Assembly (NCBI GenBank): GCA_043806035.1
Contig: JAZDHK010000033.1
Coordinates: 1-64,000 of the forward strand
Source: an archaeon
GTDB lineage: Archaea > Nanobdellota > Nanobdellia > Woesearchaeales > UBA9642
Direction of reading: 5' to 3'
Length of the DNA stretch: 64,000 bases
Shown: piece after piece, positions 1-64,000 of the stretch
Position numbering within the stretch: position 1 is the stretch's first letter
How the letters are laid out: every line of letters starts with the position of its first letter
Program-made: the position numbers and the translations under genes
The notes under the pieces: model-generated
The model's database searches: none
The model's input: only the letters and a program-made list of their open reading frames with translations
What the model was told of the DNA's origin: nothing

Positions 1-269
1 ATATTATATAATAATATTCAATATTGTAAATATATGTGTTGTTGTTTATTTCAATTTCTTTGATTTCTTTTAAAGAAAAAAAGCCCAAAACAGAACAAAT
101 GAGACCAAAAAAACGAATTCATCAGAAACAAGGGGGTGTAGTTAGTTATATTTTACAAACTTTACAATAAATTTGCTATTATTTATTTTTTTACTCGTGT
201 GGGAGTTAGTAATGATTACATTGTACAGACTAATTTTTTTATCACTATATAATAGTTAAAATAAAAAGA

Positions 270-277
270 TTTATAAA
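270..277 (+). promoter_or_regulatory. Archaeal TATA box (TTTATAAA) with A-rich BRE upstream of trmB
   Basis: AAAAAGATTTATAAAT at the end of an AT-rich region; GGTGA SD at ~330 before ATG 341. Confidence 0.65.
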
Positions 278-340
278 TGGCGGAGTATTTCTCTCCTATC
301 CAGGACTTACTGAAGAGTGAAAACAATTTGGTGATAAACA

Positions 341-1147
341 ATGATAGTACAAACCGACTTCATAAAAAAACTTAAAGCATTTGGGCTTAACAGCTACGAA
401 GCAAAGATATGGACTGCGCTGTTGAGCAGAGGCGTCAGCACCGCAGGAGAATTGAGCGACATCGCCAACGTGCCTCGCAGCAGAAGCTACGACATCCTCG
501 AGAGTTTGGAGAAAAAAGGCTTCATTGTACTCAAGCTCGGCAAACCAATAAAATATCTTGCCGTTCCCCCTCAGGAAGTCGTGGAGAGACTCAAGAAGCG
601 AATTGCCGAAGATTCACGAAGCCAAGTTGGTTTGCTTGACGAACTCAAAGAATCACCCGTTCTGGATCAGCTCTCCCAGCTGCACAAGACAGGCATAGAC
701 CTTGTCGACCCGCACGACGTCGGTGGTGCAGTTAAGGGCAAAGACAACATCTATAATCAAATGGATTTGATGATCAAGGATGCACAAGAGAGCATTGTGA
801 TCATGACAACTGCTTCAGGGCTTGTTAATAAAGCGACGTATTTCAAGAACGCATTCAAGAATGCACATAAGAGAGGCGTCAGCATAAAGATACTTACGCA
901 GCTAACAAAAGACAGTAAGACAGCAATTGCCGAGCTCTCTTCGTATGCAGACATAAAAGTGCTTGACAAGATCAAGGCACGGTTCATTATCGTTGACGGC
1001 AAGGAATTGGTGTTCATGTTGATGGATGATGCAGAAGTGCATCCTACATACGACATTGGCATCTGGGTTAATACGCCCTTCTTCGCCGGCGCACTAACCT
1101 ACTTGTTTGATCTTGTTTGGAAAGAAATCAAAGCAATAGCAAAGTAA
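341..1147 (+). CDS. trmB: TrmB-family transcriptional regulator
   Basis: FGLNSYEAKIW..LL, SDIANVPRSRSYDILESLEKKG wHTH; C-terminal PLD-like effector domain (RFIIVDGKE). Confidence 0.92.
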   Translation: MIVQTDFIKKLKAFGLNSYEAKIWTALLSRGVSTAGELSDIANVPRSRSYDILESLEKKGFIVLKLGKPIKYLAVPPQEVVERLKKRIAEDSRSQVGLLDELKESPVLDQLSQLHKTGIDLVDPHDVGGAVKGKDNIYNQMDLMIKDAQESIVIMTTASGLVNKATYFKNAFKNAHKRGVSIKILTQLTKDSKTAIAELSSYADIKVLDKIKARFIIVDGKELVFMLMDDAEVHPTYDIGIWVNTPFFAGALTYLFDLVWKEIKAIAK

Positions 1148-1159
1148 CTCACCTCTTTT

Positions 1160-1190
1160 CCCTGGACGAAAGTCCAGGGTTTTCTATTTT
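1160..1190 (+). terminator. Hairpin + U-tract terminator
   Basis: CCCTGGAC-GAAA-GTCCAGGG followed by TTTTCTATTTT just after the trmB stop. Confidence 0.75.
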
Positions 1191-1266
1191 CTTTGTTCCT
1201 GCCCTCAGCTCTTTTTACAGGTAAAAAATGCCAATGTTGATAAATTACGACGGCATTCTCAAATAC

Positions 1267-1968
1267 GTGATTGTACGGCACAAGACAATAACCTTGCTCG
1301 GAACGAGCCACATCGCCAAAGATTCCGTCGCAAGCATTAATGCTGCCTGTGCAGAAAACCCAACCATCATTGCAGTAGAGCTCGATGCTGCACGACTGTA
1401 TGCGTTAGAACACAAGCTCGATGCCAAACCGCGTCTCGCACACATCAAAACACTCGGTCTTGGCGGCTTTCTTTTTGCAACGTTCGGAAGATATCTCCAA
1501 AAAAAATTAGGGAACATTGCAGGATTGGCGCCAGGCTCAGACATGCTTACTGCAGCTCGTTTTGCCAAGCAAAACAGTAAGGAGCTCGTGCTTCTCGACA
1601 AGCCCATTGAAGAAACATTGCGTGCAATATCTCACGTTTCACTGTTGGAGAAGGCAAAGCTTGCAAAAGATGTTCTGTTCGGCATGGTATTTAAGCAAGG
1701 ACCCGTACGTAGCATAGACCTCAGCAAAGTGCCTGATGACGCGCTTGTTGCCGAGCTGCTTGTTGTCTTTAGAAAAAGATATCCTGGTTTAGGCAAGGCG
1801 TTGTTGGATGATAGGAATAAGCACATGGCCCGTACACTGCATCAGCTCATGCATACGCGTCCAGGTTGCACCCTGCTTGCTGTTGTTGGTGCAGGACATG
1901 TGATCTCCTTGCTCCATGAGTTGAAGACGCTCGACCGTCGAAGAGACTACGTGCATCGTCAAGCATAA
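1267..1968 (+). CDS. TraB/PrgY (TIKI-like) family protein
   Basis: LLGTSHI, IAVELDAAR, PGSDM, LLDDRN..MA, AVVGAGH motifs; start probably GTG 1267 (track gives 1228). Confidence 0.85.
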   Translation: MIVRHKTITLLGTSHIAKDSVASINAACAENPTIIAVELDAARLYALEHKLDAKPRLAHIKTLGLGGFLFATFGRYLQKKLGNIAGLAPGSDMLTAARFAKQNSKELVLLDKPIEETLRAISHVSLLEKAKLAKDVLFGMVFKQGPVRSIDLSKVPDDALVAELLVVFRKRYPGLGKALLDDRNKHMARTLHQLMHTRPGCTLLAVVGAGHVISLLHELKTLDRRRDYVHRQA

Positions 1969-2001
1969 TCTATATAAAGCGTCGATGTCCAGAACAGAAC
2001 C

Positions 2002-2826
2002 ATGCAAGGACTGCTCTATCGGTTGAGAACTGAGCTGCATGTGTCGCAGGAGGAATGGAAACAATTCTTCATTACACTTGCCGTTCTTGCTGTTTTAGTT
2101 ACTCTCCCTTTGGCAATAACTTTTCCGGGCAAGGGAATTCTTCGCGTCAATGTGGACTTGGGTTTGCCGTATCTGATGAAAGCGTTCCTGCTCTTAGGGA
2201 GTGCATTGTTGCTGCATGTTCTCGTTCAAAAAATGTTTGCACTCTATCTTGGGTATAGGGCACAGTACCGCTTTTGGGTGAATGGTCTGCTTATTGGTGT
2301 CTTTTTTGCATTTTTTACGTTGGGCTTTCCTGCAAAAGAAGTGTATGTTGCTGACATTGGTTGGTTGAGCGTGTATCTTGCCTTTTTCGTTCCTTTGTCG
2401 GGAACTGTCGATCTCTTTCATGATGAGAAAATGCGTCTTGGCAGATTTCGCTACAGTGCAAATATGAAGGATTTGGCAAGGGTTGCATTCTCTGGTGTAC
2501 TGGCAAACATTTTTGCACTCATCATTTTACAAGCAGCATTCTTGACCGTCAAGGGAACGGTCATCGGAGACATCCTTATTAATTTTATTGCCGCAAATAT
2601 GTTACTGGCATTCTTTTCTATGTTGCCCCTCCCCTCGTGTGATGGCTTGTCTGTATTTAGAAGCTCGCGCATTGGTTATGTCTTTCTTCTGGCCTTCGTC
2701 ATTATTTTCTTGGGCCTGCTCACGCTTGGATTAACGGTGCAGGGCATGGGTGTTTTCTCATTGATTGCAGCGACTCTGCTCGCAAGCCTTGTTGCATACT
2801 TGTACAATAAGACCGTCGAGTCCTAG
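2002..2826 (+). CDS. Membrane protein, degenerate M50/site-2-protease-like
   Basis: Multiple TM helices; LLHVLVQK at the HExxH position, VAFSGVLAN, SMLPLPSCDG (NxxPxxxLDG-like). Confidence 0.65.
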   Translation: MQGLLYRLRTELHVSQEEWKQFFITLAVLAVLVTLPLAITFPGKGILRVNVDLGLPYLMKAFLLLGSALLLHVLVQKMFALYLGYRAQYRFWVNGLLIGVFFAFFTLGFPAKEVYVADIGWLSVYLAFFVPLSGTVDLFHDEKMRLGRFRYSANMKDLARVAFSGVLANIFALIILQAAFLTVKGTVIGDILINFIAANMLLAFFSMLPLPSCDGLSVFRSSRIGYVFLLAFVIIFLGLLTLGLTVQGMGVFSLIAATLLASLVAYLYNKTVES

Positions 2827-3092
2827 AACCACGACCAGATGCCCTTGATGACCAGATAGACACAGATGATGAGAGTTATAGGCCACCAACTGACGACAAA
2901 AGACAAGAATACGTACGCGCCGACAAAAAAATCGATGACGCTCAGCACGTCCCAATTGAACATAAAACCCTTGATGATAAGATATGCGCCGAGCATGAGC
3001 GGCAAGCGTATGCCTATGACATCTACGACGGAGAGGACGAGAGCAACACCGGCGAGAATGTCGAGCACACCGAAGAGCTTGAAGAGGAACAT
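2823..3092 (-). CDS. Small membrane protein
   Basis: 89-aa hydrophobic ORF MFLFKLFGVLDILAG...YLVIKGIWSWF with internal repeat (YLIIKG/YLVIKG). Confidence 0.7.
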   Translation of the reverse strand: MFLFKLFGVLDILAGVALVLSVVDVIGIRLPLMLGAYLIIKGFMFNWDVLSVIDFFVGAYVFLSFVVSWWPITLIICVYLVIKGIWSWF

Positions 3093-3247
3093 AGACGACG
3101 AGAACGGGCGTGAGTATAAAAACCTTTTTCTCGACGGAAGTGTGCGAGGTCCTCCCCGAGAAAACAGGCAAAAAACGACAATTATCGAAACATTTAAGAA
3201 TGAGTGCTCTCCAGATGAGCAGTAATAACTTTTGGGGTGAAAAAAAC

Positions 3248-3382
3248 ATGGCTGAAAAAGTAGCAAAAGTAGGAGTAAAGAAACAAGCAGGTTATCTCTA
3301 TTTTGTCGACAGACAAGGCGACATCTCCCGCGCCAAGATGGCACGTGGTGGTCAGAAGAGAAAGAAAGGAAAGAGAAGATAA
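3248..3382 (+). CDS. Small basic protein (44 aa), putative nucleic-acid binding
   Basis: MAEKVAKVGVKKQAGYLYFVDRQGDISRAKMARGG...; strong GGGGTGA SD; T-tract immediately downstream. Confidence 0.75.
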   Translation: MAEKVAKVGVKKQAGYLYFVDRQGDISRAKMARGGQKRKKGKRR

Positions 3383-3405
3383 ATTTTTTTTATTTCTTTT
3401 TTCTC
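3383..3405 (+). terminator. Oligo-T archaeal terminator
   Basis: ATTTTTTTTATTTCTTTTTTCTC directly after the stop. Confidence 0.55.
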
Positions 3406-3457
3406 CACTGGTCATGTGTTCATAACGCTTATAAAGTAGGGCTGTTTCTGATGGGAA

Positions 3458-5665
3458 GTGATCGTGCTCAACTTTACGCCAAGAATATATCAGCAAAGCA
3501 TAGCGCACTCATGCATACAGCACAATTGTCTCATCGTCCTGCCGACAGGTTTGGGAAAGACAAACATTTTTTTGATGGTTGCGTTGAATAGACTGCAGAA
3601 CTATCCTTCTTCGAAAGTACTCCTTCTCGGTCCGACAAAGCCGCTTATCGATCAGTATTTCGTTGCATTTCAGAAGAATGCGGGTATTGCAGAGGAACGC
3701 ATGGTTGTTTTCACAGGAGATATGCCTCCAGAAAAGAGAGCGAGGTTCTGGCAGGAAAAACAGATCATTTTTAGTACACCGCAATGTATTGAGAACGACG
3801 TGCTTGCAGGCAAAATAACGCTTGCTGATGTTTCCTTGTTGGGATTTGATGAGGCACACCGCGCATCAGGAAATTACAGCTATGTGTGGCTTGCAAAAAA
3901 CTACAATCAAACTGCCCGTTTTCCTCGCATCGTTGGCATGACTGCCAGTCCAGGCAGCGAGGAAGAAACAATCATGCAGGTCTGCTCGTCCCTCTTTATA
4001 GAGGAGATTGCCGTGCGGACAGAAGATGATCCTGATGTGAAACCCTACTTGCAGGACGTGGAGGTGCAGTATTGTCGAGTCGACTTTCCTAAGGCCTTCA
4101 TTGAGATACGTGAGAATCTGCAACGTTGTTCTGAGGAGAAGCTTTCGGAAGTTAAGCAGCTCGGGTTTCTGAACAGCACGAACGTAACGAAAATGGTCAT
4201 TCTTCAGCTGCAGGCGCAACTACATGCCCGTCTTGCGCAAGGAGAAAAGGATTTTTCTTTGATGAAAAGTATCAGCGTACTCGCAGAAGCATTAAAGGTG
4301 CAGCACGCGCTTGAATTGCTTGAGACACAAAGTCTTTTCAGCATGCTCACGTACATGGAAAAATTGCAGCAAGAGGCAGTGACGACGAAAGTGAAAGCTG
4401 TACAGCGTCTCGTCCAAGATGTCTTTTTCAAGACAGCATTACAGCAAGCACGAATGTTGCATGAACAGCACGTTGTGCACCCAAAGATGCCTGTCGTACT
4501 GGAACGCATACGTGCAGAACTTTCCGCAAACCCCGAAGCAAAAATCATGCTTTTCACGCAATTTAGGGATACGGGCACGCAGATCACAAACGCACTTATT
4601 GCAGAGCACATATCTGCACAGTTGTTTGTCGGTCAGGCAAAGAAGAACGGGACGGGGCTGCAGCAGAAACAACAGCAGGCGATGCTGGATGCATTCAGTG
4701 GAGGAACATTTTCTGTGCTCGTCTCGAGCAGCGTTGGTGAGGAGGGGCTTGACATTCCCGCAGTAGATATCGTTATGTTCTATGAGCCCATACCGAGCGT
4801 TATTAGAAAAATTCAGCGTTCTGGGAGGACGGGCAGGCTGCGGGGCGGCAAGGTTATCGTTTTCATGACAAAGCACACGAGGGACGAAGCGTACCATTAC
4901 GTTGCCAGGAATAAAGAACGTCGCATGTACGCTGTCATTGACCGATTGAAAAAGAATTTAGTCCTGAACAAACCAACACAGACAGCACGCAAGGAGGCAG
5001 CAGCAACAAATTTACCCGTCATCGTTGTTGATTATCGTGAAAAGAACAGTGCAGTAGTCAAGGCATTACATGATAGCGCAAATGTGACGATTGAGATGCG
5101 GCAATTGGATCAAGGGGATTATCTTATCAGCGACGATATTATCGTCGAATACAAACGAATTCCTGATTTTGTAGACAGCATCGTCGATGGTAGACTTCTT
5201 GAGCAACTTAGGCAACTGAAGAGTTTCGCCAAGCCCATACTGTTATTGGAGGGAACAGAAGACGTGTATTCCTGCAGGCGCATCCATCCAAACGCAATCA
5301 ACGGCATGCTCGCCATGATAGCCACAGGATATGCCTTTCCCATCTTGTGGGCAAAGAATGAACACGAGGCAGCAGGATTGTTGTTGGCACTGGCAAAAAG
5401 AGAGCACAGCACAGAAAAAAGACCATTCTCCTTTCACGCCAACAAACCCCTTTCAAGAAAAGAACAGCAAGAATTTATCGTCAGCAGCCTTCCTGGCATA
5501 GGTTCGACGCTTGCAAAGCCGTTGCTCGAGAAGTTCGGTTCAGTCAGCAGCGTTCTGTCTGCATCAAAGGAAGCATTGCAAGACGTCCCACTCGTCGGTG
5601 AAAAGAAAGCAAAGCTCATTCGTGATGTTTTGGAAGAAGAATATAAAAAAGAAAAAGATTCTTAG
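3458..5665 (+). CDS. hef: Hef helicase-nuclease (FANCM-like SF2 + ERCC4 + HhH)
   Basis: LPTGLGKT, DEAH, TASPG, EEGLDIP, QRSGRTGR; VDYRE, GDY, VEYKRIPDF nuclease; SSLPGIG HhH; TATA at 3429-3436. Confidence 0.95.
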   Translation: MIVLNFTPRIYQQSIAHSCIQHNCLIVLPTGLGKTNIFLMVALNRLQNYPSSKVLLLGPTKPLIDQYFVAFQKNAGIAEERMVVFTGDMPPEKRARFWQEKQIIFSTPQCIENDVLAGKITLADVSLLGFDEAHRASGNYSYVWLAKNYNQTARFPRIVGMTASPGSEEETIMQVCSSLFIEEIAVRTEDDPDVKPYLQDVEVQYCRVDFPKAFIEIRENLQRCSEEKLSEVKQLGFLNSTNVTKMVILQLQAQLHARLAQGEKDFSLMKSISVLAEALKVQHALELLETQSLFSMLTYMEKLQQEAVTTKVKAVQRLVQDVFFKTALQQARMLHEQHVVHPKMPVVLERIRAELSANPEAKIMLFTQFRDTGTQITNALIAEHISAQLFVGQAKKNGTGLQQKQQQAMLDAFSGGTFSVLVSSSVGEEGLDIPAVDIVMFYEPIPSVIRKIQRSGRTGRLRGGKVIVFMTKHTRDEAYHYVARNKERRMYAVIDRLKKNLVLNKPTQTARKEAAATNLPVIVVDYREKNSAVVKALHDSANVTIEMRQLDQGDYLISDDIIVEYKRIPDFVDSIVDGRLLEQLRQLKSFAKPILLLEGTEDVYSCRRIHPNAINGMLAMIATGYAFPILWAKNEHEAAGLLLALAKREHSTEKRPFSFHANKPLSRKEQQEFIVSSLPGIGSTLAKPLLEKFGSVSSVLSASKEALQDVPLVGEKKAKLIRDVLEEEYKKEKDS

Positions 5666-6006
5666 TCGCTGGCCAAGGAATAGATTGCCTTCAGGCTAAC
5701 GACGATTGCAGCAGGCACAACGAATACGATGATTGCGTTGAGCATCTGTTGCAATACATCAGTCACGCTACCCAAGACACTGCCGCCGAATGTGGCAACG
5801 ATGACCAGCACAGCTGCTGCCATGAGGAAATTGTTGCTTTCCTTGCCTGTTACATTCAAGAATCCAACGAACAGACCGAGCACAACCAATATTGCAGTCA
5901 CTACTTGGCTTAAGGGCCAAAATCCCGCAATGATGGCAATGATCACGCCGATAATAAATGCCCAGCTACCAATCTTCTGCATTATGCTAGACTTTCCTTT
6001 TGCCAT
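5662..6006 (-). CDS. Small multi-TM membrane protein
   Basis: MAKGK...IGSWAFIIG...LFVGFLNVT...FVVPAAIVVSLK; GGAGGT SD upstream. Confidence 0.8.
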   Translation of the reverse strand: MAKGKSSIMQKIGSWAFIIGVIIAIIAGFWPLSQVVTAILVVLGLFVGFLNVTGKESNNFLMAAAVLVIVATFGGSVLGSVTDVLQQMLNAIIVFVVPAAIVVSLKAIYSLASD

Positions 6007-6076
6007 GATACTACCTCCACGTTTTTTAGGGTTTGCCATAACCATCACCCCACCTCAGCATGGGAGTTGCTCCTAT

Positions 6077-6448
6077 TTAAATCTTATCTTTCAAGAAGGT
6101 CCACAACCCCTCTACAGTGCTCACGTTTGTCCTCCTGAACGCCTCCCGCAAACAGGTATGGACGCGTACGCCGCGTTGGCTGAGCAAGTGATTGAGTTCT
6201 TTATGCAGTAACTCCCCTTCCCTATCAAAATCAGTCAAGATGCAGACATCATGTGCAGTAATGCCTTCAATAACAGCATACCTCTTTTTGCCCTGTACCG
6301 TACACAAATTTGTAAATCCCAACAGGGAGAGACTTGCAACATCTTTTTTTCCTTCCACCAACACCAGTACGTCAGCATATCTGCTCATTTGCTCACGAAG
6401 ATACATGAACTCGTCATCATATGGGTGCTGTCTCTGTGTTTGTTGCAC
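6077..6448 (-). CDS. Small Toprim-domain protein
   Basis: VLVEGKKD and ILTDFDREG toprim motifs; AGGAG SD before GTG 6448. Confidence 0.85.
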   Translation of the reverse strand: MQQTQRQHPYDDEFMYLREQMSRYADVLVLVEGKKDVASLSLLGFTNLCTVQGKKRYAVIEGITAHDVCILTDFDREGELLHKELNHLLSQRGVRVHTCLREAFRRTNVSTVEGLWTFLKDKI

Positions 6449-6513
6449 GTTTTTCTCCTGTTTTTTAGGAAAAGAGCAGAAAACACATAAATACCTTTCT
6501 TCTTCTGCACAGC

Positions 6514-7887
6514 ATGATTGATGAAGACGAGGCACTGCACTACTACACGCGCCCGTTGGTTAAGGCAATGCTGGTTGCAGAGGCAGCAGACAAGGAAGTG
6601 GGCGTCATGTATGGTGAGAGCTTTGGCAAACGTCCCGACGTGCTGCTCCACGATCAGGATGTTGTCGAATTCGCCAAGCAGCACGCAACGAGTTTTCACG
6701 CATCAGAGGAAATCTGGCACAATCCCTTACTCTTATCACCGACGCTGCGCAGACAGGAATTGGACCAAGCAAGAAAAGGGTGGGATCTCATACTAGACAT
6801 TGATTGCAAATATTGGGAATTATCCCGGCTCTTCACCCACTTGTTCGTCGAAGCACTACGTGCTCATCGTGTCAAGAACGTGGGCATCAAATTCTCTGGA
6901 AACAAAGGATTCCATATCTGCGTCCCTTTTGAAGAATTTCCCCCTGTTGTCAATAAAACACCAATCGCTCAATTGTTCCCCGACGGATGTAGGAAAATTG
7001 CTCAGTACTTGCTGGATTATGTCACGTTGCACATCAAAGTGGCAGGAGAGCACATTTTCTTAGGCAGTAACGCGTACACACTTGCACAACTATCTGAGCT
7101 TACGGGCGTTCCCGCACAGGATTTACTTCTCAAACAGTCGACAAGAGAAGGTATGAAAGTAACACTGAACACGCTGTCTCTCATAGGGCTGGACACCCTC
7201 CTCATCAGTTCACGGCACATGTACCGCATGCCGTATTCCTTGCATGAAAAATCAGGATTGGCAAGTCTACCTATTCTCCCAAATCAGGTGCTCTCATTCG
7301 ATAAGCAACAGGCACTACCCGAAAAGGTCGTGTTGCAGCAATCTCGTCCCTTCCTTATCAGATCAGGTCAGGGCAGCGCAAGTGCGTTGTTGATAGAATC
7401 GCTCGACCACAAAGCGGTGTTTGCGCAAGAACAAAACGCGCAGAAGAGAGAGCACGTCATCATCGAAGGCATGATCCCAGAAGACTGCTTCCCTCCGTGT
7501 ATGCAAAAATTGCTTGCAGGTCTTGAAGATGGGAGGAAGCGGGCGTTATTCATCCTGCTCAATTTTTTGAGCAGCTGCAATTGGCCGTTCGAACGAACAG
7601 AAGAACGGCTTCGTCAATGGAATATGCTGAACAAAGAACCACTGCACGAACACTACGTTGTTGGTCAGTTGCGCTATTACAAGCAACAGCATAAGAAAAT
7701 GCTTCCCCCCAATTGCGACAAGTACTATGTTGACATCGGTGTCTGCATTCCTGATGCGCTCTGTGCATCCATCAAGAATCCTTTTCAGTATGCGAAGAAG
7801 AAGTATTTGGCAGGACAACGTACTCCCCGGAAGAGACGAACGTCGCGTACGTCACCAGCCGATGATGTTTCCTCATCTGTTCAATGA
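6514..7887 (+). CDS. priSL: Fused DNA primase PriS-PriL (DPANN type)
   Basis: WDLILDID, FSGNKGFHI, RMPYSLH AEP motifs fused to FPPCM...PPNC...C...KNP PriL Fe-S domain. Confidence 0.9.
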   Translation: MIDEDEALHYYTRPLVKAMLVAEAADKEVGVMYGESFGKRPDVLLHDQDVVEFAKQHATSFHASEEIWHNPLLLSPTLRRQELDQARKGWDLILDIDCKYWELSRLFTHLFVEALRAHRVKNVGIKFSGNKGFHICVPFEEFPPVVNKTPIAQLFPDGCRKIAQYLLDYVTLHIKVAGEHIFLGSNAYTLAQLSELTGVPAQDLLLKQSTREGMKVTLNTLSLIGLDTLLISSRHMYRMPYSLHEKSGLASLPILPNQVLSFDKQQALPEKVVLQQSRPFLIRSGQGSASALLIESLDHKAVFAQEQNAQKREHVIIEGMIPEDCFPPCMQKLLAGLEDGRKRALFILLNFLSSCNWPFERTEERLRQWNMLNKEPLHEHYVVGQLRYYKQQHKKMLPPNCDKYYVDIGVCIPDALCASIKNPFQYAKKKYLAGQRTPRKRRTSRTSPADDVSSSVQ

Positions 7888-8539
7888 AATCATACGTGCA
7901 ACGCATGATTTCCTCGTCATTGACATCTTGTGGATGAATGGCGACTTGCACATCACCAGGCCAATGCTGCATGCATGTAGCATATGTGCGCAGAGCTACA
8001 CGGCTGCCGTCCTGCCTAGAAGTCAGGCCGATAGTGGGAACGAATCTTGCCTTGTCTCTCTCTTTTATGCGGGCCAGGCCCGCTATGTACGAAACGCCAA
8101 CATCCCACGCCGCTCGTTCTGCTTGTGCATTGAGCAGCCATGCAGGTGCGACAAATCCCGTTGTAGCAATGCCTGCCTGCTCAAGAAGCATTCTTCCCTC
8201 ATGCAATCGCGATTTTGCCTGAGTGTATGTACACTGCTGAAATTCCCCACAACCATCGGCAAAATATTCTCCCTTCCATTTTTTCCATCGCGTGTCATAT
8301 GTCCTTTCTGAGGAACGATGCGTGCATCCGTGCATGACAAGCTCATCACCTTTTCCCTGCAGCACGTTGAGCCAGGAAACGAACACAGCATCCTCCAGTA
8401 TACTCTGGCCCGCATAGTTTGGAATGACTAACCAGTTTCGCGGCTCAATATTTCGTAAACTAAGATTGGAACATATTGTCTCAAGTTCTTTCTTATACAC
8501 GGGAGCAACGTCATGTATGCTCACTATTGCCGAGCGCAT
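7772..8539 (-). CDS. Polysaccharide deacetylase-like (DUF2334-type)
   Basis: SIHDVAP, LVMHGCTH, GFVAPAW, VAIHPQD NodB-like motifs. Confidence 0.82.
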   Translation of the reverse strand: MRSAIVSIHDVAPVYKKELETICSNLSLRNIEPRNWLVIPNYAGQSILEDAVFVSWLNVLQGKGDELVMHGCTHRSSERTYDTRWKKWKGEYFADGCGEFQQCTYTQAKSRLHEGRMLLEQAGIATTGFVAPAWLLNAQAERAAWDVGVSYIAGLARIKERDKARFVPTIGLTSRQDGSRVALRTYATCMQHWPGDVQVAIHPQDVNDEEIMRCTYDFIEQMRKHHRLVTYATFVSSGEYVVLPNTSSSHTEKDS

Positions 8540-8606
8540 ACGTTCGGGAAATAACGGTTTTTCTTAAATCTTCCTCACCCACACCGCACCAACACGCACA
8601 GTAACA

Positions 8607-8614
8607 TTTATAAA
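8607..8614 (+). promoter_or_regulatory. TATA box of the S10/spc r-protein operon
   Basis: TTTATAAA ~90 nt upstream of rpl3; structured leader and AGGAG SD follow. Confidence 0.65.
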
Positions 8615-8699
8615 TGAATGACAATTTCTGCCCGTGAAGGCCTGAAAAAGAACTTTTTTCAGTACCGTACTGGTTCTCAGTAAGGTCTAGGAGCACGTC

Positions 8700-9677
8700 A
8701 TGCCGAAAGCACACACGCCAAGAAGTGGAAGCATGCAGTATTGGCCGCACAAGCGTGCCAAGCGCATCTATCCTAGAATACGTTCTTTTAGTGGGCAGAA
8801 AGGATTGCTCGGCTTTCCCGCATACAAGGCAGGCATGACTCACGTCATGGGTGTCGATGCACGTAAGGCGTCAAGGACAAAAGGAGAAACCATCAACGTT
8901 CCCGTTACCGTTCTCGAATGTCCGCCCATAAGAATTGCAGCAGTTCGCTTTTACAAAAGAAAAGAGAACATTTTGTGCGCGGAGAAGGACTACTACTTCA
9001 AGGCAGAGAAGGAACTGTCGAGAAAAACAAATCTGCCCAAGACGCCGCAAGAGGCAGGCGTGCTCGACAGCATCAATCCTGACGAATACGAAAACATCAC
9101 TGTGCTTGCGTACACGCAGCCTAAGCTTGCAGGCATTGGCAAGAAAACGCCAGAAGTAATTGAACTTCACATCGGAGGGGGCAACAAGGATAGGCTTGCA
9201 TTTGTCAAGGAACACCTCGCCAAAGACATACTCTTCACAGATGTTTTTGCAGAAGGAGACTATGCTGACGCCCGTTCCATTACGAAAGGAAAAGGATTAC
9301 AAGGACCCGTGCGAAGATTTGGCATAGATCTCAAGCAGCACAAATCAGAAAAAGGCGTCCGCAGGCCAGGATCTCTTGGAGGCTGGCGAGGGCAAGGACA
9401 CGTCATGTACAGGGTTGCCATGGCGGGCCAAATGGGATTCCACCAACGGACAGAATACAACAAGCAAGTATACAAAATCCTCAAGCCAGAAGAGGCAACG
9501 CCCAAAGGGGCATTCATCCGTTACGGCGTAGTGCGGGCACAAGCGGCACTCATCAGAGGAAGCCTCGCAGGATCCAAGAAAAGAATGATTGTCTTGACGA
9601 AAGCGCAACGGCTCAAAGCGGCACAGCCCGTCCCCACTATCGATTACATCAGCCAAGCAAGCCAGCAAGGAGTATAA
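8700..9677 (+). CDS. rpl3: 50S ribosomal protein uL3
   Basis: PRSGSMQYWP.KRA, YKAGMTH, TKGKG.QGPV.RFG. Confidence 0.98.
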   Translation: MPKAHTPRSGSMQYWPHKRAKRIYPRIRSFSGQKGLLGFPAYKAGMTHVMGVDARKASRTKGETINVPVTVLECPPIRIAAVRFYKRKENILCAEKDYYFKAEKELSRKTNLPKTPQEAGVLDSINPDEYENITVLAYTQPKLAGIGKKTPEVIELHIGGGNKDRLAFVKEHLAKDILFTDVFAEGDYADARSITKGKGLQGPVRRFGIDLKQHKSEKGVRRPGSLGGWRGQGHVMYRVAMAGQMGFHQRTEYNKQVYKILKPEEATPKGAFIRYGVVRAQAALIRGSLAGSKKRMIVLTKAQRLKAAQPVPTIDYISQASQQGV

Positions 9678-9689
9678 CGGAGCATAATC

Positions 9690-10499
9690 ATGAACGTACC
9701 CATCATGTCACCAGCTGCGGAAGCGAAAGGAACAAAGACCTTGCCGAAGCAATTCAGCGAGCCCGTACGTTTAGACTTGATACGAAAAGCAGTGCTCTTG
9801 CTGCAGGCAGGTGCACGACAACCCTATGGAGCACATCCTGAAGCAGGTATGCAAGTCTCGGCAAAACTCTCCAGGCGAAGAAGGGATTACAAGACCAGTT
9901 ATGGTCACGGCATCTCACGGGTCCCAAGGAAAGTATTGAGTGTTCGAGGAACACGATTCAATTGGGTTGGTGCAGAGGCACCAGGAATGGTCAAGGGGCG
10001 AAGAGCGCACCCGCCGAAAGTGGAGAAGCTGGTCGAGAAAAAAATGAACAAGCAAGAGCGAAGAAAGGCAATACGTTCGGCACTCGCGGCAACACTTTCA
10101 AAAGAACTGGTCAAAGCAAGAGGACACATGATCCCTGACAAGTATCCGTTCCTCATCACTGACGATTTTGAACAACTGAAATCAACAAAGCAAGTTGTGC
10201 AAGCACTCACCACTCTCGGCTTCAGCAAGGATTTAGAGCGCGCTCAAGGACGGAAGATCCGGGCAGGAAAAGGAAAGACACGGGGGAGAAAATACAAAGT
10301 ACGCACATCTGTCCTGCTTGTCGTCAGCAAAGACTGCCCACTCCTCATGGCAGCACGCAACATCCCTGGTGTCGACATAACCACAGCACAGGCGCTCAAC
10401 GCAGAACTGCTCGCACCCGGATGCACACCAGGACGCGCGACCCTGTATTCAGAATCCAGCATCTCCGTGCTTGAAAAGCTTTTCGGAGGAAATGCATGA
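9690..10499 (+). CDS. rpl4: 50S ribosomal protein uL4
   Basis: GHGISRVPR, GRRAHPPK, IRAGKGKTRGRKY. Confidence 0.98.
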   Translation: MNVPIMSPAAEAKGTKTLPKQFSEPVRLDLIRKAVLLLQAGARQPYGAHPEAGMQVSAKLSRRRRDYKTSYGHGISRVPRKVLSVRGTRFNWVGAEAPGMVKGRRAHPPKVEKLVEKKMNKQERRKAIRSALAATLSKELVKARGHMIPDKYPFLITDDFEQLKSTKQVVQALTTLGFSKDLERAQGRKIRAGKGKTRGRKYKVRTSVLLVVSKDCPLLMAARNIPGVDITTAQALNAELLAPGCTPGRATLYSESSISVLEKLFGGNA

Positions 10500-10747
10500 G
10501 CGTCGTCAAGCACCCCCTCTCGACAGAAAAAAGCATAAGACTCATGGAGAGCCAGAACAAACTGGTCTTTGTCGTCGAACGAACGGCAACACGCAACCAG
10601 ATCAAGGACGAACTCCAAAAACTGTTCAATGCCAAAATAGTGGCAGTGAACACGCACATTGCTCCTGACGGTGTCAAGAGAGCATACGTGCAATTCCATC
10701 CTGAAACACCAGCGTTGGACGTCGCAACAAAACTAGGACTCATGTGA
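10496..10747 (+). CDS. rpl23: 50S ribosomal protein uL23
   Basis: PLSTEKS...NKLVFVV...KRAYV...ATKLGL. Confidence 0.97.
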   Translation: MSVVKHPLSTEKSIRLMESQNKLVFVVERTATRNQIKDELQKLFNAKIVAVNTHIAPDGVKRAYVQFHPETPALDVATKLGLM

Positions 10748-10751
10748 TACT

Positions 10752-11471
10752 ATGGGTAAAAATCTCATTCAACAGGCAAGAGGAAAAGGAGGCCCAACGT
10801 ATAGAGCGCCGAGCTTCAGATTCAAAGGAGCAGCAAAAGTACAGCACGCTTTTGAGACGATGAAAGTGCTCGACCTCGTACTCTGCCAAGGACATTCCGC
10901 ACCACTCGCATTCGTACAGTATGGAGACGGATCGAGAGGATACGTCATCGCAGGAGAAGGCATCCGCGTCGGTGATGAGTTAGGATCAGCACAGACGGAA
11001 ACAGTACAGACGGGAACGGTGCTCTGCCTCAGGGACATCCCGGAAGGAACGGCCATCTTCAACATCGAAGCAACCCCTGGAGATGGCGGCAGATTCGTCA
11101 GAGCATCAGGAACTACAGCACGCATAACCAACAAAACACCAAAACAAGTAACCGTCAAACTGACCAGCGGCAAATTCAAAACATTCAATCCCAACTGCAG
11201 AGCGACCATCGGTGTTGTCGCTGGTGGCGGCAGGAAAGCGAAGCCCTTCCTGAAAGCAGGCAGAGCATTCCATCACAAGAAGAAAAAGAACAGGTTGTAT
11301 CCAATCATGAGTGGCTCGGCACAGAATGCTGTTGACCACCCCTTCGGTAATAAGCGGACGAGCAGGAAGAGCAAGGCGCGACCTGCTCCGCACAACGCAC
11401 CCCCTGGCAGGAACGTCGGCTACATACGGCCTCGCCAGACAGGACAGAAGAAAGGAAGGGCGCAGGTGTAA
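10752..11471 (+). CDS. rpl2: 50S ribosomal protein uL2
   Basis: MGKNLIQQARGKG, PGDGGRFVRASG, NAVDHPFG. Confidence 0.98.
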   Translation: MGKNLIQQARGKGGPTYRAPSFRFKGAAKVQHAFETMKVLDLVLCQGHSAPLAFVQYGDGSRGYVIAGEGIRVGDELGSAQTETVQTGTVLCLRDIPEGTAIFNIEATPGDGGRFVRASGTTARITNKTPKQVTVKLTSGKFKTFNPNCRATIGVVAGGGRKAKPFLKAGRAFHHKKKKNRLYPIMSGSAQNAVDHPFGNKRTSRKSKARPAPHNAPPGRNVGYIRPRQTGQKKGRAQV

Positions 11472-11474
11472 GAT

Positions 11475-11852
11475 ATGAAGAAAGAGTTTATGTTCCGTGG
11501 AAAAACGCTCGAGGAACTACAGCGATTGTCCATAGCTGAGCTGGCAAAGCTTCTTCCTGCACGGCAGCGAAGGACGATGAAACGGGGTTTTAGCGATGGC
11601 AAAAAGACGCTCGTCAAAAAATTGGAAAAGCATGCCAGTGTTGAGACGCACGAGCGAGACATGATCGTACTGCCCTTCATGGTCGGCAAGACCATCAAAA
11701 TCCACACGGGAAAAGAATTCGTCCCCGTTATCATCCAGCCAGAAATGATCGGCTGCTACCTTGGAGAGTTGGCACTGACGAGAAAACGGGTGCAGCACAA
11801 CGCTCCGGGTGTTGGTGCATCAAAAACAAGCGCTGGACAAAAGAAAGCGTGA
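11475..11852 (+). CDS. rps19: 30S ribosomal protein uS19
   Basis: [23 protein letters not shown]. Confidence 0.97.
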
Positions 11853-11858
11853 TGATAC

Positions 11859-12287
11859 ATGACTGACAAAGACACGGCACGGGCAGCGGGCAAGGATTTG
11901 CCCATCAGCATCAAGCAAAGCATCGAAGTATGCAATAGCTTGCGCAACAAACCCGTAGCCAGAGCAAAACGCATACTCGAAGATGCCATATCCCTGCGTC
12001 GGGCAATTCCCTTCACGAGATTCATGAATGGCCTCGGGCACAAACCAGGCATCGGTGCGGGGAGATATGCAGTCAAGACGTGCATGGAAACGCTCAAAAT
12101 CCTGAATGCCGCGATTGCGAACGCAGAGAATAAAGGAATTTCCGGAGACCTGCACATCCTACACATTAGTGCTCAACGCGGAAGCACGCAATACCATTAT
12201 GGCAGGCAGCGAAGAGCCAAGATGAAACGAACACACCTAGAAATCATTGTTGGAGAACACCCAAAGCAAAAGGAGGCAACAGCGTGA
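11859..12287 (+). CDS. rpl22: 50S ribosomal protein uL22
   Basis: ISIKQSIEVC, HKPGIGAGRY, NAENKG. Confidence 0.96.
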   Translation: MTDKDTARAAGKDLPISIKQSIEVCNSLRNKPVARAKRILEDAISLRRAIPFTRFMNGLGHKPGIGAGRYAVKTCMETLKILNAAIANAENKGISGDLHILHISAQRGSTQYHYGRQRRAKMKRTHLEIIVGEHPKQKEATA

Positions 12288-13027
12288 TCGAGAGAAAATT
12301 CGTCGCTCAGCGCGTAAAAGAATACCAAATTCAGGAGTATGTGAGCCACAGCATCAGCCGCGTCGGTCACAGCAGCACCAAATTCCAAAGAACTCCTCTG
12401 GGTGAGAAGATAGTGATCACGGCGCAACGTCCTGGTCTCGTTGTGGGGAAAGGAGGATCGAACATCAGCAAGCTCACCAAGAAGCTCAAAGAATTATTCA
12501 ACCTGGAGAATCCACAGATAGAGCTCAACGAGGTCATGCAGCCCTTCCTTGACGCGAGCATTGTTGCGGAGAGCATAGCAAATTCACTTGAACGTTTTGG
12601 TACGCAGCAATTCAAAGGCATAGGGCACAAGGTCATGAGCAGCGTTATGCTGTCCGGTGCGTTAGGTGTTGAGATACTCATCTCGGGAAAGATACCGAGC
12701 AGCAGGGCGAAGACGTGGCGGTTTTATGCGGGCTACTTGAAGAATTGCGGTGACATAGCAGTCTCGGGCGTTCACAAAGCATATGCGGTTGCTAAACTCA
12801 AGTCGGGCGTTGTTGGCATTCAGGTAAAGATCATGCCGCCCACAACCATATTACCTGACAAGATTGTCGTGCTCGATGTCATGGAACAGCAAGCAGGACC
12901 GGTCAAAGAAGAGCCAGAACTCGAAAAGGTTAAGGACGCTGTTGAAAAGGTCATGGAAATGAAACCACGGCGGAAGAAAACAGAGACAAAGCCGAGGCGC
13001 AAGAAAAAAAGTGAGGAACACGCATGA
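12284..13027 (+). CDS. rps3: 30S ribosomal protein uS3
   Basis: RTPLG, RPGLVVGKGG KH domain, GVEILISGK. Confidence 0.97.
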   Translation: MIERKFVAQRVKEYQIQEYVSHSISRVGHSSTKFQRTPLGEKIVITAQRPGLVVGKGGSNISKLTKKLKELFNLENPQIELNEVMQPFLDASIVAESIANSLERFGTQQFKGIGHKVMSSVMLSGALGVEILISGKIPSSRAKTWRFYAGYLKNCGDIAVSGVHKAYAVAKLKSGVVGIQVKIMPPTTILPDKIVVLDVMEQQAGPVKEEPELEKVKDAVEKVMEMKPRRKKTETKPRRKKKSEEHA

Positions 13028-13233
13028 AGTTCAAAGAACTCAAGGCATTGCCGAATGAGGAATTAGCCAAGAAGGTGAACGATGCACGCTTCGAACTCAT
13101 GAAATTGAATGCACAAGTCGCCACAGGCACGAATCCGAAGAACCCCAGCCAGATACGGCAGTTGAAAAAAATGGTAGCACACATCAACACACTCATGCAA
13201 CAACGAAAAGGAGGTGCCAATGGTCGAGGTTGA
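13024..13233 (+). CDS. rpl29: 50S ribosomal protein uL29
   Basis: ELMKL.AQVATG...NPSQIR.LKK.VA.I.T; operon position. Confidence 0.95.
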   Translation: MKFKELKALPNEELAKKVNDARFELMKLNAQVATGTNPKNPSQIRQLKKMVAHINTLMQQRKGGANGRG

Positions 13234-13531
13234 CCCCATTACTGGACTTCCCAAAGCACTCGGCTCGTGGGAAACCATAGCCAAAGAAGGACAACGCATC
13301 ACCGTGTCCATCGTCAAGAAAAAATTTGGCAAAAAATACACGAATGTGTCGGGCATCCAAGACATCAACCTGAAAGACCTGGTAAAGAGCCTCAAGAGCA
13401 AGTTCGCTTGCGGTGGAACGGCAAAGGACGGCGTCATCGAACTCCAAGGCGATCACTTGGCAAAGGTCAAGCAATACCTGATCGAACTGGGATTCCCGCC
13501 CGAGACCATAAGCATAAAAGAAGAACGATGA
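13220..13531 (+). CDS. sui1: Translation initiation factor SUI1 (aIF1)
   Basis: LKSKFACGGT, IELQGDH. Confidence 0.95.
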   Translation: MVEVDPITGLPKALGSWETIAKEGQRITVSIVKKKFGKKYTNVSGIQDINLKDLVKSLKSKFACGGTAKDGVIELQGDHLAKVKQYLIELGFPPETISIKEER

Positions 13532-13695
13532 TGATCGGCAAACACATCAAGATCAAGAGCGCAAACTCCCTCATTTCAGGAATGCAGGGCGTGGTGGTCG
13601 ACGAGACCAAGCACACACTCATCATAGACACCAGCAAAGGAAGGAAAACACTCATCAAAAACACACTCACCATAGAAGAGGCACACAATGCGTGA
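13528..13695 (+). CDS. rnp1: RNase P protein Rpp29/Pop4 (short)
   Basis: IG..IKI...GMQGVVVDETKHTL; canonical position between SUI1 and S17; 55 aa. Confidence 0.85.
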   Translation: MMIGKHIKIKSANSLISGMQGVVVDETKHTLIIDTSKGRKTLIKNTLTIEEAHNA

Positions 13696-14029
13696 AACCA
13701 TGAAGGCAAAAAACACAGGCATAAACGTTCCTGCCCCGGAAAAACTCGTGCAGGACAGGAATTGTCCGTTCACCGGCACGGCAAGGCTTCGAGGGAGAAC
13801 ATTCGTTGGCAGAGTCATCAGCGACCGCATGGCAAAGACCTGCACCGTCGAATTTTCCTCACGAAGGCTGAACAAGAAATACGAACGATACGAGCAAATA
13901 CGCACGAGACTCAAAGCACACAACCCGCCAAGCATAGCGGCGAAGACAGGAGATCTCGTCAAACTCGCGGAGACGAGACCGCTGTCGAAGACAAAGCACT
14001 TCATTATCATCCAAGTACTAGGAGAGTGA
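13688..14029 (+). CDS. rps17: 30S ribosomal protein uS17
   Basis: DRNCPF.G...RGR, KYERYE, ETRPLSKTKHF. Confidence 0.97.
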   Translation: MRETMKAKNTGINVPAPEKLVQDRNCPFTGTARLRGRTFVGRVISDRMAKTCTVEFSSRRLNKKYERYEQIRTRLKAHNPPSIAAKTGDLVKLAETRPLSKTKHFIIIQVLGE

Positions 14030-14033
14030 ACAC

Positions 14034-14435
14034 ATGCAATCCATCAAGTCACGCATCCCCAAATCGCTCCCCGTCGGGGCGTACGTTGAGACGTGTGACA
14101 ACTCAGGCGCAAAGGTCGTCAAAATAACATCGGTGCTCGGGCACAAAACCGTGAAAGGGAGATTTCCCGCAGCAGGCATCGGTGACATGGTGACGGTTGC
14201 CGTAAAAAAGGGCAAGCCAGACATGCGAAAACAGGTGGTCTTCGCCATCATCGTCAGACAGAAGAAAGAGTTCAGGAGACCATCGGGATTGCGCGTGAAG
14301 TTTGAAGACAATAGTGTCGTCGTGCTCAAGGACGAGAAAGGGAATCCGAAAGGCACGATTTTCAAAGGGCCAATAGCAAAGGAAGTATGTGAGCGTTGGC
14401 CCGCAATAGCAAAAGTGGCAAGCATCATTGTGTGA
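14034..14435 (+). CDS. rpl14: 50S ribosomal protein uL14
   Basis: DNSGAK, VKFEDN, GPIAKE. Confidence 0.98.
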   Translation: MQSIKSRIPKSLPVGAYVETCDNSGAKVVKITSVLGHKTVKGRFPAAGIGDMVTVAVKKGKPDMRKQVVFAIIVRQKKEFRRPSGLRVKFEDNSVVVLKDEKGNPKGTIFKGPIAKEVCERWPAIAKVASIIV

Positions 14436-14440
14436 GTATC

Positions 14441-14812
14441 ATGGCATTCGCAACAAGTTGGAAAGCAAGCAATCGTCCTCGGAAACAGAGGAACTACAGG
14501 AACAATGCACCGTTGCATATTCGCGGCAGTTTCCTGCACGCGCCGCTGAGCAAGGACTTGAAGAAGAAATACAAGAAGAACGCAGTACGCGTCAGACGAG
14601 AGGACAAGGTGAAGATCATCAAGGGGACGTATGCGGGCAAGGAAGGAAAGATAGAACGCATCAACACCAAACGGGGACTGCTCTACCTCACCAAGGTGGA
14701 TGTGCAGAAGAAAGATGGTTCGAAAGCACTCGTTCCCCTCCGTCCCGCATCCGTCGTCATCACTGAATTGTATCTCGATGATAAGAAGAGGGCACAACGC
14801 TTCAAGGTGTAA
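14441..14812 (+). CDS. rpl24: 50S ribosomal protein uL24
   Basis: PRKQR...NAPLH, KOW motif D.VKI..G...GKEGK. Confidence 0.96.
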   Translation: MAFATSWKASNRPRKQRNYRNNAPLHIRGSFLHAPLSKDLKKKYKKNAVRVRREDKVKIIKGTYAGKEGKIERINTKRGLLYLTKVDVQKKDGSKALVPLRPASVVITELYLDDKKRAQRFKV

Positions 14813-14814
14813 TC

Positions 14815-15498
14815 ATGGGTCAGCATCTCAAACGCATCAATGCGCCAAAAACATGGCACTTGCTCAGGAAAGAGCAAATCTTCGTGAGTAGACCTCGTCC
14901 AGGAAGGCACGCGCAAGACAGAGGCATACCTCTCCTGCTGCTTGTCAGGGACCATCTGCACAAGGTCGACACGCTCAAGGAACTGAAGTACTTGATTACC
15001 AACAAGGCAATACTCATTAATGGCAAGGTGGTCAGGGAACCGCGAACGCTAATAGGCATCATGGATGTACTGAGCCTGCACGCGGATCACTATCGTATCA
15101 TCATCACCAGGTTCGGACGATATACGGGCATACCCATCCCTGCAGCGGAGGCAAATACGCGCATTGAGAAAATCATCGCCAAACATATAGTCAAGGGCAT
15201 GCAGCAAGTGACCCTCATGAGCGGCATGACCTTCCTCACCAAAGAAAAATATGCTGTCGGTGATTCCCTCGTGCTTGTTGACAACAAGGTAAGCCAACAC
15301 CTACCACTCAAGGAAGGAATGGCTGCGCTCATCTATCGCGGGAAATCTGCGGGCAGGATCATTCACATCACAAAACTTGAAGGCAAACTCGTTCATTTTG
15401 TGCAAGGAGACATACAAGTGAAGACGAACAAAGACTACGTACTGGCACTTGGTGAGAAACAAACCCTCAAACACATAACCGAGGAAGCTCATGAATAA
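14815..15498 (+). CDS. rps4e: 30S ribosomal protein eS4
   Basis: HLKR.NAP.TW, PRPG.H, IGIMDV. Confidence 0.95.
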   Translation: MGQHLKRINAPKTWHLLRKEQIFVSRPRPGRHAQDRGIPLLLLVRDHLHKVDTLKELKYLITNKAILINGKVVREPRTLIGIMDVLSLHADHYRIIITRFGRYTGIPIPAAEANTRIEKIIAKHIVKGMQQVTLMSGMTFLTKEKYAVGDSLVLVDNKVSQHLPLKEGMAALIYRGKSAGRIIHITKLEGKLVHFVQGDIQVKTNKDYVLALGEKQTLKHITEEAHE

Positions 15499-16009
15499 CG
15501 TCATGCGAACGATCAGAGTAGAGAAGGTAACACTCAACGTCGGTGCGGGAAAAGACCAGAAGGTGCTCGAAAAAGGACTCGTCCTGCTCAAACACATCAC
15601 CGGCATAAATCCAGTCAAGACCATTACGCAGAAACGACTTGCAGCGTGGGGCTTGCGACCGGGCCTGCCTATCGGCTGCAAGGTGACATTGCGTGGCAAA
15701 CAGGCCGTGCAACTCATACCACAACTGTTGAGCGCAAAGGACAACGTGTTGCGGGAGAACAACTTCGACGACCACGGCAACATCAGCTTCGGCATAGAAG
15801 AATACATCGACATTCACAACATCAAGTACTTGCCAGAGATAGGCATCATGGGATTACAGACGTGCATCACGCTCGAACGTCCAGGATTCAGAATCAAGAA
15901 GAGGAAATTGTTCAAGAAAAAAATACCTGCACACCACCGCATTTCGCGGAAGGAGGCCATGCAATTCATGCAAGACCAGTTCAAGGTAACCTTTGGTGAT
16001 CAAGAATGA
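15491..16009 (+). CDS. rpl5: 50S ribosomal protein uL5
   Basis: [26 protein letters not shown]. Confidence 0.97.
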
Positions 16010-16236
16010 CTGCAAGCAATCCACGAAAAATGCTTATCCAGATAGGAGACAAGCCGGCAAAGATGTCCAAATATCAAAAGTACAATAACCCGAAACAGCG
16101 GGCGTCAGGAAAAAACGTGAAGTTGTGCATTCGCTGCGGAAGGAGAGGAGGTCACATTGCCAAGTACGGCATCAACGTGTGCAGGCAATGTTTCCGGGAA
16201 ATAGCATTGCACATCGGCTTCAAGAAGTATAGGTGA
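16006..16236 (+). CDS. rps14: 30S ribosomal protein uS14 with N-terminal extension
   Basis: C..CG...CRQCFRE.A..IGFKKY zinc finger. Confidence 0.96.
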
Positions 16237-16240
16237 ACAC

Positions 16241-16633
16241 ATGGTACTCAACGATCCACTCGCAAACGTCCTCAGCCACATCAAAAACTATGAGAAGACG
16301 GGCAAGAAGGAACTCACGACAAAATTCAATTCAAAAACCATAAGACAAGTGCTCACCTTGCTCCAAGACAACACCTACCTGGGCGCACACGAAGAAATAG
16401 AGAACGGAAAGTCAGGACTGCTCAAAATTAATTTACTAGGTGCAATCAACGACATCGGCGTCATCAAGCCGCGATTTCCTGTCAAACTGTCTCAGTATGA
16501 GAAATTCGAAAAAAGTTTCCTTCCCGCAAAGAATTTCGGCATCATCATCGTTTCAACACCCAAAGGCATGATGACACACATGCAGGCGAAGGAACAAAAA
16601 TTAGGCGGTAAGCTCATCTGCTACTGCTATTGA
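16241..16633 (+). CDS. rps8: 30S ribosomal protein uS8
   Basis: DPLANVLS, GVIKPRF, VSTPKGMMTH. Confidence 0.97.
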   Translation: MVLNDPLANVLSHIKNYEKTGKKELTTKFNSKTIRQVLTLLQDNTYLGAHEEIENGKSGLLKINLLGAINDIGVIKPRFPVKLSQYEKFEKSFLPAKNFGIIIVSTPKGMMTHMQAKEQKLGGKLICYCY

Positions 16634-16644
16634 AAGGCACAATC

Positions 16645-17175
16645 ATGAAAGAAAGCGTAGAACTCCCCGGTGGCGTGCAGGCAACATTCGTAGATGGGTT
16701 GCTCTCCGTCAAGGGACCAAAGGGAGAGGCAACACGGCTCATCAGTGTTCCAGGGTTGATTATCAGCGTACAGGATAAGAGTGTGGTGCTTGAGACGAAA
16801 GAGTCAACCAAGCGAGACAAAAAACTACTGTACACGTTCGTTGCACATCTCAAGAACCTGTGCAAGGGCGTTACAGAAGGGCACAGGTATGTGTTGCGCA
16901 TCTGCTCAGGGCACTTTCCTATGAATGTTGCTATGAAGGGGCAAGTGTTTGAGGTCAAGAACTTCCTCGGTGAGAAAGTCCCTCGTGTGGCCACACTGCC
17001 ACAAGGGGTGCAGGTGAAGATTGACGCGAAAGATGTCATTGTCGAGGGCTGCGATTTGGAAAAGACCGCACAGGCAGCAGCGACCATAGAACAGCTCACC
17101 AAGCGTGTCGGTTTTGATAGGCGCATCTACCAGGACGGCATTTACATCATCGAAAAGGACGGCAACCCCTTGTGA
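16645..17175 (+). CDS. rpl6: 50S ribosomal protein uL6
   Basis: KGPKG, HFPM, NFLGEK, DRRIYQDGIY. Confidence 0.97.
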   Translation: MKESVELPGGVQATFVDGLLSVKGPKGEATRLISVPGLIISVQDKSVVLETKESTKRDKKLLYTFVAHLKNLCKGVTEGHRYVLRICSGHFPMNVAMKGQVFEVKNFLGEKVPRVATLPQGVQVKIDAKDVIVEGCDLEKTAQAAATIEQLTKRVGFDRRIYQDGIYIIEKDGNPL

Positions 17176-17723
17176 GAACCATGGATACACTCAGCATCAA
17201 GCAAGCTATGAAGAAAAGAAAGCCCGTCTTTACGAGGCAGGACAATCACAAGAAGCGCCTCGCACCGGGCTGGAGAAAGCCAAAAGGCTGCCATTCAAAA
17301 ATGCGGCACAAGATCAAAGGATACAAGCGAAACGTCACCACGGGTTATGGGACACCACGCCAGCTCAGGCACACGGACCTGCACGGCAAGACGATACGGA
17401 CGATTGCAAACGTAGAGGATATGTTGCGTCTTCCCAAAGAGTGCGTGGTCATCATTGCACGCACGGTTGGCATGCAAAAACGCAAACTGCTCCTCGATGA
17501 GCTGCACAAGAAAAGAATAAACATGCATGTGACGACGATTGAGCAGGAGCAAGAAAAAATCAGCGCAGCACTCAAGAAGAAACAGGAAAAGAAAACAGAA
17601 GAAAAAACGGAAAAGAAAGAAGACAAGCCCGTCTTCAAGAAAGAACACACAGCTGTTTCTGAAGAGGAAAAGAAACAACAAGCAAAGAAGGAAATGGATA
17701 AGGCGCTCATCCATACAGATTAA
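17172..17723 (+). CDS. rpl32e: 50S ribosomal protein eL32 with charged C-terminal extension
   Basis: P.F.RQD.HK...WRKPKG.HSKMR. Confidence 0.93.
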   Translation: MRTMDTLSIKQAMKKRKPVFTRQDNHKKRLAPGWRKPKGCHSKMRHKIKGYKRNVTTGYGTPRQLRHTDLHGKTIRTIANVEDMLRLPKECVVIIARTVGMQKRKLLLDELHKKRINMHVTTIEQEQEKISAALKKKQEKKTEEKTEKKEDKPVFKKEHTAVSEEEKKQQAKKEMDKALIHTD

Positions 17724-17732
17724 GGTGAACAC

Positions 17733-18242
17733 ATGAAACTGACCGTACAAAAAAGGCTCGCAGCAGGCATCCTTGGCTGCTCTCCCAAACGGGTAGTCTT
17801 TCATACGGAACGACTCGACGAAATCAAAGAGGCCATAACCAGAGAAGACATTAGAGGGCTTGTTGCCGATGGCGCAATCATCAGGACCAATGCACAAGGT
17901 GTTTCCCGGGCGCGGGCAAATAAGCGACTGGTTCAGTACAGGAAAGGCAGAAGGAAAGGTCAGGGTTCGCAGAAAGGAAAAGCAACCGCACGCCTCAATG
18001 CCAAAACGGACTGGATACACCGCGTACGTTTGCAACGGGCATTCCTGGCAAACCTCAAAGAGAAAGGTTTCATCAGCAAAGCAGCCACGCGAGAAGTGTA
18101 TACGAAGATCAAAGGCGGCTTTTTCAGGAACAAGCGGCACGTCAAGCTCTTCATGGAAGAGAAAGGACTGTTCCTCAAGAAAGAACCGACGAAGATAAAG
18201 AAAAAGGACACGAAGAGCGACCACCTACTCAAGGTACAGTGA
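17733..18242 (+). CDS. rpl19e: 50S ribosomal protein eL19
   Basis: QKRLAA, AITREDIR, GRRKGQGS.KG. Confidence 0.97.
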   Translation: MKLTVQKRLAAGILGCSPKRVVFHTERLDEIKEAITREDIRGLVADGAIIRTNAQGVSRARANKRLVQYRKGRRKGQGSQKGKATARLNAKTDWIHRVRLQRAFLANLKEKGFISKAATREVYTKIKGGFFRNKRHVKLFMEEKGLFLKKEPTKIKKKDTKSDHLLKVQ

Positions 18243-18246
18243 GACC

Positions 18247-18777
18247 ATGATGTATCGACGAAAACAAGAAGGCAGGACGAACTACAAGCTCAGGCTCAAG
18301 CTCTTGCAGAGCAAACGGCCACGACTCGTCATTCGCAAGTCCAACAAACACATCCTAGTACAAGTAGTCCACTACGCGCAAAGTGGTGACATCGTCAAAG
18401 CAAGTGCGACGACGAAACAACTGCCCAAGTATGGATGGACGGCAGGCACAAACAACATCCCAGCAGCATATCTTGCAGGATTCCTGCTCGGCAAGAATGC
18501 TGTCAAAGCGGACACGAAAGACGCCATCGTCGATCTCGGCATGCAAGTTGCCAAGAAAGGCAACGTGCTCTATGCTGTTGTCAAAGGGGCGATTGATGCA
18601 GGCATGGTTATCCCGTGCAGCGAGGAAGCATTCCCCACACAAGAGAGGTTGGTGGGCAAGCACATTCAAGTGTATGCAGGCAAGGCGCAACAGCACCACT
18701 TTGCAAAAACAAAACAGGCAGCACTCGATCTTCCTGCACTCGTTCAAAAAACAAAGGAAAACATCGTGAAATCATGA
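18247..18777 (+). CDS. rpl18: 50S ribosomal protein uL18
   Basis: RRK.EGRTNY..RL.LL, N.PAAYL.G. Confidence 0.97.
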   Translation: MMYRRKQEGRTNYKLRLKLLQSKRPRLVIRKSNKHILVQVVHYAQSGDIVKASATTKQLPKYGWTAGTNNIPAAYLAGFLLGKNAVKADTKDAIVDLGMQVAKKGNVLYAVVKGAIDAGMVIPCSEEAFPTQERLVGKHIQVYAGKAQQHHFAKTKQAALDLPALVQKTKENIVKS

Positions 18778-19553
18778 GCGAAAAAGAAACAGAAGAAGAA
18801 GCAGTAGTCGTCCAGCCCGTCGATGAGGCAGAGGCGCCAGCACCAACACTGCCCGAAGGTCTTGACAAGTGGCAGCCAAAGACAAGTATTGGCAAGAAGG
18901 TCAAGGAGCGAGAAATCGTGAATGTGGATGAAATCCTCGATAACGGACGCAGGATTATGGAGTTTCAAATAGTCGACATGCTCCTGCCCAACATCGAAAG
19001 TGATTTGCTGCACATTGGCCAGAGCAAAGGAAAGTTCGGGGGAGGCTCTCGACGCGTCTTCAAGCAAACGCAGAAAAAAACAAAGGAAGGGAACAAGCCG
19101 CACTTTGCAACGCTCACCGTCGTCGGCAACAGGGATGGCTACGTAGGCATAGGCTATGGCAAGGCGAAGGAGACCGTTCCTGCACGAGAGAAGAGCTTGC
19201 GCAAAGCAAAGACGAACCTCTTCAAGATCGCACGCGGTTCAGGATCGTGGGAAGACAAGACGACAGAACCACACACCATCCCCTTCAAAGTGACAGGTAA
19301 GTGTGGCAGCTGCAAAATAACCCTACTTCCTGCTCCCAAAGGCAAGGGATTGTGTGTTGAGAAAGAATGCGCAAAAATCCTTGCGCTCGCAGGCATACAG
19401 AACGTGTGGAGCAAGACAGAAGGGCAGACGAAGAACAAGATTAACCTCATTTATGCATGCGAGCGAGCCCTCCGAAAGCTCGTCACCACCAAAGTCAGGA
19501 GTGTCGATGCTCAGAACGTGAGCATGATGCTCGGCAAGAGGGAACAAGCATGA
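18774..19553 (+). CDS. rps5: 30S ribosomal protein uS5
   Basis: WQPKT.IG, VGNRDGYVG, GSWE, PAPKG.GL; start ATG 18774. Confidence 0.97.
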   Translation: MSEKETEEEAVVVQPVDEAEAPAPTLPEGLDKWQPKTSIGKKVKEREIVNVDEILDNGRRIMEFQIVDMLLPNIESDLLHIGQSKGKFGGGSRRVFKQTQKKTKEGNKPHFATLTVVGNRDGYVGIGYGKAKETVPAREKSLRKAKTNLFKIARGSGSWEDKTTEPHTIPFKVTGKCGSCKITLLPAPKGKGLCVEKECAKILALAGIQNVWSKTEGQTKNKINLIYACERALRKLVTTKVRSVDAQNVSMMLGKREQA

Positions 19554-19915
19554 AACTTGCCGCAATACGCATTCGGGGCATCACGGGAGTAAAAACAACG
19601 ACAGCAACAGCACTTGACACAATTCATTTGGGAAGGAAATTCCATTGCATTGTTCTCGAGGACAACCCCTGCAACAGAGGGCAACTGGAAAAGTGTAAGG
19701 ACTTCATTACATACGGTGCAATCGATGCGGAGACGGAGACATTGCTCGTGCAGAAGCGAGGCAAGAAAGACAAGCAAGGCAAACTCCTTCCATTTTTTAC
19801 CCTCAACCCGCCACGAGGTGGCTTTGAACGAAAGGGAATCAAAGTGCCCACGAGCAAAGGTGGCGCATTAGGTCAAAGGAAGAATATGGGTGACTTGCTC
19901 AAAAAAATGGTGTGA
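19550..19915 (+). CDS. rpl30: 50S ribosomal protein uL30
   Basis: AAIRIRG, KDFITYG, LNPPRGGF. Confidence 0.95.
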   Translation: MKLAAIRIRGITGVKTTTATALDTIHLGRKFHCIVLEDNPCNRGQLEKCKDFITYGAIDAETETLLVQKRGKKDKQGKLLPFFTLNPPRGGFERKGIKVPTSKGGALGQRKNMGDLLKKMV

Positions 19916-20367
19916 TCATGAAGTTCAAACGAAAGAAGAACATCAAGTTCAGAGGCCAGAAAACGCACGGCTATGGCAGCATGAAGAAACACCGTGGTGC
20001 GGGTAGCAGGGGCGGCAGAGGCAATGCGGGCTCGGGAAAGCGTGCAGACACCAAGAGGCCATCCATCTGGAAAGACACCGAGTACTTCGGCAGGCACGGT
20101 TTTGTCAGCAAGTGCAGAACAGACGATACCATCATCACTATCACTGACATTAACCGAAAATGCAATGGTTGGTTGATGGAAGGCAAGGCAAGCAAGAACG
20201 GCAATGCGGTGCGCATAGATTTGAAAGCATTGGGCTACACGAAGTTACTGAGCAACGGCAAGCCAATACGTGCTTTTTCACTCACCATCAGCAAAGCATC
20301 AGCGCAAGCAAAAGAGAAAATTCAGCAAACGGGTGGCACGGTAACGCTTGATGAGGAGCAGGCATGA
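19912..20367 (+). CDS. rpl15: 50S ribosomal protein uL15
   Basis: RG..THGYG..KKHRGAG.RGGRGNAG, KLL.NG. Confidence 0.97.
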   Translation: MIMKFKRKKNIKFRGQKTHGYGSMKKHRGAGSRGGRGNAGSGKRADTKRPSIWKDTEYFGRHGFVSKCRTDDTIITITDINRKCNGWLMEGKASKNGNAVRIDLKALGYTKLLSNGKPIRAFSLTISKASAQAKEKIQQTGGTVTLDEEQA

Positions 20368-21746
20368 GTTTCATTGACAATCTTCCCGAAGTAGCACCGC
20401 CAACACAAAAACGATTATCGTTCAGCGAAAAGCTCAAATGGACGCTTATTGTGCTCATCGCATTCTTTATCCTCGGGCTCATTCCCCTCTTCGGATTGGG
20501 AAGTAATGCGCTTGCACAGTTCGAGAGCCTGAGCATCATTCTCGGTGCAGAGTTCGGCAGCATTATCAGCCTAGGTATAGGACCTTTGGTTACGGGATCT
20601 ATCGTACTGCAACTCCTGAACGGATCGGGGATATGGAAGTTCGACCTCACCACGCATGAAGGAAAGGCAAAATTTCAAGGCATACAGAAACTGTTCAGCA
20701 TAGGATTCATTGTTCTCGAGTCAGCGATTTATGTCATGATGGGAGGGTTGGCGCCTCCTGAACTATTGCGGGGGACACCGGCATTCTTTAGCCTAGAACT
20801 CTTGCTGATCTTCCAACTCATTCTGGGTGGCGTCATCATCATGTTCCTCGATGAATTGTGCAGCAAATGGGGCCTGCACTCAGGCATCAGCTTGTTCATC
20901 GCTGCAGGCGTGAGCAAGAGCATCTTCATCCGCGCATTTTCTCCATTGCCGAGCCCGAATAATCCTGACGTGATGGTGGGAGCAATCCCCGCATTGTTTC
21001 AGAGCCTGAGCATCGGTGACCCCATAACTGCAGCGATCATGATTAGTGCGCTCCTCGCCACAATACTCGTTTTCGCCCTCAGCGTATACTTGCAGGCCAT
21101 GAAAATAGAAATACCGCTTAGTTTCGGCAGGGTGCGAGGACACGGTATCCGTTGGCCACTCAACTTCCTGTACACGAGCAACATCCCCGTCATTCTCATT
21201 GCAGCGTTGCTTGCCAACATCCAACTCTTCGGTAGACTCTTGCAGAATGCAGGACATCCCTGGTTTGGGCAATTCTCAGGTGCAACACCTATCTCTGGAC
21301 TCGTACTTATCGTCCAAGGACCTAACCTGGTAGAGGCATTGGTTACCGGCGGTGCGACGTGGGTCATGGCGGGGCAGGCAGCATTATACTTCCTCATCAT
21401 GATGGGTGGATCTGTGCTCTTCTCCGTCTTCTGGGTGCAAAGTGCAGGACTTGATGCGAGGACGCAGGCAAAGAACATGCTCTCTTCAGGACTGCAAATT
21501 CCAGGATTCAGGCGTGACGAGCGTGTGCTCGAGAAGATTCTTCAACGATACATAGGACCCTTAACGGTTATGGGAGCAATCGGCGTTGGCTTCTTGGCAG
21601 CCGTTGCTGACGTTAGCGGAGCATTGAGTAGAGGAACGGGCATTCTCCTATCTGTGCTCATCATCTACCAATTGTACGAGAACATCGCCAGGCAGCACAT
21701 GATGGACATCAATCCCATGATGCGTAAGTTCATGGGTGGCGGATAA
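20364..21746 (+). CDS. secY: Preprotein translocase SecY
   Basis: LGIGPLVT.SI.LQLL, GISLFIAAG, YTSNIP.IL, IPGFRRD, GTGILL. Confidence 0.98.
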   Translation: MSFIDNLPEVAPPTQKRLSFSEKLKWTLIVLIAFFILGLIPLFGLGSNALAQFESLSIILGAEFGSIISLGIGPLVTGSIVLQLLNGSGIWKFDLTTHEGKAKFQGIQKLFSIGFIVLESAIYVMMGGLAPPELLRGTPAFFSLELLLIFQLILGGVIIMFLDELCSKWGLHSGISLFIAAGVSKSIFIRAFSPLPSPNNPDVMVGAIPALFQSLSIGDPITAAIMISALLATILVFALSVYLQAMKIEIPLSFGRVRGHGIRWPLNFLYTSNIPVILIAALLANIQLFGRLLQNAGHPWFGQFSGATPISGLVLIVQGPNLVEALVTGGATWVMAGQAALYFLIMMGGSVLFSVFWVQSAGLDARTQAKNMLSSGLQIPGFRRDERVLEKILQRYIGPLTVMGAIGVGFLAAVADVSGALSRGTGILLSVLIIYQLYENIARQHMMDINPMMRKFMGGG

Positions 21747-22522
21747 TGGCATCATTCTCCTTCCTCGATCCAGCGTTTGGCTTTTTGCTGAGCTGGCCGC
21801 CTTGGCTGTCCATACTGCTCGTTTCCATAGTTATCACATTCTTGACGACACTACTGTACAAGTACACGACGAACCAGACAGAGATCAAGGCGTTGCGTGA
21901 TAAGCAGAAGAAGTTCAACAAGGAAATTCGTGAAGTGAGCAAGAAGGACCCGAAGAAGGCGATGCAGCTGCAAAAGAAAGGCATGGATATCACCATGCAG
22001 CTCATGCGCCACAGCTTCAACTGGAAGTCCATGCTCTACCCGCTCATTCCTTTCCTGCTTATCTTCGGCTGGTTCAACGCACACTATTCCTACCTGCCAT
22101 TAACGCCGAACACACCGTTCGACGTCACCGTCCTCTTCAATGACGGGGCGACAGGGACGATAACGCTCTCGACCATTCCCGAACTGCAGTTGCAGAATGC
22201 GACACAAACAATAGGCAATAATGCGGCAAGCTGGCAACTCCAAGCACCAGAAGGGGAGTACACCCTCAAATTCGCGTATCAGGGAAAAGACCACACGCAG
22301 CAAATACTCATCACAGACAAGCCCAATTATTACGAGCCGAAGCAATTGATCAGCGGGGAGAAAATAAAATCAATAACTGTCGGTAACATGCAACTGAAGC
22401 CCTGGAGTGGTACGTTCATTGCAAGTATCCCTCTCATAGGGAAGGCGAACTGGTTCTGGACGTACGTCATCTTCGTTTTCATTCTGAGCGTCTTCATCAG
22501 GAAGCTGCTCAACGTGGCGTAA
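21746..22522 (+). CDS. DUF106/EMC3-TMCO1 (Oxa1 superfamily) membrane protein
   Basis: TM + coiled coil + TM, WFWTY...RKLL C-terminus; conserved position after secY; extra soluble insert. Confidence 0.85.
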   Translation: MASFSFLDPAFGFLLSWPPWLSILLVSIVITFLTTLLYKYTTNQTEIKALRDKQKKFNKEIREVSKKDPKKAMQLQKKGMDITMQLMRHSFNWKSMLYPLIPFLLIFGWFNAHYSYLPLTPNTPFDVTVLFNDGATGTITLSTIPELQLQNATQTIGNNAASWQLQAPEGEYTLKFAYQGKDHTQQILITDKPNYYEPKQLISGEKIKSITVGNMQLKPWSGTFIASIPLIGKANWFWTYVIFVFILSVFIRKLLNVA

Positions 22523-22554
22523 GCTTTATAAATGGCCGATTATTCTCGACAAGA

Positions 22555-22815
22555 ATGGTGCGGCCAGCATTACGATCACGATCCAAGCGACGCGTCTACG
22601 TCAGAACACCGACAGGAACGAAACTCACTTTCCGTCAAAGAAAACCATCCCAGGCGAAGTGCGGGGCGTGCGGAATTCAGCTCTTAGCCGTTCCTCGTGC
22701 GAACAAGACGGGCATGCGCGCCATTGCGCGAAGCAAGCGCAGACCAGAACGTCCATACGGCGGCGTGCTGTGCAGCGTCTGCATGAGAAAACGAATGAAA
22801 TCTCTCGCCGATTAA
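22555..22815 (+). CDS. rpl34e: 50S ribosomal protein eL34
   Basis: RTP, C..CG, KRRPERPYGG.LC..C; TATA 22525-22532 (leaderless). Confidence 0.96.
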   Translation: MVRPALRSRSKRRVYVRTPTGTKLTFRQRKPSQAKCGACGIQLLAVPRANKTGMRAIARSKRRPERPYGGVLCSVCMRKRMKSLAD

Positions 22816-22845
22816 GGCGACTATCGGCAGAGGAGGGAGAGAACC

Positions 22846-23118
22846 ATGGACATAGGTAGGATTTGTGTGAAGATTGCAGGCAGGGATGCCGGCAAAAAAT
22901 GTGTCGTTCTAGACGTTGACGGCAACTTTGCACTGGTCGATGGATTGACAAGACGAAGAAAGTGCAATCTTGCGCACCTCGAGCCCACTACGCAGACGCT
23001 CGACATAAAAAAGAATGCGAGCCACGACGACGTAAAGTCCGCCTTTCAAAAAATAGGCATAACGCTCAAAGACAGAAAGGAAAAAGTAATTAAACCATCA
23101 CCTTCTAAAAAGCAATAG
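22846..23118 (+). CDS. rpl14e: 50S ribosomal protein eL14
   Basis: GRICVKIAGRDAG.KCV, RRKCN..HLEP. Confidence 0.96.
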   Translation: MDIGRICVKIAGRDAGKKCVVLDVDGNFALVDGLTRRRKCNLAHLEPTTQTLDIKKNASHDDVKSAFQKIGITLKDRKEKVIKPSPSKKQ

Positions 23119-26100
23119 ATGAAGGGGCAACTCACGATATTCGTCATTTTGGGCATAGTGCTCTTTGTAGCCTTCACCTTCCTCTTCTTCGCCAGGGCTA
23201 CGGTCGTGAGCCTGTCAGCGAACACGCAGCAAAAGCAAGCATACGCAGATCTTATCGAAACGAGCCCCATACGGTATCGCATCTATTCCTGTCTCGACGC
23301 CGTCACGAACGAGGGCGTGTACTGGCTCGGTCTGCAAGGCGGCGTCCTCTATGATTTTCAGGATGGCAACACCACATTTGATCCTACAGGGCAAGGCACG
23401 CAGTGGCTCAGATACAATGCGTCGGGGACGCTCGGATATGAATATGATGCGGCACATGTTGCGTATGGTTTGAAAGAGCAGCTGGATTCGGGCTGTGTCT
23501 ATATTGGACCTCCTGACTATCCATATCCTCATCGGTATGCCATCAGTCCTCTGCCGACAATGTATTCTGGCTATCAAGACTGGATTGCGTTGGGATTTTG
23601 TTCTGATGTCAATCTTGCAGGAGGTCCTTTAGGGCAGAACGTGCTGCAAAAATTGTGCAGCCCAACGGGCCCTAATCGATATCAAGTGTCTGCAGACAGT
23701 ACGAGGACGTGCTGGAACATACTGAACGGCACGCCGAATGTACAGGAAGAATTAGCAGGTTACATGCAGAAACAACTCAAGGGCTGTGTGAATTTCTCCG
23801 AGTATGCGAATATCAGCCAGCACAACATAACGGTCGTTGACAATCCAAACATCACCATCACGTATGGTGTGGATGGATTTGCCATCGATGTGACGTATCC
23901 TTTTGTCGTCTACATTCATGGTAGAGAACCGATTGTCTCTTTTGCGAAATTCAGCAGACAATATCCTGTCCGTCTCAAGGAGATGTTCCAAAAAATAACC
24001 ACCATCATCGGTAGAGATGCACGGAGCGTGCTCTTTAACCTGTCCGACATTCCAGGATCGTATTCTGGTTGGCCTGCAGATTATGTCGTCTATCGCGCGA
24101 TGAACGTGTGTACGGATCCTTTGTGTGGTGTGTATTACTACGATGACATTATCCAAATAATAGACACAGCATCTTTGGTGAAAGGAAAACCATTCCTGTT
24201 CCAATTTGCCGTGCAGGACAGACCTCCCGTTCTTGATTATTTGCACAATATTGCGGCAGGCGGGTTTGATATTGCTATTGCAGAGAACCAGACACTCATC
24301 ATTGATCCACGAGGATATGATCCTGATGAAGGTGTATTGACGTACAACTATTCAGGATGGAAAGAGACAGAAGATGCGTACTTTAACTTCACCGGCTGCA
24401 TGGCAGATATGACAAACTGCATTAACGACCCGTCCTTGTATGTTGTAACTGTTCCTTTTGCTCCATACAATTTGTCGTATTCATTCTGGTATGTGACTAC
24501 AGGAAGGAATGCGTCATACGTGACAAACAGTTCTGACACGGGATTGCATTTTGTGACAATCACGGTGACAAAGGAGAGGGGTTTGCAGGATTGGCAGAAT
24601 GTCTCCATTCTCGTCTATGACTTGCCTTTGGCGACACTGAATGGCATGAACAACTATTCCGACCTCACTGGAGGTAAGGAGTTGTGGGGGTCATTGGAAG
24701 ACGTCTACATTCTCAATGGCTCGGGAAGCAGAGGGAGTCTGCTGCACAACACATCTCGGGTGAATTTCATCTGGAACGACACGACCTGGCCCTGGGGTGT
24801 TATCGGTGTTTTTGAATATCAGCTCGTTCCTGACGGTTTGTATGACATTTCGTCCATACGTCCCTTGCCGTTCAATCAAATAGGAACGCACACGATGTCT
24901 TTGCAGATCAATGACACGACGGGCATATTGAGTGCCCCCGCGTACTGGGATGTCGATGTGAAGGAATGCCTGCCGCATAGAAACCCGTCACAATCTAGTT
25001 ATCCGTATGGTTCAGGGTCTGATTTTTTTAGAAACCACACGTGTTGTACTGATGTGGGAACTTATGCTGGGTCGAGTGTGAATTGTTACGGCAAATCGTA
25101 TTGGTCTTGTAATCCTTCTACGTTGTGTGGTTCTGTATTTAATGAAATTCCTCCCGCGCAACTCGCTATAGGTGTTGATCCGTTTGATGGCACAATCATT
25201 CCCGCAACAGCGATAACAGTGCCGCGCGTTGCTGATCCTGGTGAGTGCAACGACATCTACTACAGGACGTACCAGCAGAACTGCAGCGATAACAGAGGCA
25301 ACGTGTGCGGTGGTGCAGTCCTTGATCGTTGGATAAAAAGCGTTGATTGCCAGAGTGTTCTTACTGCGTCTGGAGATTACTGTGTCGGACCGTGCAATCC
25401 TTTGGATTCTCATTGTCACAGTCCTGCATGTCAGAATACAGGATTTAATGAAGCAACATATGGTCATTCCTGCTTTAATTACAGCCCGGGGCAGACGTTC
25501 AAAACAAATTTTATTACACCACCCGCTGTGAATGGTGTGTGTAACACCAACTGGGCGTGCTCCAAGGACACCAGCATCATCATGAATTCAGGCCATTATG
25601 TGGGAACGAGTCCAGGAACGTATGCTGATACGGGGGGAGCATGGAGCAACTATTCCTGCAGGGCGACGTGCGATGGTGTGGGAGGATGTACCTTTGCGTA
25701 TAATTGCACAAGATGCATCGATACGTGGGGAGGTGTTGCTCACTGTATTTGGAATACGGACCATTATGATTATTTTGGAGAATACTCTGCATGCAACCCC
25801 ACAGATCCTTCAGGACCGTGTACGGGAACACAATTACTACAATGGCCGTCGTGTGATCCGTGGTGGTGCTGTACTGCTTCAGCAGGTTGTTATGATGAAT
25901 GTTCTGCAACGCCGTATCATGAAGATTGCATTGTCAGGGATGCTTGTTTTTCTCCTGGATGTGACTACAATTGGGTTTCTGGATCGTGCGGGTATGACTA
26001 TACGCACGGATATATGGTTATGGAAGGAGCTGCTTTGGGTGGTGCGTGTAGTTCTGTTCCGGGCAGAGAAGGGCTTTGTTGCAATAGTACGAATTATTGC

Positions 26101-26142
26101 TGTCAAAATTGGCACAACGGCGGCAGCTGTTACCAATACTAA
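23119..26142 (+). CDS. Large surface protein with class III (pilin-like) N-terminus, PKD/Ig-like middle and Cys-rich C-terminus
   Basis: MKG|QLTIFVILGIVL..; GYDPDE..LTY.Y, LNGSGS Ig/PKD motifs; dense Cys in last ~390 aa; no C-terminal TM. Confidence 0.75.
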   Translation: MKGQLTIFVILGIVLFVAFTFLFFARATVVSLSANTQQKQAYADLIETSPIRYRIYSCLDAVTNEGVYWLGLQGGVLYDFQDGNTTFDPTGQGTQWLRYNASGTLGYEYDAAHVAYGLKEQLDSGCVYIGPPDYPYPHRYAISPLPTMYSGYQDWIALGFCSDVNLAGGPLGQNVLQKLCSPTGPNRYQVSADSTRTCWNILNGTPNVQEELAGYMQKQLKGCVNFSEYANISQHNITVVDNPNITITYGVDGFAIDVTYPFVVYIHGREPIVSFAKFSRQYPVRLKEMFQKITTIIGRDARSVLFNLSDIPGSYSGWPADYVVYRAMNVCTDPLCGVYYYDDIIQIIDTASLVKGKPFLFQFAVQDRPPVLDYLHNIAAGGFDIAIAENQTLIIDPRGYDPDEGVLTYNYSGWKETEDAYFNFTGCMADMTNCINDPSLYVVTVPFAPYNLSYSFWYVTTGRNASYVTNSSDTGLHFVTITVTKERGLQDWQNVSILVYDLPLATLNGMNNYSDLTGGKELWGSLEDVYILNGSGSRGSLLHNTSRVNFIWNDTTWPWGVIGVFEYQLVPDGLYDISSIRPLPFNQIGTHTMSLQINDTTGILSAPAYWDVDVKECLPHRNPSQSSYPYGSGSDFFRNHTCCTDVGTYAGSSVNCYGKSYWSCNPSTLCGSVFNEIPPAQLAIGVDPFDGTIIPATAITVPRVADPGECNDIYYRTYQQNCSDNRGNVCGGAVLDRWIKSVDCQSVLTASGDYCVGPCNPLDSHCHSPACQNTGFNEATYGHSCFNYSPGQTFKTNFITPPAVNGVCNTNWACSKDTSIIMNSGHYVGTSPGTYADTGGAWSNYSCRATCDGVGGCTFAYNCTRCIDTWGGVAHCIWNTDHYDYFGEYSACNPTDPSGPCTGTQLLQWPSCDPWWCCTASAGCYDECSATPYHEDCIVRDACFSPGCDYNWVSGSCGYDYTHGYMVMEGAALGGACSSVPGREGLCCNSTNYCCQNWHNGGSCYQY

Positions 26143-26199
26143 GGTAAGCACAAAGTATTTAAATGTCTCTTCTCAGTTTCTGCTTAAAAAGAGGGTGGA

Positions 26200-29100
26200 G
26201 TGGTGGAACGTCGGTTACTCATTATTGCGCTATTGCTAGGCTTTGTTCTCCTGCCATCCGCGTTTGCGGAGTGGGGGTGCTGCTGTGAAGGGGCAGGTTC
26301 TGGCGATTACGTGCCGAGTGCGGCAGATTGCGCGGGCAGTTTCATTCCTGATTCTGCGTTTGGCCACGCCATGGATGCAGATTCATGTTATGGCTTTTGC
26401 AATCCTTCTCCCTTAAGTTGTGCCGTTGATGGCACGATAGATTATGTGAATGGCGAACAATGCGAGCCCCCTGCTCTTGGAACGATGCCTTGCCAGACCT
26501 TCAGCCCGCAATACACTGCAGGCCAGCTGTTCTGTTTTGACAATTGCCAATTCAACACGTCTAACTGCACGCAATGTAGTAGCGACTATTGTTTCAATAG
26601 TACGCATCTGGTTCACTGCTCTTCAGTATCGTTAGAAGAGTGCCAGAGCGGTTCTTGTGTCGCGGGAGCATGTACATCTCCAAGTTGTGGATACACTCCA
26701 GGAACGTGCGTCCCCGGCCAGCCATACATGTACGATGGGTCAGCTTGCGGCCACACATTCTTCAACTGCACATGCAATACAACAAGATGCAGTGCAGGTT
26801 GCAATGCAGTCACGGGACTGTGCAATCCAGTCTCTGGTGTGACCTGCACGTTATTTGAGGGGGGCAACATGCTAATTTATTTTGTTGGAGAGCATGCCTG
26901 CCAGGACAATCACTACCTCACTTGCCAAGACGGTGGTGGCTATGGTGTCTGGGATAACATAACCTGTGATCCTTCCGAATATTGTTCAGTAACGGGCTGC
27001 CAACTATTGTCAGGATGCACGGATGGAGAAATTCAGTGCCTGAGCGGCCCTTCCTACTTGAACTGCAGCTCAAACACTTGGTTTCCTATGAATTGTGATC
27101 CCGAATATGTGTGCAGTAGCGGAGCTTGTATTAACAGGACATTGGTATGTACGCCTGAAGAATGCACACCAAATGAGTTTTCCATGACATGCATTGACAA
27201 CGACACCTATGCAGCTAACACGTGCAATATGAACGCTTCTGGTTGTGGTGAGTGGAACAACGGGTATGGCAGCTGCTCAGCATCAGGACAGTATTGCAAT
27301 ATGACGACAAACACCTGCGAGACACCACCTTTGCCTCCAGGAAATCCGTGCACTGATTCTTGCTTAGCTATTGGGTTTGGCTGCAGATCTGACGGCAACT
27401 TGTACGAATGTATGAATGTGACAACATCCGCATACGGTCCGGGATGGTGCCTGAATTGGACGTTGAATCAGACGTGTTCTGGTGGATCAGTTTGTAATGC
27501 GTCAGCTCAAGCTTGCACCTTCTCGTCGGATTGTCCCGCCGGTGCACGGGTGTGTGCGGACGCCTATACAGAACAAATATGTACTTGGAATGCCAGCATG
27601 TCGGCGTATCGTTGGCAGAGCAATCCTTGCATGCCATCGTTCGTGTGCATTGCGGGAGTGTGCGCTGAGAATTTCAGCTTCAGCGGTTTCCTCTTCGATG
27701 CAACTAACGCTTGGCTTGATGGTCAAGTAATTGTCCAGCAGGGATTTACACAATGGATCTTCCCAACAGTTGCTGGAAGGTACATCACCCTTCCCTTAAT
27801 TCCTGCACTGTACTACAACTTGACAGCAAAAAGCACAGGGTACAGGCCGAACATGACATGTGCGCTGCTCGACCAAACGAAAGAAATTAACTTCACCCTC
27901 CAGCCATTGCAGACCATACGAGTCTTCGGAAGGGTTAACGATACTAACGGAAACAATCTTTCTGGAGTCAATGTCAGCACGGAGCACTTCTGGAATCTCT
28001 CCGTCAATGGCGACTACAGTGTGCTCGCGTATGAGGGAGACTTTTTGTTCACGGCATTCCATCCTAATTATGCGCTTCACCAACATCAATTCAGCACCCT
28101 TGTGGATCAGGAATGGAACGTAACGCTGACGGAGACGTCGTGCTTCTGGTTCCAGAAACGAACGCCGCAGCTGATGGCGAGCGTCGTGCAAGGGCAACGC
28201 CGTGTTGATCTCTTCTGGACGAACCCGTGCAATGGGTACAAGTTCACGCTCTACAAATCCAATGGGTCATGCACGAACTTGCGGCCGTACATACAGAACC
28301 TAACAACTCTTTCCTTCCAGGACAGGGACATCGAGGGAGGGATGAGCTACTGTTATGCCGTCGCCGTATTCCATGATGCCATCAACGGCCCGCAGACCAT
28401 ATCTCCCCCTGCGTATGTCAGTGCGATGGACGAGCATTGTCTCAATGGCATCTCTAGTTTTTGCAGCGAGGACAGAACGCAACTCTTTAACTGCACAAGC
28501 ACGAACAATGCGACAGATATTACTGCAGTATCGCATGGCAACGCCACGTTGGACAGGGTTATCTGCCTTGATGGAAACAGCACCTCGCCTGCAAAATTCA
28601 CGTACAAAGCCAACTGCACCACGTGTGGCGGCTTGTTCAACATGTTCAACTACCCGCTCAGTATATCCTATAGGGGACTTGTTTTTTTCTCTATTGATGA
28701 AGATAATGATACCAACCGGACGTGTTCCCAAATTCCCATATGCTATGCTGCACCAACACCCACTGTGAAGGATGCATACGACTCATGTGAGAACGTGCAT
28801 TCCTGTTATGACTATGCTTCAGAGGCAGCGTGCATCAGCGATAACACCTCTTGCAGGGTGGCGCAGGCAGCTGCGCAGAAAGGCTGTGCGTGGCAGCAAT
28901 TGCAAGGCTTCTCAACTCTCGGAAAGGGAGTCTGCAGTCCTGTCGATGAGTCCTTGCAGGACTGTAGCCAATGCAATAATCAGTATTTCGGCTGCTCGCA
29001 AGAGACGTGTGCTGCATACGGCAGTTGCTATTACAACGCGCACAGATACTCCATGTATGACGCCGCACCCATCAGAACGTGCATGAACAAGAGAGACGTC

Positions 29101-32100
29101 GCTTGCGAATGGTATGATCTCGAAGAGTGCGCCCCTTCACAAAATTATTCCATGAATCACACAACGCACGCCAGGCTAACCTTTAGTAATGACTCGCTCG
29201 GCTTAGGGTTGTGTGCGCTTGTCACCGAACCAAATCCTGATGATCCAGTACTAAACGTTACTTCCTGCGTCAAGGACGCGAACAATGACGACAGTCACGA
29301 TTGCGAAATTGGTGACGTTTCCTGCATGCTCGATTTCAACCCACCAATAACGAACTTCAGCTATCCGTCCAGGATCAGCGATGACTTCTTCAGTCTGAAC
29401 TGGTCAACCATCGACGAGGAAGGGCATCAGGCCACGACGTATATTTGCTTTAACGAGACAACGTGCACGCCGCAAACAACAATCACCGCGCACCCGTATC
29501 AGCTCACCGCCGACAAGTTCAATGTACCAGGCAATTACACGTTCTTTTACTATGCAGAAGATACTGCGCACAATCTCGAAGTGGTCAAGAACTTCACGCT
29601 TTTCGTGGACAAGTACGTCAACATGAACGTAACCAATTTCAGAACGTACATCTTCGATGCCGTTGCAGATGAGTGGAAGACCACGCTCGCCATTAACTTC
29701 TCTAATCCTGACAATGAATTGGTGCTGTGCTGGGCAAATCTTACCAGGCAGGACAACCACCTCCTCATCGATTCAGACCTCGTCATCAACATGTCGGAAG
29801 GGAAGGAATGGCTGCAGACATTCGAGAATCTTCCCGACGCAACATATCTCTATACGTGGAAATGCTATGATACCGTCGCCAACGTGAATAGTGGCGTGCA
29901 GACCTTGCGCCTTGCTGCGAACGCCAGCATTTACGACGAAGACCCGGTAGGCAGAATTTTGAACACGACCAGCGTGACCATTGCTGCGCACACGCATGAG
30001 GATGGCATGTGCAGGTACAATGAGAGCTTCATGCCATACGCCAGTATGAGCTCTTCTTTCGATCCCGCCACATACGTTGCTGCCGACAATTACCTGCATG
30101 CAAAAACAATAACTCTCCCCGCGAATGCAGCATACACGTATTACATACAGTGCAACCTCACTGACGGGTATGGCAATTACCGGATTTTTGGCAAGGACAC
30201 GAACTACGTATGGTTCAGCATCGACACGCAAGCACCGATAACGGCACTAGTCGATAATAATGGAGATGGCATCGATGATCAAATAGACCACTGGATGCCC
30301 TACCGAGGATTCAGGCTGAACTGCCTCGACCCAGCCATTCCAGCACCAGGAGAGTTTGGTTGCGAGAACATCTCGTACTGCCTAGGCTACTTCTGCTCAC
30401 CAACGCCTGTTACGACTGACGAATTGCCGCTAACGAACGACGTCATCCCGTACGTGCAATACCTCAAATATTATTCTACTGATGCGGGCGGCAATGGGGA
30501 ACCGCAAAGCATGACGCTGCTCTCGTTCGATAATCTCACTCCGGATTTCACCTTGTCCTTGAATGCGTTCTACGTGACGCGGGGCCTGAACATCATCACC
30601 AACCAAACGTCAGTCGTCATCACGCCCGATGCAATAGACTACCTGTTCAGCCAGGCAACGTTCGGGCAGTTAGGCACGATAAATCTCCCACTGACAAACT
30701 TCACCATCACGGGCAAGCTGCGCGTTCTTCCAAACACGAACGAGATGATCCTGACCTTCAGGGCAAATGCAGCATCCAATTATTCTCTTAAGATATTCAA
30801 CAATGGAACGCCCAATCGCATCATCTTCTTCAAGGACGGTAGCCATCTAGAGCATATAGATCATGTTCTTCCTTTGAACACAGAACTACCCTTTGTTTTT
30901 GATGCCAAAGGTGACACATTCAACTTCAGCGTAGACAACGTTTACCTGAATGTCACGGACACTACGTACGCTCTTGGATCATTAAAGAGAACTGCATCGC
31001 AAGTCCAATTCTCTGACTTGCTCGTCAAGACAACGCACGAATACACAAGTGGCGTCGATTCAACAACCATCACTCCGCAGACAAGAACGTTGAGTTTAGG
31101 ACCGCAAGCGCTCTCGTTCACCGTTGCAGACTTTGCAGGGAATGAAAGAACGAAATCCTTCAACGTCACCCTTGATACGCAACCGCCAAGCATACAAATC
31201 ACGAGCATGCGTGACGGCATGAATGCAAATGTTCTGAGCACGGGCAACGCAGAGGTCGGCACGTTCTTCATCGTCAACTTCACCATCAACGACACGAACT
31301 ATACGGGGAGCGAACAGAACATCAACCTCAGCATACTGAACGGCAGCGGCGTCATCTTTACAGACTCATTCGCAGAACAGAACGCGTATTCCGAACGTTT
31401 CAACTTCACCGACCTCAACAATTCAGGGAACAGCATTAATCTTTCCATCGGCACGTACACGCTGCGGCTGGAAGCAGAAGACCCCTTCGGCCACGCGGCA
31501 GTGCTTGATCACCAGTTCGTCATCAACGACACCATTCCTCCTGCCTTCACACTCTCCATCAATGCGACACGCAACCTTTCCGTTGCAAGCCATCCCTATA
31601 TGCTCTTGCGCAACAAGCAATACCAGCTCGACATCACCGCATCAGAAAACGTCAACGATCTGCAGGCAGTCCTGCTCTTTGTAGATGATGGAGAGCCAAG
31701 GCTACTCGACGTGAACGGCTCAGGAATGTATTACACTGCAGTCATTGACTCACGGACGTTCAGGGGCAAGAACAACAAGGCAGGAAACATTACTGTCGCT
31801 GCAATCGATCTTACCGGCAATCTGGGCAGTGCGCATGTTAACGTTACTGCGGCCACGCTCGGCAAGAGCCAACCATCAATCTTCATCCCAAATGTCTCTG
31901 AAAAATACACGAGAGGAGTGGAAACCATCTACGGATACGCGCCCACAACGAACAATCCAGAAGGGAATCTGGGCATACGAGGATTCTTGACGAGCAACAC
32001 TTCCTTGAGCGTCGACCAGTTCTTCACAGAAGCATTTACGGACTGGACATGGACGGGCAACACCACCTCTGCTCCCCCAATAACGAGCTCCATCACGGCA

Positions 32101-35100
32101 TACACGAGCAGCACGTTCGATGCGGCAGATAACATCATCCCCTTGCAGAACTGCGATGGACTGACGGCAGTGGAAAGCAATCCTTCTGATTATTATGTGG
32201 ATATTGAGGATAGCACGCACGCATTCTACAGGATCAGCGCGCTCGACTGTTCTGCATTCCTTCTCAGTCTCAACAGGACCTTGGAAACTATCCCCGGACG
32301 GAACAGCATCCTCAACCTCTCCACATTCGAGCATCCCAAAGGATGGTATGCTCTCTCTTTTAACATTTCAGACGCGCCCGACGGCAGGTATAAACTCTTC
32401 GTCGTCGCCAACGACTCAGACGGTCTCGGCGACAATTTCACGAGCAAGCACTTCATCCTCGACACAACATCTCCTGTCATCTCAATAAATGATTTCTTCA
32501 ACAACACCGCATCAAGCACGCCTCTTCTTGCGATCAACATGTCGCTCGCAGACAGGTGGGCAATAGATCTTGACGTCACGAGCGTCACGCTCAACAAGAC
32601 GCGTGATGGCATATCGAACGTAACGACAAGGAACTGCACGTCGGGGTTGCTGTGTAGGCAACGGTACGCGTATACGGAGAATGAGTCGTGGGTGTTCTGG
32701 AATCTCTCCACTCTTCCCGAGACGCACGGCATAGGAAGATACGCCATCACGGTGTTTGCAAAAGACAAGGCGGGCAACGAACAAACAGCAACGTTCAATT
32801 ACGTCACGGACGATACCTTGCCCGGGCAGCCGCTCATTAACATCAGCCACGGCATGAATCCGTGGAATACCGGATACGGCAGGGTGTGGACGAGAAGCGC
32901 AACACCAACAATCTATCTTGACTTTGAAGAACCCATCCAGAACATAAGCATTACCGATATTCTCCTGAACGGCGTCAGCATACTCGATGATTTGGAAAGC
33001 ATGGATGCACGACATACAAAATACGCATTAGACAATTCAACACTTCTTGCCAACACGGACAACGTGCTCAATATCACGGCGAGAAAGACGAACGGCAGCG
33101 GCACCTGGGGTCCTGAAGGACAGGTATTTGCACTGCTCACTGAGGATGAGCAGCAGCCCTGGTTTGTCCTCTCTGACGTGTACATGAACACGTGCACGCC
33201 AGCATGCATCGGCACGCTCAGAGGCAACTATTCAGAACCGAACTTCTTCAATCTTGAAATAACGGGAAACATATCCGCACCGTACTATACGGAGACCCCT
33301 CCTGCGCAGCCATTCATCATAACACTCGAACTCAACGAGAGCGATGCGCTCATTTACGCGTCCATGCGGGACAGGGCAGGCAATCTCGCCTATCTCGAAC
33401 GGCAGGGACAGTATGATAATGAAAGCCCTGAACTGGAATTGCTTGAAGTCATCTCTAGACCTGACGGGTATGCTTTTGCAGACAATAATTTCACATGGCG
33501 TGTCAAGAGACTGCAAGGCAATACACCCATACGTGTTAACGTCACCATTCGCGGAAGGATTGTCAGCACGGATTACCAGTATGTCAACTTGCGCAGCACA
33601 GACTCGACGCCCGTGCTGAACGTGAACATCACACCAGACATCAACGGATTCTTCTCCTATGACTTGCCACAAGAACTCATACCTATTACGGGAAGAGAGA
33701 ACAATTACACGTACAACTTGTCCATATATGACCTTGCAGGGAACGTCCTGCTCATCCCGTTGCGTATCGTCTATGATCTCTCACCCCCTCTCATCACCGT
33801 GCAATATCCTGCAGGCCATCCTGCTCGTCCGTATGATATTTTTTCGAATGAGCCACAACCTATGTTCTCGCTGCTCACTGATGAAGGGACGCTGTGCAAT
33901 CTGACCTACTATCCTCAGGACAGCCTCCTGCTTTGGACGGACAGCATAGAGGGATATGGTAGTACGCACCAGCAACGGCCATCCTACCAAATAGATCTCG
34001 TGCATAATGCGTTCAACGTCACCTGTGCAGACCTCGTCGGCAACACCGCCAATGCACCGTACCATTTCTTCTTCGACAATGAAGGTCCGCGCATACGCGC
34101 AATAACCCTTACTACGCCAACGAGCAACTACGATGTCTTCCAGGACGAGAACCACGTGCAGTTCTACGTGTTCAACAGAACAGACACCATCATCAACTTC
34201 AGCATGATGAACAGCACGGGACAGGACGAGCCGTACACGTACTGCAAGTACGACCAGGATGACGTTCCCTACGAGCAGATGGCACTCGATGCAAATTACG
34301 TCTACGGATTCTCAGAATCGAGAAGGGCGACAAACCTGCTCAGCCTCACAAGCAACGAAACACACTACATTGCCTGCGCGGACTTCCTAAACAACACCCT
34401 GCAACAGCCCTACACCAACTACCGTGTCGATCTTTTCTCCAGTCCCACTGCCCCGCTCATCTGGAACGTCAAAGTGGACAACAAGACCGCAGGATACATC
34501 AGGCATTTGACACCAAAACTGGAAGTGTTCGCCAGCAGGTTCTTGACCTCCTGCACATACACGCAATACGTGGGCACGGAGCTTCCACTTCAGCGAGACC
34601 CGACACACAATGGCGTCTATGACTTATTAGACACGGACAACAATCGCATTTTCGATGACATTCTCGACTTACAAAACGGGTTCATCTACCGTTTTGACAT
34701 CAGCTGTCAGGGTGCGGGCAGCGAGACGGCAAGCATAACCGTCATGACCGACAACAGCACCTTCATTACCATCACTGATCCAGAGAACGGCGAGGTATTC
34801 AACGACCCTCTGCGAACCATAACGGTGGTGACAGAGCCGGACAGCAACGTCACCGTGCTCGTTAATAACACCAACCCACGATCGGAATTCACAACCACGC
34901 CAACGCTCATCCTGCAGAACGTCCTGCTACGCTATAACGGCAGCAACAACATCAGTGCACGCACACTCGATCATGCAGAGAACACGGCACAGGACAGCAC
35001 CCTTGTTGTGTACAACATGTCCGGACCCTCAGTTAACATAAGTCTTGCTATCAATGATAACCAGTTCAGCAACCAAGAGCTGTGGATGGTCAACGACACA

Positions 35101-38100
35101 TATAACCTCACCATGAACTTCCAGAGCAGCAATCCTCTCTTCGATATTACCAGGACACGGCTGGTTTTCGAGAATGCAACACATGCACCTGTTGTGTTCA
35201 CTAACACCACAATAGGGAATCGCATGCTGCTCACACCGGCCGCTCCATTCGTTCTCGTGAACGATTACACATTGGCAGTGGTTGCTTATGACCAGTATGG
35301 CGTTGCAGGAAGCACTGCTTTCTTCACCATCCTCATCAGGCCAGTCCCCAAGATAGTCGCCACTAGCCCGCAAGATGGCATTATCGTCTATGATACGGAG
35401 CAGAATTTCTCAGGCACATTCACTCCCTATGCGGAACAAGCGTACCTGCGCATAAACAACAGGACGATCATATCGTCGAATCCAGCATTCCAGTTGACAA
35501 GTACAACATATACGTATGCAAGCGCGCTGTGCCAGGACATTATTCCTGGATTGAATACGTGGACCGTTTTTGCAGCACTCAACGAAACATGGGCAAACAC
35601 ATCAGGAAGCTTGACCCTGCAGCAAAGCCTCCCTCCGAATGTTACGTTGTTCAGCACGCAAGAAAACGTCTTTGTTGACGACAACACCTTTAGGACCAAT
35701 CAAACGCAGGTCAACATCAGCATCAACATCAGCGACGATGACAATGGCTGGTATGTCATCGAGAATGCCACTCATCGCATGGCCAGCGGCAACTTCTCAA
35801 CCCTTCCAGAAACGCACACGTTCACGCTTACCGGCTTGACGAATGGAGCAAGCCGTCACCTCAACATCACCGCACAAGATAAGACGTGCAATGTGCGGGC
35901 AATTGCAGTAACCGTCGTTAATGACAATCAGGCACCACTCATCAACATAACAGAGCCATTCTACTACAATAATCAACTCTTTGCAAGCACGGTGACTCCT
36001 GCATTCGTCATCGATACGGACGAGTCCGCCAGTTGCACGGTCATGTACACGCATAGCGGGGCGTATGGTGAGCCGTACATACTCTATTTAGGTAATGTTT
36101 CAGGGCACCATCACGAACTCCTGCCTGACCAGCAGTACTTCAGCATAGATGTGAACAGCAACGTGAACATCACGTGCAAGGACGTGTTTGGCAACAGCAG
36201 GACCGTCACTCCTTGGCCAACGTTCCGCTTCGACAACACCCCGCCAGCTATAAGTGATTTCACTATCTCTTCCTCTACAGACAGATTCCTCATGACGAGC
36301 CAATCAAACTATGAACGGACATTCTACGTGTTGGACAACAGCACCCGGCTCAAGCTCATCATGAACGAAGGCTATACGTCCTGCAAGTACAGCACGGTCA
36401 GCGAGCCGTACGCGGAAATGGATGTTGATTTCGACAACACGCCCTGGTCGGGCTATACCCGTTATTCTCCCTTCATCAACCTCTCCACCACCTTACAGGA
36501 CTATTACGTGTCCTGTGAGGATCCCAGCCAGAACGCCATCACACCTCCGTATCTTTATCATCTTGCCCATCAGGATGCATTCAGGCTCATCGTCGGCGTA
36601 CGCATGAATGCCAATCTCAACGATACGTTCATCAACCAATTGCATCCGACGCTCTATCTTGACAGAAGCACGACAGATACGAGTTGCTCCTACCGGCAGT
36701 ACATGTTCAACAACAGTGCATGGCAAGATCTGACAGTAGGTCCTGCAGTAGGCTTCAACGGGAATGGATATACTGTCTCTCATGCAGTGGATATGCTGAG
36801 CAACAACACCTACCTGTTCAACATCACCTGCCAACGATTCTTGGAAGTGGATAGGGCAGCATTCATCATCCACACGGACACAAACACGTATGTCAACATC
36901 ACTGATCCAGCAAACAATGTGGTGAGCAGGGATCCATCAATAAACATCACCGTACAACACGAGAACGACAGCAGGCTCATCGTCTTCGTGAACAACACAG
37001 AGCAATACAACCAGACAACAAACGATATGGTACAAACTGCCGTGCCCATTCTCCTGCCTGGCAACGGATCATCGCCAGTCAAGGCACGCATCATCGATCA
37101 TGCAACCAACACGGCAGAGCACACCATAACCCTCGTCTATAACATGACCGGCCCTCTTGCTGCGTTGACGTTGTTCGCCGTGAACGACGCGCCTTACGGC
37201 AGTAACGTAGAGCAGCTCACCAGTGCAGAGATACAACTTGACTCTCTTGAGACACCATCGCGCATCAACCTCGCCAATACAGCCATAACCGTCTTCAATA
37301 CTATGAATCAGCCGGTGAATTTTACGAGAAGCATGCCTCTTGTTCCTGGAAACACGGTACGCATACAGCTCGATAATGCTGCGACTTTGCCTGGGGATTA
37401 TCGTCTTAATGTCGTGGCAAGGGACGCGTTCAACGCATCGGGCAGCACGGCCAGTTTCATTATTGCAGTAAGGAACGCTGCGAACATCCTGTCAGAAAAT
37501 CCCCCTGCGGTTATCACGGAAGCGAATGCGTTGTTCAATGGCACCCTCACACCGTATGCGGACAGGTTTGAACTGCATGTTCTCAGACCGACGCGAGGAT
37601 GGCAGAACGTCACTATATTCACTGCCCCTGCGACAACGTACGCATACACGGCGAGCTGCAGTCTGCTCGAGCAAGGACTGAACGAGTATACACTGTATGC
37701 AGTGCTGAACGGCACTGCCTCCTGGCTGGAACGTACTGTTGAGCTTCAGCCTTCAGGCGTGCCCAATCTCTCTGTTGATGTCACGAGCAGCGTTGGCGTT
37801 GTCAGCAAAGAGAATGCGACAACGTTCAGGACGAATGCATCAGCAGTAAACCTCAGCCTGACTTTCTCTGATGATGACGGCGGCACGTACCGGGTGAATG
37901 GCACAAATCTTAATGTACAAGGACAGTTCAATGAATCCTACACCATCCTCCACCAATTCACGCTCGCCATGCAAGCAGGCCAGGACAGGCTGTATCCTTA
38001 TGACATCAACGTCAACGACAGGAGCTGTAACGAACTCCTCACTATGGTAACTGTCATCAGGGATGACAAGGCACCCATAATCGGTGTGCGTTCCCCCTTC

Positions 38101-41100
38101 CTGGACAGCGGCAGGCTGTACGCGGCGAGCAGAAACGCAGTCATCAATGTCAGCACAGACGAGCAGGCGACCTGTCAACTCACGTATACAAGTGAAAGTG
38201 GTGCTGTGCTTCCTGGAGAATTTGCAAGCGCAGACAATCGAACGCACACGTTCTATGGCGTTTTCCTGAACAACACACCCGTTGTCATAAACTGCACGGA
38301 CGTCTTTGGACACGTTGGCAGGACAACCCCACAAATCTTAACATTCATTGTTGATGACGTCCCACCATCCATCCTCGAATGGGATGTCATCAACCCTAAT
38401 AGTCGCTACTTGCGCAACAGTACGAACAGCACTGATTTCGTCAAGGACTTCATCATTTATAGAGGCAATGGTACGGACATCCGCGTCAAGGTCGATGACC
38501 GGAATGCAACGTGTAAGTATGATTTGAGCACCACTACCTTTGAGAACATGCAATACACGTTAGAAGAATATGACGTGCATAACACACCACCCTACTACGT
38601 GCAGTTCAGAATAGGCAGCCAGCTCAACTTCACGGAAGGAGAAGTCAAGACACTGCACGTCTCTTGTGCCGATCCTGCAGGCAACGTCATGGACCAAAGA
38701 ATAAATGCAGGAGAGACATCATTCTACTATGATCACTTCACGTACAGGATGAACTACACATCTACCATCGGCCTCTTCCTCGGCCTGTACATCAACAACA
38801 AAGAGAACAACTCCTACATCAACAACCTGAACGCGCAATTGCGCGCCATAACCTTCGACGCACTACGCTGCAGATACACCTACTTCATCGACAATGCTGG
38901 CTGGCAGGAGCTTGGCGAAGATATCATGAGCCGTGTTAATTACACGCACACGGCAACAATTGCTCTTGAGAACAACAAGACCTACCGCTTCGACGTGTAC
39001 TGCGACCAGACGAGCCTCGAGCCAGAAACAAAATCCATAACCATCATGACAGACAATTACACCTTCATCCACATCGACACGCCCCGCTCAGGAGAATTCA
39101 CCGATCCCGCACTACTCCTGCAAGGAACGAGCGAACCAGGCAACCTCACCATCACCCTGACAACACCCGATGACCAAAGAACGTACGAACTGCAAACAAC
39201 AGGATCATTCACACAGCCCATCACCTTGTTCGGCGAGCCCGATGGGTTCAGCCAGAACACCATCACGGCACACATCAGAGACAGAGCGGACAACACCGCC
39301 TCAGATACCGTCATGGTGAGCTTTAACTGGTCAGGGCCATTAACTGATGCGCGTGTCGGCATCAACGGCCAGGAACCTATACCTATCACGGACACGACCG
39401 TACGGCAATTGCGCAACATCACCATCGCACTCGACACAGTTGATGCGCGCCTCGATCTTGAAAGAACAAACGTCAGTTTTAGAGACGCAACACACAACAT
39501 ACCCTTCACGAGAACAAACCTGCCCGATGCAATATTCCTCTCCTTCTCACCCCCACGAGTGGATATTGGCAGCTATGACTTAGATATCATTCCCCGCGCG
39601 AATGATGGCAGTGCAGGCCTGCCCCATCACATCATTGTCAGAATACACCCCAACGCCACCATAATCACCGTAGAAAATCCTGCAGAGGACCACACGACGA
39701 CAGCAAGCGTGCTCTTCAATGGTACGCTCGAACCATACGCGAACAGGACATACATTGCATTCACGACAAGCCATGACATCACCACCAGCAACCGCATGAC
39801 CACCTTCAGCTACACGAGCAACTGCCAAGATCTCGTGCACGGCTGGAACGACTACATCATCACCGCATGCATAGAGGAATTCTGCACCCCACTCCAGGGA
39901 AGCATGTATTTAGAAGAACGTATGCCAACCATCAACCTTACGGCAGTCCTGCCCGCATCCAATGTGTATTATGACCCAGCAAATGATGTGTGGAGGACAA
40001 ATCTTGCACGAGTGAACCTCTCGGGAACGGTCGTAGATGACGACGGCTCAACCTTCCTCATCTGGAACGGCTCACGCTACATTTACAACACCACTTACAC
40101 GACACAGCACGAATTCTTCGTCCAAGCAAACCTGACAACTGGCGTCAATAGGGAAGTGGCCAATAATTTCACCTTCCTTGCATTCGATCAAAGCAGCTGC
40201 ACACCCACAACGCTACTGGCAACAGTGCTGTACGATAGCGCACCCCCTCACATTACCTTCAACTATCCCGTCCTGCACCCAGACAGGTCAGGGCATGCCA
40301 ACCAAATCTATGCACGAGAGGATAGCCCTGTCTTCGACATCAGCACGAACGAGCCTGCACGATGCAACCTCACGTACACCATGGCATTCACGGGAGGCAT
40401 CAGCAACACCATTTCCTGCGATGGAGACTTCAGCACGACGCACAGCTGCATAACCTCTCCTATAGAGCAGAACACGCAAACGGTTATCACCTCCTGCGTT
40501 GATGTCTTCGGCAACACGAACACCACACCTGCCATGCGCTTCTTCGTGGACAACATTCCTCCTAACATCACGTGGGGAATAACCACCCCCAATTACACCT
40601 TGCAAGTGCAAGACCAGGCAAGAAACTACACGCTCTATTACAGTAATCTCACCCAGCTCAACATCACCACGCAAGCGGCGGATTATGCAAGCTGCGTATA
40701 CTCCAATGAAACAACACAGTATGAGTTCATGCTGCCCATGTACAACCAGACGCCGCTGGAACGACGATCTGCAGTGCTCGCTCTCATAGAAAACGTCAGC
40801 CAGCACTGGTACATCTCCTGCAGGGACTTCGTCGGCAACACCATCAACGATGCATTTAGAGAATACTACATCACCTTCAATCCCAATGCACTCTATGAGA
40901 TCAGCCTCACCATAGACGGCAAGGGCAACAACTCATTCATCAACAACCTCACACCAACACTGCGTGCAGGTGCAGCGGACATGGAATGGTGCAAGTACAC
41001 CGGACAACGATGGACGGGCAGCGGGTGGGTAGACACGCATCCACTGACGAGCATGACCGTGTATCAGGGAGGGGCGAATGCAACCACACCCTTGCTGGAA

Positions 41101-42099
41101 AACAACAACACGTACCTGTTCAGTGTCACGTGCAAACGCCAACATCAGCTCACGACATTCCAAGAACGAATAATCACCACAACAGACACCACAACCTTCA
41201 TCCACATCGACAACCCAAGTAACGGAGAAGTCTTCAACGACAGCATCATCACCATCGACGGCAGCGCAGAAACACCAGGAACAATTAACGTGAGTGTGCA
41301 GAACAGCAACGGCCTCACCAGATATCCTGCCTTCGCGAGCGAAGGTGCATTCGTGCAGGACATAAGCTTAGTGCGAGGACAAAACACCATCCGCGCACGC
41401 ATTACGGACAGGGCAGGCAATGTTGCAGAGCATGCAATCAACGTCACCTTAGACTTGCTCGGTCCTGAAGTCAGCATAGCCGTAGGTCTCAACGGCAATT
41501 CGCCTGACGAGCACCACACGAGCTTCAGCGGGCAGTACTTGTCCAGCATCCTGCTCAGCATGGAATCAGTGGACCTCCGCTTCAACATCAGTCTTACAGA
41601 AATCAATCTCTCCGATCAAGGACAAGTTCCCTTCACACGAACGTACGGCCTAGGCACGATTACCTTAACTATAGACCCGACGAGATACCTGGGCAATTAC
41701 ACCCTGCGCATCAAAACGTTCGGCAACGATAGCACCATAGGCAGCAGCAAGATCGTCTTCCTCACGATAGACCCGGACATACCAAGCATAACCCTCTCTA
41801 GCCCGCATGATGGCTACGTCAACAATGCCAGCGTACGCTTCTCCGGAAGCATACAGCCCATGGCACAACTGCTCCAGTATGCCGTCTATAATGAGACGGG
41901 AGGAATACGCAGCGGCATCTTGCCTTTCGCGGACAACCTCAACACGACGTTCAACTACGTTGTCAACAACGCACTTACAGAGGGAAGGAACGATTATTAT
42001 GTTACGGCAGTCCTCAATGGACGTTCGAGCAATCCGACGGGCGGCACACTCTACCTGGTCACCAGCCCGCCCAGCATACAAAACGTGACCATAGGCTGA
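26200..42099 (+). CDS. Giant (5299 aa) secreted surface protein/adhesin: Cys-rich N-terminus + many Ig-like domains
   Basis: Sec signal ..LPSAFA|; Cys-rich first ~490 aa; recurrent DxxPP and D.AGN Ig motifs; abundant NxS/T; TATA-like TTTAAAT 26158-26164. Confidence 0.85.
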   Translation: MVERRLLIIALLLGFVLLPSAFAEWGCCCEGAGSGDYVPSAADCAGSFIPDSAFGHAMDADSCYGFCNPSPLSCAVDGTIDYVNGEQCEPPALGTMPCQTFSPQYTAGQLFCFDNCQFNTSNCTQCSSDYCFNSTHLVHCSSVSLEECQSGSCVAGACTSPSCGYTPGTCVPGQPYMYDGSACGHTFFNCTCNTTRCSAGCNAVTGLCNPVSGVTCTLFEGGNMLIYFVGEHACQDNHYLTCQDGGGYGVWDNITCDPSEYCSVTGCQLLSGCTDGEIQCLSGPSYLNCSSNTWFPMNCDPEYVCSSGACINRTLVCTPEECTPNEFSMTCIDNDTYAANTCNMNASGCGEWNNGYGSCSASGQYCNMTTNTCETPPLPPGNPCTDSCLAIGFGCRSDGNLYECMNVTTSAYGPGWCLNWTLNQTCSGGSVCNASAQACTFSSDCPAGARVCADAYTEQICTWNASMSAYRWQSNPCMPSFVCIAGVCAENFSFSGFLFDATNAWLDGQVIVQQGFTQWIFPTVAGRYITLPLIPALYYNLTAKSTGYRPNMTCALLDQTKEINFTLQPLQTIRVFGRVNDTNGNNLSGVNVSTEHFWNLSVNGDYSVLAYEGDFLFTAFHPNYALHQHQFSTLVDQEWNVTLTETSCFWFQKRTPQLMASVVQGQRRVDLFWTNPCNGYKFTLYKSNGSCTNLRPYIQNLTTLSFQDRDIEGGMSYCYAVAVFHDAINGPQTISPPAYVSAMDEHCLNGISSFCSEDRTQLFNCTSTNNATDITAVSHGNATLDRVICLDGNSTSPAKFTYKANCTTCGGLFNMFNYPLSISYRGLVFFSIDEDNDTNRTCSQIPICYAAPTPTVKDAYDSCENVHSCYDYASEAACISDNTSCRVAQAAAQKGCAWQQLQGFSTLGKGVCSPVDESLQDCSQCNNQYFGCSQETCAAYGSCYYNAHRYSMYDAAPIRTCMNKRDVACEWYDLEECAPSQNYSMNHTTHARLTFSNDSLGLGLCALVTEPNPDDPVLNVTSCVKDANNDDSHDCEIGDVSCMLDFNPPITNFSYPSRISDDFFSLNWSTIDEEGHQATTYICFNETTCTPQTTITAHPYQLTADKFNVPGNYTFFYYAEDTAHNLEVVKNFTLFVDKYVNMNVTNFRTYIFDAVADEWKTTLAINFSNPDNELVLCWANLTRQDNHLLIDSDLVINMSEGKEWLQTFENLPDATYLYTWKCYDTVANVNSGVQTLRLAANASIYDEDPVGRILNTTSVTIAAHTHEDGMCRYNESFMPYASMSSSFDPATYVAADNYLHAKTITLPANAAYTYYIQCNLTDGYGNYRIFGKDTNYVWFSIDTQAPITALVDNNGDGIDDQIDHWMPYRGFRLNCLDPAIPAPGEFGCENISYCLGYFCSPTPVTTDELPLTNDVIPYVQYLKYYSTDAGGNGEPQSMTLLSFDNLTPDFTLSLNAFYVTRGLNIITNQTSVVITPDAIDYLFSQATFGQLGTINLPLTNFTITGKLRVLPNTNEMILTFRANAASNYSLKIFNNGTPNRIIFFKDGSHLEHIDHVLPLNTELPFVFDAKGDTFNFSVDNVYLNVTDTTYALGSLKRTASQVQFSDLLVKTTHEYTSGVDSTTITPQTRTLSLGPQALSFTVADFAGNERTKSFNVTLDTQPPSIQITSMRDGMNANVLSTGNAEVGTFFIVNFTINDTNYTGSEQNINLSILNGSGVIFTDSFAEQNAYSERFNFTDLNNSGNSINLSIGTYTLRLEAEDPFGHAAVLDHQFVINDTIPPAFTLSINATRNLSVASHPYMLLRNKQYQLDITASENVNDLQAVLLFVDDGEPRLLDVNGSGMYYTAVIDSRTFRGKNNKAGNITVAAIDLTGNLGSAHVNVTAATLGKSQPSIFIPNVSEKYTRGVETIYGYAPTTNNPEGNLGIRGFLTSNTSLSVDQFFTEAFTDWTWTGNTTSAPPITSSITAYTSSTFDAADNIIPLQNCDGLTAVESNPSDYYVDIEDSTHAFYRISALDCSAFLLSLNRTLETIPGRNSILNLSTFEHPKGWYALSFNISDAPDGRYKLFVVANDSDGLGDNFTSKHFILDTTSPVISINDFFNNTASSTPLLAINMSLADRWAIDLDVTSVTLNKTRDGISNVTTRNCTSGLLCRQRYAYTENESWVFWNLSTLPETHGIGRYAITVFAKDKAGNEQTATFNYVTDDTLPGQPLINISHGMNPWNTGYGRVWTRSATPTIYLDFEEPIQNISITDILLNGVSILDDLESMDARHTKYALDNSTLLANTDNVLNITARKTNGSGTWGPEGQVFALLTEDEQQPWFVLSDVYMNTCTPACIGTLRGNYSEPNFFNLEITGNISAPYYTETPPAQPFIITLELNESDALIYASMRDRAGNLAYLERQGQYDNESPELELLEVISRPDGYAFADNNFTWRVKRLQGNTPIRVNVTIRGRIVSTDYQYVNLRSTDSTPVLNVNITPDINGFFSYDLPQELIPITGRENNYTYNLSIYDLAGNVLLIPLRIVYDLSPPLITVQYPAGHPARPYDIFSNEPQPMFSLLTDEGTLCNLTYYPQDSLLLWTDSIEGYGSTHQQRPSYQIDLVHNAFNVTCADLVGNTANAPYHFFFDNEGPRIRAITLTTPTSNYDVFQDENHVQFYVFNRTDTIINFSMMNSTGQDEPYTYCKYDQDDVPYEQMALDANYVYGFSESRRATNLLSLTSNETHYIACADFLNNTLQQPYTNYRVDLFSSPTAPLIWNVKVDNKTAGYIRHLTPKLEVFASRFLTSCTYTQYVGTELPLQRDPTHNGVYDLLDTDNNRIFDDILDLQNGFIYRFDISCQGAGSETASITVMTDNSTFITITDPENGEVFNDPLRTITVVTEPDSNVTVLVNNTNPRSEFTTTPTLILQNVLLRYNGSNNISARTLDHAENTAQDSTLVVYNMSGPSVNISLAINDNQFSNQELWMVNDTYNLTMNFQSSNPLFDITRTRLVFENATHAPVVFTNTTIGNRMLLTPAAPFVLVNDYTLAVVAYDQYGVAGSTAFFTILIRPVPKIVATSPQDGIIVYDTEQNFSGTFTPYAEQAYLRINNRTIISSNPAFQLTSTTYTYASALCQDIIPGLNTWTVFAALNETWANTSGSLTLQQSLPPNVTLFSTQENVFVDDNTFRTNQTQVNISINISDDDNGWYVIENATHRMASGNFSTLPETHTFTLTGLTNGASRHLNITAQDKTCNVRAIAVTVVNDNQAPLINITEPFYYNNQLFASTVTPAFVIDTDESASCTVMYTHSGAYGEPYILYLGNVSGHHHELLPDQQYFSIDVNSNVNITCKDVFGNSRTVTPWPTFRFDNTPPAISDFTISSSTDRFLMTSQSNYERTFYVLDNSTRLKLIMNEGYTSCKYSTVSEPYAEMDVDFDNTPWSGYTRYSPFINLSTTLQDYYVSCEDPSQNAITPPYLYHLAHQDAFRLIVGVRMNANLNDTFINQLHPTLYLDRSTTDTSCSYRQYMFNNSAWQDLTVGPAVGFNGNGYTVSHAVDMLSNNTYLFNITCQRFLEVDRAAFIIHTDTNTYVNITDPANNVVSRDPSINITVQHENDSRLIVFVNNTEQYNQTTNDMVQTAVPILLPGNGSSPVKARIIDHATNTAEHTITLVYNMTGPLAALTLFAVNDAPYGSNVEQLTSAEIQLDSLETPSRINLANTAITVFNTMNQPVNFTRSMPLVPGNTVRIQLDNAATLPGDYRLNVVARDAFNASGSTASFIIAVRNAANILSENPPAVITEANALFNGTLTPYADRFELHVLRPTRGWQNVTIFTAPATTYAYTASCSLLEQGLNEYTLYAVLNGTASWLERTVELQPSGVPNLSVDVTSSVGVVSKENATTFRTNASAVNLSLTFSDDDGGTYRVNGTNLNVQGQFNESYTILHQFTLAMQAGQDRLYPYDINVNDRSCNELLTMVTVIRDDKAPIIGVRSPFLDSGRLYAASRNAVINVSTDEQATCQLTYTSESGAVLPGEFASADNRTHTFYGVFLNNTPVVINCTDVFGHVGRTTPQILTFIVDDVPPSILEWDVINPNSRYLRNSTNSTDFVKDFIIYRGNGTDIRVKVDDRNATCKYDLSTTTFENMQYTLEEYDVHNTPPYYVQFRIGSQLNFTEGEVKTLHVSCADPAGNVMDQRINAGETSFYYDHFTYRMNYTSTIGLFLGLYINNKENNSYINNLNAQLRAITFDALRCRYTYFIDNAGWQELGEDIMSRVNYTHTATIALENNKTYRFDVYCDQTSLEPETKSITIMTDNYTFIHIDTPRSGEFTDPALLLQGTSEPGNLTITLTTPDDQRTYELQTTGSFTQPITLFGEPDGFSQNTITAHIRDRADNTASDTVMVSFNWSGPLTDARVGINGQEPIPITDTTVRQLRNITIALDTVDARLDLERTNVSFRDATHNIPFTRTNLPDAIFLSFSPPRVDIGSYDLDIIPRANDGSAGLPHHIIVRIHPNATIITVENPAEDHTTTASVLFNGTLEPYANRTYIAFTTSHDITTSNRMTTFSYTSNCQDLVHGWNDYIITACIEEFCTPLQGSMYLEERMPTINLTAVLPASNVYYDPANDVWRTNLARVNLSGTVVDDDGSTFLIWNGSRYIYNTTYTTQHEFFVQANLTTGVNREVANNFTFLAFDQSSCTPTTLLATVLYDSAPPHITFNYPVLHPDRSGHANQIYAREDSPVFDISTNEPARCNLTYTMAFTGGISNTISCDGDFSTTHSCITSPIEQNTQTVITSCVDVFGNTNTTPAMRFFVDNIPPNITWGITTPNYTLQVQDQARNYTLYYSNLTQLNITTQAADYASCVYSNETTQYEFMLPMYNQTPLERRSAVLALIENVSQHWYISCRDFVGNTINDAFREYYITFNPNALYEISLTIDGKGNNSFINNLTPTLRAGAADMEWCKYTGQRWTGSGWVDTHPLTSMTVYQGGANATTPLLENNNTYLFSVTCKRQHQLTTFQERIITTTDTTTFIHIDNPSNGEVFNDSIITIDGSAETPGTINVSVQNSNGLTRYPAFASEGAFVQDISLVRGQNTIRARITDRAGNVAEHAINVTLDLLGPEVSIAVGLNGNSPDEHHTSFSGQYLSSILLSMESVDLRFNISLTEINLSDQGQVPFTRTYGLGTITLTIDPTRYLGNYTLRIKTFGNDSTIGSSKIVFLTIDPDIPSITLSSPHDGYVNNASVRFSGSIQPMAQLLQYAVYNETGGIRSGILPFADNLNTTFNYVVNNALTEGRNDYYVTAVLNGRSSNPTGGTLYLVTSPPSIQNVTIG
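33400..42099 (+). repeat. Four tandem ~715-aa protein super-repeats in the giant ORF
   Basis: PLITVQYP/PLINITEP/PIIGVRSP/PHITFNYP at ~33784, 35932, 38071, 40243; TD..T[FY][IV].I..P at ~34747, 36874, 39049, 41182. Confidence 0.85.
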
Positions 42100-42110
42100 A
42101 GAGGTGAGGT

Positions 42111-45100
42111 ATGAAACATGCACTGTTCGTGCTAGTGCTGCTAGTCATCCCGCTCGCTCTCGCTGTCGATGTGCTACCAGGTAATCTCGTGACGAACAAC
42201 GTCCAACCCACCATACACATCTTCTTCGACAAGAACACATCTGTTACCAACGCATCATTATGGAATGTTTCTGGACGCATGCCCGATACGTTCTTCTCCT
42301 ACGACCATGCCGTGAATGACACGACCCATTGGTATTTCAGCATAGAGCAGCCGTTGGCACACGGCAATTACAGCCTGCGATTCAACGCCACGGATGCACT
42401 CAACAATTCTGACCCGAACAAGAGAGTTTATTTCTTCATCGACCTCATCAAGCCGAACATCACCGCACTCACCATGTATCCCTGGAGAAACGATTACTTG
42501 AACGTCAGCAACCAAACTATAACTGTAACGACGATGGATAACCTTCCCGGCGTGCGCCTTATCGATGTCGTGCTGCGCAGGCAATCGACGACAACGAACA
42601 TCACTGCGCAGTTCAGGCAGATTACGTCCTGGGTATTTCAGGGCAATGCATCCATTCCTGATGGGAATTATACGCTGCTCGTGAACATCAGTGATGCTGG
42701 GGGCAATCGCGCAGACAGGAATCTTTCCTTCCTCATGAACGCAGAACCATTTCGCGTATTCTACGTTGCCCCTCCCTTCGGCTACACGGCAATAAACCCG
42801 TTTAATCTCACGCTGGGCACGAACAAGCAAGCCACCTGTTATTACAGCAAGAACAGGAACACGCCTTTCGGCAGCATGCTGCCCTTCACGGAGAGCGACG
42901 GCTTCAATCACCTCATTGCGAGCTTCCTGCTCGATGCAGCAATACAGAATATCACCGTCCAATGCATGATCCAAGAGGGAGGACTGAGTGACAGATTCAG
43001 CATCGAATTAGGGTATGATGCGACACTGCCGAACATACAGGACATGAGCGTGCATCCCAACAACGGGCAACCCGTTATTAACGAGGACCTTGACAATGCC
43101 TATCTTCGCGTACTAACTGATGATACGGCGCGATGCAAGTACAGTTTCAGCACGGATAACTATACGGATATGCTTCCGTTCGAAAATTTTTCCCAAGGAA
43201 TATTTGACGTATCAAACGCTCATTTCTTCAATGGGGAGATCGAGAATGGCAACAATTACACGGTCTTTGTACGCTGCGAGAATCGCGCAGGACTAATCAG
43301 CAGCGCACGCACCTTGCCGTTCAGTGTAGACTTGCAGGCAGCGGCAACGATAACCATCATTAGTCCATTGGCATACGTGCACAATCCCAATATTGTGTTC
43401 AACATCACTACGACAGAAGCCACCACGTGCACGTATGACGGCAGGCCATTCGAGCATGGAGGAGGCACAAGAAATCTCTATACGGATCCCACGTGGTATG
43501 AGGACGGCAGCCACTCCGTCGTCATCGCATGCGAATTCCAGCAAGGCCTGCAAACCAAGAACGTGACGTTCATCGTCGATACCGTGCAGCCCAGCCAAGC
43601 CGTCATTGCCGTGGACAACATCAGCTGCAATCCCGAACGCATCACGGCAAGCTTCTCTGCCAACGACACGAACGGCATTCTCGGATACAATTACACCGTC
43701 AGTGGCCCAGGAGGTGTTGTCAAGGAATGGACATTCGGCAGCAGTGGAGAGTATAGCGGAGACTTGCAGGAGGGTGCCACGTACACGTGGAGGGCATACG
43801 CCATCGACCGTGCAGGCAATGCAGGTCCTGAAGCCGCGCCCAAGAGTACGCGTGTGCTCAGTCCAGACAGCCTCTCGTGTGACGATACCTCTCCGCAGAT
43901 TTCCTTCGATGCAGACACGGATCAAAATCAGATACGCATAATGGTTGATTGTTATGACAGCGATAGTGGCTGTGTCGACACGTTCTGGTATGATCTCAAG
44001 CTGTCCAGCAGCACCGCCTGCACATACACACGCTTGAGAAACATCAGCCAACCCGTGCTGCTCAATGATTCTGCAAAATTCTGTGCATTAGTGAAAGACA
44101 AGGCAGGAAACAATGCGACAAAGAGCGAATTCTTCTCCCTGCACATCAACGCAACGCACTGCAATAATTCGGAGAAGGATGGCGACGAATCCGACACGGA
44201 CTGCGGCGGCAGCTGCTTGCCCTGCACGAAAGGGAAGCACTGCACGGACACGCAAGACTGCCTCGCCACGTTGTTTTGTGCCGCAAACAGCATATGCCAG
44301 CAACCAACATGCAATGACACCATCAAGAATGGCCAAGAGTCAGATGTGGACTGCAGCGGTGATTGTCCTCCTTGTGCGCTCAACAAGACGTGCACAGTAG
44401 CGGTAGACTGCGAAAGCGGCTACTGTGCCAGCGGCAAGTGCAGCGTCGCCTCCTGCAACGACGGTGTGCAGAACGGCAATGAGTCAGACATTGATTGCGG
44501 CGGCCAATGCGTAAAGTGCGAGCTCAACAACCGTTGCGTGGTAGATGCTGACTGCATGTCCGGATTGTGCAAGCTGAGTTTCTGCACGAAGAAGATAGAC
44601 GAGCAGGAGGTTCTGCCTCCCGAAGAGGCAAGCCACACGGCATCCATCGTGCTGCTCATCATCGGAGGACTGCTCATGCTCGGCGGTGCAGGATATCTGG
44701 TGTATGTCACCAAATTCGCATCACCGCCAGCCACCCCTCCTGCCATGCAGCAGAAACCACCGCAACGACCCGTGCTGCAGCAATCGAAAGGCCGTTTTCA
44801 TTTCAAGAAGAGACCATCACTGCTGCCAACGCACTTCGCGCCAGCCCCGGAGAAGAAGCCGGTGCAGGAAGAGTATGTGGATGTTCGTGATTTGCAGACG
44901 AAGTCTGAAGAGAAAAGCGATGCCTTTAAAGAACTGGAAAAAGTGAGTTCTGATGTCAAGGATCCTTTCGCGGCATTGTCCAAAATAGGAGACAAGGCAA
45001 TAGCGAATCTTGCGACAAAACGCCAGCTGGATACACAAGACATCGTCACGCTTGTCGAACATGCAGGGCAAGGACAGCAGCAGCTCACCGAGACCGTGCT

Positions 45101-45227
45101 GAAAAAACTCCTCTCAACCAATGCAATAACCAAGAAAGAGATCAGCGATGCGCTCTTCGAGCTTATGGACCAGCAGAAAATACGCTCGGACGATGCGCAG
45201 AAATTCATGAGCGATCTCGACATCTAG
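42111..45227 (+). CDS. Membrane-anchored Ig-like/Cys-rich surface protein with cytoplasmic tail
   Basis: Signal peptide; Ig domains like those in the giant; 3x C..G.ES D.DC.G.C..C repeats; TM IVLLIIGGLLMLGGAGYLVYV; Pro-rich/charged tail; GAGGTGA SD. Confidence 0.85.
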   Translation: MKHALFVLVLLVIPLALAVDVLPGNLVTNNVQPTIHIFFDKNTSVTNASLWNVSGRMPDTFFSYDHAVNDTTHWYFSIEQPLAHGNYSLRFNATDALNNSDPNKRVYFFIDLIKPNITALTMYPWRNDYLNVSNQTITVTTMDNLPGVRLIDVVLRRQSTTTNITAQFRQITSWVFQGNASIPDGNYTLLVNISDAGGNRADRNLSFLMNAEPFRVFYVAPPFGYTAINPFNLTLGTNKQATCYYSKNRNTPFGSMLPFTESDGFNHLIASFLLDAAIQNITVQCMIQEGGLSDRFSIELGYDATLPNIQDMSVHPNNGQPVINEDLDNAYLRVLTDDTARCKYSFSTDNYTDMLPFENFSQGIFDVSNAHFFNGEIENGNNYTVFVRCENRAGLISSARTLPFSVDLQAAATITIISPLAYVHNPNIVFNITTTEATTCTYDGRPFEHGGGTRNLYTDPTWYEDGSHSVVIACEFQQGLQTKNVTFIVDTVQPSQAVIAVDNISCNPERITASFSANDTNGILGYNYTVSGPGGVVKEWTFGSSGEYSGDLQEGATYTWRAYAIDRAGNAGPEAAPKSTRVLSPDSLSCDDTSPQISFDADTDQNQIRIMVDCYDSDSGCVDTFWYDLKLSSSTACTYTRLRNISQPVLLNDSAKFCALVKDKAGNNATKSEFFSLHINATHCNNSEKDGDESDTDCGGSCLPCTKGKHCTDTQDCLATLFCAANSICQQPTCNDTIKNGQESDVDCSGDCPPCALNKTCTVAVDCESGYCASGKCSVASCNDGVQNGNESDIDCGGQCVKCELNNRCVVDADCMSGLCKLSFCTKKIDEQEVLPPEEASHTASIVLLIIGGLLMLGGAGYLVYVTKFASPPATPPAMQQKPPQRPVLQQSKGRFHFKKRPSLLPTHFAPAPEKKPVQEEYVDVRDLQTKSEEKSDAFKELEKVSSDVKDPFAALSKIGDKAIANLATKRQLDTQDIVTLVEHAGQGQQQLTETVLKKLLSTNAITKKEISDALFELMDQQKIRSDDAQKFMSDLDI

Positions 45228-45230
45228 ACC

Positions 45231-45345
45231 GGCTTGTTTGCAAGTTTCATTTTTGGCACCGCATCATCAGGTTGTGGGCAAAGCATTTGGCGTAGAAGTG
45301 TCTGGCCTGTTGCCAGATGGTACGCCCGTGTAGGCGGACGCTTAT
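45231..45345 (-). mobile_element. Possible IS (IS5/IS4-like) right-end remnant
   Basis: Minus-strand frame RLHGRTIWQQARHFYAKCFAHNLMMRCQK* resembles a DDE transposase C-terminus and is followed by a TIR-like GGCTTGTTTGCAA (45231-45243). Confidence 0.45.
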
Positions 45346-45433
45346 TCTTACCAGAGGCATTCCGCACGTAGCTGCCGACGATCTTCTTGAGGAACGTCTC
45401 TTTAACCTTCTTCCCGCAGATGACGCAGTTCAT
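45346..45433 (-). pseudogene. Truncated small Zn-finger-like gene
   Basis: MNCVICGKKVKETFLKKIVGSYVRNASGK has one CxxC; the second is missing where the sequence runs into the IS-like fragment. Confidence 0.5.
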
Positions 45434-45464
45434 GAGAGACGAGAGAGAGTAGGCACATTAATAT

Positions 45465-46040
45465 TTATCGTACCAAACAAACAGCTTGGCACTTGTGCTG
45501 CGAGATGACGACGAATACGAGCAATCCCCCGAGCACGAACGAGAACAAAGTATTGAGTGTGAAGCCTTCTGTCATCAGAAAATACAGCGTGCTACTTAGA
45601 AAAGACACAGCACCGATGACAACCAGAGGAAGGAATCGACGCCATGCTTTCGCACGGAACTGCTGCTCGTCATCGACGTAAGAGAAGATGGCAAAATAGA
45701 TGCGTCTCCAGGTGTGATGGAAGACACATTTCAGGTGAGTCAACCGGTACCAGTAGAGCCACGGGTGATAGAAAAATCCTGACCGCAGGATGATGATAGT
45801 CGAGAGCCCGAAACCAAAAGCGAGTTTCAACCACAGCGGATACATATAGGCTTGCAATATGAAGAGTAGCAGTGCCATGCAGATACTATAGACTACAAGC
45901 AGAGCTTGCATACTAATCGGCTTGTGGCGGGCTATTTCAGTATAGAACTCTTCAATACGTCGATGAATACTCGTCGCTGACGATTTCTTAACGAGTTCGG
46001 CGATATCGTCAGCAAGCAGTTTCCGTAAATCAGCGCGCAC
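45465..46040 (-). CDS. Hypothetical multi-TM membrane protein
   Basis: 191-aa ORF with four hydrophobic segments; TATA-like element ~46062-46070. Confidence 0.65.
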   Translation of the reverse strand: MRADLRKLLADDIAELVKKSSATSIHRRIEEFYTEIARHKPISMQALLVVYSICMALLLFILQAYMYPLWLKLAFGFGLSTIIILRSGFFYHPWLYWYRLTHLKCVFHHTWRRIYFAIFSYVDDEQQFRAKAWRRFLPLVVIGAVSFLSSTLYFLMTEGFTLNTLFSFVLGGLLVFVVISQHKCQAVCLVR

Positions 46041-46151
46041 ACAGCTTCTACCCGTTTCAGATATATAAACTTATTGCGAAAAATGCCCTTCTTTATCAAG
46101 GTGGTCGAGGATGTCGTCCATGATCAGACAGAACACATCGATTATATACAT

Positions 46152-46540
46152 TTATTTCATGAAGATCACGAACGCGAAGAACACGAAGACGATGCTCAGG
46201 GGGAAGAAGGTGAAGAACACAAATTTATTCCATCACCACACCTTCCTGCCGTCGAGCATAGCGACAGGCAGCATGTTGAACAAGGCAAGTCATGAGTTAA
46301 TGAGCACGCCGAACAGACTGAGGACGTGCCAGATTCCCCGTAACAGCACCAACGGCAAGAAAAACAGTACGAGCAACAGATTCACTGCAGGCCCGACGAC
46401 GGAGATGATGCCTTTCTGTTTCTTCGTGATGTGGCCTGAGATGTACACAGCACCCGGAGCGGCGAGGATGAATCCGAACAGACTAATCACCACCCCAGCA
46501 ACAGCATGTTGAAGTATGCACGAAACTCGGCGAAGCAGCT
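46152..46540 (-). pseudogene. M50 (site-2) metalloprotease pseudogene, C-terminal half
   Basis: CFAEFRAYFNML /frameshift/ VVISLFGFILAAPGAVYISG..ISVVGPAVN..INS*LALFNMLP...LDGRKVW*WNK; HExxH half absent. Confidence 0.8.
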
Positions 46541-46583
46541 TCCAGACCGCAATCATTAAAAGCAACGCATTCCAGGGGACTGT

Positions 46584-47093
46584 ATGAACGCGCAAGTGCA
46601 AAGCCAGATTTTCATTTACATCCTTGTTATAGTAGTTGTCGGTTTGCTGCTCCTGCTCGGCTACAAAGCCATCGGAAACTTGCGTAATGATGCGTGCAAG
46701 GTCAACGAGGTTAGCCTGAAAGCAGAGCTCGAGACTGCAGTCCAGGATAACAGCGCGTACAAGGCGTCTGACGTGAGAACATTCCAGGCGGGCTGTGCAG
46801 GCAGTGTGCTCTGCTTTGCTGACGCTGCTCTGGTAGAGGGCACGGGGGGCGTTGATTTTCCCTTGCAGCTCGGCAGGCCCGCAACGTATTTTTTTTACGT
46901 CAATGACAGCATGAATGCGCACGTGCTAAGAAATGTGTTCATCCTGGACAATGAAGGCACGATGAACGAGCGGGCAATATTCATTCCTCGCGTCGAGGTG
47001 GAGCAGAACCTCACCTGCATCGAGGCAGTGCAGGGACTGTTCAAGGTGCGTTTTGAGGGCACGGGCAAGGGAACGAAGGTTTTCCCTGGGTGA
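46584..47093 (+). CDS. Class III signal (pilin-like) protein
   Basis: MNA|QVQSQIFIYILVIVVVGLLLLLG + small globular domain. Confidence 0.7.
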   Translation: MNAQVQSQIFIYILVIVVVGLLLLLGYKAIGNLRNDACKVNEVSLKAELETAVQDNSAYKASDVRTFQAGCAGSVLCFADAALVEGTGGVDFPLQLGRPATYFFYVNDSMNAHVLRNVFILDNEGTMNERAIFIPRVEVEQNLTCIEAVQGLFKVRFEGTGKGTKVFPG

Positions 47094-47096
47094 AGT

Positions 47097-48143
47097 ATGC
47101 AAAGAGGTGTGTTTGAGATCCAGTTCAACTGGATCTTCGTCATCATAGCAGGAGGCGTCATCCTCTTCTTTTTCCTGTCATTGATTAGCAAGCAGAAGGC
47201 GACGAGCGACGAGTCCATCAACCAGGACGTGCTGCGCAGGCTCGACACCATCCTCATCAGCACCGAGCAAGGCTATCAGACGTACAAGGAATTGCATCTT
47301 GTCAAGACACAACTGACGTTCACATGCGAGGATACGTCTCCATCGCTGACGACGCAAGGCATCATCAGCAATTTGCAGATAGGCAGCTTCTCTGTTGACA
47401 CACCGACGCAGATACTCTTCACGCCACCCTCGCTCAATACGGACACGTTCCAATTATGGACGGACACATGGGACCAGCCGTTCCGCGTTTTGCCCTTTCT
47501 CTACGTGACCGCCCCAGAAGTGTCCTTTTACATCGTCGAAACCACTCCGCCAGATCGTTCGCAGGAAATCTATGAATTACTGCCCGCAAATGTGAGCAAG
47601 AAACTCATCACTGCTGCAGACATCAATTACTTGCCGAACAAGAACGACCAATACAGTGTGGTCATTTTTCTCGATGCAGCAGTCAATCTCGCAGATCCTC
47701 TGTATACTCCTTCGCAGCTGAAAGGTGACGTACGGGCAGTCAAGGTGGAATCTACTGGGGATGCTGGTGAGGTGACGTTTTACAAGAAATCGTTTGTGGG
47801 GAATTTTTTCGAAAACGGGACGCTGCCTTTCATAGGCAACGAGATGCTCCTCGGGTCGATAGTGGCTGCGGACGCGCAGGCATACGCGTGCAATGTCAAG
47901 AAGGCGCTCGTGCGCTACAAGACCATTACTGAATTGCACCTTGCCCGGGTAATAAACCTGTCTGGCATGACCGATCCTACCTGCATAGGACCGTTGACCG
48001 CAGGACGAAGGACGCTCGAGTCCATGAACACAACGCTCAATTTCACAACGTCAGCGTTCCAGATGCTTGATTTATGCAGTACAGATTTGCAGACGAGCAA
48101 TGAAGATCTCGTGAGAGGAAGACGATGCCCACTCATCTACTGA
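47097..48143 (+). CDS. Class III signal (pilin-like) protein
   Basis: MQRG|VFEIQFNWIFVIIAGGVILFFF. Confidence 0.72.
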   Translation: MQRGVFEIQFNWIFVIIAGGVILFFFLSLISKQKATSDESINQDVLRRLDTILISTEQGYQTYKELHLVKTQLTFTCEDTSPSLTTQGIISNLQIGSFSVDTPTQILFTPPSLNTDTFQLWTDTWDQPFRVLPFLYVTAPEVSFYIVETTPPDRSQEIYELLPANVSKKLITAADINYLPNKNDQYSVVIFLDAAVNLADPLYTPSQLKGDVRAVKVESTGDAGEVTFYKKSFVGNFFENGTLPFIGNEMLLGSIVAADAQAYACNVKKALVRYKTITELHLARVINLSGMTDPTCIGPLTAGRRTLESMNTTLNFTTSAFQMLDLCSTDLQTSNEDLVRGRRCPLIY

Positions 48144-48607
48144 AGAAAGGACAATTGCAAATGCTCGAAAGCATAGGTGTCATCATCATCATAACCTTCC
48201 TCATCTTCTTCAGCTTCAGCATCTACCAACGATTCCATGCCAGCGAGATAGCCAGGAAAAATCAGCAGCAGAACCAGCTTTCTGCCATCGATGTTGCAAA
48301 TAGGATAGGGGAACTGCCAGAACTGCAGTGCAGCCACGTCGATGTTGTTACTGTAGGCTGTTTTGACCTGGTGAAAGTGCAAACCTTCGCAGCATTCGCA
48401 ACGTCTCCAGCATTCAGGCTCATGTACTATCCCCTCTTGAGGGAGAGCAGCATTACCGTCTACGAGACGTATCCTTCCCCACACAACTTCACCATCTACG
48501 AGCAGAATGCCACGAACACCAGCATACCATTCTTCATGCCTATAACTATCTACCACCCGCAAGAGCGAACGTATGGCTTCGGCTACATCGAGGTGCTCAA
48601 GGAATGA
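48125..48607 (+). CDS. Class III signal (pilin-like) protein
   Basis: KKG|QLQMLESIGVIIIITFL; LPELQCS. Confidence 0.72.
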   Translation: MPTHLLKKGQLQMLESIGVIIIITFLIFFSFSIYQRFHASEIARKNQQQNQLSAIDVANRIGELPELQCSHVDVVTVGCFDLVKVQTFAAFATSPAFRLMYYPLLRESSITVYETYPSPHNFTIYEQNATNTSIPFFMPITIYHPQERTYGFGYIEVLKE

Positions 48608-49089
48608 AAGCACAGATGGAAATCATGGGGTTAGCTGTCATCGTCGTCCTCATTGCCCTGGGCATTTTCATCTTCATCGGATTGTCGGCACGGTTCGGCG
48701 AGGTCAACCAGATTGTGAAACCCGAAGCGTACAATGACGAGCGTCTAGCGACGACGTACGTTGATGCGCTCCTTCGAACATCCGTCCCTAGCTGTCATGC
48801 CTTGCATGTCGATGAACTGCTTCGCGACTGCGCCTTGAATAACAGGACGTGCGGTGCTTTGGGTAGTTGTGAGCTCGTGCAACTCGTCATCGAAAATGTC
48901 ACCAACGCCACGCTGGACGTGTGGGGGAAGAACTATTCCTTGAACGTCACGTATCCGTTGGGCACGAAAGGGATAAGCTTCAGCAAAGGACCTCCTTGCG
49001 TGCGAAGGTATGGTGTGGAGCCGTACACGGTGAGACTTCATCCGTTTCCGGGAGATGTGCTTGTAGAATTGTCCCTCTGCAAAAAATGA
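48604..49089 (+). CDS. Class III signal (pilin-like) protein
   Basis: MKA|QMEIMGLAVIVVLIALG; ATGA overlap with the upstream gene. Confidence 0.75.
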   Translation: MKAQMEIMGLAVIVVLIALGIFIFIGLSARFGEVNQIVKPEAYNDERLATTYVDALLRTSVPSCHALHVDELLRDCALNNRTCGALGSCELVQLVIENVTNATLDVWGKNYSLNVTYPLGTKGISFSKGPPCVRRYGVEPYTVRLHPFPGDVLVELSLCKK

Positions 49090-49135
49090 TGTGCTAAGAA
49101 CAAACAATATAAACGTGTACGTCGGTTGAATCATT

Positions 49136-49231
49136 ATGACTATCGGTTTTTGGGCAAAGTTGCTCTTCATCTGCATCGTCTTGGGAGCACTCATCGTTAT
49201 GACAATAAAACTCGTGGGCATATTTTCGTGA
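49136..49231 (+). CDS. 31-aa single-TM micropeptide (not in ORF track)
   Basis: MTIGFWAKLLFICIVLGALIVMTIKLVGIFS*; ATATAAA at 49107-49113; stop 4 nt before the next start. Confidence 0.55.
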   Translation: MTIGFWAKLLFICIVLGALIVMTIKLVGIFS

Positions 49232-49235
49232 ATGC

Positions 49236-50162
49236 ATGGAAACTAAACCTTTGGCAACGGTTATTATGGCAGTCATCATAGCCGTGCTACTCTTAGGGAT
49301 GCTTGCATACTCTATCGCTACTATCAAGAAGTTTGAGGACAGGGACAAGTGCAGGCTCACCTCGTGGGCGCAGGCGAACAGCCAATACCAGCCAGGCATT
49401 GCAGGCATCATTCCAGGACCAAAGTTCGATTTAGGATTACGCCAAGACTGCCCAACCTATTACGTGACGTTCACCAAGGACAAGGTCACGGAGAGGAAAA
49501 GCAACAGCGACGACACGGAAGTGCTCAGCGTCTATGACAGCACACGGGGGAAACTGGTACAAAAGTACAAGCAGCTCACACCAGACATGGTCAACAGCGT
49601 CGTCGCAGAACAAATGCGTTACTGCTACTACCAGTTCTGGGAAGGCAAAGTGCCTGTCTTTTACAACAAGTATACGGACATCAATGTTTTATCAACGATT
49701 GCATTCGGTGTTGTTGGTGTTGCACTGACCCATGCGAACAACGTCCGCTGCTTTCCCTGTGCGGAATTGCACTTCAGCGACAGTGTTGATTATGACTCAA
49801 ACAAAGGCAGTGGTCTGTCCGTGCAAAACCTTCCAGAAACACAACTCCCCCCTTCTGAAAATACGGCAAGCATAGGCTATTATTTGGTCAACAGGAAAGG
49901 CAAGAACATGAACAGCACGTATTTTGATTATTTGAACAGCTACAACGGCTACTGCCAACTTACGACGGGCAAGCAGGGAAGCTGCCTGGCTGAAGAGCTC
50001 AATGACATGGACATAGATCCCTATCTCGTGCTGGAAAAAGACAAGTACTACAAAGTCTTGCTTATCAGGAGGGGAGAGGAACGGGACGAGTACACCATAA
50101 CATCGTATGTTGTCCCTGCTGATCGGGAAGCAAAGATATGCACGGAGGGCATGGTGTCATGA
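49236..50162 (+). CDS. N-anchored Cys-containing surface protein, paralog of 50159
   Basis: N-terminal TM; C..., CPT, AEQMRYCYYQFWEG, CFPC pattern. Confidence 0.75.
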   Translation: METKPLATVIMAVIIAVLLLGMLAYSIATIKKFEDRDKCRLTSWAQANSQYQPGIAGIIPGPKFDLGLRQDCPTYYVTFTKDKVTERKSNSDDTEVLSVYDSTRGKLVQKYKQLTPDMVNSVVAEQMRYCYYQFWEGKVPVFYNKYTDINVLSTIAFGVVGVALTHANNVRCFPCAELHFSDSVDYDSNKGSGLSVQNLPETQLPPSENTASIGYYLVNRKGKNMNSTYFDYLNSYNGYCQLTTGKQGSCLAEELNDMDIDPYLVLEKDKYYKVLLIRRGEERDEYTITSYVVPADREAKICTEGMVS

Positions 50163-51043
50163 AGGCACAAATAAGCAGTCTCTTGCTCGTCACCATTGTC
50201 ACGATACTGACCTTGCTCGTCGTGCTGCTCGTCATGTCCGGCATATTCTCGAGCACGAATGATGCCTTTGCGTACAAGGACTGCCAGGCGAGCGTGGAAA
50301 AATTCATCGCCCGCACAAAATTGACGAAAGATTACACGACGGCGAGCATCACGTGCAGGACGAGAACGGTGAATGTACGCGCCACTGATCAGGAACAGGT
50401 GAAACGGCAACTTGCGGAGGAAATGCGCAGCTGCTGGTCAACATTCAAACAAGGTAATGTACGGTTCTTCGTTGAAGAGGGCACGTACTGCCACCCCTGT
50501 GCTATTGTCAATTTTAATAAGAGAATGAAACCGATTACTGATTTCAATGCGTACTTGGCGCAAAGGAAGATGACGAGCAGCAACCTCACGTATGCGGCTT
50601 ATTTTATAGGTTACAGCACGCCTGGAGGACAGGAATTAGCAGTCTTCACAGATAATGCAAGTTTTGGAAATGCTCTTCTCCTTGATCCGCAGAAGCATTA
50701 TGTCGTGCTGTTCCACCACATGATGGGCATGGAAACCATACGACAATTCAAAGAAAGAATAGGCGGTGAGACGAACGCAGTATTTTTAGGCATTGGAGCG
50801 GGGGGTGCCGCTGCTGGAGTTGTGGGTATTATTCTTGTTACTGCAGGAGTTGTTTCTGGACCCATAGGCTGGATCATCTTGGGCGCAGGCATGGTCATAG
50901 GGGGGGTGATTGCAGACATTTGGGGAGACCCTCCAGAATGGGTGAGCAGCATCATGCTTATAGAATACAAGCCGGGAGAACTCGAGAGGCTCGGCTGCCA
51001 ATTTGATGAAGTGCAGCAGGACATGTTCGGCAACCTAAACTAA
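50159..51043 (+). CDS. Pilin-like protein with internal Gly-zipper hydrophobic hairpin
   Basis: MKA|QISSLLLV; AEEMRSCW..F..G, CHPC; GIGAGGAAAGVVG...GPIGWIILGAG. Confidence 0.75.
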   Translation: MKAQISSLLLVTIVTILTLLVVLLVMSGIFSSTNDAFAYKDCQASVEKFIARTKLTKDYTTASITCRTRTVNVRATDQEQVKRQLAEEMRSCWSTFKQGNVRFFVEEGTYCHPCAIVNFNKRMKPITDFNAYLAQRKMTSSNLTYAAYFIGYSTPGGQELAVFTDNASFGNALLLDPQKHYVVLFHHMMGMETIRQFKERIGGETNAVFLGIGAGGAAAGVVGIILVTAGVVSGPIGWIILGAGMVIGGVIADIWGDPPEWVSSIMLIEYKPGELERLGCQFDEVQQDMFGNLN

Positions 51044-51077
51044 ACATTTATAAAATTAGTTCACGCCTTGCACGGGC

Positions 51078-51215
51078 ATGCATGGCCAGAAAAGCACTTT
51101 GAAGGAGATGATCGTTCTTGCAGCGGTGATTATCATTTTCATCATCATTTTGTCGTTTTTATTCAAGGACAAGGTTTCCAACCTGGTCGATAGCATCATT
51201 TCCGTATTCCACTAA
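51078..51215 (+). CDS. 45-aa micro-pilin-like peptide (not in ORF track)
   Basis: MHG|QKSTLKEMIVLAAVIIIFIIILSFLF...; TTTATAAA 51047-51054; stop 2 nt before the next ATG. Confidence 0.6.
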   Translation: MHGQKSTLKEMIVLAAVIIIFIIILSFLFKDKVSNLVDSIISVFH

Positions 51216-51217
51216 CT

Positions 51218-52015
51218 ATGAAAGGACAACTCAACAAGCAACTGTTGGGCTTCATCATGCTAGCCATTGCAATCATCATGGCATACTTGTTGCTCACGCA
51301 CGGCAGAGACTATGCATTCAAGATGCAATACTGGCTCTTCGGACCACCATCCGACGATGATGATCGTGCACACTACTATTTTGATCGCATGGCAGAATTC
51401 CTCGAGAGCTCCGCAGTGACGGACGATTTCTCGAAAAAATTGCCAACAGAGGTACCTTGCCTGCTTTCACGGTATGCGTACGATGAGGACAAGCCGCTCT
51501 CGAGCAAGTACTTCTTCAGCGTCGACTATGAAGGGCCTGCAGACAACCAGCAGGGCAACAAGGCATACGTCTTGCACATGCACGTGCAAACGCCATCAGG
51601 CTTCATTGATAATGCCTCAAAAAGACTGGGCGTGCAGACGTTCAGGTATAGGTGCTCTGCAATCGAGCCAAAAGTGAACAGACCTCCCGTCATGCTCGCG
51701 CAGGACGCATTCCTTTGTGGAGTGAACCCCCCTGCACGGTACATACTTCTCCCGGACCAGCACGTTGCAGGTATGCCGTTCCTGCAGGACTACGCCCAAA
51801 TAAACAAGACCACGAACACGTACTACTTTTCCCGCTACCCTTCATTGTACATCTTTGCAGACACGGCAAACCCTGTTGAAGAGGACAAATACCGATCCTA
51901 CTTTTACGTCTTCGACCCCGCAGACAGCATGTACAAGGCAAGCTCGACTCGAGACAGCATACTGCGCAGCCTGCAAGAGATTCCCTCCTGCACGTTCAAG
52001 AAGCGGAAGACGTGA
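51218..52015 (+). CDS. Class III signal (pilin-like) protein
   Basis: MKG|QLNKQLLGFIMLAIAII. Confidence 0.7.
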   Translation: MKGQLNKQLLGFIMLAIAIIMAYLLLTHGRDYAFKMQYWLFGPPSDDDDRAHYYFDRMAEFLESSAVTDDFSKKLPTEVPCLLSRYAYDEDKPLSSKYFFSVDYEGPADNQQGNKAYVLHMHVQTPSGFIDNASKRLGVQTFRYRCSAIEPKVNRPPVMLAQDAFLCGVNPPARYILLPDQHVAGMPFLQDYAQINKTTNTYYFSRYPSLYIFADTANPVEEDKYRSYFYVFDPADSMYKASSTRDSILRSLQEIPSCTFKKRKT

Positions 52016-52089
52016 CTGCGGCCGCAGCATCCGAAACCTTTAAATAGTGAAAGAGCGGCTGTATTTCTAAAAGTTTCGAGGTGACGGTT

Positions 52090-52344
52090 ATGAAGAAAGG
52101 TGTGGAACTTTCTATGAATGTCATCATCATTGCAGCAATAGCACTCGTTGTTTTGGTGATATTGGTGGTGCTTGTCCTAAACAGCGCAGGGCCTGTGGCG
52201 GACACGAACAAGTGTGGCGCGGGGCAAGGCATGTGCATCGGAGAAGGCGATGAGTGTGGTGACGGCTACATCGTGCAGCCGTTGAGCAACTGCCCGACAG
52301 CAACGCCGAAATGCTGCGTACCCTTTGGCGGCGAGCAGCAATAA
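52090..52344 (+). CDS. Small pilin-like protein with beta-defensin-like 6-Cys domain
   Basis: MKKG|VELSMNVIIIAAIALVVL; C-x6-C-x6-C-x11-C-x6-CC; GAGGTGA SD; TTTAAATA 52039-52046. Confidence 0.8.
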   Translation: MKKGVELSMNVIIIAAIALVVLVILVVLVLNSAGPVADTNKCGAGQGMCIGEGDECGDGYIVQPLSNCPTATPKCCVPFGGEQQ

Positions 52345-52354
52345 AGGTGCAAGC

Positions 52355-52591
52355 ATGAGAAGAGGTGTGGAACTTTCTCTTAATTTTATCATTATTGCGG
52401 TCATCGTGCTCGTCATCCTGCTCATAGCCATCGTTCTCGTCATCAATGGCGGCACGAGCTTCAATAGGGACACGAAGACCTGCACGTCAAGAGGAGGACA
52501 GTGCATTCCGGGAGGGGACAGTTGCCCTTCTGGCTCGATACCTGTTCCTGGCGTAGAGGGATGTGACGGCAGCTGCTGCCTCGGGGCATAG
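52355..52591 (+). CDS. Small pilin-like protein with beta-defensin-like 6-Cys domain (paralog)
   Basis: MRRG|VELSLNFIIIAVIVLV; CTSRGGQC...C...C...CC. Confidence 0.8.
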   Translation: MRRGVELSLNFIIIAVIVLVILLIAIVLVINGGTSFNRDTKTCTSRGGQCIPGGDSCPSGSIPVPGVEGCDGSCCLGA

Positions 52592-52594
52592 CTC

Positions 52595-52731
52595 ATGAGG
52601 AGTACAGAGCTGGCGATGAACAGCATCGTCACCATGGCCGTTGCTGCCTGTCTCTGTTGTTCATCTACTCAGGTGATGGTTCAATTAACGAATGCTGCAT
52701 ATCAGGTGAGAGTTGTTGCATAGACATATGA
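52595..52731 (+). pseudogene. Degenerate third pilin-defensin copy
   Basis: MRSTELAMNSIVTMAVAA, then in a shifted frame LLFIYSG...ECCISGESCCIDI*, whose stop overlaps the next ATG (ATGA). Confidence 0.6.
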
Positions 52732-54422
52732 AGAAAGGCATGGCTGCCCTGGAGTTTGTCGGCTACTTGCTGCTGATGCTCGTGGTCATTCTAGTAGCGA
52801 TGTATCTCATCAATGGAGGAATAAGCATGTTTGGCATGGCTACCGGCTGTGAAGGGCAGAACGGCGTGTGCAAGGAATCCTGTGGTGAGAATGAACGAAC
52901 GGTCATTTTCTTCAAGGGCTGTCCCCCGTCTGATGACAGGGCAGATAAGGAGAAGAAGCACTGCTGCGCCCCGCAAAAAGAAGATCAGGAAGGAGGCAGC
53001 GAGAGTGATGCGAAGTGCAAGAACCAAAATAATGGGTACGCCTGCGGCAATGGCACGCTCAGATACGGCAATAGAAACATTCCCTTCGTTTCCATGGTGT
53101 GCTTAGACCAGAAATGCGTGCCTCGCTGCGACTTTTGTGCAAGAGTCCTGGGCAGCGATACTGTTTGCAATCCGCTGCCAGGCGTGAATCAAGAAGTCAC
53201 GTTCACTGATGCTTTCTCGTGCAGAGCCATGGAAAGTCCTCTGGATTGTGATGCACTCAACCTGCATGGTGACTGCATCAGAGGCTTCTGCCCGGGTGAC
53301 ACGTACTGTGCAAAACGAGACGGCAATGGAGCGAGAGATGGTGAATTGTACATCCGCTATTCCGACCAGCCAGAATACTGTGCGGGAGACTGCGCCTTGC
53401 CTGGCACAATCGTGATCGTCGGTGACCCATTACGCCTCACCGTCAGTTACTCTGGACCGGACAGGAAGCTCTGCGCGGTAGATGTACTCAGAGAGGATGG
53501 GCAAGCCAACAAATTCGTCAGGCAGTTCACACCAGCATGCAGGAACGTTTCCTTAGATAATGGTCCATGCTCATTCAGGTGGGTGTTTGAATGCGGAGGA
53601 GATGCACCTGCATTCGTGCTCGAGAATGACCCATTGCAGTTTCTAGTGAACAGTTCAGAATATGAATTGTTGAAGAATGTGCCCTTGCGTATCGATGTCA
53701 TCGCCTATAATTGTGACGTCAGCGATAAGCAGGGCAACGTCCAGACGAGTCCTTGCCAGGACAAGGGAAGAAACGAATTAGCCCACGCCCGCATTTCTCT
53801 CGACTTAATGAAGCCGTCATCTGCAGAGCTGCGCAAAAGAAATCCCATAATCACCATAGCATCATCCAATCCATCGACGAAATCCTGCATTGTTACCTGC
53901 AAGAACTCATTGGGGGAGCAGTGTGGGCCGCTGAACTACCTGGGTGTGGGTGCAGGAGAGCAGTGTGGGGAGAACTTGAACTGGGAGGGAAATTTGCCCA
54001 CACTAGCCTACAACAAGTGGAACGAACAGCCAATAGACAGAACAGCAAACCCTGTATTGTGCTTCAGAGGCAGGCTCACGAGCAACCCGCTCTTCGTTAA
54101 TTACACGACAGACCCTAACGGGTGTGAGCGGTTCTTCTACCAGAAAGTAGCGGAGGAGCAAGTGTGCCTGTGGAACAGCTGTGCACAAATTTCTGATGCT
54201 GCACAATGTGAAGACACGCTCAGCCAAGGCTGCAGCTTCAGCTGTATTTGGGATAATGTGAAAAAGACGTGCCGGCTGTGCAGCACGCCCGAAACCCAAT
54301 GCAAGTACATCAGAGACAGGGCTGCCTGTGATGCTGCAGCAGAAAAGTGCGGCATGCAATGCCACTGGCGGCGACGATTCCTGTTCCTGCCTGACACGTG
54401 CGAGCCGGGGCCGAGACCATGA
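52728..54422 (+). CDS. Pilin-like Cys-rich multidomain protein
   Basis: MKKG|MAALEFVGYLLL; CEGQNGVC..SC...C...CC defensin-like module; further Cys-rich modules. Confidence 0.75.
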   Translation: MKKGMAALEFVGYLLLMLVVILVAMYLINGGISMFGMATGCEGQNGVCKESCGENERTVIFFKGCPPSDDRADKEKKHCCAPQKEDQEGGSESDAKCKNQNNGYACGNGTLRYGNRNIPFVSMVCLDQKCVPRCDFCARVLGSDTVCNPLPGVNQEVTFTDAFSCRAMESPLDCDALNLHGDCIRGFCPGDTYCAKRDGNGARDGELYIRYSDQPEYCAGDCALPGTIVIVGDPLRLTVSYSGPDRKLCAVDVLREDGQANKFVRQFTPACRNVSLDNGPCSFRWVFECGGDAPAFVLENDPLQFLVNSSEYELLKNVPLRIDVIAYNCDVSDKQGNVQTSPCQDKGRNELAHARISLDLMKPSSAELRKRNPIITIASSNPSTKSCIVTCKNSLGEQCGPLNYLGVGAGEQCGENLNWEGNLPTLAYNKWNEQPIDRTANPVLCFRGRLTSNPLFVNYTTDPNGCERFFYQKVAEEQVCLWNSCAQISDAAQCEDTLSQGCSFSCIWDNVKKTCRLCSTPETQCKYIRDRAACDAAAEKCGMQCHWRRRFLFLPDTCEPGPRP

Positions 54423-55087
54423 GGGGAGAGGCAACACATGATCAAGTGATAGGGTTCATCATACTTGTCTTCATCCTGGTGGCTGTTGTTTTTGGCATTT
54501 ATTGGAAATTCTTTCACAAGAGCGAGCAGCAAATAGCTGACTTAGAAAGTTGCGGAACGTTCAGCATCGTCGTCGCTGGCGACAGCCTGACGCGGCCAGG
54601 AGAATGCATTGTTGGAAAATGCCCGACGGACAGGCAATACAAGCAAGTGCCTGGAATGTGCGATCCAGGAATGGTGTGCTGTGTGGATCAATCATTGGAA
54701 ACGGATGTTCCTGTGCTCATGTACCGGCTCAAGGGAGAGGATACTCGGAAGTACAAGCCAATGCAAGGCAGCATAAATCTCGAAAAGGGCAAGAAATACG
54801 TCTTCAAGATGCCACAGCTCACCGAGCAGCAGGATGCAGTATCGTGTGCAATCACCATGTACGAAGTCGATGATTTTGAGCAATTGCCCACGCAAGAGGG
54901 AGGCAATGACAACAGCGCCAGAGACGAGCGCATTGACTGGGCAAAAAACAACTGCATTGAGAATGCGACAACATGGATGGATATAATCTTTCCCGAAGAG
55001 GCCAATTATTTGCTGTTCATCAAGAGTATTGACTCCTCAGGGGAGGAACTCGTCGTTGAGCCTGTTGAGCTGAGCGTGGTCTCGTGA
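54419..55087 (+). CDS. Pilin-like protein with defensin-like module and beta domain
   Basis: MRG|EATHDQVIGFIILVFIL; C...GEC...C...C...CC. Confidence 0.72.
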   Translation: MRGEATHDQVIGFIILVFILVAVVFGIYWKFFHKSEQQIADLESCGTFSIVVAGDSLTRPGECIVGKCPTDRQYKQVPGMCDPGMVCCVDQSLETDVPVLMYRLKGEDTRKYKPMQGSINLEKGKKYVFKMPQLTEQQDAVSCAITMYEVDDFEQLPTQEGGNDNSARDERIDWAKNNCIENATTWMDIIFPEEANYLLFIKSIDSSGEELVVEPVELSVVS

Positions 55088-56514
55088 ACGGCAGCCTTGA
55101 TTTTCATTTCCTTCTTGAAGCGATCATGATTTCCATCATCGTGCTCTTCATCTTTGGTTGCGTCAATGGTGCATACCATTCGTTGACGAACGCTGACGAT
55201 AGGCAGGTGAGCCTGAACAACTTCAACGCCTTAGCAACGGGCATGCAGAGTCTCGTGAACGTGCAGGACAGAGTCATGGTACAAGGCATGACCTTCTCTC
55301 TCCCTGCCAGAGTATACGTTGTCGGCTTTGACAGCGAATGGAATGAGAATGTCAAGCAGGCAGGATTGACAGATGACAGCTCCTATGAAGGTGTGCACAA
55401 GCCACAACAATGCTTGGTGAACGAGCATTCGCCAGAGGATGCTTGCTTGTGCTTGTACGAGAATGAGCAATTCGCCTACATGCACGGTAGCGAGAACAGG
55501 TTTGGAAAATTAAGTCCAGAAGAACGCATCAAGGCGTACGAAAAGCCCATCATGGCCTGCTACGTGTTCTCCTCAAAACCCGATGTGGCGGGGAGGTTTA
55601 AGCCAATAGTCTTCCTTAGCACGTGGGCAAGCAGCGACAGTCCCGTTGCAGAGAATGCAAAAAAGCCGTTCTTTGCAACAGTCCGTCCAGACCAGCCTCC
55701 GTATGCTGGCGTCTTGGGAAGCAAGGATAACGAAGCAGGAAAATATGCATTCCTCATCTTCAAAGGCAATGACAAAACCCACACGCTCTACTACGAAAAG
55801 TATGAGACCGACGAAAAAATTTACATTTACCTTACCACGAAAGTAGCGACACAGGACCTTTCCTTCAGAGAGTACGAACTCAAAAAACAGGCAGGATATT
55901 GCAGCGACAACAGCCATGCCAATTGTGCGGGAAAGACCATAGGAACGAGCATAGGCACGGGAAGGTATGGCAATACGCTCGACGAATGGTATGCTGTTAG
56001 TCAAGGAAGGTATGCGCAAGCAGCACCCTCTGCGGTGTGCAACGGCCGTTTCACGTGCGAACCAATATCAGAGGAGAAAGGATGCAGGATCGTCTGCCAG
56101 CCGTACTGCATAGAGCAGTGCAAAGACCAGAACTGCAAGGCAGCAGTCATCACGGAAAAGTGCGAATGCAACGGCATCAAATTTTCTGGCTACTGCGCAT
56201 GCACGCAGGACGTCACCACTGGCACGTGCCCCGCCATTGACGGCATTCCCACCCTGCTCTATCACGACCAAGTCATCCAGGGATACGGCGATGCATTGCA
56301 GCAATGCATTGCCGAACACATTGCAGACGACGCGTATGTCGAAGATCAGCTGAAGAGCATAGTGCATTATGCATCAGATGACTATGCCGACTGTAGTTTT
56401 GAGCGTCTCGATGGTGACGATGCGTTCAGTGCATGCGAGCACGATGTGTGCATGGCATCGGCGAACCCTTCCTGTGTGATTGCTGCAGAAGACAGATGCA
56501 CGCCTCGACGATAA
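55084..56514 (+). CDS. N-anchored (pilin-like) Cys-rich surface protein
   Basis: GTGA overlap; MNG|SLDFHFLLEAIMISIIVLFIF; CLCLY; Cys-rich C-terminal half. Confidence 0.7.
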   Translation: MNGSLDFHFLLEAIMISIIVLFIFGCVNGAYHSLTNADDRQVSLNNFNALATGMQSLVNVQDRVMVQGMTFSLPARVYVVGFDSEWNENVKQAGLTDDSSYEGVHKPQQCLVNEHSPEDACLCLYENEQFAYMHGSENRFGKLSPEERIKAYEKPIMACYVFSSKPDVAGRFKPIVFLSTWASSDSPVAENAKKPFFATVRPDQPPYAGVLGSKDNEAGKYAFLIFKGNDKTHTLYYEKYETDEKIYIYLTTKVATQDLSFREYELKKQAGYCSDNSHANCAGKTIGTSIGTGRYGNTLDEWYAVSQGRYAQAAPSAVCNGRFTCEPISEEKGCRIVCQPYCIEQCKDQNCKAAVITEKCECNGIKFSGYCACTQDVTTGTCPAIDGIPTLLYHDQVIQGYGDALQQCIAEHIADDAYVEDQLKSIVHYASDDYADCSFERLDGDDAFSACEHDVCMASANPSCVIAAEDRCTPRR

Positions 56515-56544
56515 ACATATAAATTGTTCTTGTTCAGTGCATGC

Positions 56545-57363
56545 GTGGTTTCGTACGAAACAAAAATAAGAACGGCAGCACGGTATGTGAAAAAACACTT
56601 GACGAACACGCCTCGTGCAGCCATCGTCCTTGGCTCTGGACTAGGGACCCTTGTTCAGCCAGACAACGCAAAAAGCATAGCATACAAGAACATCCCCTAC
56701 TTTCCGCAAACGACAGTGCCAGGCCACGAGGGAAAGCTCATCATTGGTGAGTTGGCAGGGCATGCTGTGCTGGTGTTGCGCGGCAGGAAACACTATTATG
56801 AAGTCGCCGACAAGCCGCACGGCATGCGTGCTGTTGTTTTTTCCGTGCACGTGCTTGCAGAGCTCGGCATACCGTATTTTATTGCGACGAACGCCGCAGG
56901 AGGGCTCAATACTTCCTTTGCTGTCGGTGATGTCATGCTGATTTCCTCACACATCAGCTTCCTACCCAATCCTCTAATGGGAAGGCAACTCAGTGATGTT
57001 GCAGAACGATTTGTTCCTCTGCACGATGCATATGATGAACAGCTGCGCAGCTTCGCCAGAGGCAAAGGTGTCAGAGAAGGAGTCTATCTTGCACTGTCTG
57101 GCCCGAGTTATGAGACTCCTGCAGAATGCCTTGCCTACAGGAAACTTGGCGCTGATGCCGTGGGCATGTCCACCGTCCCAGAAATTATCGCTGCAAGAAG
57201 CAGGGGCATGACGTGCTTTGCCTTTTCGTTGATCACGAACAAGATTGCAAAGAACGGCATGAACAACACCAGCCACGACGAAGTAAAGGCAGTGCTTGCT
57301 TCAGAACACACGCGAAAGCATGCGGAAGCAGTGCTGCTTTGCGTGCTTAAACGGATCGCTTGA
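56545..57363 (+). CDS. punA: Purine nucleoside phosphorylase (trimeric PNP/XapA type)
   Basis: IVLGSGLG, VPGHEG, GRKHYYE, TNAAGG, GPSYETPAE, VGMSTVPE. Confidence 0.93.
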   Translation: MVSYETKIRTAARYVKKHLTNTPRAAIVLGSGLGTLVQPDNAKSIAYKNIPYFPQTTVPGHEGKLIIGELAGHAVLVLRGRKHYYEVADKPHGMRAVVFSVHVLAELGIPYFIATNAAGGLNTSFAVGDVMLISSHISFLPNPLMGRQLSDVAERFVPLHDAYDEQLRSFARGKGVREGVYLALSGPSYETPAECLAYRKLGADAVGMSTVPEIIAARSRGMTCFAFSLITNKIAKNGMNNTSHDEVKAVLASEHTRKHAEAVLLCVLKRIA

Positions 57364-58396
57364 TGACGAAGTCCGCAAGTGCAAGGAGCTTTTCTGGGCG
57401 TTTGAGCTGCGTGATTTCTTGCTTTGCTTCCGTCACTAATTGTTTGGCAGCATCTTGCGCAGCGATAAGCGCACGGTGCTTGAGCAGCAGGGCAACTGCC
57501 TCTTTTTTGAGTGCAGCATCAGTCGTATGCGTGCAGAGTATCTCGAGGAGTCGTTCTCTTTCTTCTGCTGTTGCTTTTTCGAGAGTGATGATGACGGGAA
57601 GGCTGAGTTTTCCTTCCGTGATGTCCTCTGCAGTGGTTTTTCCCCATGCTCGTGTGGGTTGTACGTTCATGATGTCATCCTGAATCTGGAATGCAACGCC
57701 AATGACGTGCCCGAATTTTTCGAGAGCGGCAGTGTCATTTTTCGTCCCCCCTCCGATTATGGCACCTAGTTGTGCTGCGATGGAGGAGAGCATGCCTGTC
57801 TTGAGCATGCACATGTGCAAATATTGTTCCTTGCTTATCCTTCCCGGATGGTTGTGCCAATAAATGTCCATCGCCTGACCAAGATGCAATTTCATCGTCC
57901 CGGTGGTGACGACATCATACAGTCTGGCTCGTACGGATGCAGGGTAGCCAAGGAGGGGTTGGTATGCGAGGAAGTATAATGCATTCCCTGCATTAATGGC
58001 AATGTCCTCACCGTACAGTTTGTGAATGGCAGGCTTACCTCTTCTCAGTTCGCTCTTGTCTTCCATGTCATCGATGATGAGGCTGCCGTTATGGATGAGT
58101 TCGACGACGGGGACGAAAGGCAAGATTTTTGGGAGCATTTCCTTTTCGTCCTTTCCCGAGACGGCGCACGCGGCCATGAGCAGGAGTGCCGGACGCCACA
58201 TCTTTCCCCCTCTGTCAAGAAGGTCATAACAGGGCTTGCTAATCGCTTCCGTCAAGGCATGCGTGTCCGCTTGCGTGCCGTATTTCGGCTCGTGCAGTTG
58301 CTTGAGCCACCCTTCGGTCATTTTTCTCGGCAAGGCGTCCTCTGACGCTTTCTTGAATGCCGGACGGTACTGTTCGAGATAGGCAACGATGTCCAC
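57347..58396 (-). CDS. Polyprenyl (trans-isoprenyl diphosphate) synthase
   Basis: GGK.WRP, LIIDDMED.S..RRG, GQAMD, KT, FQIQDD, EDITEGK. Confidence 0.93.
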   Translation of the reverse strand: MDIVAYLEQYRPAFKKASEDALPRKMTEGWLKQLHEPKYGTQADTHALTEAISKPCYDLLDRGGKMWRPALLLMAACAVSGKDEKEMLPKILPFVPVVELIHNGSLIIDDMEDKSELRRGKPAIHKLYGEDIAINAGNALYFLAYQPLLGYPASVRARLYDVVTTGTMKLHLGQAMDIYWHNHPGRISKEQYLHMCMLKTGMLSSIAAQLGAIIGGGTKNDTAALEKFGHVIGVAFQIQDDIMNVQPTRAWGKTTAEDITEGKLSLPVIITLEKATAEERERLLEILCTHTTDAALKKEAVALLLKHRALIAAQDAAKQLVTEAKQEITQLKRPEKLLALADFVIKRSV

Positions 58397-58404
58397 AGTA
58401 CGTG

Positions 58405-58854
58405 TTAAGCAAGGGGTGTTTTAAAAAGATTGTTGATAACTTGCGAATGCAAGGGATGGACGTTTTTGCTAGGGCTTTTTCGTAACCAGTGTACACTCGT
58501 GATCTCCTCTCCAGGAGAAGGGGTGTGTTCGTCGGTGCTCACGATGAAGAAAAGCAAGGTCTTATTGAAGTATTGATTAAGATCATCTGCATAGAACAGA
58601 GCATGTTGTTTTGCAACCAGTCGTCCTGGCGCGATTCGCAGTCCTGTTTCTTCGAAGAATTCTCTTGTGAGTGCTTCCTCGTTTGATTCACCAATTTCCC
58701 GTGTTCCTCCAGGGAATTCCCATAGTGAAGACCATTTGCATTTTACAACGAGCAGTTTATTGTTCTGTACAAGAATGCCATATACTGATGTACTCTCTTT
58801 CGGAGTTATGTTTCTTGGTAACTGATGCAGTTTTCCTCTCCTGTCAGCATACAT
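58405..58854 (-). CDS. NUDIX hydrolase
   Basis: WEFPGG..E.GE...EAL.RE..EETG Nudix box. Confidence 0.9.
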   Translation of the reverse strand: MYADRRGKLHQLPRNITPKESTSVYGILVQNNKLLVVKCKWSSLWEFPGGTREIGESNEEALTREFFEETGLRIAPGRLVAKQHALFYADDLNQYFNKTLLFFIVSTDEHTPSPGEEITSVHWLRKSPSKNVHPLHSQVINNLFKTPLA

Positions 58855-58920
58855 GTTTGTGCGTTTTCTTTTTTTGTTTAAAAAACAAACCTTTTTAAGA
58901 CGTGTCGAATTAGCTGCAAG

Positions 58921-59187
58921 TGTAGGCTAGGCCGGGGTGTTCATCCTACCTTGTGACCGCAAACGGATGTCGGCGGGGCTGAAGCAGGAGAGAGGCTTCC
59001 TGCAGTGCAAGAAGTCTTGGTGCAACCGTCGAGGCTCTGTCCTCTTCGGCCGGCACTGTAGCCAACCGGGTCAGGGCAGGAATGCAGCAGCCCTCCGTTA
59101 TGGAGTCGGTGCTTTGAGGGTCGCGGAGCGGAGGAACCATCAAGGGCACTTCTCGTTCTGTGTGCTGTCCATTTCCTGCGGCCTACA
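58921..59187 (+). ncRNA. ffs: SRP (7S) RNA
   Basis: Terminal helix TGTAGGC/GCCTACA; Alu start GGCTAGGCCGGGG; helix 8 GGGTCAGG-GCA-GGAA-TGC-AGCAGCCC (59068-59093); TATA-like TTTTAAG ~58893. Confidence 0.88.
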
Positions 59188-59202
59188 TTTTTCGGCGAGA
59201 AC

Positions 59203-59667
59203 ATGACCGATCTCCAAAAACTAATGGATTCTCGACTATTGTTTTTAACTCAAGCAGAACCCATTATTGATGCATCCCTTTTTCGTGAACGCGTGCGTTC
59301 TTTGTTGAGCAGTCCTGAACGTGGAAGATATGTGCGGCATGCGCAGGATACTGATCCGAGCAATTGCTTTGGCACGACACTGTACATTGTAGGTTCACTT
59401 CCTACTCCTCGTTTTGTGCACGGGGACAAACTGAGCAGATGTCTTGAACAAAACAGTTTATCAAAAAAGAAACCCGATAGCATCATTGCATTATTTGACG
59501 AAGAACATTTGCTGCACACTGGCGTTTATCTCGGTGATTGTGCGCAAGGGGGCGTTGTCATTCACCAACCAGATACGGGAGAGGATTATGCAGTAGACCC
59601 TCTAGAAGCAATGTGCTTTCTCTATCCTGCAACGAGGAAAGAATTCTACACGTTCAGAACTTCTTAA
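59203..59667 (+). CDS. Hypothetical protein, NlpC/P60 papain-like fold candidate
   Basis: NCFG ... LHTGVYLG ... IH pattern (Cys-His-His). Confidence 0.5.
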   Translation: MTDLQKLMDSRLLFLTQAEPIIDASLFRERVRSLLSSPERGRYVRHAQDTDPSNCFGTTLYIVGSLPTPRFVHGDKLSRCLEQNSLSKKKPDSIIALFDEEHLLHTGVYLGDCAQGGVVIHQPDTGEDYAVDPLEAMCFLYPATRKEFYTFRTS

Positions 59668-59851
59668 ACTTCGCACTCGTATCGATGAGGTCGACGTGCC
59701 CTAAGAATATTGCTCGGCAGCAGTACCGTTCAAGCCCCAACGCGTCCATGATCTTTTTGCGGTCCTCGCCTGCCTTGACCTTCTCCAAGTAGTCTTCCCA
59801 GAGGTGGCCAATGGGTTTTCCGCAACTCATGCAACGAACGGGAATGATCAT
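59654..59851 (-). CDS. rpoN: RNA polymerase subunit Rpo10 (N)
   Basis: MIIPVRC.SCGK...RYCCR. Confidence 0.97.
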   Translation of the reverse strand: MIIPVRCMSCGKPIGHLWEDYLEKVKAGEDRKKIMDALGLERYCCRAIFLGHVDLIDTSAKFKKF

Positions 59852-59862
59852 GTGCTTCACCT

Positions 59863-60258
59863 CTAACGATAACTCTTCTGGGTCTTTGCCCGGGCACGTC
59901 CGTGGCTGTTTGGTTTGTGTGTTTCCTTGCGTCGGACGTCGGCGACCAGTAGTTGTCTGTCGTATTCCAAAAATGTTTCTTTGAGTTTGCTGTTGTTCTC
60001 TACGAGTGCTCGTGCGATGGCGAGGCGTACTGCCTCTGCCTGTGAATTGTAACCGCCGCCGGTGACGTTGACGTCGATGTTCAGCTTGCTTGCCACGTCC
60101 TTGGCGAGCATGAGCGGTTCCATGATTTTTAGTTGAGACAGTGCGGGCGTGAGGTGTTCGAGGAGATTGTTGTTGATGCGTACCTTGCCCGTTCCCGGAT
60201 ATGCGGTCGCTCGTGCAATGGCTCGCTTTCTTTTTCCTGAAGTGATGATGACTTTCAT
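59863..60258 (-). CDS. rps9: 30S ribosomal protein uS9
   Basis: GKRKRAIARA, GGG..SQAEA, ARAKTQKSYR. Confidence 0.97.
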   Translation of the reverse strand: MKVIITSGKRKRAIARATAYPGTGKVRINNNLLEHLTPALSQLKIMEPLMLAKDVASKLNIDVNVTGGGYNSQAEAVRLAIARALVENNSKLKETFLEYDRQLLVADVRRKETHKPNSHGRARAKTQKSYR

Positions 60259-60680
60259 GCTTTTCCACCCATGTGCTGTGCAATCTCCCCTAAGGTGACG
60301 TACTTGGTCTTTTTGACTTTGTTCACATCGCTGCCGGGCACCTTCACGGCATCTTTAGTGTCGGTATTTGCGGGAATGGTCACGTAGCATTTGATTCTGC
60401 GTAGGGCTGCATACCCTTTCGGCTGGTGATGAGGAAGCATGCCTCGAATAATGCGTTTCATCAACCTGTCGGGGCTTCTGATGAAGAACGGGCCTTTGCG
60501 TATCTGACCCATGCTTGCCTTGCGCTCGTACGCTGCGAAGATGTTCTCTTTCGTTCCCGTGATGACTGCAGCCTTGCAGTTGATGACGGCAATGGTTTCT
60601 CCGAGCAGTGCCTGCTTTGCTGCAAAGCCAGCCACCCTGCCTACAATTGCGTGTTGTGCGTCGATAATCATGGTGTTCAT
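60255..60680 (-). CDS. rpl13: 50S ribosomal protein uL13
   Basis: IDA...VGR.A..AK..L.GE, KGP, IRGMLP. Confidence 0.96.
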   Translation of the reverse strand: MNTMIIDAQHAIVGRVAGFAAKQALLGETIAVINCKAAVITGTKENIFAAYERKASMGQIRKGPFFIRSPDRLMKRIIRGMLPHHQPKGYAALRRIKCYVTIPANTDTKDAVKVPGSDVNKVKKTKYVTLGEIAQHMGGKA

Positions 60681-61024
60681 CCGATGATGCGTATTTTTTT
60701 TCCGTCAGGGCTCTTCTTCATGAGTTCGCTGATCGTTATTGCTTTTCCTTTCTCATTGATCTTTTTCTCTGCAGTCTCCGAGAAGCTAAGTGCGGCGATG
60801 GTGACGGCATGGTCGAGGTCACCGCTGCTCAAGACTTTGCCAGGGACAACGACTGTCTCTTCGGGCGCGCTGTGGACGTTGATCCGCGAGAGGTTGACGA
60901 CGCAGCGTTGGCGCGTTGGCTTCTCGAGATCAGTAGCTAGACGCTTCCACAAGTCTGCTTTTTGCTCTATCGCAAGCACTTTTAAGCCCGTGATGAGTTC
61001 CGTCAGTTGGTTGTTGTCTTTCAT
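60677..61024 (-). CDS. rpl18e: 50S ribosomal protein eL18
   Basis: VNLSRI, VVPGKVL.SG, FS.TA.KI. Confidence 0.96.
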   Translation of the reverse strand: MKDNNQLTELITGLKVLAIEQKADLWKRLATDLEKPTRQRCVVNLSRINVHSAPEETVVVPGKVLSSGDLDHAVTIAALSFSETAEKKINEKGKAITISELMKKSPDGKKIRIIG

Positions 61025-61031
61025 GTTCTAT

Positions 61032-61117
61032 TGCGGGGGACGGGATTCGAACCCGCGCAGCCACTAAGGCATACGGCCCTCAACCGTACTCTTTTGACCA
61101 GACTCGGACACCCCCGC
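61032..61117 (-). tRNA. tRNA-Leu(GAG), no encoded CCA
   Basis: GCGGGGG/CCCCCGC-like acceptor stem; TACGG-TTGAGGG-CCGTA anticodon arm; long variable arm; GGTTCGAATCC. Confidence 0.95.
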
Positions 61118-61123
61118 AGGGTA

Positions 61124-61741
61124 TCATTCCTTATCAAGGTCTTTACTGAGCTCTATGACTGTGTCGAGCTGCTCGTCGAACATCTTGAGTGCTGCGAGCA
61201 GGATGTCTTTCGCGGGAAGCTGTCCCCATGATTCGAGGGTGAACGTGTACGTGGTGCCTTGCTGCGTGTACCAGGCAAGTCCAGAGTCCCATTTTGCGTG
61301 TGTTTTTCCCTTGCCGAGAATGGCAATGGCTTCGAACTGCAGTTCTTGATCATCAAGGAGTTTAACAATTGGCGTTTTTGGATAAACGGGCTTGATTGCA
61401 GGATCCTTGCTCTTCAGATCCTTCGCATACACCGTCCCCGGTCCTTTTGCTGAAAGCACGAACTTGACCATGGCGTTGTTGACGAACTCATCCCCTTTAT
61501 GATCAACGGGAAGCAATTGGTAGCCTTTCAAGTCAGTAGTGAGTGCGAGCAGGCCGACACGATGTGCAATAATCTCATCATACAGGATGCTGCTGTTCTT
61601 TTTCATCTCAACATCATCTATAGCCATGACAGGAACTTCCTTCGTCGCGAGACGTCTCAGCGCATTCATGTATGATGGGGTGGCATCAGTAATGGTGAAC
61701 GTTATTTTTTCAGGAGTCCCTTTCACAAGTTCTGCTTTCAT
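61124..61741 (-). CDS. rpoD: RNA polymerase subunit Rpo3 (D)
   Basis: NALRR...EVP.MAI, N.S.LYDE..AHR.GL, GKGK.HAKW, ESWGQL. Confidence 0.96.
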
Positions 61742-62157
61742 ACGCGTCTGCCCCGTTTTCCTTTGCTTTTTCTGCACGTATCGTGCGGTGCAGGAGTCAC
61801 TTCTTCAATACTACCTATACGCAAACCCATCCTGGAAAGGCTCCTGACCGCTGCCTGCGCTCCAGGACCAGGATTGTGCGGGCCGTTCTGACCACCTGGC
61901 GCTTTGATCTTGACGTGGATACCCATGATGCCTTTTTCCAGAGCAATTTCGCCAGCCTTCTTTGCTGCATTCATGGCGGCGACAGGAGAACTCTCAAGCC
62001 TGTCCGCCTTGACAACTTGCCCGCCGCTCGTCCGCGCTATGCTCTCCGTCCCAGTTATATCTGTGATGTGGATGATGGTGTTATTGTAACTTGAGTAAAT
62101 ATGGCATATGCCCCACCTGCCGCCTTCTGCCCTTTGGAACGACTGTTGCGGCCTCAT
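61738..62157 (-). CDS. rps11: 30S ribosomal protein uS11
   Basis: [29 protein letters not shown]. Confidence 0.97.
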
Positions 62158-62774
62158 GTTCTTCTCCTCCTCTTGCCTGGCCGTTTCTTTGGCATGCTCT
62201 CTTCCTTCTTTTTTGCCACTTGTTCCTGGGCTTCCAACGTGTTCTTCTGCACGAGTTCTGACTTGTTGGAGCGTTCAGGGTGGTCTTCGCGAGTGAACGG
62301 GCTCGTGGTCATGAATTGCAGGGAATGCTCTTCGTCTGTCCTGACGAGATAACTTGGCGAGGTTGTCTTGTTGCCATTGATGAGGATGTGGCCGTGCGTG
62401 ATGAACTGCCGTGCTTGTTTCATGCTCCTCGCGAGTCCTTTTCTGAAGACGAGGGTTTGCAGTCTGCGTTCCATGACGTCCTTGAGTGCGATGCCCAATG
62501 CGTCATCGACTTCTTGTTCTTGCTGCAATAATCCTAGAGAAACGAGTTTTTGCTTGAGTTGCGCAGTTTCTTTTTCTGCCTGGCTGCCCGTTAGTGGCGT
62601 GAGTTTCTTGACCTGGTCCTTGATTCGTTTGAGGATGGTGGCCATCTTGTAGAGTTCTGTCTTGTTAACCGTTCCATAGGTGCGTGCAATACTCCTTTCT
62701 TCCTCGATGCGCGCCTTGTTCCACGGGTGCATCGGTGTTTCGTACTTCTTCTTTGGTTTTTTTGCATGACCCAT
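62154..62774 (-). CDS. rps4: 30S ribosomal protein uS4
   Basis: [23 protein letters not shown]. Confidence 0.97.
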
Positions 62775-62776
62775 GA

Positions 62777-63271
62777 TTACTTACGCTCCATGCCTCTCCT
62801 TTTGCCGCCTATGCCTTGCACTTTTCCTTTGTTTCTTCTGAAATTGGATTTTGTCCTCTGACCCCGGACAGGCAGTCCCCACTGGTGCCTGAGTCCTTTG
62901 TATGATTTTATCTTCTTCATGCGTTTCATATCATTGTCCTTGGTAAAATCAAGGTCTGCAGTGATAAGGTGCATGTTTTCTCCTGTTTCGTAGTCCATGC
63001 GCCTGTTGAGCATCCATGTGGGTATGCCGTTTTGCAATGGCTTTTTGATGATGGTTTCTAGTTTGTCCACATCTTCCTGCGTGAGCGTTCCTGTCTTTTT
63101 CGTCTTGGAAATGCCCGAGATGGTGCAGATTGCATTGGCGTACATGACGCTGATGCCTTTAATCTTCTGCAAGGCTTGCAGTAGCGGCTTTTCACCTATA
63201 AGATCGGTATTCACGACTCTGACAAGGTGCCGCACTTCTTGCTTTACGTCCTGTTTTGCTTCTGGTGCCAT
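62777..63271 (-). CDS. rps13: 30S ribosomal protein uS13
   Basis: P.WMLNRR.D..TG, YKGLRH..GLPVRGQRTK. Confidence 0.97.
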   Translation of the reverse strand: MAPEAKQDVKQEVRHLVRVVNTDLIGEKPLLQALQKIKGISVMYANAICTISGISKTKKTGTLTQEDVDKLETIIKKPLQNGIPTWMLNRRMDYETGENMHLITADLDFTKDNDMKRMKKIKSYKGLRHQWGLPVRGQRTKSNFRRNKGKVQGIGGKRRGMERK

Positions 63272-63346
63272 GGTAATATCGCTCGAGAATCACACAGCCC
63301 TATACTACGCGTGAACTCGGGCTTTTTTGGAAAGAATGCCGAACCA

Positions 63347-63354
63347 TTTATAAA
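63347..63354. promoter_or_regulatory. Palindromic TATA box (TTTATAAA) between divergent rps13 operon and ksgA
   Basis: Self-complementary TATA ~24 nt from the ksgA ATG and ~24 nt from the rps13 leader hairpin. Confidence 0.6.
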
Positions 63355-63377
63355 GCTTCTGGTCGCTCTTTTATGGC

Positions 63378-64000
63378 ATGGTTGTGGAAAAGACGGAAGA
63401 GACACCACCTTTACGCGAATGTGTAGAGATGGACCAGCACTTCATGCGCGACAAAGAACTGCTCAAACGCATTGCAAGTGCCGTTGCCATTTCAGGGAAG
63501 GACGTCATAGAAGTTGGTTTCGGACACGGTGAGCTCACTGGGGAATTGCTAAAAAAAAAGCCAGCGAGACTGCTTGCCATAGAAAAAGAGCAGTCGTTCA
63601 AACTCACTTCTGCCGTCTCTGATAATCCTTTGCTGGTAGTGCAGTATGGCAATGCCTTGCAAGTACTTAAAACAATGCATGCAGACGTACTCATCGGAAA
63701 CATCCCGTACGGCATCAGCGAGCCGTTGCTCAAAGTGTGCATCAAGCATCCATTCCCCGGCATTGTGCTCGTCACCAGTCATGCATTCGCAGAAGGGCTC
63801 GTGCACGGATCTTCCAAGACTGCATTGCTCGCCCGTGCCGTGTATGCGTGCGAAATAGCGTTCACCATTTCTCCTGATGCGTTCTATCCTCGACCTCACA
63901 CGAGGTCTGCATTGCTGGTCTTGCATAAGAAGAATGAGCAAATGAAACTGGATGTGGTGCTTGAGCGTATGGCCTGTCGTGATGCCAAGAAAATACTGCC
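63378..64000 (+). CDS. ksgA: 16S rRNA dimethyladenosine transferase KsgA/RsmA (partial, runs off the window)
   Basis: DQHFM, VIEVGFGHGELT, AIEK, GNAL, GNIPY.IS, FYP.P; open to the window end, so absent from the ORF track. Confidence 0.9.
   Translation, partial: MVVEKTEETPPLRECVEMDQHFMRDKELLKRIASAVAISGKDVIEVGFGHGELTGELLKKKPARLLAIEKEQSFKLTSAVSDNPLLVVQYGNALQVLKTMHADVLIGNIPYGISEPLLKVCIKHPFPGIVLVTSHAFAEGLVHGSSKTALLARAVYACEIAFTISPDAFYPRPHTRSALLVLHKKNEQMKLDVVLERMACRDAKKIL

Follow-up and report, generated by a model that had tools for sequence, protein, structure and literature searches.

Operons that encode bacterial minor pilins with PilY1 carry the gene for a large adhesin alongside, the motor genes lying apart, as in the cluster described here; the minor pilins of the type II secretion system (T2SS), GspH-K, form a set of four, one of them larger. 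Streptococcus sanguinis PilB and PilC are reportedly modular type IV pilins in which a functional domain is grafted behind the pilin N-terminal part. Our cluster resembles the operons and the GspH-K tip in outline, through its four pilin-like proteins of low copy number, of which one is larger; it differs from bacterial minor pilins in being archaeal and in a leader with Q, not F/M, at +1 and E at +3 to +6. The parallel with PilB/PilC lies in the grafting, the domains added here being murein hydrolases of several families or Ig/cadherin-like rods.

With the Epd pilus of Methanococcus maripaludis ("system 1" of archaeal T4F; PMC13705601) the present system shares prepilin-type leaders, an A24 peptidase and an ATPase with two platform genes (here on contig C28), as well as several minor pilins, a candidate main pilin whose globular domain is small or lacking, and accessory proteins of adhesin type. 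Unlike the Epd locus, the island itself is without ATPase, platform or peptidase, gives no match to pilin HMMs, contains a giant split adhesin and, where complete, has a murein hydrolase pilin as its last product. The same article describes DPANN genomes as having ATPase and platform genes adjacent and pilins scattered; our cluster is fixed and ordered, although S10 Fig and S4-S5 Tables of that work may show such loci. Large extracellular proteins with domains that degrade murein are known from Woesearchaeota and Pacearchaeota and have been read as pointing to bacterial hosts or prey (PMC8204110, PMC9723730, PMC12352652). They include a large murein transglycosylase family (fam00969; PMC8204110), and PGHs are called "particularly prominent" in Nanoarchaeota in a survey of archaeal PGHs (PMC12352652).

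Leaders, core genes and gene order

Woesearchaeota-type archaea (Nanoarchaeia) have a conserved cluster of some 20 genes, and the window (the whole 64,000-nucleotide stretch analysed) covers its proximal two thirds. Positions 23119-56514 are filled by 15 plus-strand ORFs, which encode, in order, proteins of 1007, 5299, 1038, 169, 348, 160, 161, 308, 301, 265, 87, 88, 569, 229 and 476 aa. As a sequence-only reading of this DNA had claimed, all appear to be exported. Eleven match a leader pattern, an N-terminal [K/R/N]-[G/A] with a hydrophobic stretch behind it (genes starting at 23119, 46584, 47097, 48125, 48604, 50138, 51218, 52081, 52325, 52713 and 54398); two have Sec-type signals (26200 and 42111) and two an N-terminal hydrophobic segment with no clear motif in this genome (49236 and 55084). 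The description of the genes as Cys-rich and overlapping holds as well, five large proteins having 50, 141, 36, 44 and 25 Cys and short overlaps occurring at 48125/48143, 48604/48607, 50138/50162, 54398/54422 and 55084/55087. The pilin-like genes, put at roughly 15 in that reading, number about 12.

A loose leader rule picks out 67 of 1658 crude ORF calls genome-wide. Eight of these fall inside the 33-kb stretch, which makes up 2.2% of the genome, so that leader density here is above chance. [K/R]-[G/A/S] plus a hydrophobic helix is kept in seven orthologue families, namely those of the proteins of 1007 aa (22/24 members), 169 aa (22/22), 348 aa (26/27), 160 aa (23/25, with Q at +1), 161 aa (20/22), 308 aa (7/7, though the motif is unclear in this genome) and 301 aa (11/12). 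Four of the seven have Q at +1, in 21, 17, 23 and 17 members, and the motif is conserved although the remaining protein is only 25-35% identical among orthologues. The claim that most of the genes carry class III-like leaders agrees with these data and with the model of the 348-aa protein (helix 4-58). Pattern, conservation and this one model are the basis of the class III assignment; the leaders are thus predicted, and their cleavage putative.

Curated pilin models gave a different picture. No Class_IIIsignal or Pilin_N match was obtained for any island protein in Pfam at E≤0.01, or for four small island proteins at E≤10, and NCBIfam archaeal pilin models found nothing among the island proteins at E≤0.1. 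This result would suit an arrangement in which the N-terminal helices are uncleaved signal anchors and a surface coat or envelope complex displays adhesin and hydrolases, with neither filament nor type IV assembly; so would the absence of machinery genes from the cluster and its near-universal occurrence, mostly as one match per genome, as for a core envelope component. A plain anchor, however, needs no [K/R]-[G/A/S]-Q before the helix, let alone one conserved in such divergent proteins. Furthermore, the tandem proteins of ~85 aa, barely more than a helix, resemble filament subunits, and a peptidase and two ATPase/platform pairs are retained in small genomes. We consider the signal-anchor arrangement unlikely and favour pilin-like subunits.

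Four single-copy families in fixed order form the core of the cluster. The first, of 169 aa (46584-47093), begins MNA/QVQSQIFIY (the slash marks the putative cleavage site). The 348-aa protein (47097-48143; QRG/VFEIQFNWIF) belongs to a family whose alignment shows four conserved Cys and a C-terminal SCPxIY; its AF2 model (pLDDT 90.2, pTM 0.85) has the pilin fold, a long N-terminal helix (4-58) and then a beta domain (strands 63-246), together with a helical bundle. The 160-aa (48125-48607; KKG/QLQMLES) and 161-aa proteins (48604-49089; MKA/QMEIMGL, six conserved Cys) complete the set.

In a sample of the phylum, 269 of 301 genomes have the 348-aa family, mostly with one match each, as do 38 of 40 relatives; genome_contigs contains 324 loci of the family. 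The order 1007-giant-partner-169-348-160-161-~300-~300 was found in 10 loci and then in 20 more; in at least 19 of 27 loci the 348-, 160- and 161-aa genes are direct neighbours, and orthologues of the 1007- and 348-aa proteins share a contig in 23 of the 37 relatives having both. Gene order is kept inside the family as well as across further families of the order, and the genes thus co-occur among relatives. Far from being a variable island, this is a conserved core locus, and its earlier description as a set of variable parts does not hold.

A 1.35-kb insert (45228-46583) interrupts the island upstream of the 169-aa gene. It contains three minus-strand ORFs (45224-46560), coding for a 69-aa product, a 191-aa membrane protein and a membrane protein of about 88 aa, none with a Pfam family. 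In most relatives fetched the partner gene leads directly to the 169-aa gene, and the insert is not part of the system.

Downstream from the core lie genes for a 308-aa exported protein with an N-terminal hydrophobic segment (49236-50162) and for prepilin-like proteins of 301 aa (50138-51043; MKA/QISS) and 265 aa (51218-52015; MKG/QLNK), the last with no BLAST match in the relatives' loci. Two short pilin genes follow. Copy 1 (52081-52344; KKG/VELSMNVIIIAAIAL) is an ORF of 87 aa with a pilin of about 84 aa; copy 2 (52325-52591; RRG/VELSLNFIIIAVIVL) is an ORF of 88 aa in which an internal ATG near 52355 is the likely start. At the same place relatives have tandem genes for proteins of about 80-115 aa that share this N-terminus. 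The short pilins, which are candidates for the main filament subunit, gave no hit to a Pfam pilin model. The island closes with a 569-aa prepilin-like Cys-rich protein (52713-54422; KKG/MAALEF, 44 Cys) with no Pfam family, a 229-aa protein with a leader-like N-terminus (54398-55087; MRG/EATHDQVIGFIIL) and no homologue in the fetched loci of relatives, and a 476-aa exported Cys-rich protein with an N-terminal hydrophobic segment (55084-56514). The latter, weakly matched (E 4.6e-9) by the gene at the same place in relative G004, is the cluster's last gene on this contig; a PNP_UDP_1 phosphorylase gene comes next.

The modular 1007-aa protein, the giant and its partner

The first gene of the island (23119-26142) codes for a modular prepilin-like protein of 1007 aa with 50 Cys, in which a leader (MKG/QLTIF) is followed by a tandem Ig/cadherin-like middle and a Cys-rich C-terminus. 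It is matched in 39 of 40 relatives, in many over the N-terminal part only, and has no Pfam family. Its AF2 model (pLDDT 64.6) also shows an N-terminal helix (2-47) and is beta-rich at 200-620. The best Foldseek matches are Ig/cadherin rods with low TM-scores (0.14-0.35), foremost fragments of GhpA (E 3.9e-9), a giant adhesin and the grappling hook of Aureispira (PDB 9fls and related), which likewise has tandem Ig-like rods; at these TM-scores the likeness is a generic Ig one and homology is not claimed.

The giant secreted protein of 5299 aa (26200-42099) consists of a Sec signal, a Cys-rich head (about 500 aa) that begins with GCC, a conserved region at about 600-1400 and a long Ig-like rod (Pfam Big_13, 38.6 bits; Big_3_3, 33.4; Glucodextran_B, 33.7). 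The GCC motif stands behind the signal peptide in most orthologues. The giant is without a membrane anchor, a TM segment being absent in 20 of 24 orthologues. Its 1038-aa partner (42111-45227) has a Sec signal, Big_13 domains, a Cys-rich region, one TM (839-867) and a cytoplasmic tail of about 170 aa; one C-proximal TM and a tail of 150-355 aa are present in all 24 partner orthologues. In four relatives (G017, G031, G035 and G038) giant and partner are one gene with a GCC head and a C-terminal TM, and a single 5637-aa ORF of relative G005 matches both.

A giant lacking its own anchor might be the cargo of a T2SS-like pseudopilus, a short piston that exports or releases giant and hydrolases and makes no contact filament, and the four conserved small proteins with one larger member (169, 348, 160 and 161 aa) do recall GspH-K. 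In the comparison with Gsp and other bacterial minor pilins no likeness in sequence came up, the whole 348-aa model gave no Foldseek match against the PDB at E≤0.001, and VIA-align matched its long helix only. Against such a piston, the giant is provided with a Sec signal and with a partner that is anchored or fused to it, and the hydrolase proteins (see below) carry a pilin-like N-terminal part and hence look like subunits, not cargo. We regard a pseudopilus as improbable; a contact filament remains our preferred reading.

Assembly machinery elsewhere in the genome

The absence of assembly ATPase, platform and PibD from the window, asserted earlier from the sequence, was borne out by whole-genome family searches: matches to Peptidase_A24, T2SSE and T2SSF lie on contigs C13, C28, C41 and C9 only and never on C33, the window's contig. 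The genome as a whole does encode type IV machinery, in the form of an A24 prepilin peptidase (C13, 49.4 bits) and two ATPase/platform pairs. On C28 a T2SSE ATPase (117 bits) stands beside two T2SSF genes; this locus, which includes pilins of its own and in which the two platform genes are separate, fits archaeal T4F system 1 (Epd-like). On C41 the ATPase (44.8 bits) adjoins a 740-aa polytopic membrane protein with no Pfam match. The C28-type platform is present in 37 of 40 relatives, and both machines are near-universal among relatives, so that the one serving the cluster could equally be that of C28 or of C41. ATPase, platform and peptidase were absent from the cluster in every locus read.

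The distal hydrolase module and its likely target

In relatives the cluster runs on into a four-gene distal module. Its last gene joins a conserved pilin-like N-terminal part (about 200 aa) to a murein hydrolase domain; this extension of the pilin cluster is new. In the present genome (G000) the module lies on a contig apart from the window (C16:31412-34481), and the window itself contains none of the VanY/M15, M23, Amidase_2, SLT or NlpC/P60 domains. The module is single copy in 37 of 40 relatives, and is on the core's contig in 19 of 35 and elsewhere in 16 of 35. A hydrolase domain was recognised in the last gene, at about residues 200-430, in 27 of 36 genomes (25 of them above the Pfam curated cut-off, two just under); none was recognisable in the other nine. 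The enzyme varies by genome among at least five unrelated families (M23, Amidase_2, SLT, NlpC/P60 and VanY/M15), while the N-terminal parts are homologous in 34 of 36 whatever the enzyme domain.

The C16 protein of G000 (400 aa) matches VanY with 30.7 bits (cut-off 25) and M15 with 28.9 (cut-off 27). In this protein the domain has H309-x6-D316 and E369-x-x-H372, which we take to be the family-defining metal-binding/catalytic residues of VanY/M15. No Mur ligase, PBP or FtsW/RodA, that is, no murein synthesis genes, was found in G000. Since the cluster's last gene carries murein hydrolase domains, the contact target is likely a bacterium.

The module's hydrolase genes are probably the same genes as the published large murein-degrading proteins. 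The words pili and pilin are absent from the main text of PMC8204110, PMC9723730 and PMC12352652, as is "class III" from that of PMC12352652, and our literature search found no report of a hydrolase-bearing pilin. Compared with those accounts, what is distinct here is the shared pilin-like N-terminal part, the position as last gene of a conserved pilin cluster, and the swapping of at least five enzyme families. Sec or Tat signals are given for 32% of archaeal PGHs (PMC12352652); some of the others might be exported by a prepilin route.

The apparatus might be real and its hydrolases meant for free murein, dead bacterial walls or passage through biofilm matrix, not for living hosts. Woesearchaeota have been described as degraders or recyclers of cell material (PMC9723730), and the sole DNA run holding this stretch, from a single study, is labelled biofilm metagenome. 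An enzyme on a membrane- or filament-bound part, encoded beside adhesins, fits action at a contact better than a diffusible enzyme would, and we give scavenging little weight next to contact with living bacteria.

We consider it reasonably probable that the products of the cluster belong to an apparatus resembling a type IV filament, with which bacterial cells are bound and their walls cut. The leaders would be cleaved by the C13 A24 peptidase, and one ATPase/platform pair (C28 or C41) would assemble a filament from the short pilins, with the core set (169, 348, 160 and 161 aa) as its primer or cap. Binding of the bacterial cell may fall to the Ig-bearing 1007-aa pilin and to the giant adhesin, which its partner would hold; the hydrolase-bearing pilin would cut the peptidoglycan of that cell at the contact site. 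Leader cleavage, filament and bacterial target are what we infer from sequence. Of the original proposal, one multi-component contact system assembled by machinery encoded elsewhere is supported by the leaders, the machinery on other contigs and the conserved gene order; the variable character assigned to its parts is not.

More tentatively, and with somewhat less than even confidence, we propose that Woesearchaeota-type archaea, and probably sister orders, share a single ancestral type IV filament with interchangeable murein hydrolase "blades" on a pilin, at tip or shaft, and a giant split adhesin, a machine acting across domains with which they would grip bacterial cells and open them. If so, antibacterial enzymes of archaea would have an export route that has been overlooked, the prepilin pathway, and this very large uncultivated group would find its hosts or prey mainly among bacteria, not archaea.

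Leader-bearing genes between 23119 and 56514

Between positions 23119 and 56514 of contig JAZDHK010000033.1, part of a 1.50 Mb genome (42 contigs, 93.7% complete), the plus strand carries 15 ORFs, several of which overlap by 4-25 bases. Eleven of the 15 encode proteins whose short, charged N-terminus has G or A as its last residue, ahead of a hydrophobic stretch. The 5299-aa giant protein has a Sec-type signal, and the 1038-aa protein encoded behind it combines a Sec-type signal with a single transmembrane segment at residues 839-867 and a tail approximately 170 aa long. In the products of the genes at 49236 and 55084, the N-terminal hydrophobic segment lacks a clear motif. The description of the region as a cluster of exported, leader-bearing proteins, made in the sequence-only reading, is thus borne out. 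Genome-wide, 67 of 1658 crude ORF calls satisfy a loose leader rule, eight of them inside the cluster stretch.

The leaders were evaluated by motif pattern and by conservation in seven orthologue families drawn from up to 30 relatives. A [K/R/N/Q]-[G/A/S] pair immediately preceding the helix is retained in 22/24, 22/22, 26/27, 23/25, 20/22, 7/7 and 11/12 members, part of the misses being due to ORFs cut at a locus edge or to the start codon chosen. Glutamine occupies position +1 in 21, 17, 23 and 17 members of four orthologue families. Outside the leader, orthologues of these pilin-like proteins are only 25-35% identical. An AlphaFold model of the 348-aa protein, built on a 27-row alignment, is confident (pLDDT 90.2, pTM 0.85) and predicts a helix spanning residues 4-58, with a beta domain behind it and, after that, a helical bundle; the model of the 1007-aa protein has a pilin-like helix leading into Ig/cadherin-like domains. 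Together, motif conservation and the pilin-like model of the 348-aa protein are consistent with the class III leaders proposed previously. Two results count against the pilus interpretation: curated pilin models (Pfam, NCBIfam) assigned the cluster's pilin-like proteins to no family, and Foldseek and VIA-align searches with the 348-aa model gave no usable match, the long helix alone aligning (Z ~6). A protein atlas returned only "hypothetical protein" clusters, mostly labelled Candidatus Woesearchaeota (scores 0.76-0.88), which we treat as a lead only.

The cluster is interrupted by a 1.35-kb insert (45228-46583) between the partner gene and the gene for the 169-aa protein. It harbors three minus-strand ORFs of no known family, none of which has a Pfam match, and is absent from most relatives fetched. 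These ORFs (45224-46560) encode a 69-aa protein beginning with a CxxC motif and two membrane proteins, of 191 and about 88 aa. Directly upstream of the cluster (20364-23118) lie genes for SecY, an EMC3/TMCO1-like insertase, L34e and a small r-protein-like product; the SecY/EMC3/L34e neighbourhood together with the cluster is kept in four relatives (G001, G004, G005 and G011) and partly in three more (G002, G003 and G014). The first gene after 56514 encodes a PNP_UDP_1 phosphorylase. No RNA datasets covering 46584-56514 were listed. Among the Logan contigs of the sole DNA holder, which are short and of low depth, none spans 56584-57067, and a misassembly where the last cluster gene joins the next gene is possible.

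Conservation of the cluster across the order

The genes follow a conserved order: large leader protein, giant, anchored partner, the four core pilin-like proteins (169, 348, 160 and 161 aa), two proteins of about 300 aa and, from 52081, the short pilins, tandem proteins of about 85 aa. This order recurs within the family and in other families of the same order, the co-occurrence anticipated for parts of a single system. At least 19 of 27 loci have the 348-, 160- and 161-aa genes side by side; the true figure may be higher, as weak members escape the BLAST labels and some loci are cut short. Orthologues of the 1007- and 348-aa proteins share a contig in 23 of the 37 relatives having both; in several of the 13 others, the matches begin at contig ends.

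Of 40 relatives, 38 have a member of the 348-aa family. A profile search identified the family in 269 of 301 genomes sampled across the phylum (a count that includes two unpublished genomes, G262 and G263), all from the same order or class, most of them giving a single match. Relatives of the 348-aa protein are encoded at 324 loci of a species-level genome collection; the titles of these records read Woesearchaeota, Nanoarchaeota or Nanoarchaeia, except for generically labelled third-party MAGs. Many of the latter (among loci L060-L139) are titled "uncultured Methanosarcinales archaeon" and one "Candidatus Binatia bacterium", titles that look generic or wrong. The distribution of the family and the synteny across the order mark the locus as core rather than variable, contrary to the earlier proposal. 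A horizontally acquired variable island was rejected in view of this synteny and of the GC content, which is flat across the window (0.47-0.52).

Type IV machinery and a candidate split giant adhesin

The giant and its partner are, judging from their orthologues, one unit. In each of the 24 partner orthologues a single transmembrane segment lies near the C-terminus and is followed by a tail of 150-355 aa, and 20 of 24 giant orthologues lack a membrane segment. Four relatives (G017, G031, G035 and G038) have a single gene bearing both the Cys-rich "GCC" head and the C-terminal anchor; a fifth (G005) has a 5637-aa ORF matching both giant and partner. The giant has 60 cysteines in its first 500 residues and a conserved portion at about residues 600-1400, the rest being Ig-like. 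A lipobox was considered and rejected, given that the conserved CC is preceded by variable residues and, in several orthologues, lies past the likely signal cleavage site.

Leader-bearing genes also occur elsewhere in the genome. The KGQVTIF leader of the 1007-aa protein is present on three paralogues of 700-800 aa (C7:32125, C16:4505 and C28:31888-38837, on other contigs of the genome), of which the one on C28 adjoins a gene for a 1545-aa exported protein; each relative has several such genes. Further examples, belonging to none of the clusters analysed, are a pair encoding 1254 and 184 aa (C14:7680-11995) and a tandem of two ~180-aa pilins with KKGSLELSVNAIVVL (C23:21284-22608).

Assembly machinery is encoded elsewhere in the genome, as had been postulated. 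Contig C13 carries an A24 peptidase gene. Contig C28 carries genes for a T2SSE ATPase with a PilB3_C domain, two T2SSF proteins, pilins and a VWA-bearing pilin-like protein. A second T2SSE ATPase gene, on C41, adjoins the gene for a 740-aa polytopic membrane protein, which matches no Pfam family. This protein is 52-63% identical across the order and present in 299 of 301 genomes, and may be a second, very conserved platform protein. The ATPase (755 aa) and membrane protein genes overlap (C41:31292-35757). Since the C28-type platform is likewise widespread (37 of 40 relatives), presence and absence do not tell which ATPase/platform pair serves the cluster, a result that counts against our reading.

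Murein hydrolase domains and a proposed contact apparatus

Past the short pilins, five relatives (G001, G004, G005, G025 and G035) carry four more leader-bearing genes, for proteins of about 300, 175, 180 and 350-1500 aa. In the genome under study, their counterparts lie on C16 (31412-34481) with an RPA-like gene after them, as in the relatives. The 181-aa family of this distal module is single-copy in 37 of 40 relatives and shares a contig with the 348-aa gene in 19 of the 35 having both. The module is unlinked in the present genome and in 16 of 35 relatives, which counts against the interpretation proposed below.

Of the 36 genomes examinable, 27 have a murein hydrolase domain encoded in the fourth gene (25 above the Pfam curated cut-off; G014 and G026 just under); the search gave no match in the other nine. 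The domain is Peptidase_M23 in 12 genomes, Amidase_2 in six, and NlpC/P60 and VanY/M15 in three each; SLT is the first domain in three genomes and a second domain in six more, and Glucosaminidase, YkuD and 3D domains are also present. In nearly all cases it occupies residues ~200-430, preceded by a pilin-like N-terminal portion of about 213 residues that is homologous across enzyme types (34 of 36 proteins linked to at least 14 others, E<1e-3). The protein on C16 retains H-x6-D and E-x-x-H, which we take to be the metal-binding/catalytic residues of VanY/M15. Mur ligase, PBP and FtsW/RodA were sought in this genome and none was found; the cell's own wall is therefore not the hydrolase substrate.

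The gene after the one for the VanY/M15 pilin-like protein (C16:29541-31508) encodes a 655-aa protein in which a 3D domain, a further fold related to murein, scores 33.8 bits. The RPA-like OB-fold gene (~360 aa; C16:28399-29481) follows the hydrolase gene in many genomes (e.g., loci L140, L144 and L149), often with a RadA-like gene further along. Elsewhere, C41:42868-43152 holds a small gene for a Peptidase_M23 protein (73.7 bits) in which no leader is evident. Locus L155 (G040 C2:244800-253800) has two copies of the fourth gene (522 and 615 aa, N-termini nearly the same) and a Peptidase_C39_2 domain in the third-gene protein; no recognised murein hydrolase was found in it.

The gene set is of the type IV filament kind, with a split giant adhesin and hydrolase-bearing pilins. 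Leaders, machinery and co-occurrence all support the original notion of one contact system assembled by machinery encoded elsewhere, and we lean towards the view that the cluster provides the extracellular components of a type IV filament-like apparatus for binding bacterial cells and cutting their wall. In such an apparatus, the A24 peptidase on C13 would cut the leaders and the ATPase/platform pair of C28 or C41 would carry out assembly; the short pilins would serve as the main subunit, the four core proteins would act as a set that primes the filament or forms its tip, and the target would be a living bacterium.

In DPANN, ordered T4F loci are described as rare, ATPase and platform genes being adjacent and pilins scattered, and it is considered unclear whether filaments are made (PMC13705601, in the portions available). 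The accessible text of three other papers suggests that large murein transglycosylase proteins encoded by Woesearchaeota and Pacearchaeota may point to bacterial hosts (PMC8204110), proposes a "vampiristic" lifestyle for some Woesearchaeota (PMC9723730), and reports that PGHs are prominent in Nanoarchaeota and that 32% of archaeal PGHs have a Sec or Tat signal (PMC12352652). In the available main text of these three, the words pili and pilin do not appear, nor does "class III" in that of PMC12352652. The literature searched contained no link between pilins and murein hydrolases in Nanoarchaeota; S10 Fig and S4-S5 Tables of PMC13705601 and S2 Table of PMC12352652 may list relevant genes.

Woesearchaeota are among the most widespread uncultivated archaeal groups, and the locus bears on their hosts and mode of attachment. 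What is new here is that it brings murein-degrading proteins and type IV filament genes, previously noted separately, together in a single cluster that is ordered and near-universal, with named candidates for testing: the short pilins, the four core pilin-like proteins, the split giant adhesin and the hydrolase-bearing pilins. It also suggests that prepilin-type leaders may be the reason why many archaeal murein hydrolases have no recognised Sec or Tat signal.

Follow-up and report, generated by a model that had tools for sequence, protein, structure and literature searches.

Among bacterial minor pilins and pseudopilins, GspH-I-J-K act with GspG in the T2SS, and FimU-PilV-W-X with PilY1 in T4aP. 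In archaea, the closest described system is the Epd pilus of M. maripaludis, a type IV filament (T4F) system 1 in which EpdA-E are processed by EppA; the Epd pilin sites given in Table 1 of PMC4371748 are RA/QI, KG/QV, KG/QL and KG/QI (slashes mark the cut site), and that paper describes the +1 Gln as required by EppA. According to PMC13705601, Epd has a very small head-less major pilin, archaeal Epd-like system 1 has two platform genes, and in DPANN archaea the ATPase and platform genes are adjacent and the pilins scattered. Both sources, where they treat the sugar-binding proteins of Sulfolobus, present them as examples of archaeal class III proteins other than pilus subunits (PMC4371748; PMC13705601).

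The window, a 64,000-nt stretch from an archaeon of the Woesearchaeales (assembly GCA_043806035.1, contig JAZDHK010000033.1), contains at 46584-56514 an array of 14 co-directional ORFs of 31-564 aa, arranged back to back on the forward strand. Each of them has one N-terminal hydrophobic segment, and in 12 of the 14 a leader of 3-9 residues ending in G or A is followed by an uncharged hydrophobic helix of ~20 residues. All 12 leaders listed in the original prediction were found at their genes (A01-A04, A07, A08s and A09-A14), and its range of head sizes, from ~15 to ~540 aa, was correct; the two ORFs absent from that list are A05s and A06. The ATGA/GTGA stop-start overlaps that it had placed at 48604, 50159, 54419 and 55084 are indeed 4-nt overlaps, but at 52728, where the letters ATGA are present, the preceding gene stops 136 nt upstream and there is no overlap. 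A02 and A03 overlap by 19 nt, and the remaining gaps are 2-74 nt. ATGA is trivially favoured at array starts because the second codon encodes Lys or Arg; translational coupling may set the stoichiometry of the products. Under a loose leader-plus-helix rule, 142 of the 1940 crude ORFs of the genome qualified (7.3%), compared with 8 of the 14 crude ORFs in 46500-56600 (binomial tail 1.7e-6). No other run of 14 ORFs in the genome is as dense; the second densest, with 7, is the PilB/PilC locus on contig C28. The count of 8 is an underestimate, because the crude caller put antisense ORFs in place of A01, A08s, A10 and A11.

The array opens with a conserved quartet, comprising A01 (46584..47093; 169 aa; MNA/QVQSQIFIYI), A02 (47097..48143; 348 aa, the largest of the four; MQRG/VFEIQFNWIF), A03 (48125..48607; 160 aa; leader ending KKG/QLQMLES) and A04 (48604..49089; 161 aa; MKA/QMEIMGLAV), the last joined to A03 by an ATGA overlap. 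A01 family members were matched in 69 of 101 loci and stand directly ahead of A02 in 54 of 88, and A03 directly follows A02 in 74 of 85; across A02 orthologues QFNW is near invariant. The AlphaFold2 (AF2) model of A02 (pLDDT 89.2, pTM 0.84) predicts a helix at residues 3-58 (56 residues), a beta domain and a C-terminal helix bundle, and that of A03 (pLDDT 92.2) predicts a helix at 4-62 (59 residues), two short helices and four antiparallel strands (108-116, 120-126, 136-144 and 149-159). As modelled, the order expected of a pilin fold, an N-terminal helix of ~50 residues and then an antiparallel sheet, would fit A03 and partly A02, with no solved pilin in the fold lists. Fold searches with these two models (Foldseek and VIA-align) retrieved no pilin, minor pilin or pseudopilin. 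The matches to A02 were generic helix bundles only, reaching Z 9.2 on residues 265-348. A03 matched nothing but single long helices (Z 6.0) and sensor domains of PAS/Cache-like type, the best being 4jgp_B (Z 6.0; 84 residues at rmsd 2.9); all of these lie within the tool's stated noise range. In the ESM Atlas, A04 fell among CHASE and sensor-kinase clusters with TM scores of 0.43-0.54. None of four family profiles matched a PDB sequence below E 0.1, and profile comparison with the canonical pilins of this genome was weak (A04 52.8%, A01 19.5%, A03 0.5%).

Four genes follow the quartet. A05s (49136..49231) is a tentative gene, a hydrophobic micro-ORF of 31 aa without a basic leader; several relatives (loci L023, L025, L092, L093 and L096 among them) have ORFs of 40-58 aa in the interval from A04 to A06/A07. 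A06 (49236..50162; 308 aa) has an N-terminal anchor with a weak leader, METKPLA/T, whose motif is poorly conserved among orthologues, and a marginal second hydrophobic segment at 149-167. That A06 and A05s have no good leader counts against a filament. The A06 paralogue A07 (50159..51043; 294 aa; MKA/QISS), which overlaps A06 by an ATGA, has a clear second hydrophobic segment at residues 208-226, and a late hydrophobic segment occurs in 36 of 61 A07 family members. Such extra C-terminal membrane segments do not suit a filament subunit. A07 is probably a membrane-embedded component. A08s (51078..51215; 45 aa; MHG/QKSTLKEMIV) is a helix-only, pilin-like micro-protein, and an ORF of 39-67 aa comes after the final A06/A07 gene in 51 of 54 loci; among the ~50-aa ORFs listed, most have a K/R-rich leader ending in G, A or S ahead of the helix. 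These proteins recall the helix-only pilins of Flp/Tad systems in having a leader, one helix and a short tail. The stretch between cut site and helix is more polar in A08s-type proteins than in Flp. The Flp family gave no meaningful match: A08s had none, and the one hit among 19 A03 members (E 0.019) was noise.

A09 (51218..52015; 265 aa; MKG/QLNKQLL) has a lineage-specific head, for which an iterated HMM found no relative in 101 loci; a leader-bearing ORF of ~200 aa takes its position in many loci. A10 (52090..52344; 84 aa; MKKG/VELSMNVIII) and its paralogue A11 (52355..52591; 78 aa; MRRG/VELSLNFIII; 45% identity) each have six Cys, and A10, a candidate fibre subunit, belongs to a family matched in 65 of 101 loci, frequently with 1-4 copies in tandem. 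In A12 (52728..54422; 564 aa; MKKG/MAALEF), an A10-like N-terminal module is followed by a 44-Cys extension; A12 matches the A10 HMM, and a search seeded with A12 returned A10-family members only. A13 (54419..55087; 222 aa; MRG/EATHDQV), which overlaps A12 by an ATGA and had no relatives in the 101 loci, carries a C..GxC..CC module. The array ends here with A14 (55084..56514; 476 aa; MNG/SLDFHF; 25 Cys; GTGA overlap with A13), for which an iterated HMM gave 46 matches in 40 of 101 loci, counting that of the window; the weakest were members of other array families. The Cys-rich heads with sequons fit an extracellular location. The heads had been described as mostly unrelated. This stands for A01, A03 and A04, whose profiles align over the first ~35-76 columns only (hhalign probability 87-92% over 34-76 columns), but A10-A13 have in common the helix and a C..GxC..C..CC module, and the A06 and A07 HMMs cross-match. 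Families common only in leader and helix are what pilin families show. The notion of swappable cargo likewise applies to just A09, A13 and the large C-terminal part of A12, whereas A01-A04, A06/A07, the ~50-aa ORF, A10/A11 and A14 represent fixed families of orthologues.

Comparison with relatives revealed a conserved order, A01-A02-A03-A04 followed by A06/A07, the ~50-aa ORF, A10 copies and A14. A02-A03-A04 are strictly adjacent in 70 of 82 loci, which removes the random gene order that the original prediction had named as refuting it, and downstream of the quartet A06/A07 occur in 41 of 56 loci and A10 in 43 of 56. A single copy of A02 was found in each of 38 relatives out of 40, a phylum sample had A02 in 226 of its 250 genomes (224 of 248 without two unpublished genomes), and 227 further stretches from public species genomes were confirmed. 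Orthologues in about 90% of sampled genomes are 22-36% identical, with conserved Cys and motif columns, and this genome carries 4-5 further array genes on contig C16. Thus, the array is neither a chance run nor a lineage oddity. We take it to be one half of a gene cluster conserved in Woesearchaeales/Nanoarchaeia.

In the window, K or R occupies -2 in 9 of the 12 leader ORFs (the exceptions are A01 and A14, with N, and A08s, with H), and +1 is Q in A01, A03, A04, A07, A08s and A09, V in A02, A10 and A11, M in A12, E in A13 and S in A14. Leader statistics were compiled from 66-131 unique orthologues per family (A01, 66; A02, 95; A03, 86; A04, 88; A10, 131). K/R at -2, G/A/S at -1 and Q at +1 hold nearly throughout in A01, A03 and A04, and the A02 and A10 families keep K/R and G/A in the leader. 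Among non-gap orthologues, -1 was G, A or S in 61 of 62 for A01, 84 of 84 for both A03 and A04, 82 of 93 for A02 and 110 of 121 for A10, and +1 was Q in 57 of 62, 82 of 84 and 84 of 84 for A01, A03 and A04, respectively. By residue, -1 comprised A36 G13 S12 in A01, S32 A27 G25 in A04 and G66 A42 in A10, in which +1 was Q in 68; E was found at +6 in 81 A03 orthologues and at +3 in 83 of A04. The -1/+1 conservation in A01, A03 and A04 supports the predicted class III (prepilin) signals over generic anchors and, as judged from these alignments, the leader motif is under selection. Genome-wide, a hydrophobic segment lies at the N-terminus of 327 of the 1940 crude ORFs, and only 21 of these carry [KR][GAS]Q ahead of it. 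One is a likely false positive, and 20 are in pilin-like settings: 8 canonical 'QAALEFLxTYGWA' pilins, 2 PilB/PilC-locus genes, 2 proteins on contig C14, 4 'QVTIF' proteins and 4 array genes.

Known profiles do not recover these proteins. PF04021 (Class_IIIsignal) matched no array protein at E <= 0.01 and no A01, A03 or A04 family member at E <= 1; as a control, it matched none of the six canonical pilins scanned, including two beside the ATPase, and it matched the two C14 proteins weakly, below the cut-off (E 3e-4 and 0.011). No array protein had a meaningful Pfam or NCBIfam match, and the true pilins adjoining the ATPase fail the same scans. The machinery is encoded elsewhere in the genome. 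A single Peptidase_A24 match was found on contig C13 (26436-26759; E 6.7e-13; 49.4 bits against a cut-off of 26.5) in an ORF of 281 aa, which also matched FlaK_Arch weakly (E 1.2e-9) and fell well short of the cut-off of that model. Contig C28 encodes T2SSE, the only PilB-like ATPase, and two T2SSF (PilC-like) genes beside two pilins and five more leader-bearing genes. Contig C33 gave no T2SSE or T2SSF match, and the ~10-kb flanks of the 101 loci held no platform, peptidase or canonical pilin gene and one weak ATPase match. With the core genes on C28 and none at the array, the array is at most a satellite module and not a T4F locus. Three A02-positive relatives (completeness 89-95%) had no A24 match. 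Of the 20 A02-negative genomes listed, 19 retain the peptidase; hence the presence and absence of A02 and of the peptidase do not track each other.

Upstream of the array lie three linked genes, also on the forward strand. The first (23119..26142; 1007 aa; MKG/QLTIFVILGIV) is outside the array and is one of four 'KG/QVTIF' proteins of 714-1007 aa in the genome, with N-terminal similarity to two others. The second (26200..42099) encodes a giant surface protein of 5299 aa with a Sec-type signal and 213 sequons; in 12 of 20 fetched relatives' loci, tblastn matched it upstream of the array. The third (42111..45227; 1038 aa) encodes a surface protein with a Sec signal, Big_13, Cys-rich repeats and a C-terminal anchor; its tblastn matches adjoin A01/A02 in 19 of the 20 fetched loci, and it directly precedes A01 in relatives. 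This constant placement of the array beside giant surface proteins of glycoprotein-like type points to a single apparatus for attachment at the cell surface. The array products are not annotated, and we regard them as candidates for a cell-surface or host-attachment filament.

We propose, with belief and doubt about evenly balanced, that the array products are prepilin-like and serve as subunits of a surface structure that derives from type IV filaments and is assembled in trans. What we observed are the leader motifs and how well they are conserved, the synteny and the trans-encoded machinery, and the AF2 models add long predicted N-terminal helices; cleavage, assembly and each single-gene role are what we infer from them. 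The array proteins, with class III signal peptides of Epd/EppA type, would insert N-in/C-out, and the single A24 peptidase on C13 would cut after the -1 G/A/S, leaving Q (or V, M, E or S) at +1. The C28 PilB-like ATPase and split PilC-like platform would then pack the freed helices into a type IV-filament-like fibre or a short pseudopilus, in which A01-A04 may make up the core or a set for priming, the tandem six-Cys A10/A11 and the helix-only A08s the bulk subunits, A12-A14 the large Cys-rich heads shown on the fibre, and A06/A07 membrane-embedded accessory parts. As in Epd, the site type is [KR][GA]/Q, several distinct pilin-like genes stand in one operon and the core machine of this genome has two platform genes; A08s also resembles the small Epd major pilin. 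However, the Epd cluster holds an ATPase, platform genes and its own peptidase, whereas the array holds none and is on another contig, with more genes (14 plus 4-5 on C16) and linkage to giant surface proteins. With GspHIJK and FimU-PilVWX, the array compares in having four differently sized pilin-like proteins whose order is fixed and of which A02 is much larger than the others, besides small bulk subunits, large displayed proteins and tightly packed or overlapping genes, but it comes from an archaeon, which lacks an outer membrane, and no homology to those sets was detected by sequence (four family profiles) or fold (A02 and A03 models). By analogy of number, sizes and fixed gene order, A01-A04 could form an initiation complex, placed at the filament tip. 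To our knowledge, at least 15 distinct conserved pilin-like genes exceeds known minor-pilin sets, which counts against a filament.

Part of this evidence would fit equally well if the peptidase cut the leaders but no extended filament formed, the products instead making a scaffold close to the membrane, like a bindosome or a pseudopilus stub, by which the giant surface proteins are anchored or positioned. The leader motif would be the same, the array constantly adjoins giant and ~1000-aa surface proteins, and many distinct conserved subunits with a polytopic A07 suit a fixed complex better than a homopolymer. The class III sugar-binding proteins of Sulfolobus set a precedent, and their bindosome, as outlined in PMC13705601 and PMC4371748, likewise combines class III signals and large functional heads with a T4F-type machine encoded elsewhere. 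The array differs in having no ABC transporter or solute-binding domains, and its heads are Cys-rich. Against a scaffold, the ~50-aa helix-only protein and the tandem 80-aa A10 family resemble bulk polymer subunits. We consider such a scaffold rather doubtful.

We regard as unlikely that the N-termini are uncleaved signal anchors of type II (N-in) membrane proteins in an unrelated surface complex, with the basic residues reflecting the positive-inside rule. A06, A07 and A05s fit that description best, the array is never beside T4F core genes in the 101 loci, and the searches brought up no known pilin family or fold. Among its weak fold matches, A03 was closest to extracytoplasmic sensor domains of the kind located after a membrane helix, and the A04 clusters in the ESM Atlas also count for this reading. 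Nevertheless, the positive-inside rule does not account for a -1 residue that is almost invariably small and a +1 residue that is Gln across 60-130 orthologues per family, nor for the near confinement of [KR][GAS]Q in this genome to pilins and T4F-locus genes. An ORF-calling artefact of a hydrophobic, low-complexity region is highly improbable: the shortness of A05s and A08s and the antisense choices of the crude caller speak for it, but the diverged orthologues with conserved columns and the high AF2 confidence effectively refute it for A01-A04, A06, A07, A10-A12 and A14.

Returning to a trans-assembled, filament-derived structure, we tentatively suggest that the array and its split-off second half on C16 might be the structural genes of a dedicated Nanoarchaeia organelle found in ~90% of sampled genomes. 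It would be a multi-subunit fibre of the helix-only pilin of 45 aa and of 80-aa pilins knotted by disulfides. Four invariant proteins resembling minor pilins would prime it, and it would bear Cys-rich heads and be coupled to giant adhesins as a host contact or feeding apparatus, made of protein families absent from databases of known families. If this is true, the organelle would be the means by which these DPANN cells hold on to their hosts.

The array comprises 14 plus-strand ORFs, A01 to A14, at 46584-56514 (169, 348, 160, 161, 31, 308, 294, 45, 265, 84, 78, 564, 222, and 476 aa; A05s and A08s, the fifth and eighth, are micro-ORFs). The window covers the initial 64 kb of a contig of 111 kb in a genome of 1.5 Mb (42 contigs, 93.7% complete), and Pfam recognized archaeal markers in it: L32e, L19e, S4e, a Hef-like helicase-nuclease, SecY, an EMC3/TMCO1-like insertase, and an ORF with both primase-subunit domains. 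This last ORF (457 aa, 6514-7887) weakly matched the domains of the small (E 1.2e-4) and large (E 1.4e-5) primase subunits, which suggests a fused PriS-PriL primase. Three large surface-protein genes follow the operon upstream of the array, encoding a 1007-aa protein (23119-26142) with the N-terminus MKG↓QLTIF (the arrow marks the predicted class III, or prepilin, cleavage site), a giant of 5299 aa, and a 1038-aa protein that combines a Sec signal and a Big_13 domain with an anchor at the C-terminus; two minus-strand membrane ORFs then precede A01. The 1038-aa gene and A01 adjoin in relatives and are separated here by a 191-aa membrane ORF (45465-46040) and a minus-strand stretch (46152-46700) that we take, by its motifs, to be a remnant of an M50 (site-2 protease)-like gene. 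One frame of the remnant reads ..GPAVNLLL..GVLINS, stop, LALFNMLPVAMLDGRKVW, stop, WNKF.., with in-frame TGA codons at 46290-46292 and 46233-46235, and it showed neither a clear HExxH motif nor a Pfam match. Because long ORFs of this genome end in TGA more often than in any other stop codon (415 of 900), the remnant probably reflects gene decay and not recoding. At the other end of the array, the PNP gene after A14 was not a conserved neighbor, only the self match being found. A scan for sigma-70 promoters and terminators, with a promoter model unsuited to archaea, gave counts that deviated from those of shuffled sequence by no more than ~1.6 sd (8 vs. a mean of 11.0, sd 3.4; 17 vs. a mean of 11.4, sd 3.5). 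A search of sequencing runs found the array stretch in two DNA runs, both of one study, and listed no RNA run.

The original prediction of a coupled array of class III-leader proteins was largely borne out by the gene starts. All twelve leaders that it quoted were found where it had placed them; A05s and A06, absent from its list, fit the leader pattern poorly. Four of the proposed 4-nt start/stop overlaps were present (48604, 50159, 54419, and 55084), whereas that at 52728 was not an overlap, since the preceding gene stops 136 nt upstream; A02 and A03 overlap by 19 nt, and the remaining intergenic gaps are 2-74 nt. Each array protein carries one N-terminal hydrophobic segment, with another clear one in A07 and another marginal one in A06, and the heads hold 2-44 cysteines per protein. 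The hydrophobic 31-aa A05s (49136-49231), between A04 and A06, may be a real micro-protein; several relatives have ORFs of 40-58 aa at this place.

Under a loose rule (a leader of at most 12 residues ending in G or A, followed by 16 residues that are hydrophobic and uncharged), genome-wide 142 of the 1940 crude ORFs qualified, compared with 8 of the 14 called in the array region (binomial tail 1.7e-6), which was the densest window of such ORFs in the genome, followed by the PilB/PilC locus. The count of eight is conservative, as the crude ORF caller replaced A01, A08s, A10, and A11 by antisense ORFs. An N-terminal hydrophobic segment occurred in 327 of the 1940 ORFs, and only 21 had [KR][GAS]Q directly before it: eight canonical pilins on contigs C23, C26, and C28 ([RK][GA]↓Q[AG]A[LM]EF[LI]..YG), two genes of the type IV filament (T4F) locus on C28, two proteins on C14 with weak PF04021 matches, four KG↓QVTIF proteins including the 1007-aa protein of the window, the array proteins A03, A04, A07, and A09, and one ORF whose N-terminus is Rossmann-like and which is likely a false positive. 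The KG↓QVTIF-type proteins (714-1007 aa; 23119-26142 in the window, C7:32125-34314, C16:4505-6649, and C28:31888-34203) have the common N-terminus KG↓Q[VL]T[IL]F.I[IL]GIV; those of the window and C28 adjoin giant surface-protein genes, and no Pfam family was found for any of the four. The sites tabulated in PMC4371748 for the Epd pilins of Methanococcus maripaludis are RA↓QI, KG↓QV, KG↓QL, and KG↓QI, and the same account states that their peptidase EppA requires Gln at +1.

The predicted sites were then counted in HMM-aligned, de-duplicated orthologues of each family. At -2, -1, and +1, the A01 family (n=66) had K48 R12, A36 G13 S12, and Q57; the A03 family (n=86) had K71 R9, A38 S30 G16, and Q82, with E81 at +6; and the A04 family (n=88) had K56 R24, S32 A27 G25, and Q84, with E83 at +3. 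The A10 family (n=131) had K98 R17, G66 A42, and Q68, and the A02 family (n=95) had K65 R23 and G48 A29 S5, followed by a mixed +1 and by Q93 at +5 before a near-invariant FNW. The basic residue at -2 is accounted for by the positive-inside rule, but the small residue at -1 and the Gln at +1 are not. Judged from their N-termini, most array products are best regarded as resembling prepilins and bearing class III signals of the Epd type, and their cleavage at these sites is likely.

The array was also conserved in relatives. One A02 homologue each (22-34% identity) was found in 38 of 40 relatives, comprising 18/18 of the same family and 20/22 from other families of the order. For 20 of these 38, picked for long contigs and spread, the 20 kb around A02 were compared by tblastn and blastp; the gene order, randomness of which would have spoken against the original prediction, was giant, ~1000-1700-aa protein, A01, A02, A03, A04, A06/A07, and A10/A11. 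Matches were found at 20 of these loci for A02 and A03, 18 for A04, 17 for A01, 10 for A07 and A10, 8 for A06, 5 for A11, 2 for A14, 1 for A12, and none for A09 or A13. When a single genome was scanned for each species, 236 pattern matches were obtained, of which 227 were confirmed and 80 kept. Confirmed stretches bear titles of Candidatus Woesearchaeota, Nanoarchaeota, or Nanoarchaeia; many cluster-bearing contigs (L048-L125) are titled "uncultured Methanosarcinales archaeon", one "Methanosarcinales archaeon", and one "Candidatus Binatia bacterium", and these Methanosarcinales and Binatia titles are probably automatic mislabels. Across 101 loci, including that of the window, family HMMs detected A02 in 101, A03 in 89, A04 in 88, A01 in 69, A10 in 65, A07 in 56, and A06 in 53; iterated searches of these loci matched an A14 family in 40 (again including the window), retrieved only A10-family members with A12, and found no relatives of A09 or A13.

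Adjacency was counted in 94 loci, after removal of the window and six loci with identical A02, with loci having enough flank as denominators. A03 lay directly after A02 in 74/85 loci, A02-A03-A04 were strictly adjacent in 70/82, and A01 lay directly before A02 in 54/88; downstream of the quartet, A06/A07 occurred in 41/56 and A10 in 43/56. An ORF of 39-67 aa, mostly with a basic leader ending in G, A, or S and one helix, followed the last A06/A07 gene in 51/54 loci and is the counterpart of A08s. These results indicated that the array neighborhood is conserved beside the giant ORF and that its downstream genes are pilin-like. The A02 profile matched 226 of 250 other genomes drawn from across the phylum, each with a completeness of 90% or more and 49 of them from other orders of the class (224/248 without the two unpublished matching genomes included in this count, G262 and G263). 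With the A03 profile, 284 clusters were retrieved from 5.8 billion proteins, and among the matches listed (120 of 284) there was no Pfam domain and every source name given was "hypothetical protein". No paralogues of the array proteins were found by blastp against their own genome.

Downstream of the A14-family gene, relatives have leader-bearing genes of ~300, ~175, ~170, and 400-760 aa. Their homologues in this genome lie on the minus strand of C16 at 29541-34481 (283, 181, 172, ~383, and 655 aa), with the N-termini MKG↓QMSLPWYF, MKG↓QVKYYFEH (MKG↓Q being that of the first two genes), MKRG↓LSFIADLL, and MKA↓HFFLPAVV, and adjoin the same housekeeping neighbor as in the complete genome G034. 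This stretch constitutes the other half of the conserved array, which in relatives adjoins the A14 family without a break and here lies apart from it; the system therefore comprises ~18-19 genes in this genome, at two places.

AlphaFold2 modeled A02 (21-row alignment; pLDDT 89.2, pTM 0.84) as a helix (3-58) followed by a beta-rich domain (63-246) and a helix bundle at the C-terminus, and A03 (79 rows; pLDDT 92.2, pTM 0.76) as a helix (4-62) with two further short helices and four strands in antiparallel arrangement. The A03 alignment combined the window sequence, an initial 18 sequences (a set without L023, a 363-aa form, and the N-terminally short L032), and 60 of 62 further candidates, a second-copy match and one overlong ORF having been dropped. 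The order of elements fits a type IV pilin in the A03 model and, in part, in that of A02. However, fold searches with A02 (Foldseek, VIA wide) or A03 (Foldseek, VIA wide, VIA second look) retrieved no pilin; the matches were long helices, helix bundles, and weak PAS/Cache-like sensor domains (the last with Z up to 6), all with Z values that the tool rates as noise level. Profiles of A01, A03, and A04 aligned mutually over the leader and helix only (probability 87-92%) and matched the canonical pilins of the genome weakly (A04 52.8%, A01 19.5%, A03 0.5%), and A10-A13 have in common a helix and C..GxC..C..CC module. Pfam and NCBIfam returned only noise for all array proteins and for A01, A03, and A04 family members, which says little, as the control pilins of the genome were equally missed; likewise, four family profiles had no match below E 0.1 among PDB sequences, nor had the canonical pilin profile. 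The nearest named clusters in the ESM Atlas were DUF7287, DUF7288, PF04021 (34% of members), and DUF7266, and by structure DUF7289 (TM 0.60); all feature scores were below 0.9, so these are leads only, and Pfam scans did not confirm them. With A01 (46584-47090) as query, a Nanobdellota cluster of 385-aa Peptidase_M64 proteins covered the whole protein (TM 0.79 by query), a lead hinting that A01-like modules may be fused to enzymes elsewhere. Complex prediction for A01+A02+A03+A04, with A04 as partner, scored 0.58, as did one control, and was counted neither for nor against binding.

The candidate assembly machinery lies elsewhere in the genome, which has one Peptidase_A24 (prepilin peptidase) gene, on C13, and one strong gene for a T2SSE (PilB-like) ATPase, on C28, with two adjacent T2SSF (PilC-like platform) genes. 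In order, the C28 locus holds two pilins, both platform genes, the ATPase (which carries a PilB3_C domain), an ORF of 384 aa, and five leader-bearing genes, one for a 919-aa VWA protein. In PMC13705601, two platform genes are the stated hallmark of the archaeal, Epd-like T4F "system 1", and DPANN are described as having adjacent ATPase and platform genes and scattered pilins. An orphan 755-aa T2SSE-like ATPase was found at C41:33961-34446 (locus L003:1030-3297), on a contig without a platform gene, T2SSF matches being confined to C28. Most relatives (G001-G040) have at least four T2SSF matches, which probably represent two platform-gene pairs, and this genome has a single pair; a second T4F system may be lost or, at 93.7% completeness, unassembled here. 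A24 was found in 37/40, T2SSF in 38/40, and A02 in 38/40 relatives, and because all three are near-universal, their co-occurrence does not discriminate; among the 20 genomes listed as lacking A02, 19 keep A24 and 17 also lack A03.

We proposed that the array products would be assembled by the C28 machine into a fiber or pseudopilus, with a division of labor among subunits. This whole model, which is drawn from anatomy and includes the prepilin-like subunits, stands at about even chances. Against it are the failure to retrieve a recognized pilin family or fold, the constant separation of the core T4F genes from the array, the polytopic A07, the unusual number of distinct conserved subunits, the three A02-positive but fragmented relatives in which no A24 peptidase was detectable, and the lack of co-variation between array and machinery in presence and absence. 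A processed but non-filamentous scaffold anchoring the giant proteins would keep the same cleavage sites and the conserved place beside the giant; we consider it unlikely. Slightly less probable again is that the N-termini are signal anchors left uncleaved, in a surface complex of unrelated kind; the conserved residues at -1 and +1 speak against this.

We know of no cultured member of the Woesearchaeota and of no surface machinery named for them, and the array may bear on the means by which DPANN archaea attach to hosts and exploit them. Class III proteins are familiar, as are scattered pilins in DPANN, and a recent census that found the T4F genes of DPANN dispersed could not establish whether these form a structure (PMC13705601). 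No description of a fixed, near-universal, multi-family cluster beside giant surface proteins was found in the literature searched; some of the cluster's genes might be among the DPANN T4F genes of the supplementary S4/S5 tables and S10 Fig of PMC13705601. The array offers a concrete, testable object, near-universal, single-copy, and syntenic, with at least 15 unannotated prepilin-like families beside giant surface proteins and with sharply defined predicted cleavage sites. Should the N-termini be uncleaved, the cluster would still represent a conserved surface complex of unknown kind; if the prepilin reading is confirmed, its families, which Pfam and NCBIfam miss, would merit their own models and could serve as markers of the apparatus.

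Follow-up and report, generated by a model that had tools for sequence, protein, structure and literature searches.

A conserved glycine-zipper-like hairpin in a pilin-like protein of the Nanobdellota and its possible role in a membrane-retained pilus component

The locus and its genes

The window, that is, the whole stretch of 64,000 nucleotides analysed here (contig JAZDHK010000033.1, from a member of the Woesearchaeales), carries on its forward strand a block of genes for surface and pilin-like proteins. One of these, the target of this study, encodes a protein with a long, uncharged, Gly-rich hydrophobic segment inside its head. The genes of the block and the parts of the target gene are as follows.

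42111..45227, + strand: large surface protein with Sec signal and Big_13 Ig-like domains, 1038 aa; the conserved block begins with this gene
46584-47093, 47097-48143, 48125-48607 and 48604-49089, + strand: four class III-type (minor-pilin-like) genes in a row, which keep synteny with the target in relatives
49236..50162, + strand: paralogue without the hairpin (308 aa), sharing its six conserved Cys positions with the target; directly upstream of the latter
50159..51043, + strand: target gene, for the pilin-like protein with the hairpin (294 aa and a stop codon); homologues give a full-length profile match
50159..50248, + strand: class III-type signal M-K-A/Q-I-S-S, then a strongly hydrophobic helix (about residues 8-30; approximate insertion energy -5.7)
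50249..50776, + strand: first part of the head, residues 31-206, with the rest of helix 2-55, strands 69-73, 108-119 and 180-189, and helix 191-203
50777..50854, + strand: hairpin arm 1, residues 207-232, uncharged and Gly/Ala-rich; Gly211 and Gly220 near-invariant in the family
50855..50872, + strand: hairpin turn S-G-P-I-G-W, residues 233-238; family consensus S-N-P-V-G-W
50864..50914, + strand: hairpin arm 2, residues 236-252; in most homologues this arm is about 5 residues longer
50915..51040, + strand: acidic conserved tail, residues 253-294, returning to the head, with strand 261-269 and the invariant Cys280
51078-51215, + strand: 45-aa mini membrane protein (MHGQ... and one hydrophobic helix)
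51218-52015, + strand: 265-aa class III-type protein (MKGQL...)
52081-52344 and 52325-52591, + strand: two Cys-rich class III-type genes, about 87 aa each, candidate major pilins

The likely start of the hairpin gene is the ATG at 50159, which overlaps the stop codon of the upstream paralogue as ATGA. The translation of the open reading frame 50138-51043 (+ strand) contains exactly the 46-residue string, uncharged and Gly-rich, that a sequence-only reading of this DNA had singled out. Its start at 50777 is in frame, but it ends at 50914, so that the end given in that reading, 50915, lies one base too far.

The gene order is conserved. The target lies directly downstream of the hairpin-less paralogue in 27 of the 29 genomes with a near-full-length match, and four minor-pilin-like genes together with a large adhesin-like gene precede it in 7 of 8 relatives examined, while the Cys-rich candidate major pilins occur near it in relatives in 1-4 copies. 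The two paralogues are only distantly related (BLASTP E 2e-5, 24% identity), and a prediction of their complex gave no verdict on pairing (score 0.00, mark 0.32). The paralogue had also been credited with a shorter apolar insert. It is a real paralogue, and the window does contain the stretch in question, VLSTIAFGVVGVAL. However, each of the 11 orthologues compared from relatives shows a gap at this place; the insert is a non-conserved feature specific to this genome and adds nothing to the case for the hairpin.

The genes for a filament machinery are found elsewhere in the genome, outside the window: a prepilin peptidase (Peptidase_A24) on contig 13, and a T2SSE ATPase with two T2SSF platform genes on contig 28. 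A search for sequencing runs returned no RNA data set and two DNA data sets, both from one biofilm-metagenome study.

The N-terminus and the head

The target begins with M-K-A-Q-I-S-S followed by 23 hydrophobic residues, and thus has a short basic leader with the motif [KR]-[GAS]. The strict class III leader pattern is present in 86 of 129 homologues, and the remainder mostly show near-misses (KKGN, KKAS) or truncated starts. In the secondary structure predicted by AlphaFold2, a long helix (2-55, 54 residues) is combined with four strands, an arrangement that fits a type IV pilin. Conserved cysteines in the first part of the head are Cys42, Cys66, Cys92 and the pair Cys111-x-x-Cys114; the tail carries the motif P-E-W-x-S-x3-L-x-E-Y-x4-L-x2-L-G-C.

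In certain aspects, the protein is reminiscent of the archaeal Epd-type (system 1) pilins, such as EpdA-E of Methanococcus maripaludis. The processing sites given for Epd pilins in Table 1 of PMC4371748 are RAQI, KGQV, KGQL and KGQI, and the target, with KAQI, has a comparable short basic leader of the form [KR]-[GA]/Q, followed by a hydrophobic N-terminal helix, in a cluster with several class III-type genes. Furthermore, its genome has a secretion ATPase beside two platform genes, the arrangement described for system 1 in section 11 of PMC13705601. The designation of the target as an exported, pilin-like protein, as in the sequence-only reading, is therefore supported by its class III-type leader, its long N-terminal helix and the machinery genes elsewhere in the genome; its cleavage and incorporation into a filament are putative.

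In contrast to the Epd-type pilins, the target matches none of the described pilin families in sequence or in fold. Scans of Pfam and NCBIfam with the target and 16 neighbours gave no match for the target, and Pfam at E 10 returned only noise (PALP, XS, DUF7519). Comparison of the head with the PDB by Foldseek (best E 1.5) and a wide VIA-align search (best Z 3.8) found no recognisable fold and no solved pilin, which does not show that the fold is new.

The head of the target also contains an internal two-helix hydrophobic hairpin, a feature that the literature searched does not describe for pilins. It follows the last helix of the Cys-rich extracellular head and precedes its last beta-strand, and linkers of only about 3 and 8 residues join it to the head. 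In two AlphaFold2 models, strand 261-269 after the hairpin is predicted with a pLDDT of about 90 and rejoins the confident head, and the invariant Cys280 follows it; the proposal that the hairpin is inserted in an otherwise soluble extracellular domain is borne out. An archaeosortase-type C-terminal sorting signal was considered and rejected, since the hairpin is internal and a conserved 42-residue tail rejoins the head.

Conservation and anatomy of the hairpin

The hairpin comprises residues 207-252 (50777-50914 of the window), 46 residues without charge, with 28% Gly and a Kyte-Doolittle mean of 1.98; both arms exceed 1.6 on this scale in 19-residue windows. When the preceding TN is counted, the run free of D/E/K/R amounts to 48 residues, with 27% Gly over those 48.

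The family consists of 844 homologous representatives, with matches in 232 of 301 sampled Nanobdellota/Woesearchaeota genomes (about three quarters), including genomes of 0.5-0.7 Mb. An alignment was made of 129 homologues selected from the best 150 of the 844 matches. The uncharged run in the insert has a median of 49 residues (range 19-75) and reaches at least 35 in 113 of the 129; since an equivalent insert is present across this alignment, the hairpin is not a chance quirk of one gene. It is also kept in 9 of 11 orthologues from more distant genomes of the "same class", so that the conservation in homologues, which had been suggested as a check, is indeed found. In two of the smallest genomes examined, the best match is the hairpin-less form only. 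A separate protein homology search returned only the target itself when started from the single protein, and three proteins when started from the 129-row alignment, probably because low-complexity words swamp the index.

Length, composition and the turn motif S-N-P-V-G-W of the hairpin are conserved, while the sequence itself is poorly conserved and drifts freely. The spacing of the glycines is helical: compared with composition-preserving shuffles, Gly-Gly pairs are enriched at i+4 (z 3.3), i+7 (z 6.3) and i+8 (z 4.7) and depleted at i+2 (z -4.0) and i+3 (z -8.5), with GxxxG found 363 times against 310 expected (z 4.2) and the three-step zipper 664 times against 578 (z 3.8), all z-values being overstated because the sequences are related. 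Of the 129 inserts, 83 have a central Pro, and in these the arms have median lengths of 27 and 22 residues, which fit a bilayer. Trp and Tyr peak at +3 to +5 (18%) and at +15 to +23 (8-13%) from this Pro, like two interfacial belts, and the turn is rich in the turn-formers S, N, P and G.

The charges around the hairpin are distributed unevenly. In the family, the 12 residues past arm 2 are strongly acidic (D+E 240 versus K+R 51). The few charges in the middle third of the insert lean to the basic side (16 versus 6), which agrees with the positive-inside rule if the turn is cytoplasmic, although these are 22 residues in related sequences and most turns carry no basic residue.

In both AlphaFold2 models the hairpin is a coil with a pLDDT of about 30 and makes no confident contact with the head, and it probably lies outside the soluble fold; the second run, with 34 sequences sharing the SNPxGW turn, did not improve it. 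This modelling thus gave a confident head, but it left the hairpin unmodelled (pLDDT <50), so that it shows neither burial nor exposure of the segment and gives no sign of a shielded state. It could be imagined from such a coil, from a G+A+S+T content with a median of 57% of the run and from the free drift in sequence that the segment is not a membrane element at all but a surface loop, flexible, of low complexity and Gly/Ala-rich, which might serve as a spacer or as a sticky hydrophobic patch for adhesion to surfaces or the S-layer. There is only a slight chance of this, as charged residues are nearly absent from a stretch of about 50 residues throughout the 129 diverged sequences (116 of 6675 core residues), the glycines keep a helical periodicity with depletion at i+2 and i+3, the mid-point Pro turn and the flanking aromatic peaks are conserved, and large aliphatic residues occupy 30-50% of positions. 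These are properties of membrane helices and not of a disordered linker.

Relation to known hairpin and filament proteins

Among known proteins, the glycine zipper 2TM families (PF05433, PF13488 and PF13441), with the outer-membrane lipoprotein SlyB as an example, resemble the target in having two Gly-rich uncharged helices with a tight turn and a folded extracytoplasmic domain, and the small-xxx-small periodicity is likewise seen in the target family. The target matches none of these three profiles even at E 10, and weak matches occur in 3 of the 129 family members, one for each profile: PF13441 (5e-4), PF05433 (1.3e-3) and PF13488 (6.4e-3). SlyB of E. coli served as the control for Gly-rich hairpins; a c-subunit of an F/A-ATPase, which was also looked for as such a control, was not found in this 93.7%-complete genome. 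Compared with SlyB, the arms of the target are longer and more hydrophobic (46 versus about 25+20 residues; Gly 28% versus 40%), and the target lacks a lipobox and is predicted to be an archaeal cytoplasmic-membrane protein with an additional N-terminal helix.

PilN/PilO, GspL/GspM and the ArlF/ArlG of the archaellum are paired bitopic accessory proteins of type IV filament machines. The target and its neighbour share with these pairs the arrangement as adjacent paralogues with an N-terminal helix and a small alpha/beta extracytoplasmic domain in a filament operon. In contrast to them, no homology was detected, one partner has an extra hairpin, the leaders look cleavable and a heterodimer is hypothetical.

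The sequence-only reading had pointed to hairpins of alpha-pore-forming toxins and secretion translocators. There is a likeness in composition: the hairpins of toxins of the SmhB/AhlB type, and the glycine-zipper ends of the T7SS LXG effectors EsxX and LXG-T2, are also uncharged stretches of about 45-50 residues, rich in Gly, Ala, Val and Ile, that can fold into a helical hairpin. Kinship did not emerge at a significant level. The best match of the family profile in the PDB is the hydrophobic head of the pore-forming toxin component SmhB, at a sub-threshold E of 0.049 that is driven by composition and covers the hydrophobic stretch only, and the membrane-proximal/TM region of the herpesvirus fusogen gB follows with E 0.11-0.8 and a common S-N-P-F-G turn. 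Unlike the toxins and effectors, the target lacks a soluble scaffold of the LXG or ClyA-like kind and showed no fold match, and its hairpin sits on a protein that is already anchored in the membrane by its N-terminus.

In the Nanobdellota (Woesearchaeota-type DPANN), this unnamed protein is a near-universal part of an Epd-like pilus/adhesin operon. The literature searched describes neither this family nor a pilin with an internal hairpin; the gene might be listed under an arCOG in the supplementary tables S3-S5 of PMC13705601, which deal with DPANN components.

Membrane insertion and possible role

The tendency of the arms to insert was estimated on an approximate biological hydrophobicity scale after Hessa et al. 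2005. On this scale the best 19-mer of an arm has a family median of about +2.2 kcal/mol, compared with -4.0 for the N-terminal helix. In the target, the best 19-residue window (arm 1) comes to about +0.7 and a 17-residue window in arm 2 to about 0. Each arm is therefore marginal, and integration by the translocon is not assured.

The most likely reading, to which we give about an even chance, is that the two helices form a hairpin in the cell's own membrane and make the protein a three-span, membrane-retained pilus component. The sequence-only reading had set just such a constitutive anchor against its own proposal. The analysis demonstrates how the hairpin is built, that it is conserved, that its glycines are helically spaced and in which operon its gene lies; its place in the membrane, its topology and its role are inferred. 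The protein would be inserted via SecY with its N-terminus inside, and the head would be exported and then oxidised. The uncharged stretch of 46-52 residues would partition into the own membrane as an out-in-out hairpin, and the acidic tail would come back to complete the head. The hairpin would be of a glycine-zipper-like kind: a helix of about 27 residues, an S-N-P-x-G-W turn and a second, antiparallel helix of about 22 residues. It would be set into the loop that leads to the final beta-strand in the head of a class III-signal (type IV pilin-like) protein. Its Gly faces would allow close helix packing within the hairpin and perhaps also with neighbours, that is, other protomers or pilin N-terminal helices. 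Since a protein with three membrane spans would be hard to pull from the membrane, it would act as a membrane-retained base, anchor or assembly factor and not as a subunit of the shaft, possibly jointly with the hairpin-less paralogue.

A counter-point to an anchor in the own membrane concerns the N-terminus, which resembles that of a true cleavable pilin; a second anchor would hinder exit from the membrane.

A subunit that is nevertheless extracted could use the hairpin inside the filament, where it would pack among neighbouring pilin N-terminal helices, or could carry lipid, as conjugative pilins carry lipid with them, and so stabilise the fibre at its tip or base. Incorporation is suggested by the class III-type leader and the pilin-like architecture, the Gly faces favour tight helix-helix packing and the marginal hydrophobicity would make extraction affordable. 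We regard this as very unlikely: no type IV pilin with an additional helical hairpin came to light in the literature searched, and the poor conservation of the hairpin sequence fits contact with lipid better than a specific protein interface.

Alternatively, the hairpin could be displayed at the surface or at the pilus tip and enter the membrane of a host archaeon as an anchor, pore or fusion loop, helping to build a bridge between symbiont and host. The marginal hydrophobicity of the arms (about +2.2 versus -4.0) is what one would expect of conditionally inserting segments, the sub-threshold PDB profile matches all fall on membrane-inserting elements, and secreted toxins with glycine-zipper membrane-depolarising ends are described in PMC12744356 (EsxX) and PMC12955049 (LXG-T2). 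Furthermore, the gene belongs to a conserved adhesin/pilus block, and it is retained in 232 of the 301 genomes sampled from a phylum of presumed episymbionts, among them genomes of 0.5-0.7 Mb. However, significant similarity in sequence or fold to a pore-former, translocator or fusogen is lacking, and an exposed greasy loop of 46 residues leaving SecY would be expected to enter the own membrane first. The short linkers to the head also speak against such a display, and the aromatic belts and the length of the arms point to a hairpin that spans the membrane fully rather than to a shallow fusion loop. Water-soluble alpha-pore-formers have a buried, shielded state of the hairpin, and nothing in the unmodelled segment (pLDDT <50) suggests one. 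Taken together, insertion into a host membrane seems unlikely, and none of the results puts the hairpin at the tip of a pilus or into a host membrane, as had been proposed.

A more specific version is rather less probable still. Here the hairpin would be the membrane-insertion loop of a DPANN-wide pilus-associated protein, held loosely in the symbiont's membrane or in the head and delivered on contact into the membrane of the host archaeon, where multi-copy glycine-zipper packing would lead to a pore or to local fusion.

Significance

The general view of DPANN archaea is that they live attached to other cells, and to our knowledge the proteins that make this contact are almost entirely unknown. 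Here, a family that is nameless in the libraries searched recurs in about three quarters of the genomes sampled from a phylum and has its place in a conserved operon of pilin-like and adhesin-like genes. If the hairpin is an anchor in the cell's own membrane, the protein would represent a new kind of pilus base or anchor and give a first hint as to how such filaments are fixed in the archaeal membrane. Alternatively, it may be a device that touches the membrane of the partner, and if it is delivered to the host, it would explain in terms of a protein, which has been missing so far, the cytoplasmic bridges that link DPANN cells to their hosts. Both readings are directly testable, and the family offers a concrete handle for cryo-ET and proteomics in DPANN co-cultures.

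Target gene and protein architecture

The open reading frame at 50138-51043 (+) contains, in an identical string, the Gly-rich segment to which the sequence-only reading had drawn attention. The segment is in frame from 50777 to 50914; its start had been placed correctly, its end one base too far (50915). Because the ATG at 50159 overlaps the TGA ending the upstream frame (49236-50162), it was taken as the target's start, giving a 294-aa protein with the N-terminus M-K-A-Q-I-S-S in which the segment covers residues 207-252. Counting the two residues before it, 48 consecutive residues lack Asp, Glu, Lys and Arg (27% Gly). The 46 residues themselves contain 28% Gly and have a mean Kyte-Doolittle value of 1.98, each half exceeding 1.6 in 19-residue windows.

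Two AlphaFold2 runs, with alignments of 129 and 34 sequences, yielded agreeing models (mean pLDDT 76.9 and 76.3) with the following elements:

Residue 2 to 55 or 56: N-terminal helix
Residues 69-73, 108-119 and 180-189: strands
Residues 191-203: helix
Residues 205-254 or 210-253: unmodelled stretch (pLDDT <50)
Residues 261-269: strand after the hairpin, confident (pLDDT about 90)

As a confident strand lies beyond the unmodelled stretch, the chain exits the folded head, makes a hydrophobic excursion and returns to finish the head. A hydrophobic insert in an otherwise soluble domain, as had been proposed, is thus what the models display, with folded head on either side. The Cys-rich head, completed by the tail, is presumably extracellular. 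Cys42, Cys66, Cys111 and Cys280 are invariant in the family alignment of 129 sequences, and Cys92, Trp93, Gly99, Phe104, Cys114, Gly211 and Gly220 are conserved in at least 90%. No recognisable fold was found for the head, either with Foldseek against the PDB (best E 1.5) or when 48,161 chains were scanned with VIA-align (best Z 3.8). A C-x-x-C motif is kept in the target (Cys111-x-x-Cys114, window 50489-50500, Y-C-H-P-C) and in its upstream paralogue (Cys172-x-x-Cys175; C-F-x-C in the paralogue family); as part of six conserved cysteines, the motif may bind a metal or be redox-active instead of forming an ordinary disulfide.

The N-terminus is, by its residue pattern, of the class III (prepilin) type. 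The typical family leader reads M-x(0-8)-[KR]-[KR]-[GAS], followed by Q, I, M, E or others and then by about 22 hydrophobic residues; 86 of 129 sequences conform to the strict pattern, the others being mostly near-misses or truncated gene starts. The K-A-Q-I of the target and the KGQL, KAQM and NAQV of its neighbours resemble the EppA-processed sites of the Epd pilins of Methanococcus maripaludis, among which Table 1 of PMC4371748 gives RAQI, KGQV, KGQL and KGQI. A Peptidase_A24 gene, a T2SSE ATPase and two adjacent T2SSF platform genes are present in the genome, all on contigs other than that of the window. According to PMC13705601, system 1 (Epd-like) has two platform genes, and in Nanobdellati the pilins are dispersed, apart from the ATPase/platform pair, as they are here.

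Family size and distribution

Pfam and NCBIfam scans of the target gave no family match, and a word-indexed protein search returned only the target itself. When 1.84 billion representatives were searched exhaustively with HMMER, 844 proteins matched at E <= 1e-3, of which 377 reached E <= 1e-10 and 24 reached E <= 1e-30. Most of the best 150 of these 844 matches are 270-340 aa long and align end to end; 129 of them make up the family alignment, the 21 others being truncated, in two stretches or partial. Ten clusters examined were either unnamed or called 'hypothetical protein', and the nearest clusters in the ESM Atlas are in Archaea, most often Nanobdellota / Candidatus Woesearchaeota. The profile matches 38 of the 41 closest-relative genomes and 232 of 301 high-quality genomes sampled phylum-wide (E <= 1e-5), some of the matched genomes being as small as 0.5-0.7 Mb. 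The family is uncharacterised and phylum-wide.

Some orthologue matches carry one in-frame stop (TAA, TAG or TGA), for example G035:C1:10165-11046, G039:C1:74509-75357 and G045:C71:1243-2136; such stops may reflect match overhangs, errors, broken genes or recoding. In another relative (G015:C17:23007-23996) the orthologue appears as two overlapping matches, at profile positions 1-251 and 209-291, with the break inside the hairpin region, which may be a frameshift in a low-complexity stretch.

The gene content of the window is archaeal, of the DPANN type, and includes a Hef helicase-nuclease, an archaeal ribosomal-protein block, SecY, an EMC3-like insertase and RNA polymerase subunit N; the assembly measures 1.5 Mb (completeness 93.7%). 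One 457-aa frame (6514-7887, +) has weak Pfam matches to both DNA_primase_S (small subunit) and DNA_primase_lrg (large), which suggests a fused primase. ATP synthase c/K subunit (PF00137) was not found in this 93.7%-complete genome by a search that was positive in 14 of 14 control genomes.

Conservation of the hairpin

What the family conserves is the hairpin's physical character. In the 129 homologues, the uncharged run spans 19-75 residues (median 49) and reaches at least 35 in 113; its median composition is 24% Gly and 57% Gly, Ala, Ser and Thr. Among 11 orthologues from more distant genomes of the same class, nine keep an uncharged Gly-rich stretch of 32-56 residues followed by a Cys-containing tail, and two, from genomes of roughly 0.5 Mb, are hairpin-less. 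Residue identity drifts, and a turn at the mid-point is common: a central Pro occurs in 83 of 129 (consensus S-N-P-V-G-W), separating arms with median lengths of 27 and 22 residues, a bilayer-spanning length.

Relative to shuffled sequences, Gly-Gly spacings of i+4, i+7 and i+8 are enriched and those of i+2 and i+3 depleted, with z-values that are overstated since the sequences are related. This pattern points to helices with a glycine face and not to strands or random coil. Flanking aromatics are part of the conserved pattern: when aligned on the Pro, Trp and Tyr peak at +3 to +5, just past the turn (18%), and at +15 to +23 (8-13%). Charges are rare in the hairpin core (116 in 6675 residues of the 129 sequences) and lean basic in its middle third (16 Lys and Arg versus 6 Asp and Glu); the 12 residues past arm 2 are strongly acidic (240 Asp and Glu versus 51 Lys and Arg). 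The original observation of the hairpin is confirmed and strengthened.

Genomic neighbourhood and the paired paralogue

The target lies in a conserved pilus-like operon, surrounded by the following features:

23119-26142 (+): 1007-aa protein with a class III-type start (MKGQL) and a hydrophobic helix, without Pfam match among those scanned, preceding the 5299-aa frame
26200-42099 (+): surface giant of 5299 aa, with a Sec-type signal and Cys-rich start, without Pfam match among those scanned
Ahead of the six genes below: protein of 1038 aa, with a Sec signal and Ig-like Big_13 domains
Starts at 46584, 47097, 48125, 48604, 49236 and 50159 (+): genes with class III-type N-termini, often overlapping, the target being the sixth
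51078-51215 (+): 45-aa mini membrane protein (MHGQKS and one hydrophobic helix), between the target and the next gene
Downstream of the target: 265-aa MKGQL protein
52081-52591 (+): a pair of ~87-aa class III-type proteins, Cys-rich in their C-terminal halves, in 1-4 copies in relatives
52713-54422 (+): 569-aa extremely Cys-rich class III-type protein, sharing its N-terminal region with the ~87-aa proteins

Taken together, the two large frames and the pilin block span about 32 kb as an island of surface proteins. The two ~87-aa proteins are candidate major pilins. One relative has a weak homologue of the 45-aa frame close to its orthologue of the target (L024 8078-8203, E 1.5e-4).

The order Big_13 protein, 46584, 47097, 48125, 48604, target and small pilins recurs in the 20-kb regions of seven of eight relatives, with a strong target match in six and a weak one in L022 (E 7.7e-4); the eighth region holds target, small pilin and mini protein only. 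A hairpin-less paralogue (profile positions about 1-190) directly precedes the full-length gene in 27 of the 29 genomes with a near-full-length match, as counted from the profile-search table; of the two exceptions, one gene is at a contig edge and one has no second match. The paralogue in the window, which matches the target at E 2e-5, has the same six Cys positions and the final strand-plus-Cys, with a short loop in place of the hairpin. It does contain the shorter apolar stretch reported earlier, VLSTIAFGVVGVAL, but this sits in a 12-column gap in 11 of 11 relatives and is a private insertion rather than a family feature. The hairpin-less paralogue A of another relative (L011 596-1441, +) carries, at the hairpin's loop position, a short hydrophobic insert centred on G-N-P, so that this loop looks like a hot spot for hydrophobic insertions.

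Probable location and possible role of the hairpin

Of the 129 family members, only 3 are hit by the Pfam glycine-zipper families, weakly, and the target is not hit at all; the family would work like a glycine-zipper hairpin, yet is not a member. Searched against all PDB sequences, the profile gave sub-threshold matches only, all on the hydrophobic stretch: SmhB (E 0.049) and membrane-proximal/TM regions of herpesvirus glycoprotein B (E 0.11-0.8), the latter with an S-N-P-F-G turn. Such matches tell the kind of sequence, not relatedness.

Hydrophobicity was estimated by summing central-position values, reportedly those of the Hessa et al. 2005 scale, without position weighting, as a rough guide only. 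By this rough sum both arms are marginal even at their best 19-mer (family medians +2.2 and +2.3). The target's top 19-residue window lies in arm 1 (+0.7), a 17-residue window of its arm 2 comes to about 0, and the N-terminal helix reaches -4.0 (family) and -5.7 (target). The arms of E. coli SlyB, used for calibration, are shorter, contain 40% Gly and are less hydrophobic (+4.4) than those of the target, and marginal scores are therefore no argument against membrane residence. A non-membrane loop is less likely, and seems very improbable.

Literature precedents cover both locations. Glycine zippers are reported in own-membrane lipoproteins (SlyB, YfgH; bioRxiv 10.64898/2026.06.08.730324 and 10.64898/2025.12.22.696046) and in secreted T7SS toxins, whose glycine-zipper ends depolarise membranes (EsxX, PMC12744356; LXG-T2, PMC12955049). 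The sequence-only reading had proposed that the hairpin could insert into a host membrane, forming a pore or bridge at the pilus tip. The marginal hydrophobicity of the arms, the operon setting and the phylum's biology are all compatible with this, but there is no homology to known pore-formers beyond sub-threshold matches, and the models offer no shielded soluble state of the hairpin (region pLDDT <50). The sequence-only interpretation is supported in part: the pilin-like nature, extracellular head and conserved hairpin stand, and host insertion is rather unlikely.

The linkers between hairpin and head comprise only about 3 and 8 residues. As the target would be threaded through SecY alongside the cell's own membrane, an uncharged stretch of ~50 residues with such linkers would most simply end up as an out-in-out hairpin in that membrane. 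The resulting three-span pilin-like protein would resist extraction and be retained at the base, serving there as an anchor or assembly factor, its Gly faces free to pack against other helices. We give this own-membrane hairpin about an even chance; incorporation of the protein into the filament is less likely and appears improbable. The target, a member of an uncharacterised family, would be a pilin-like protein with a built-in glycine-zipper hairpin, probably residing in a membrane.
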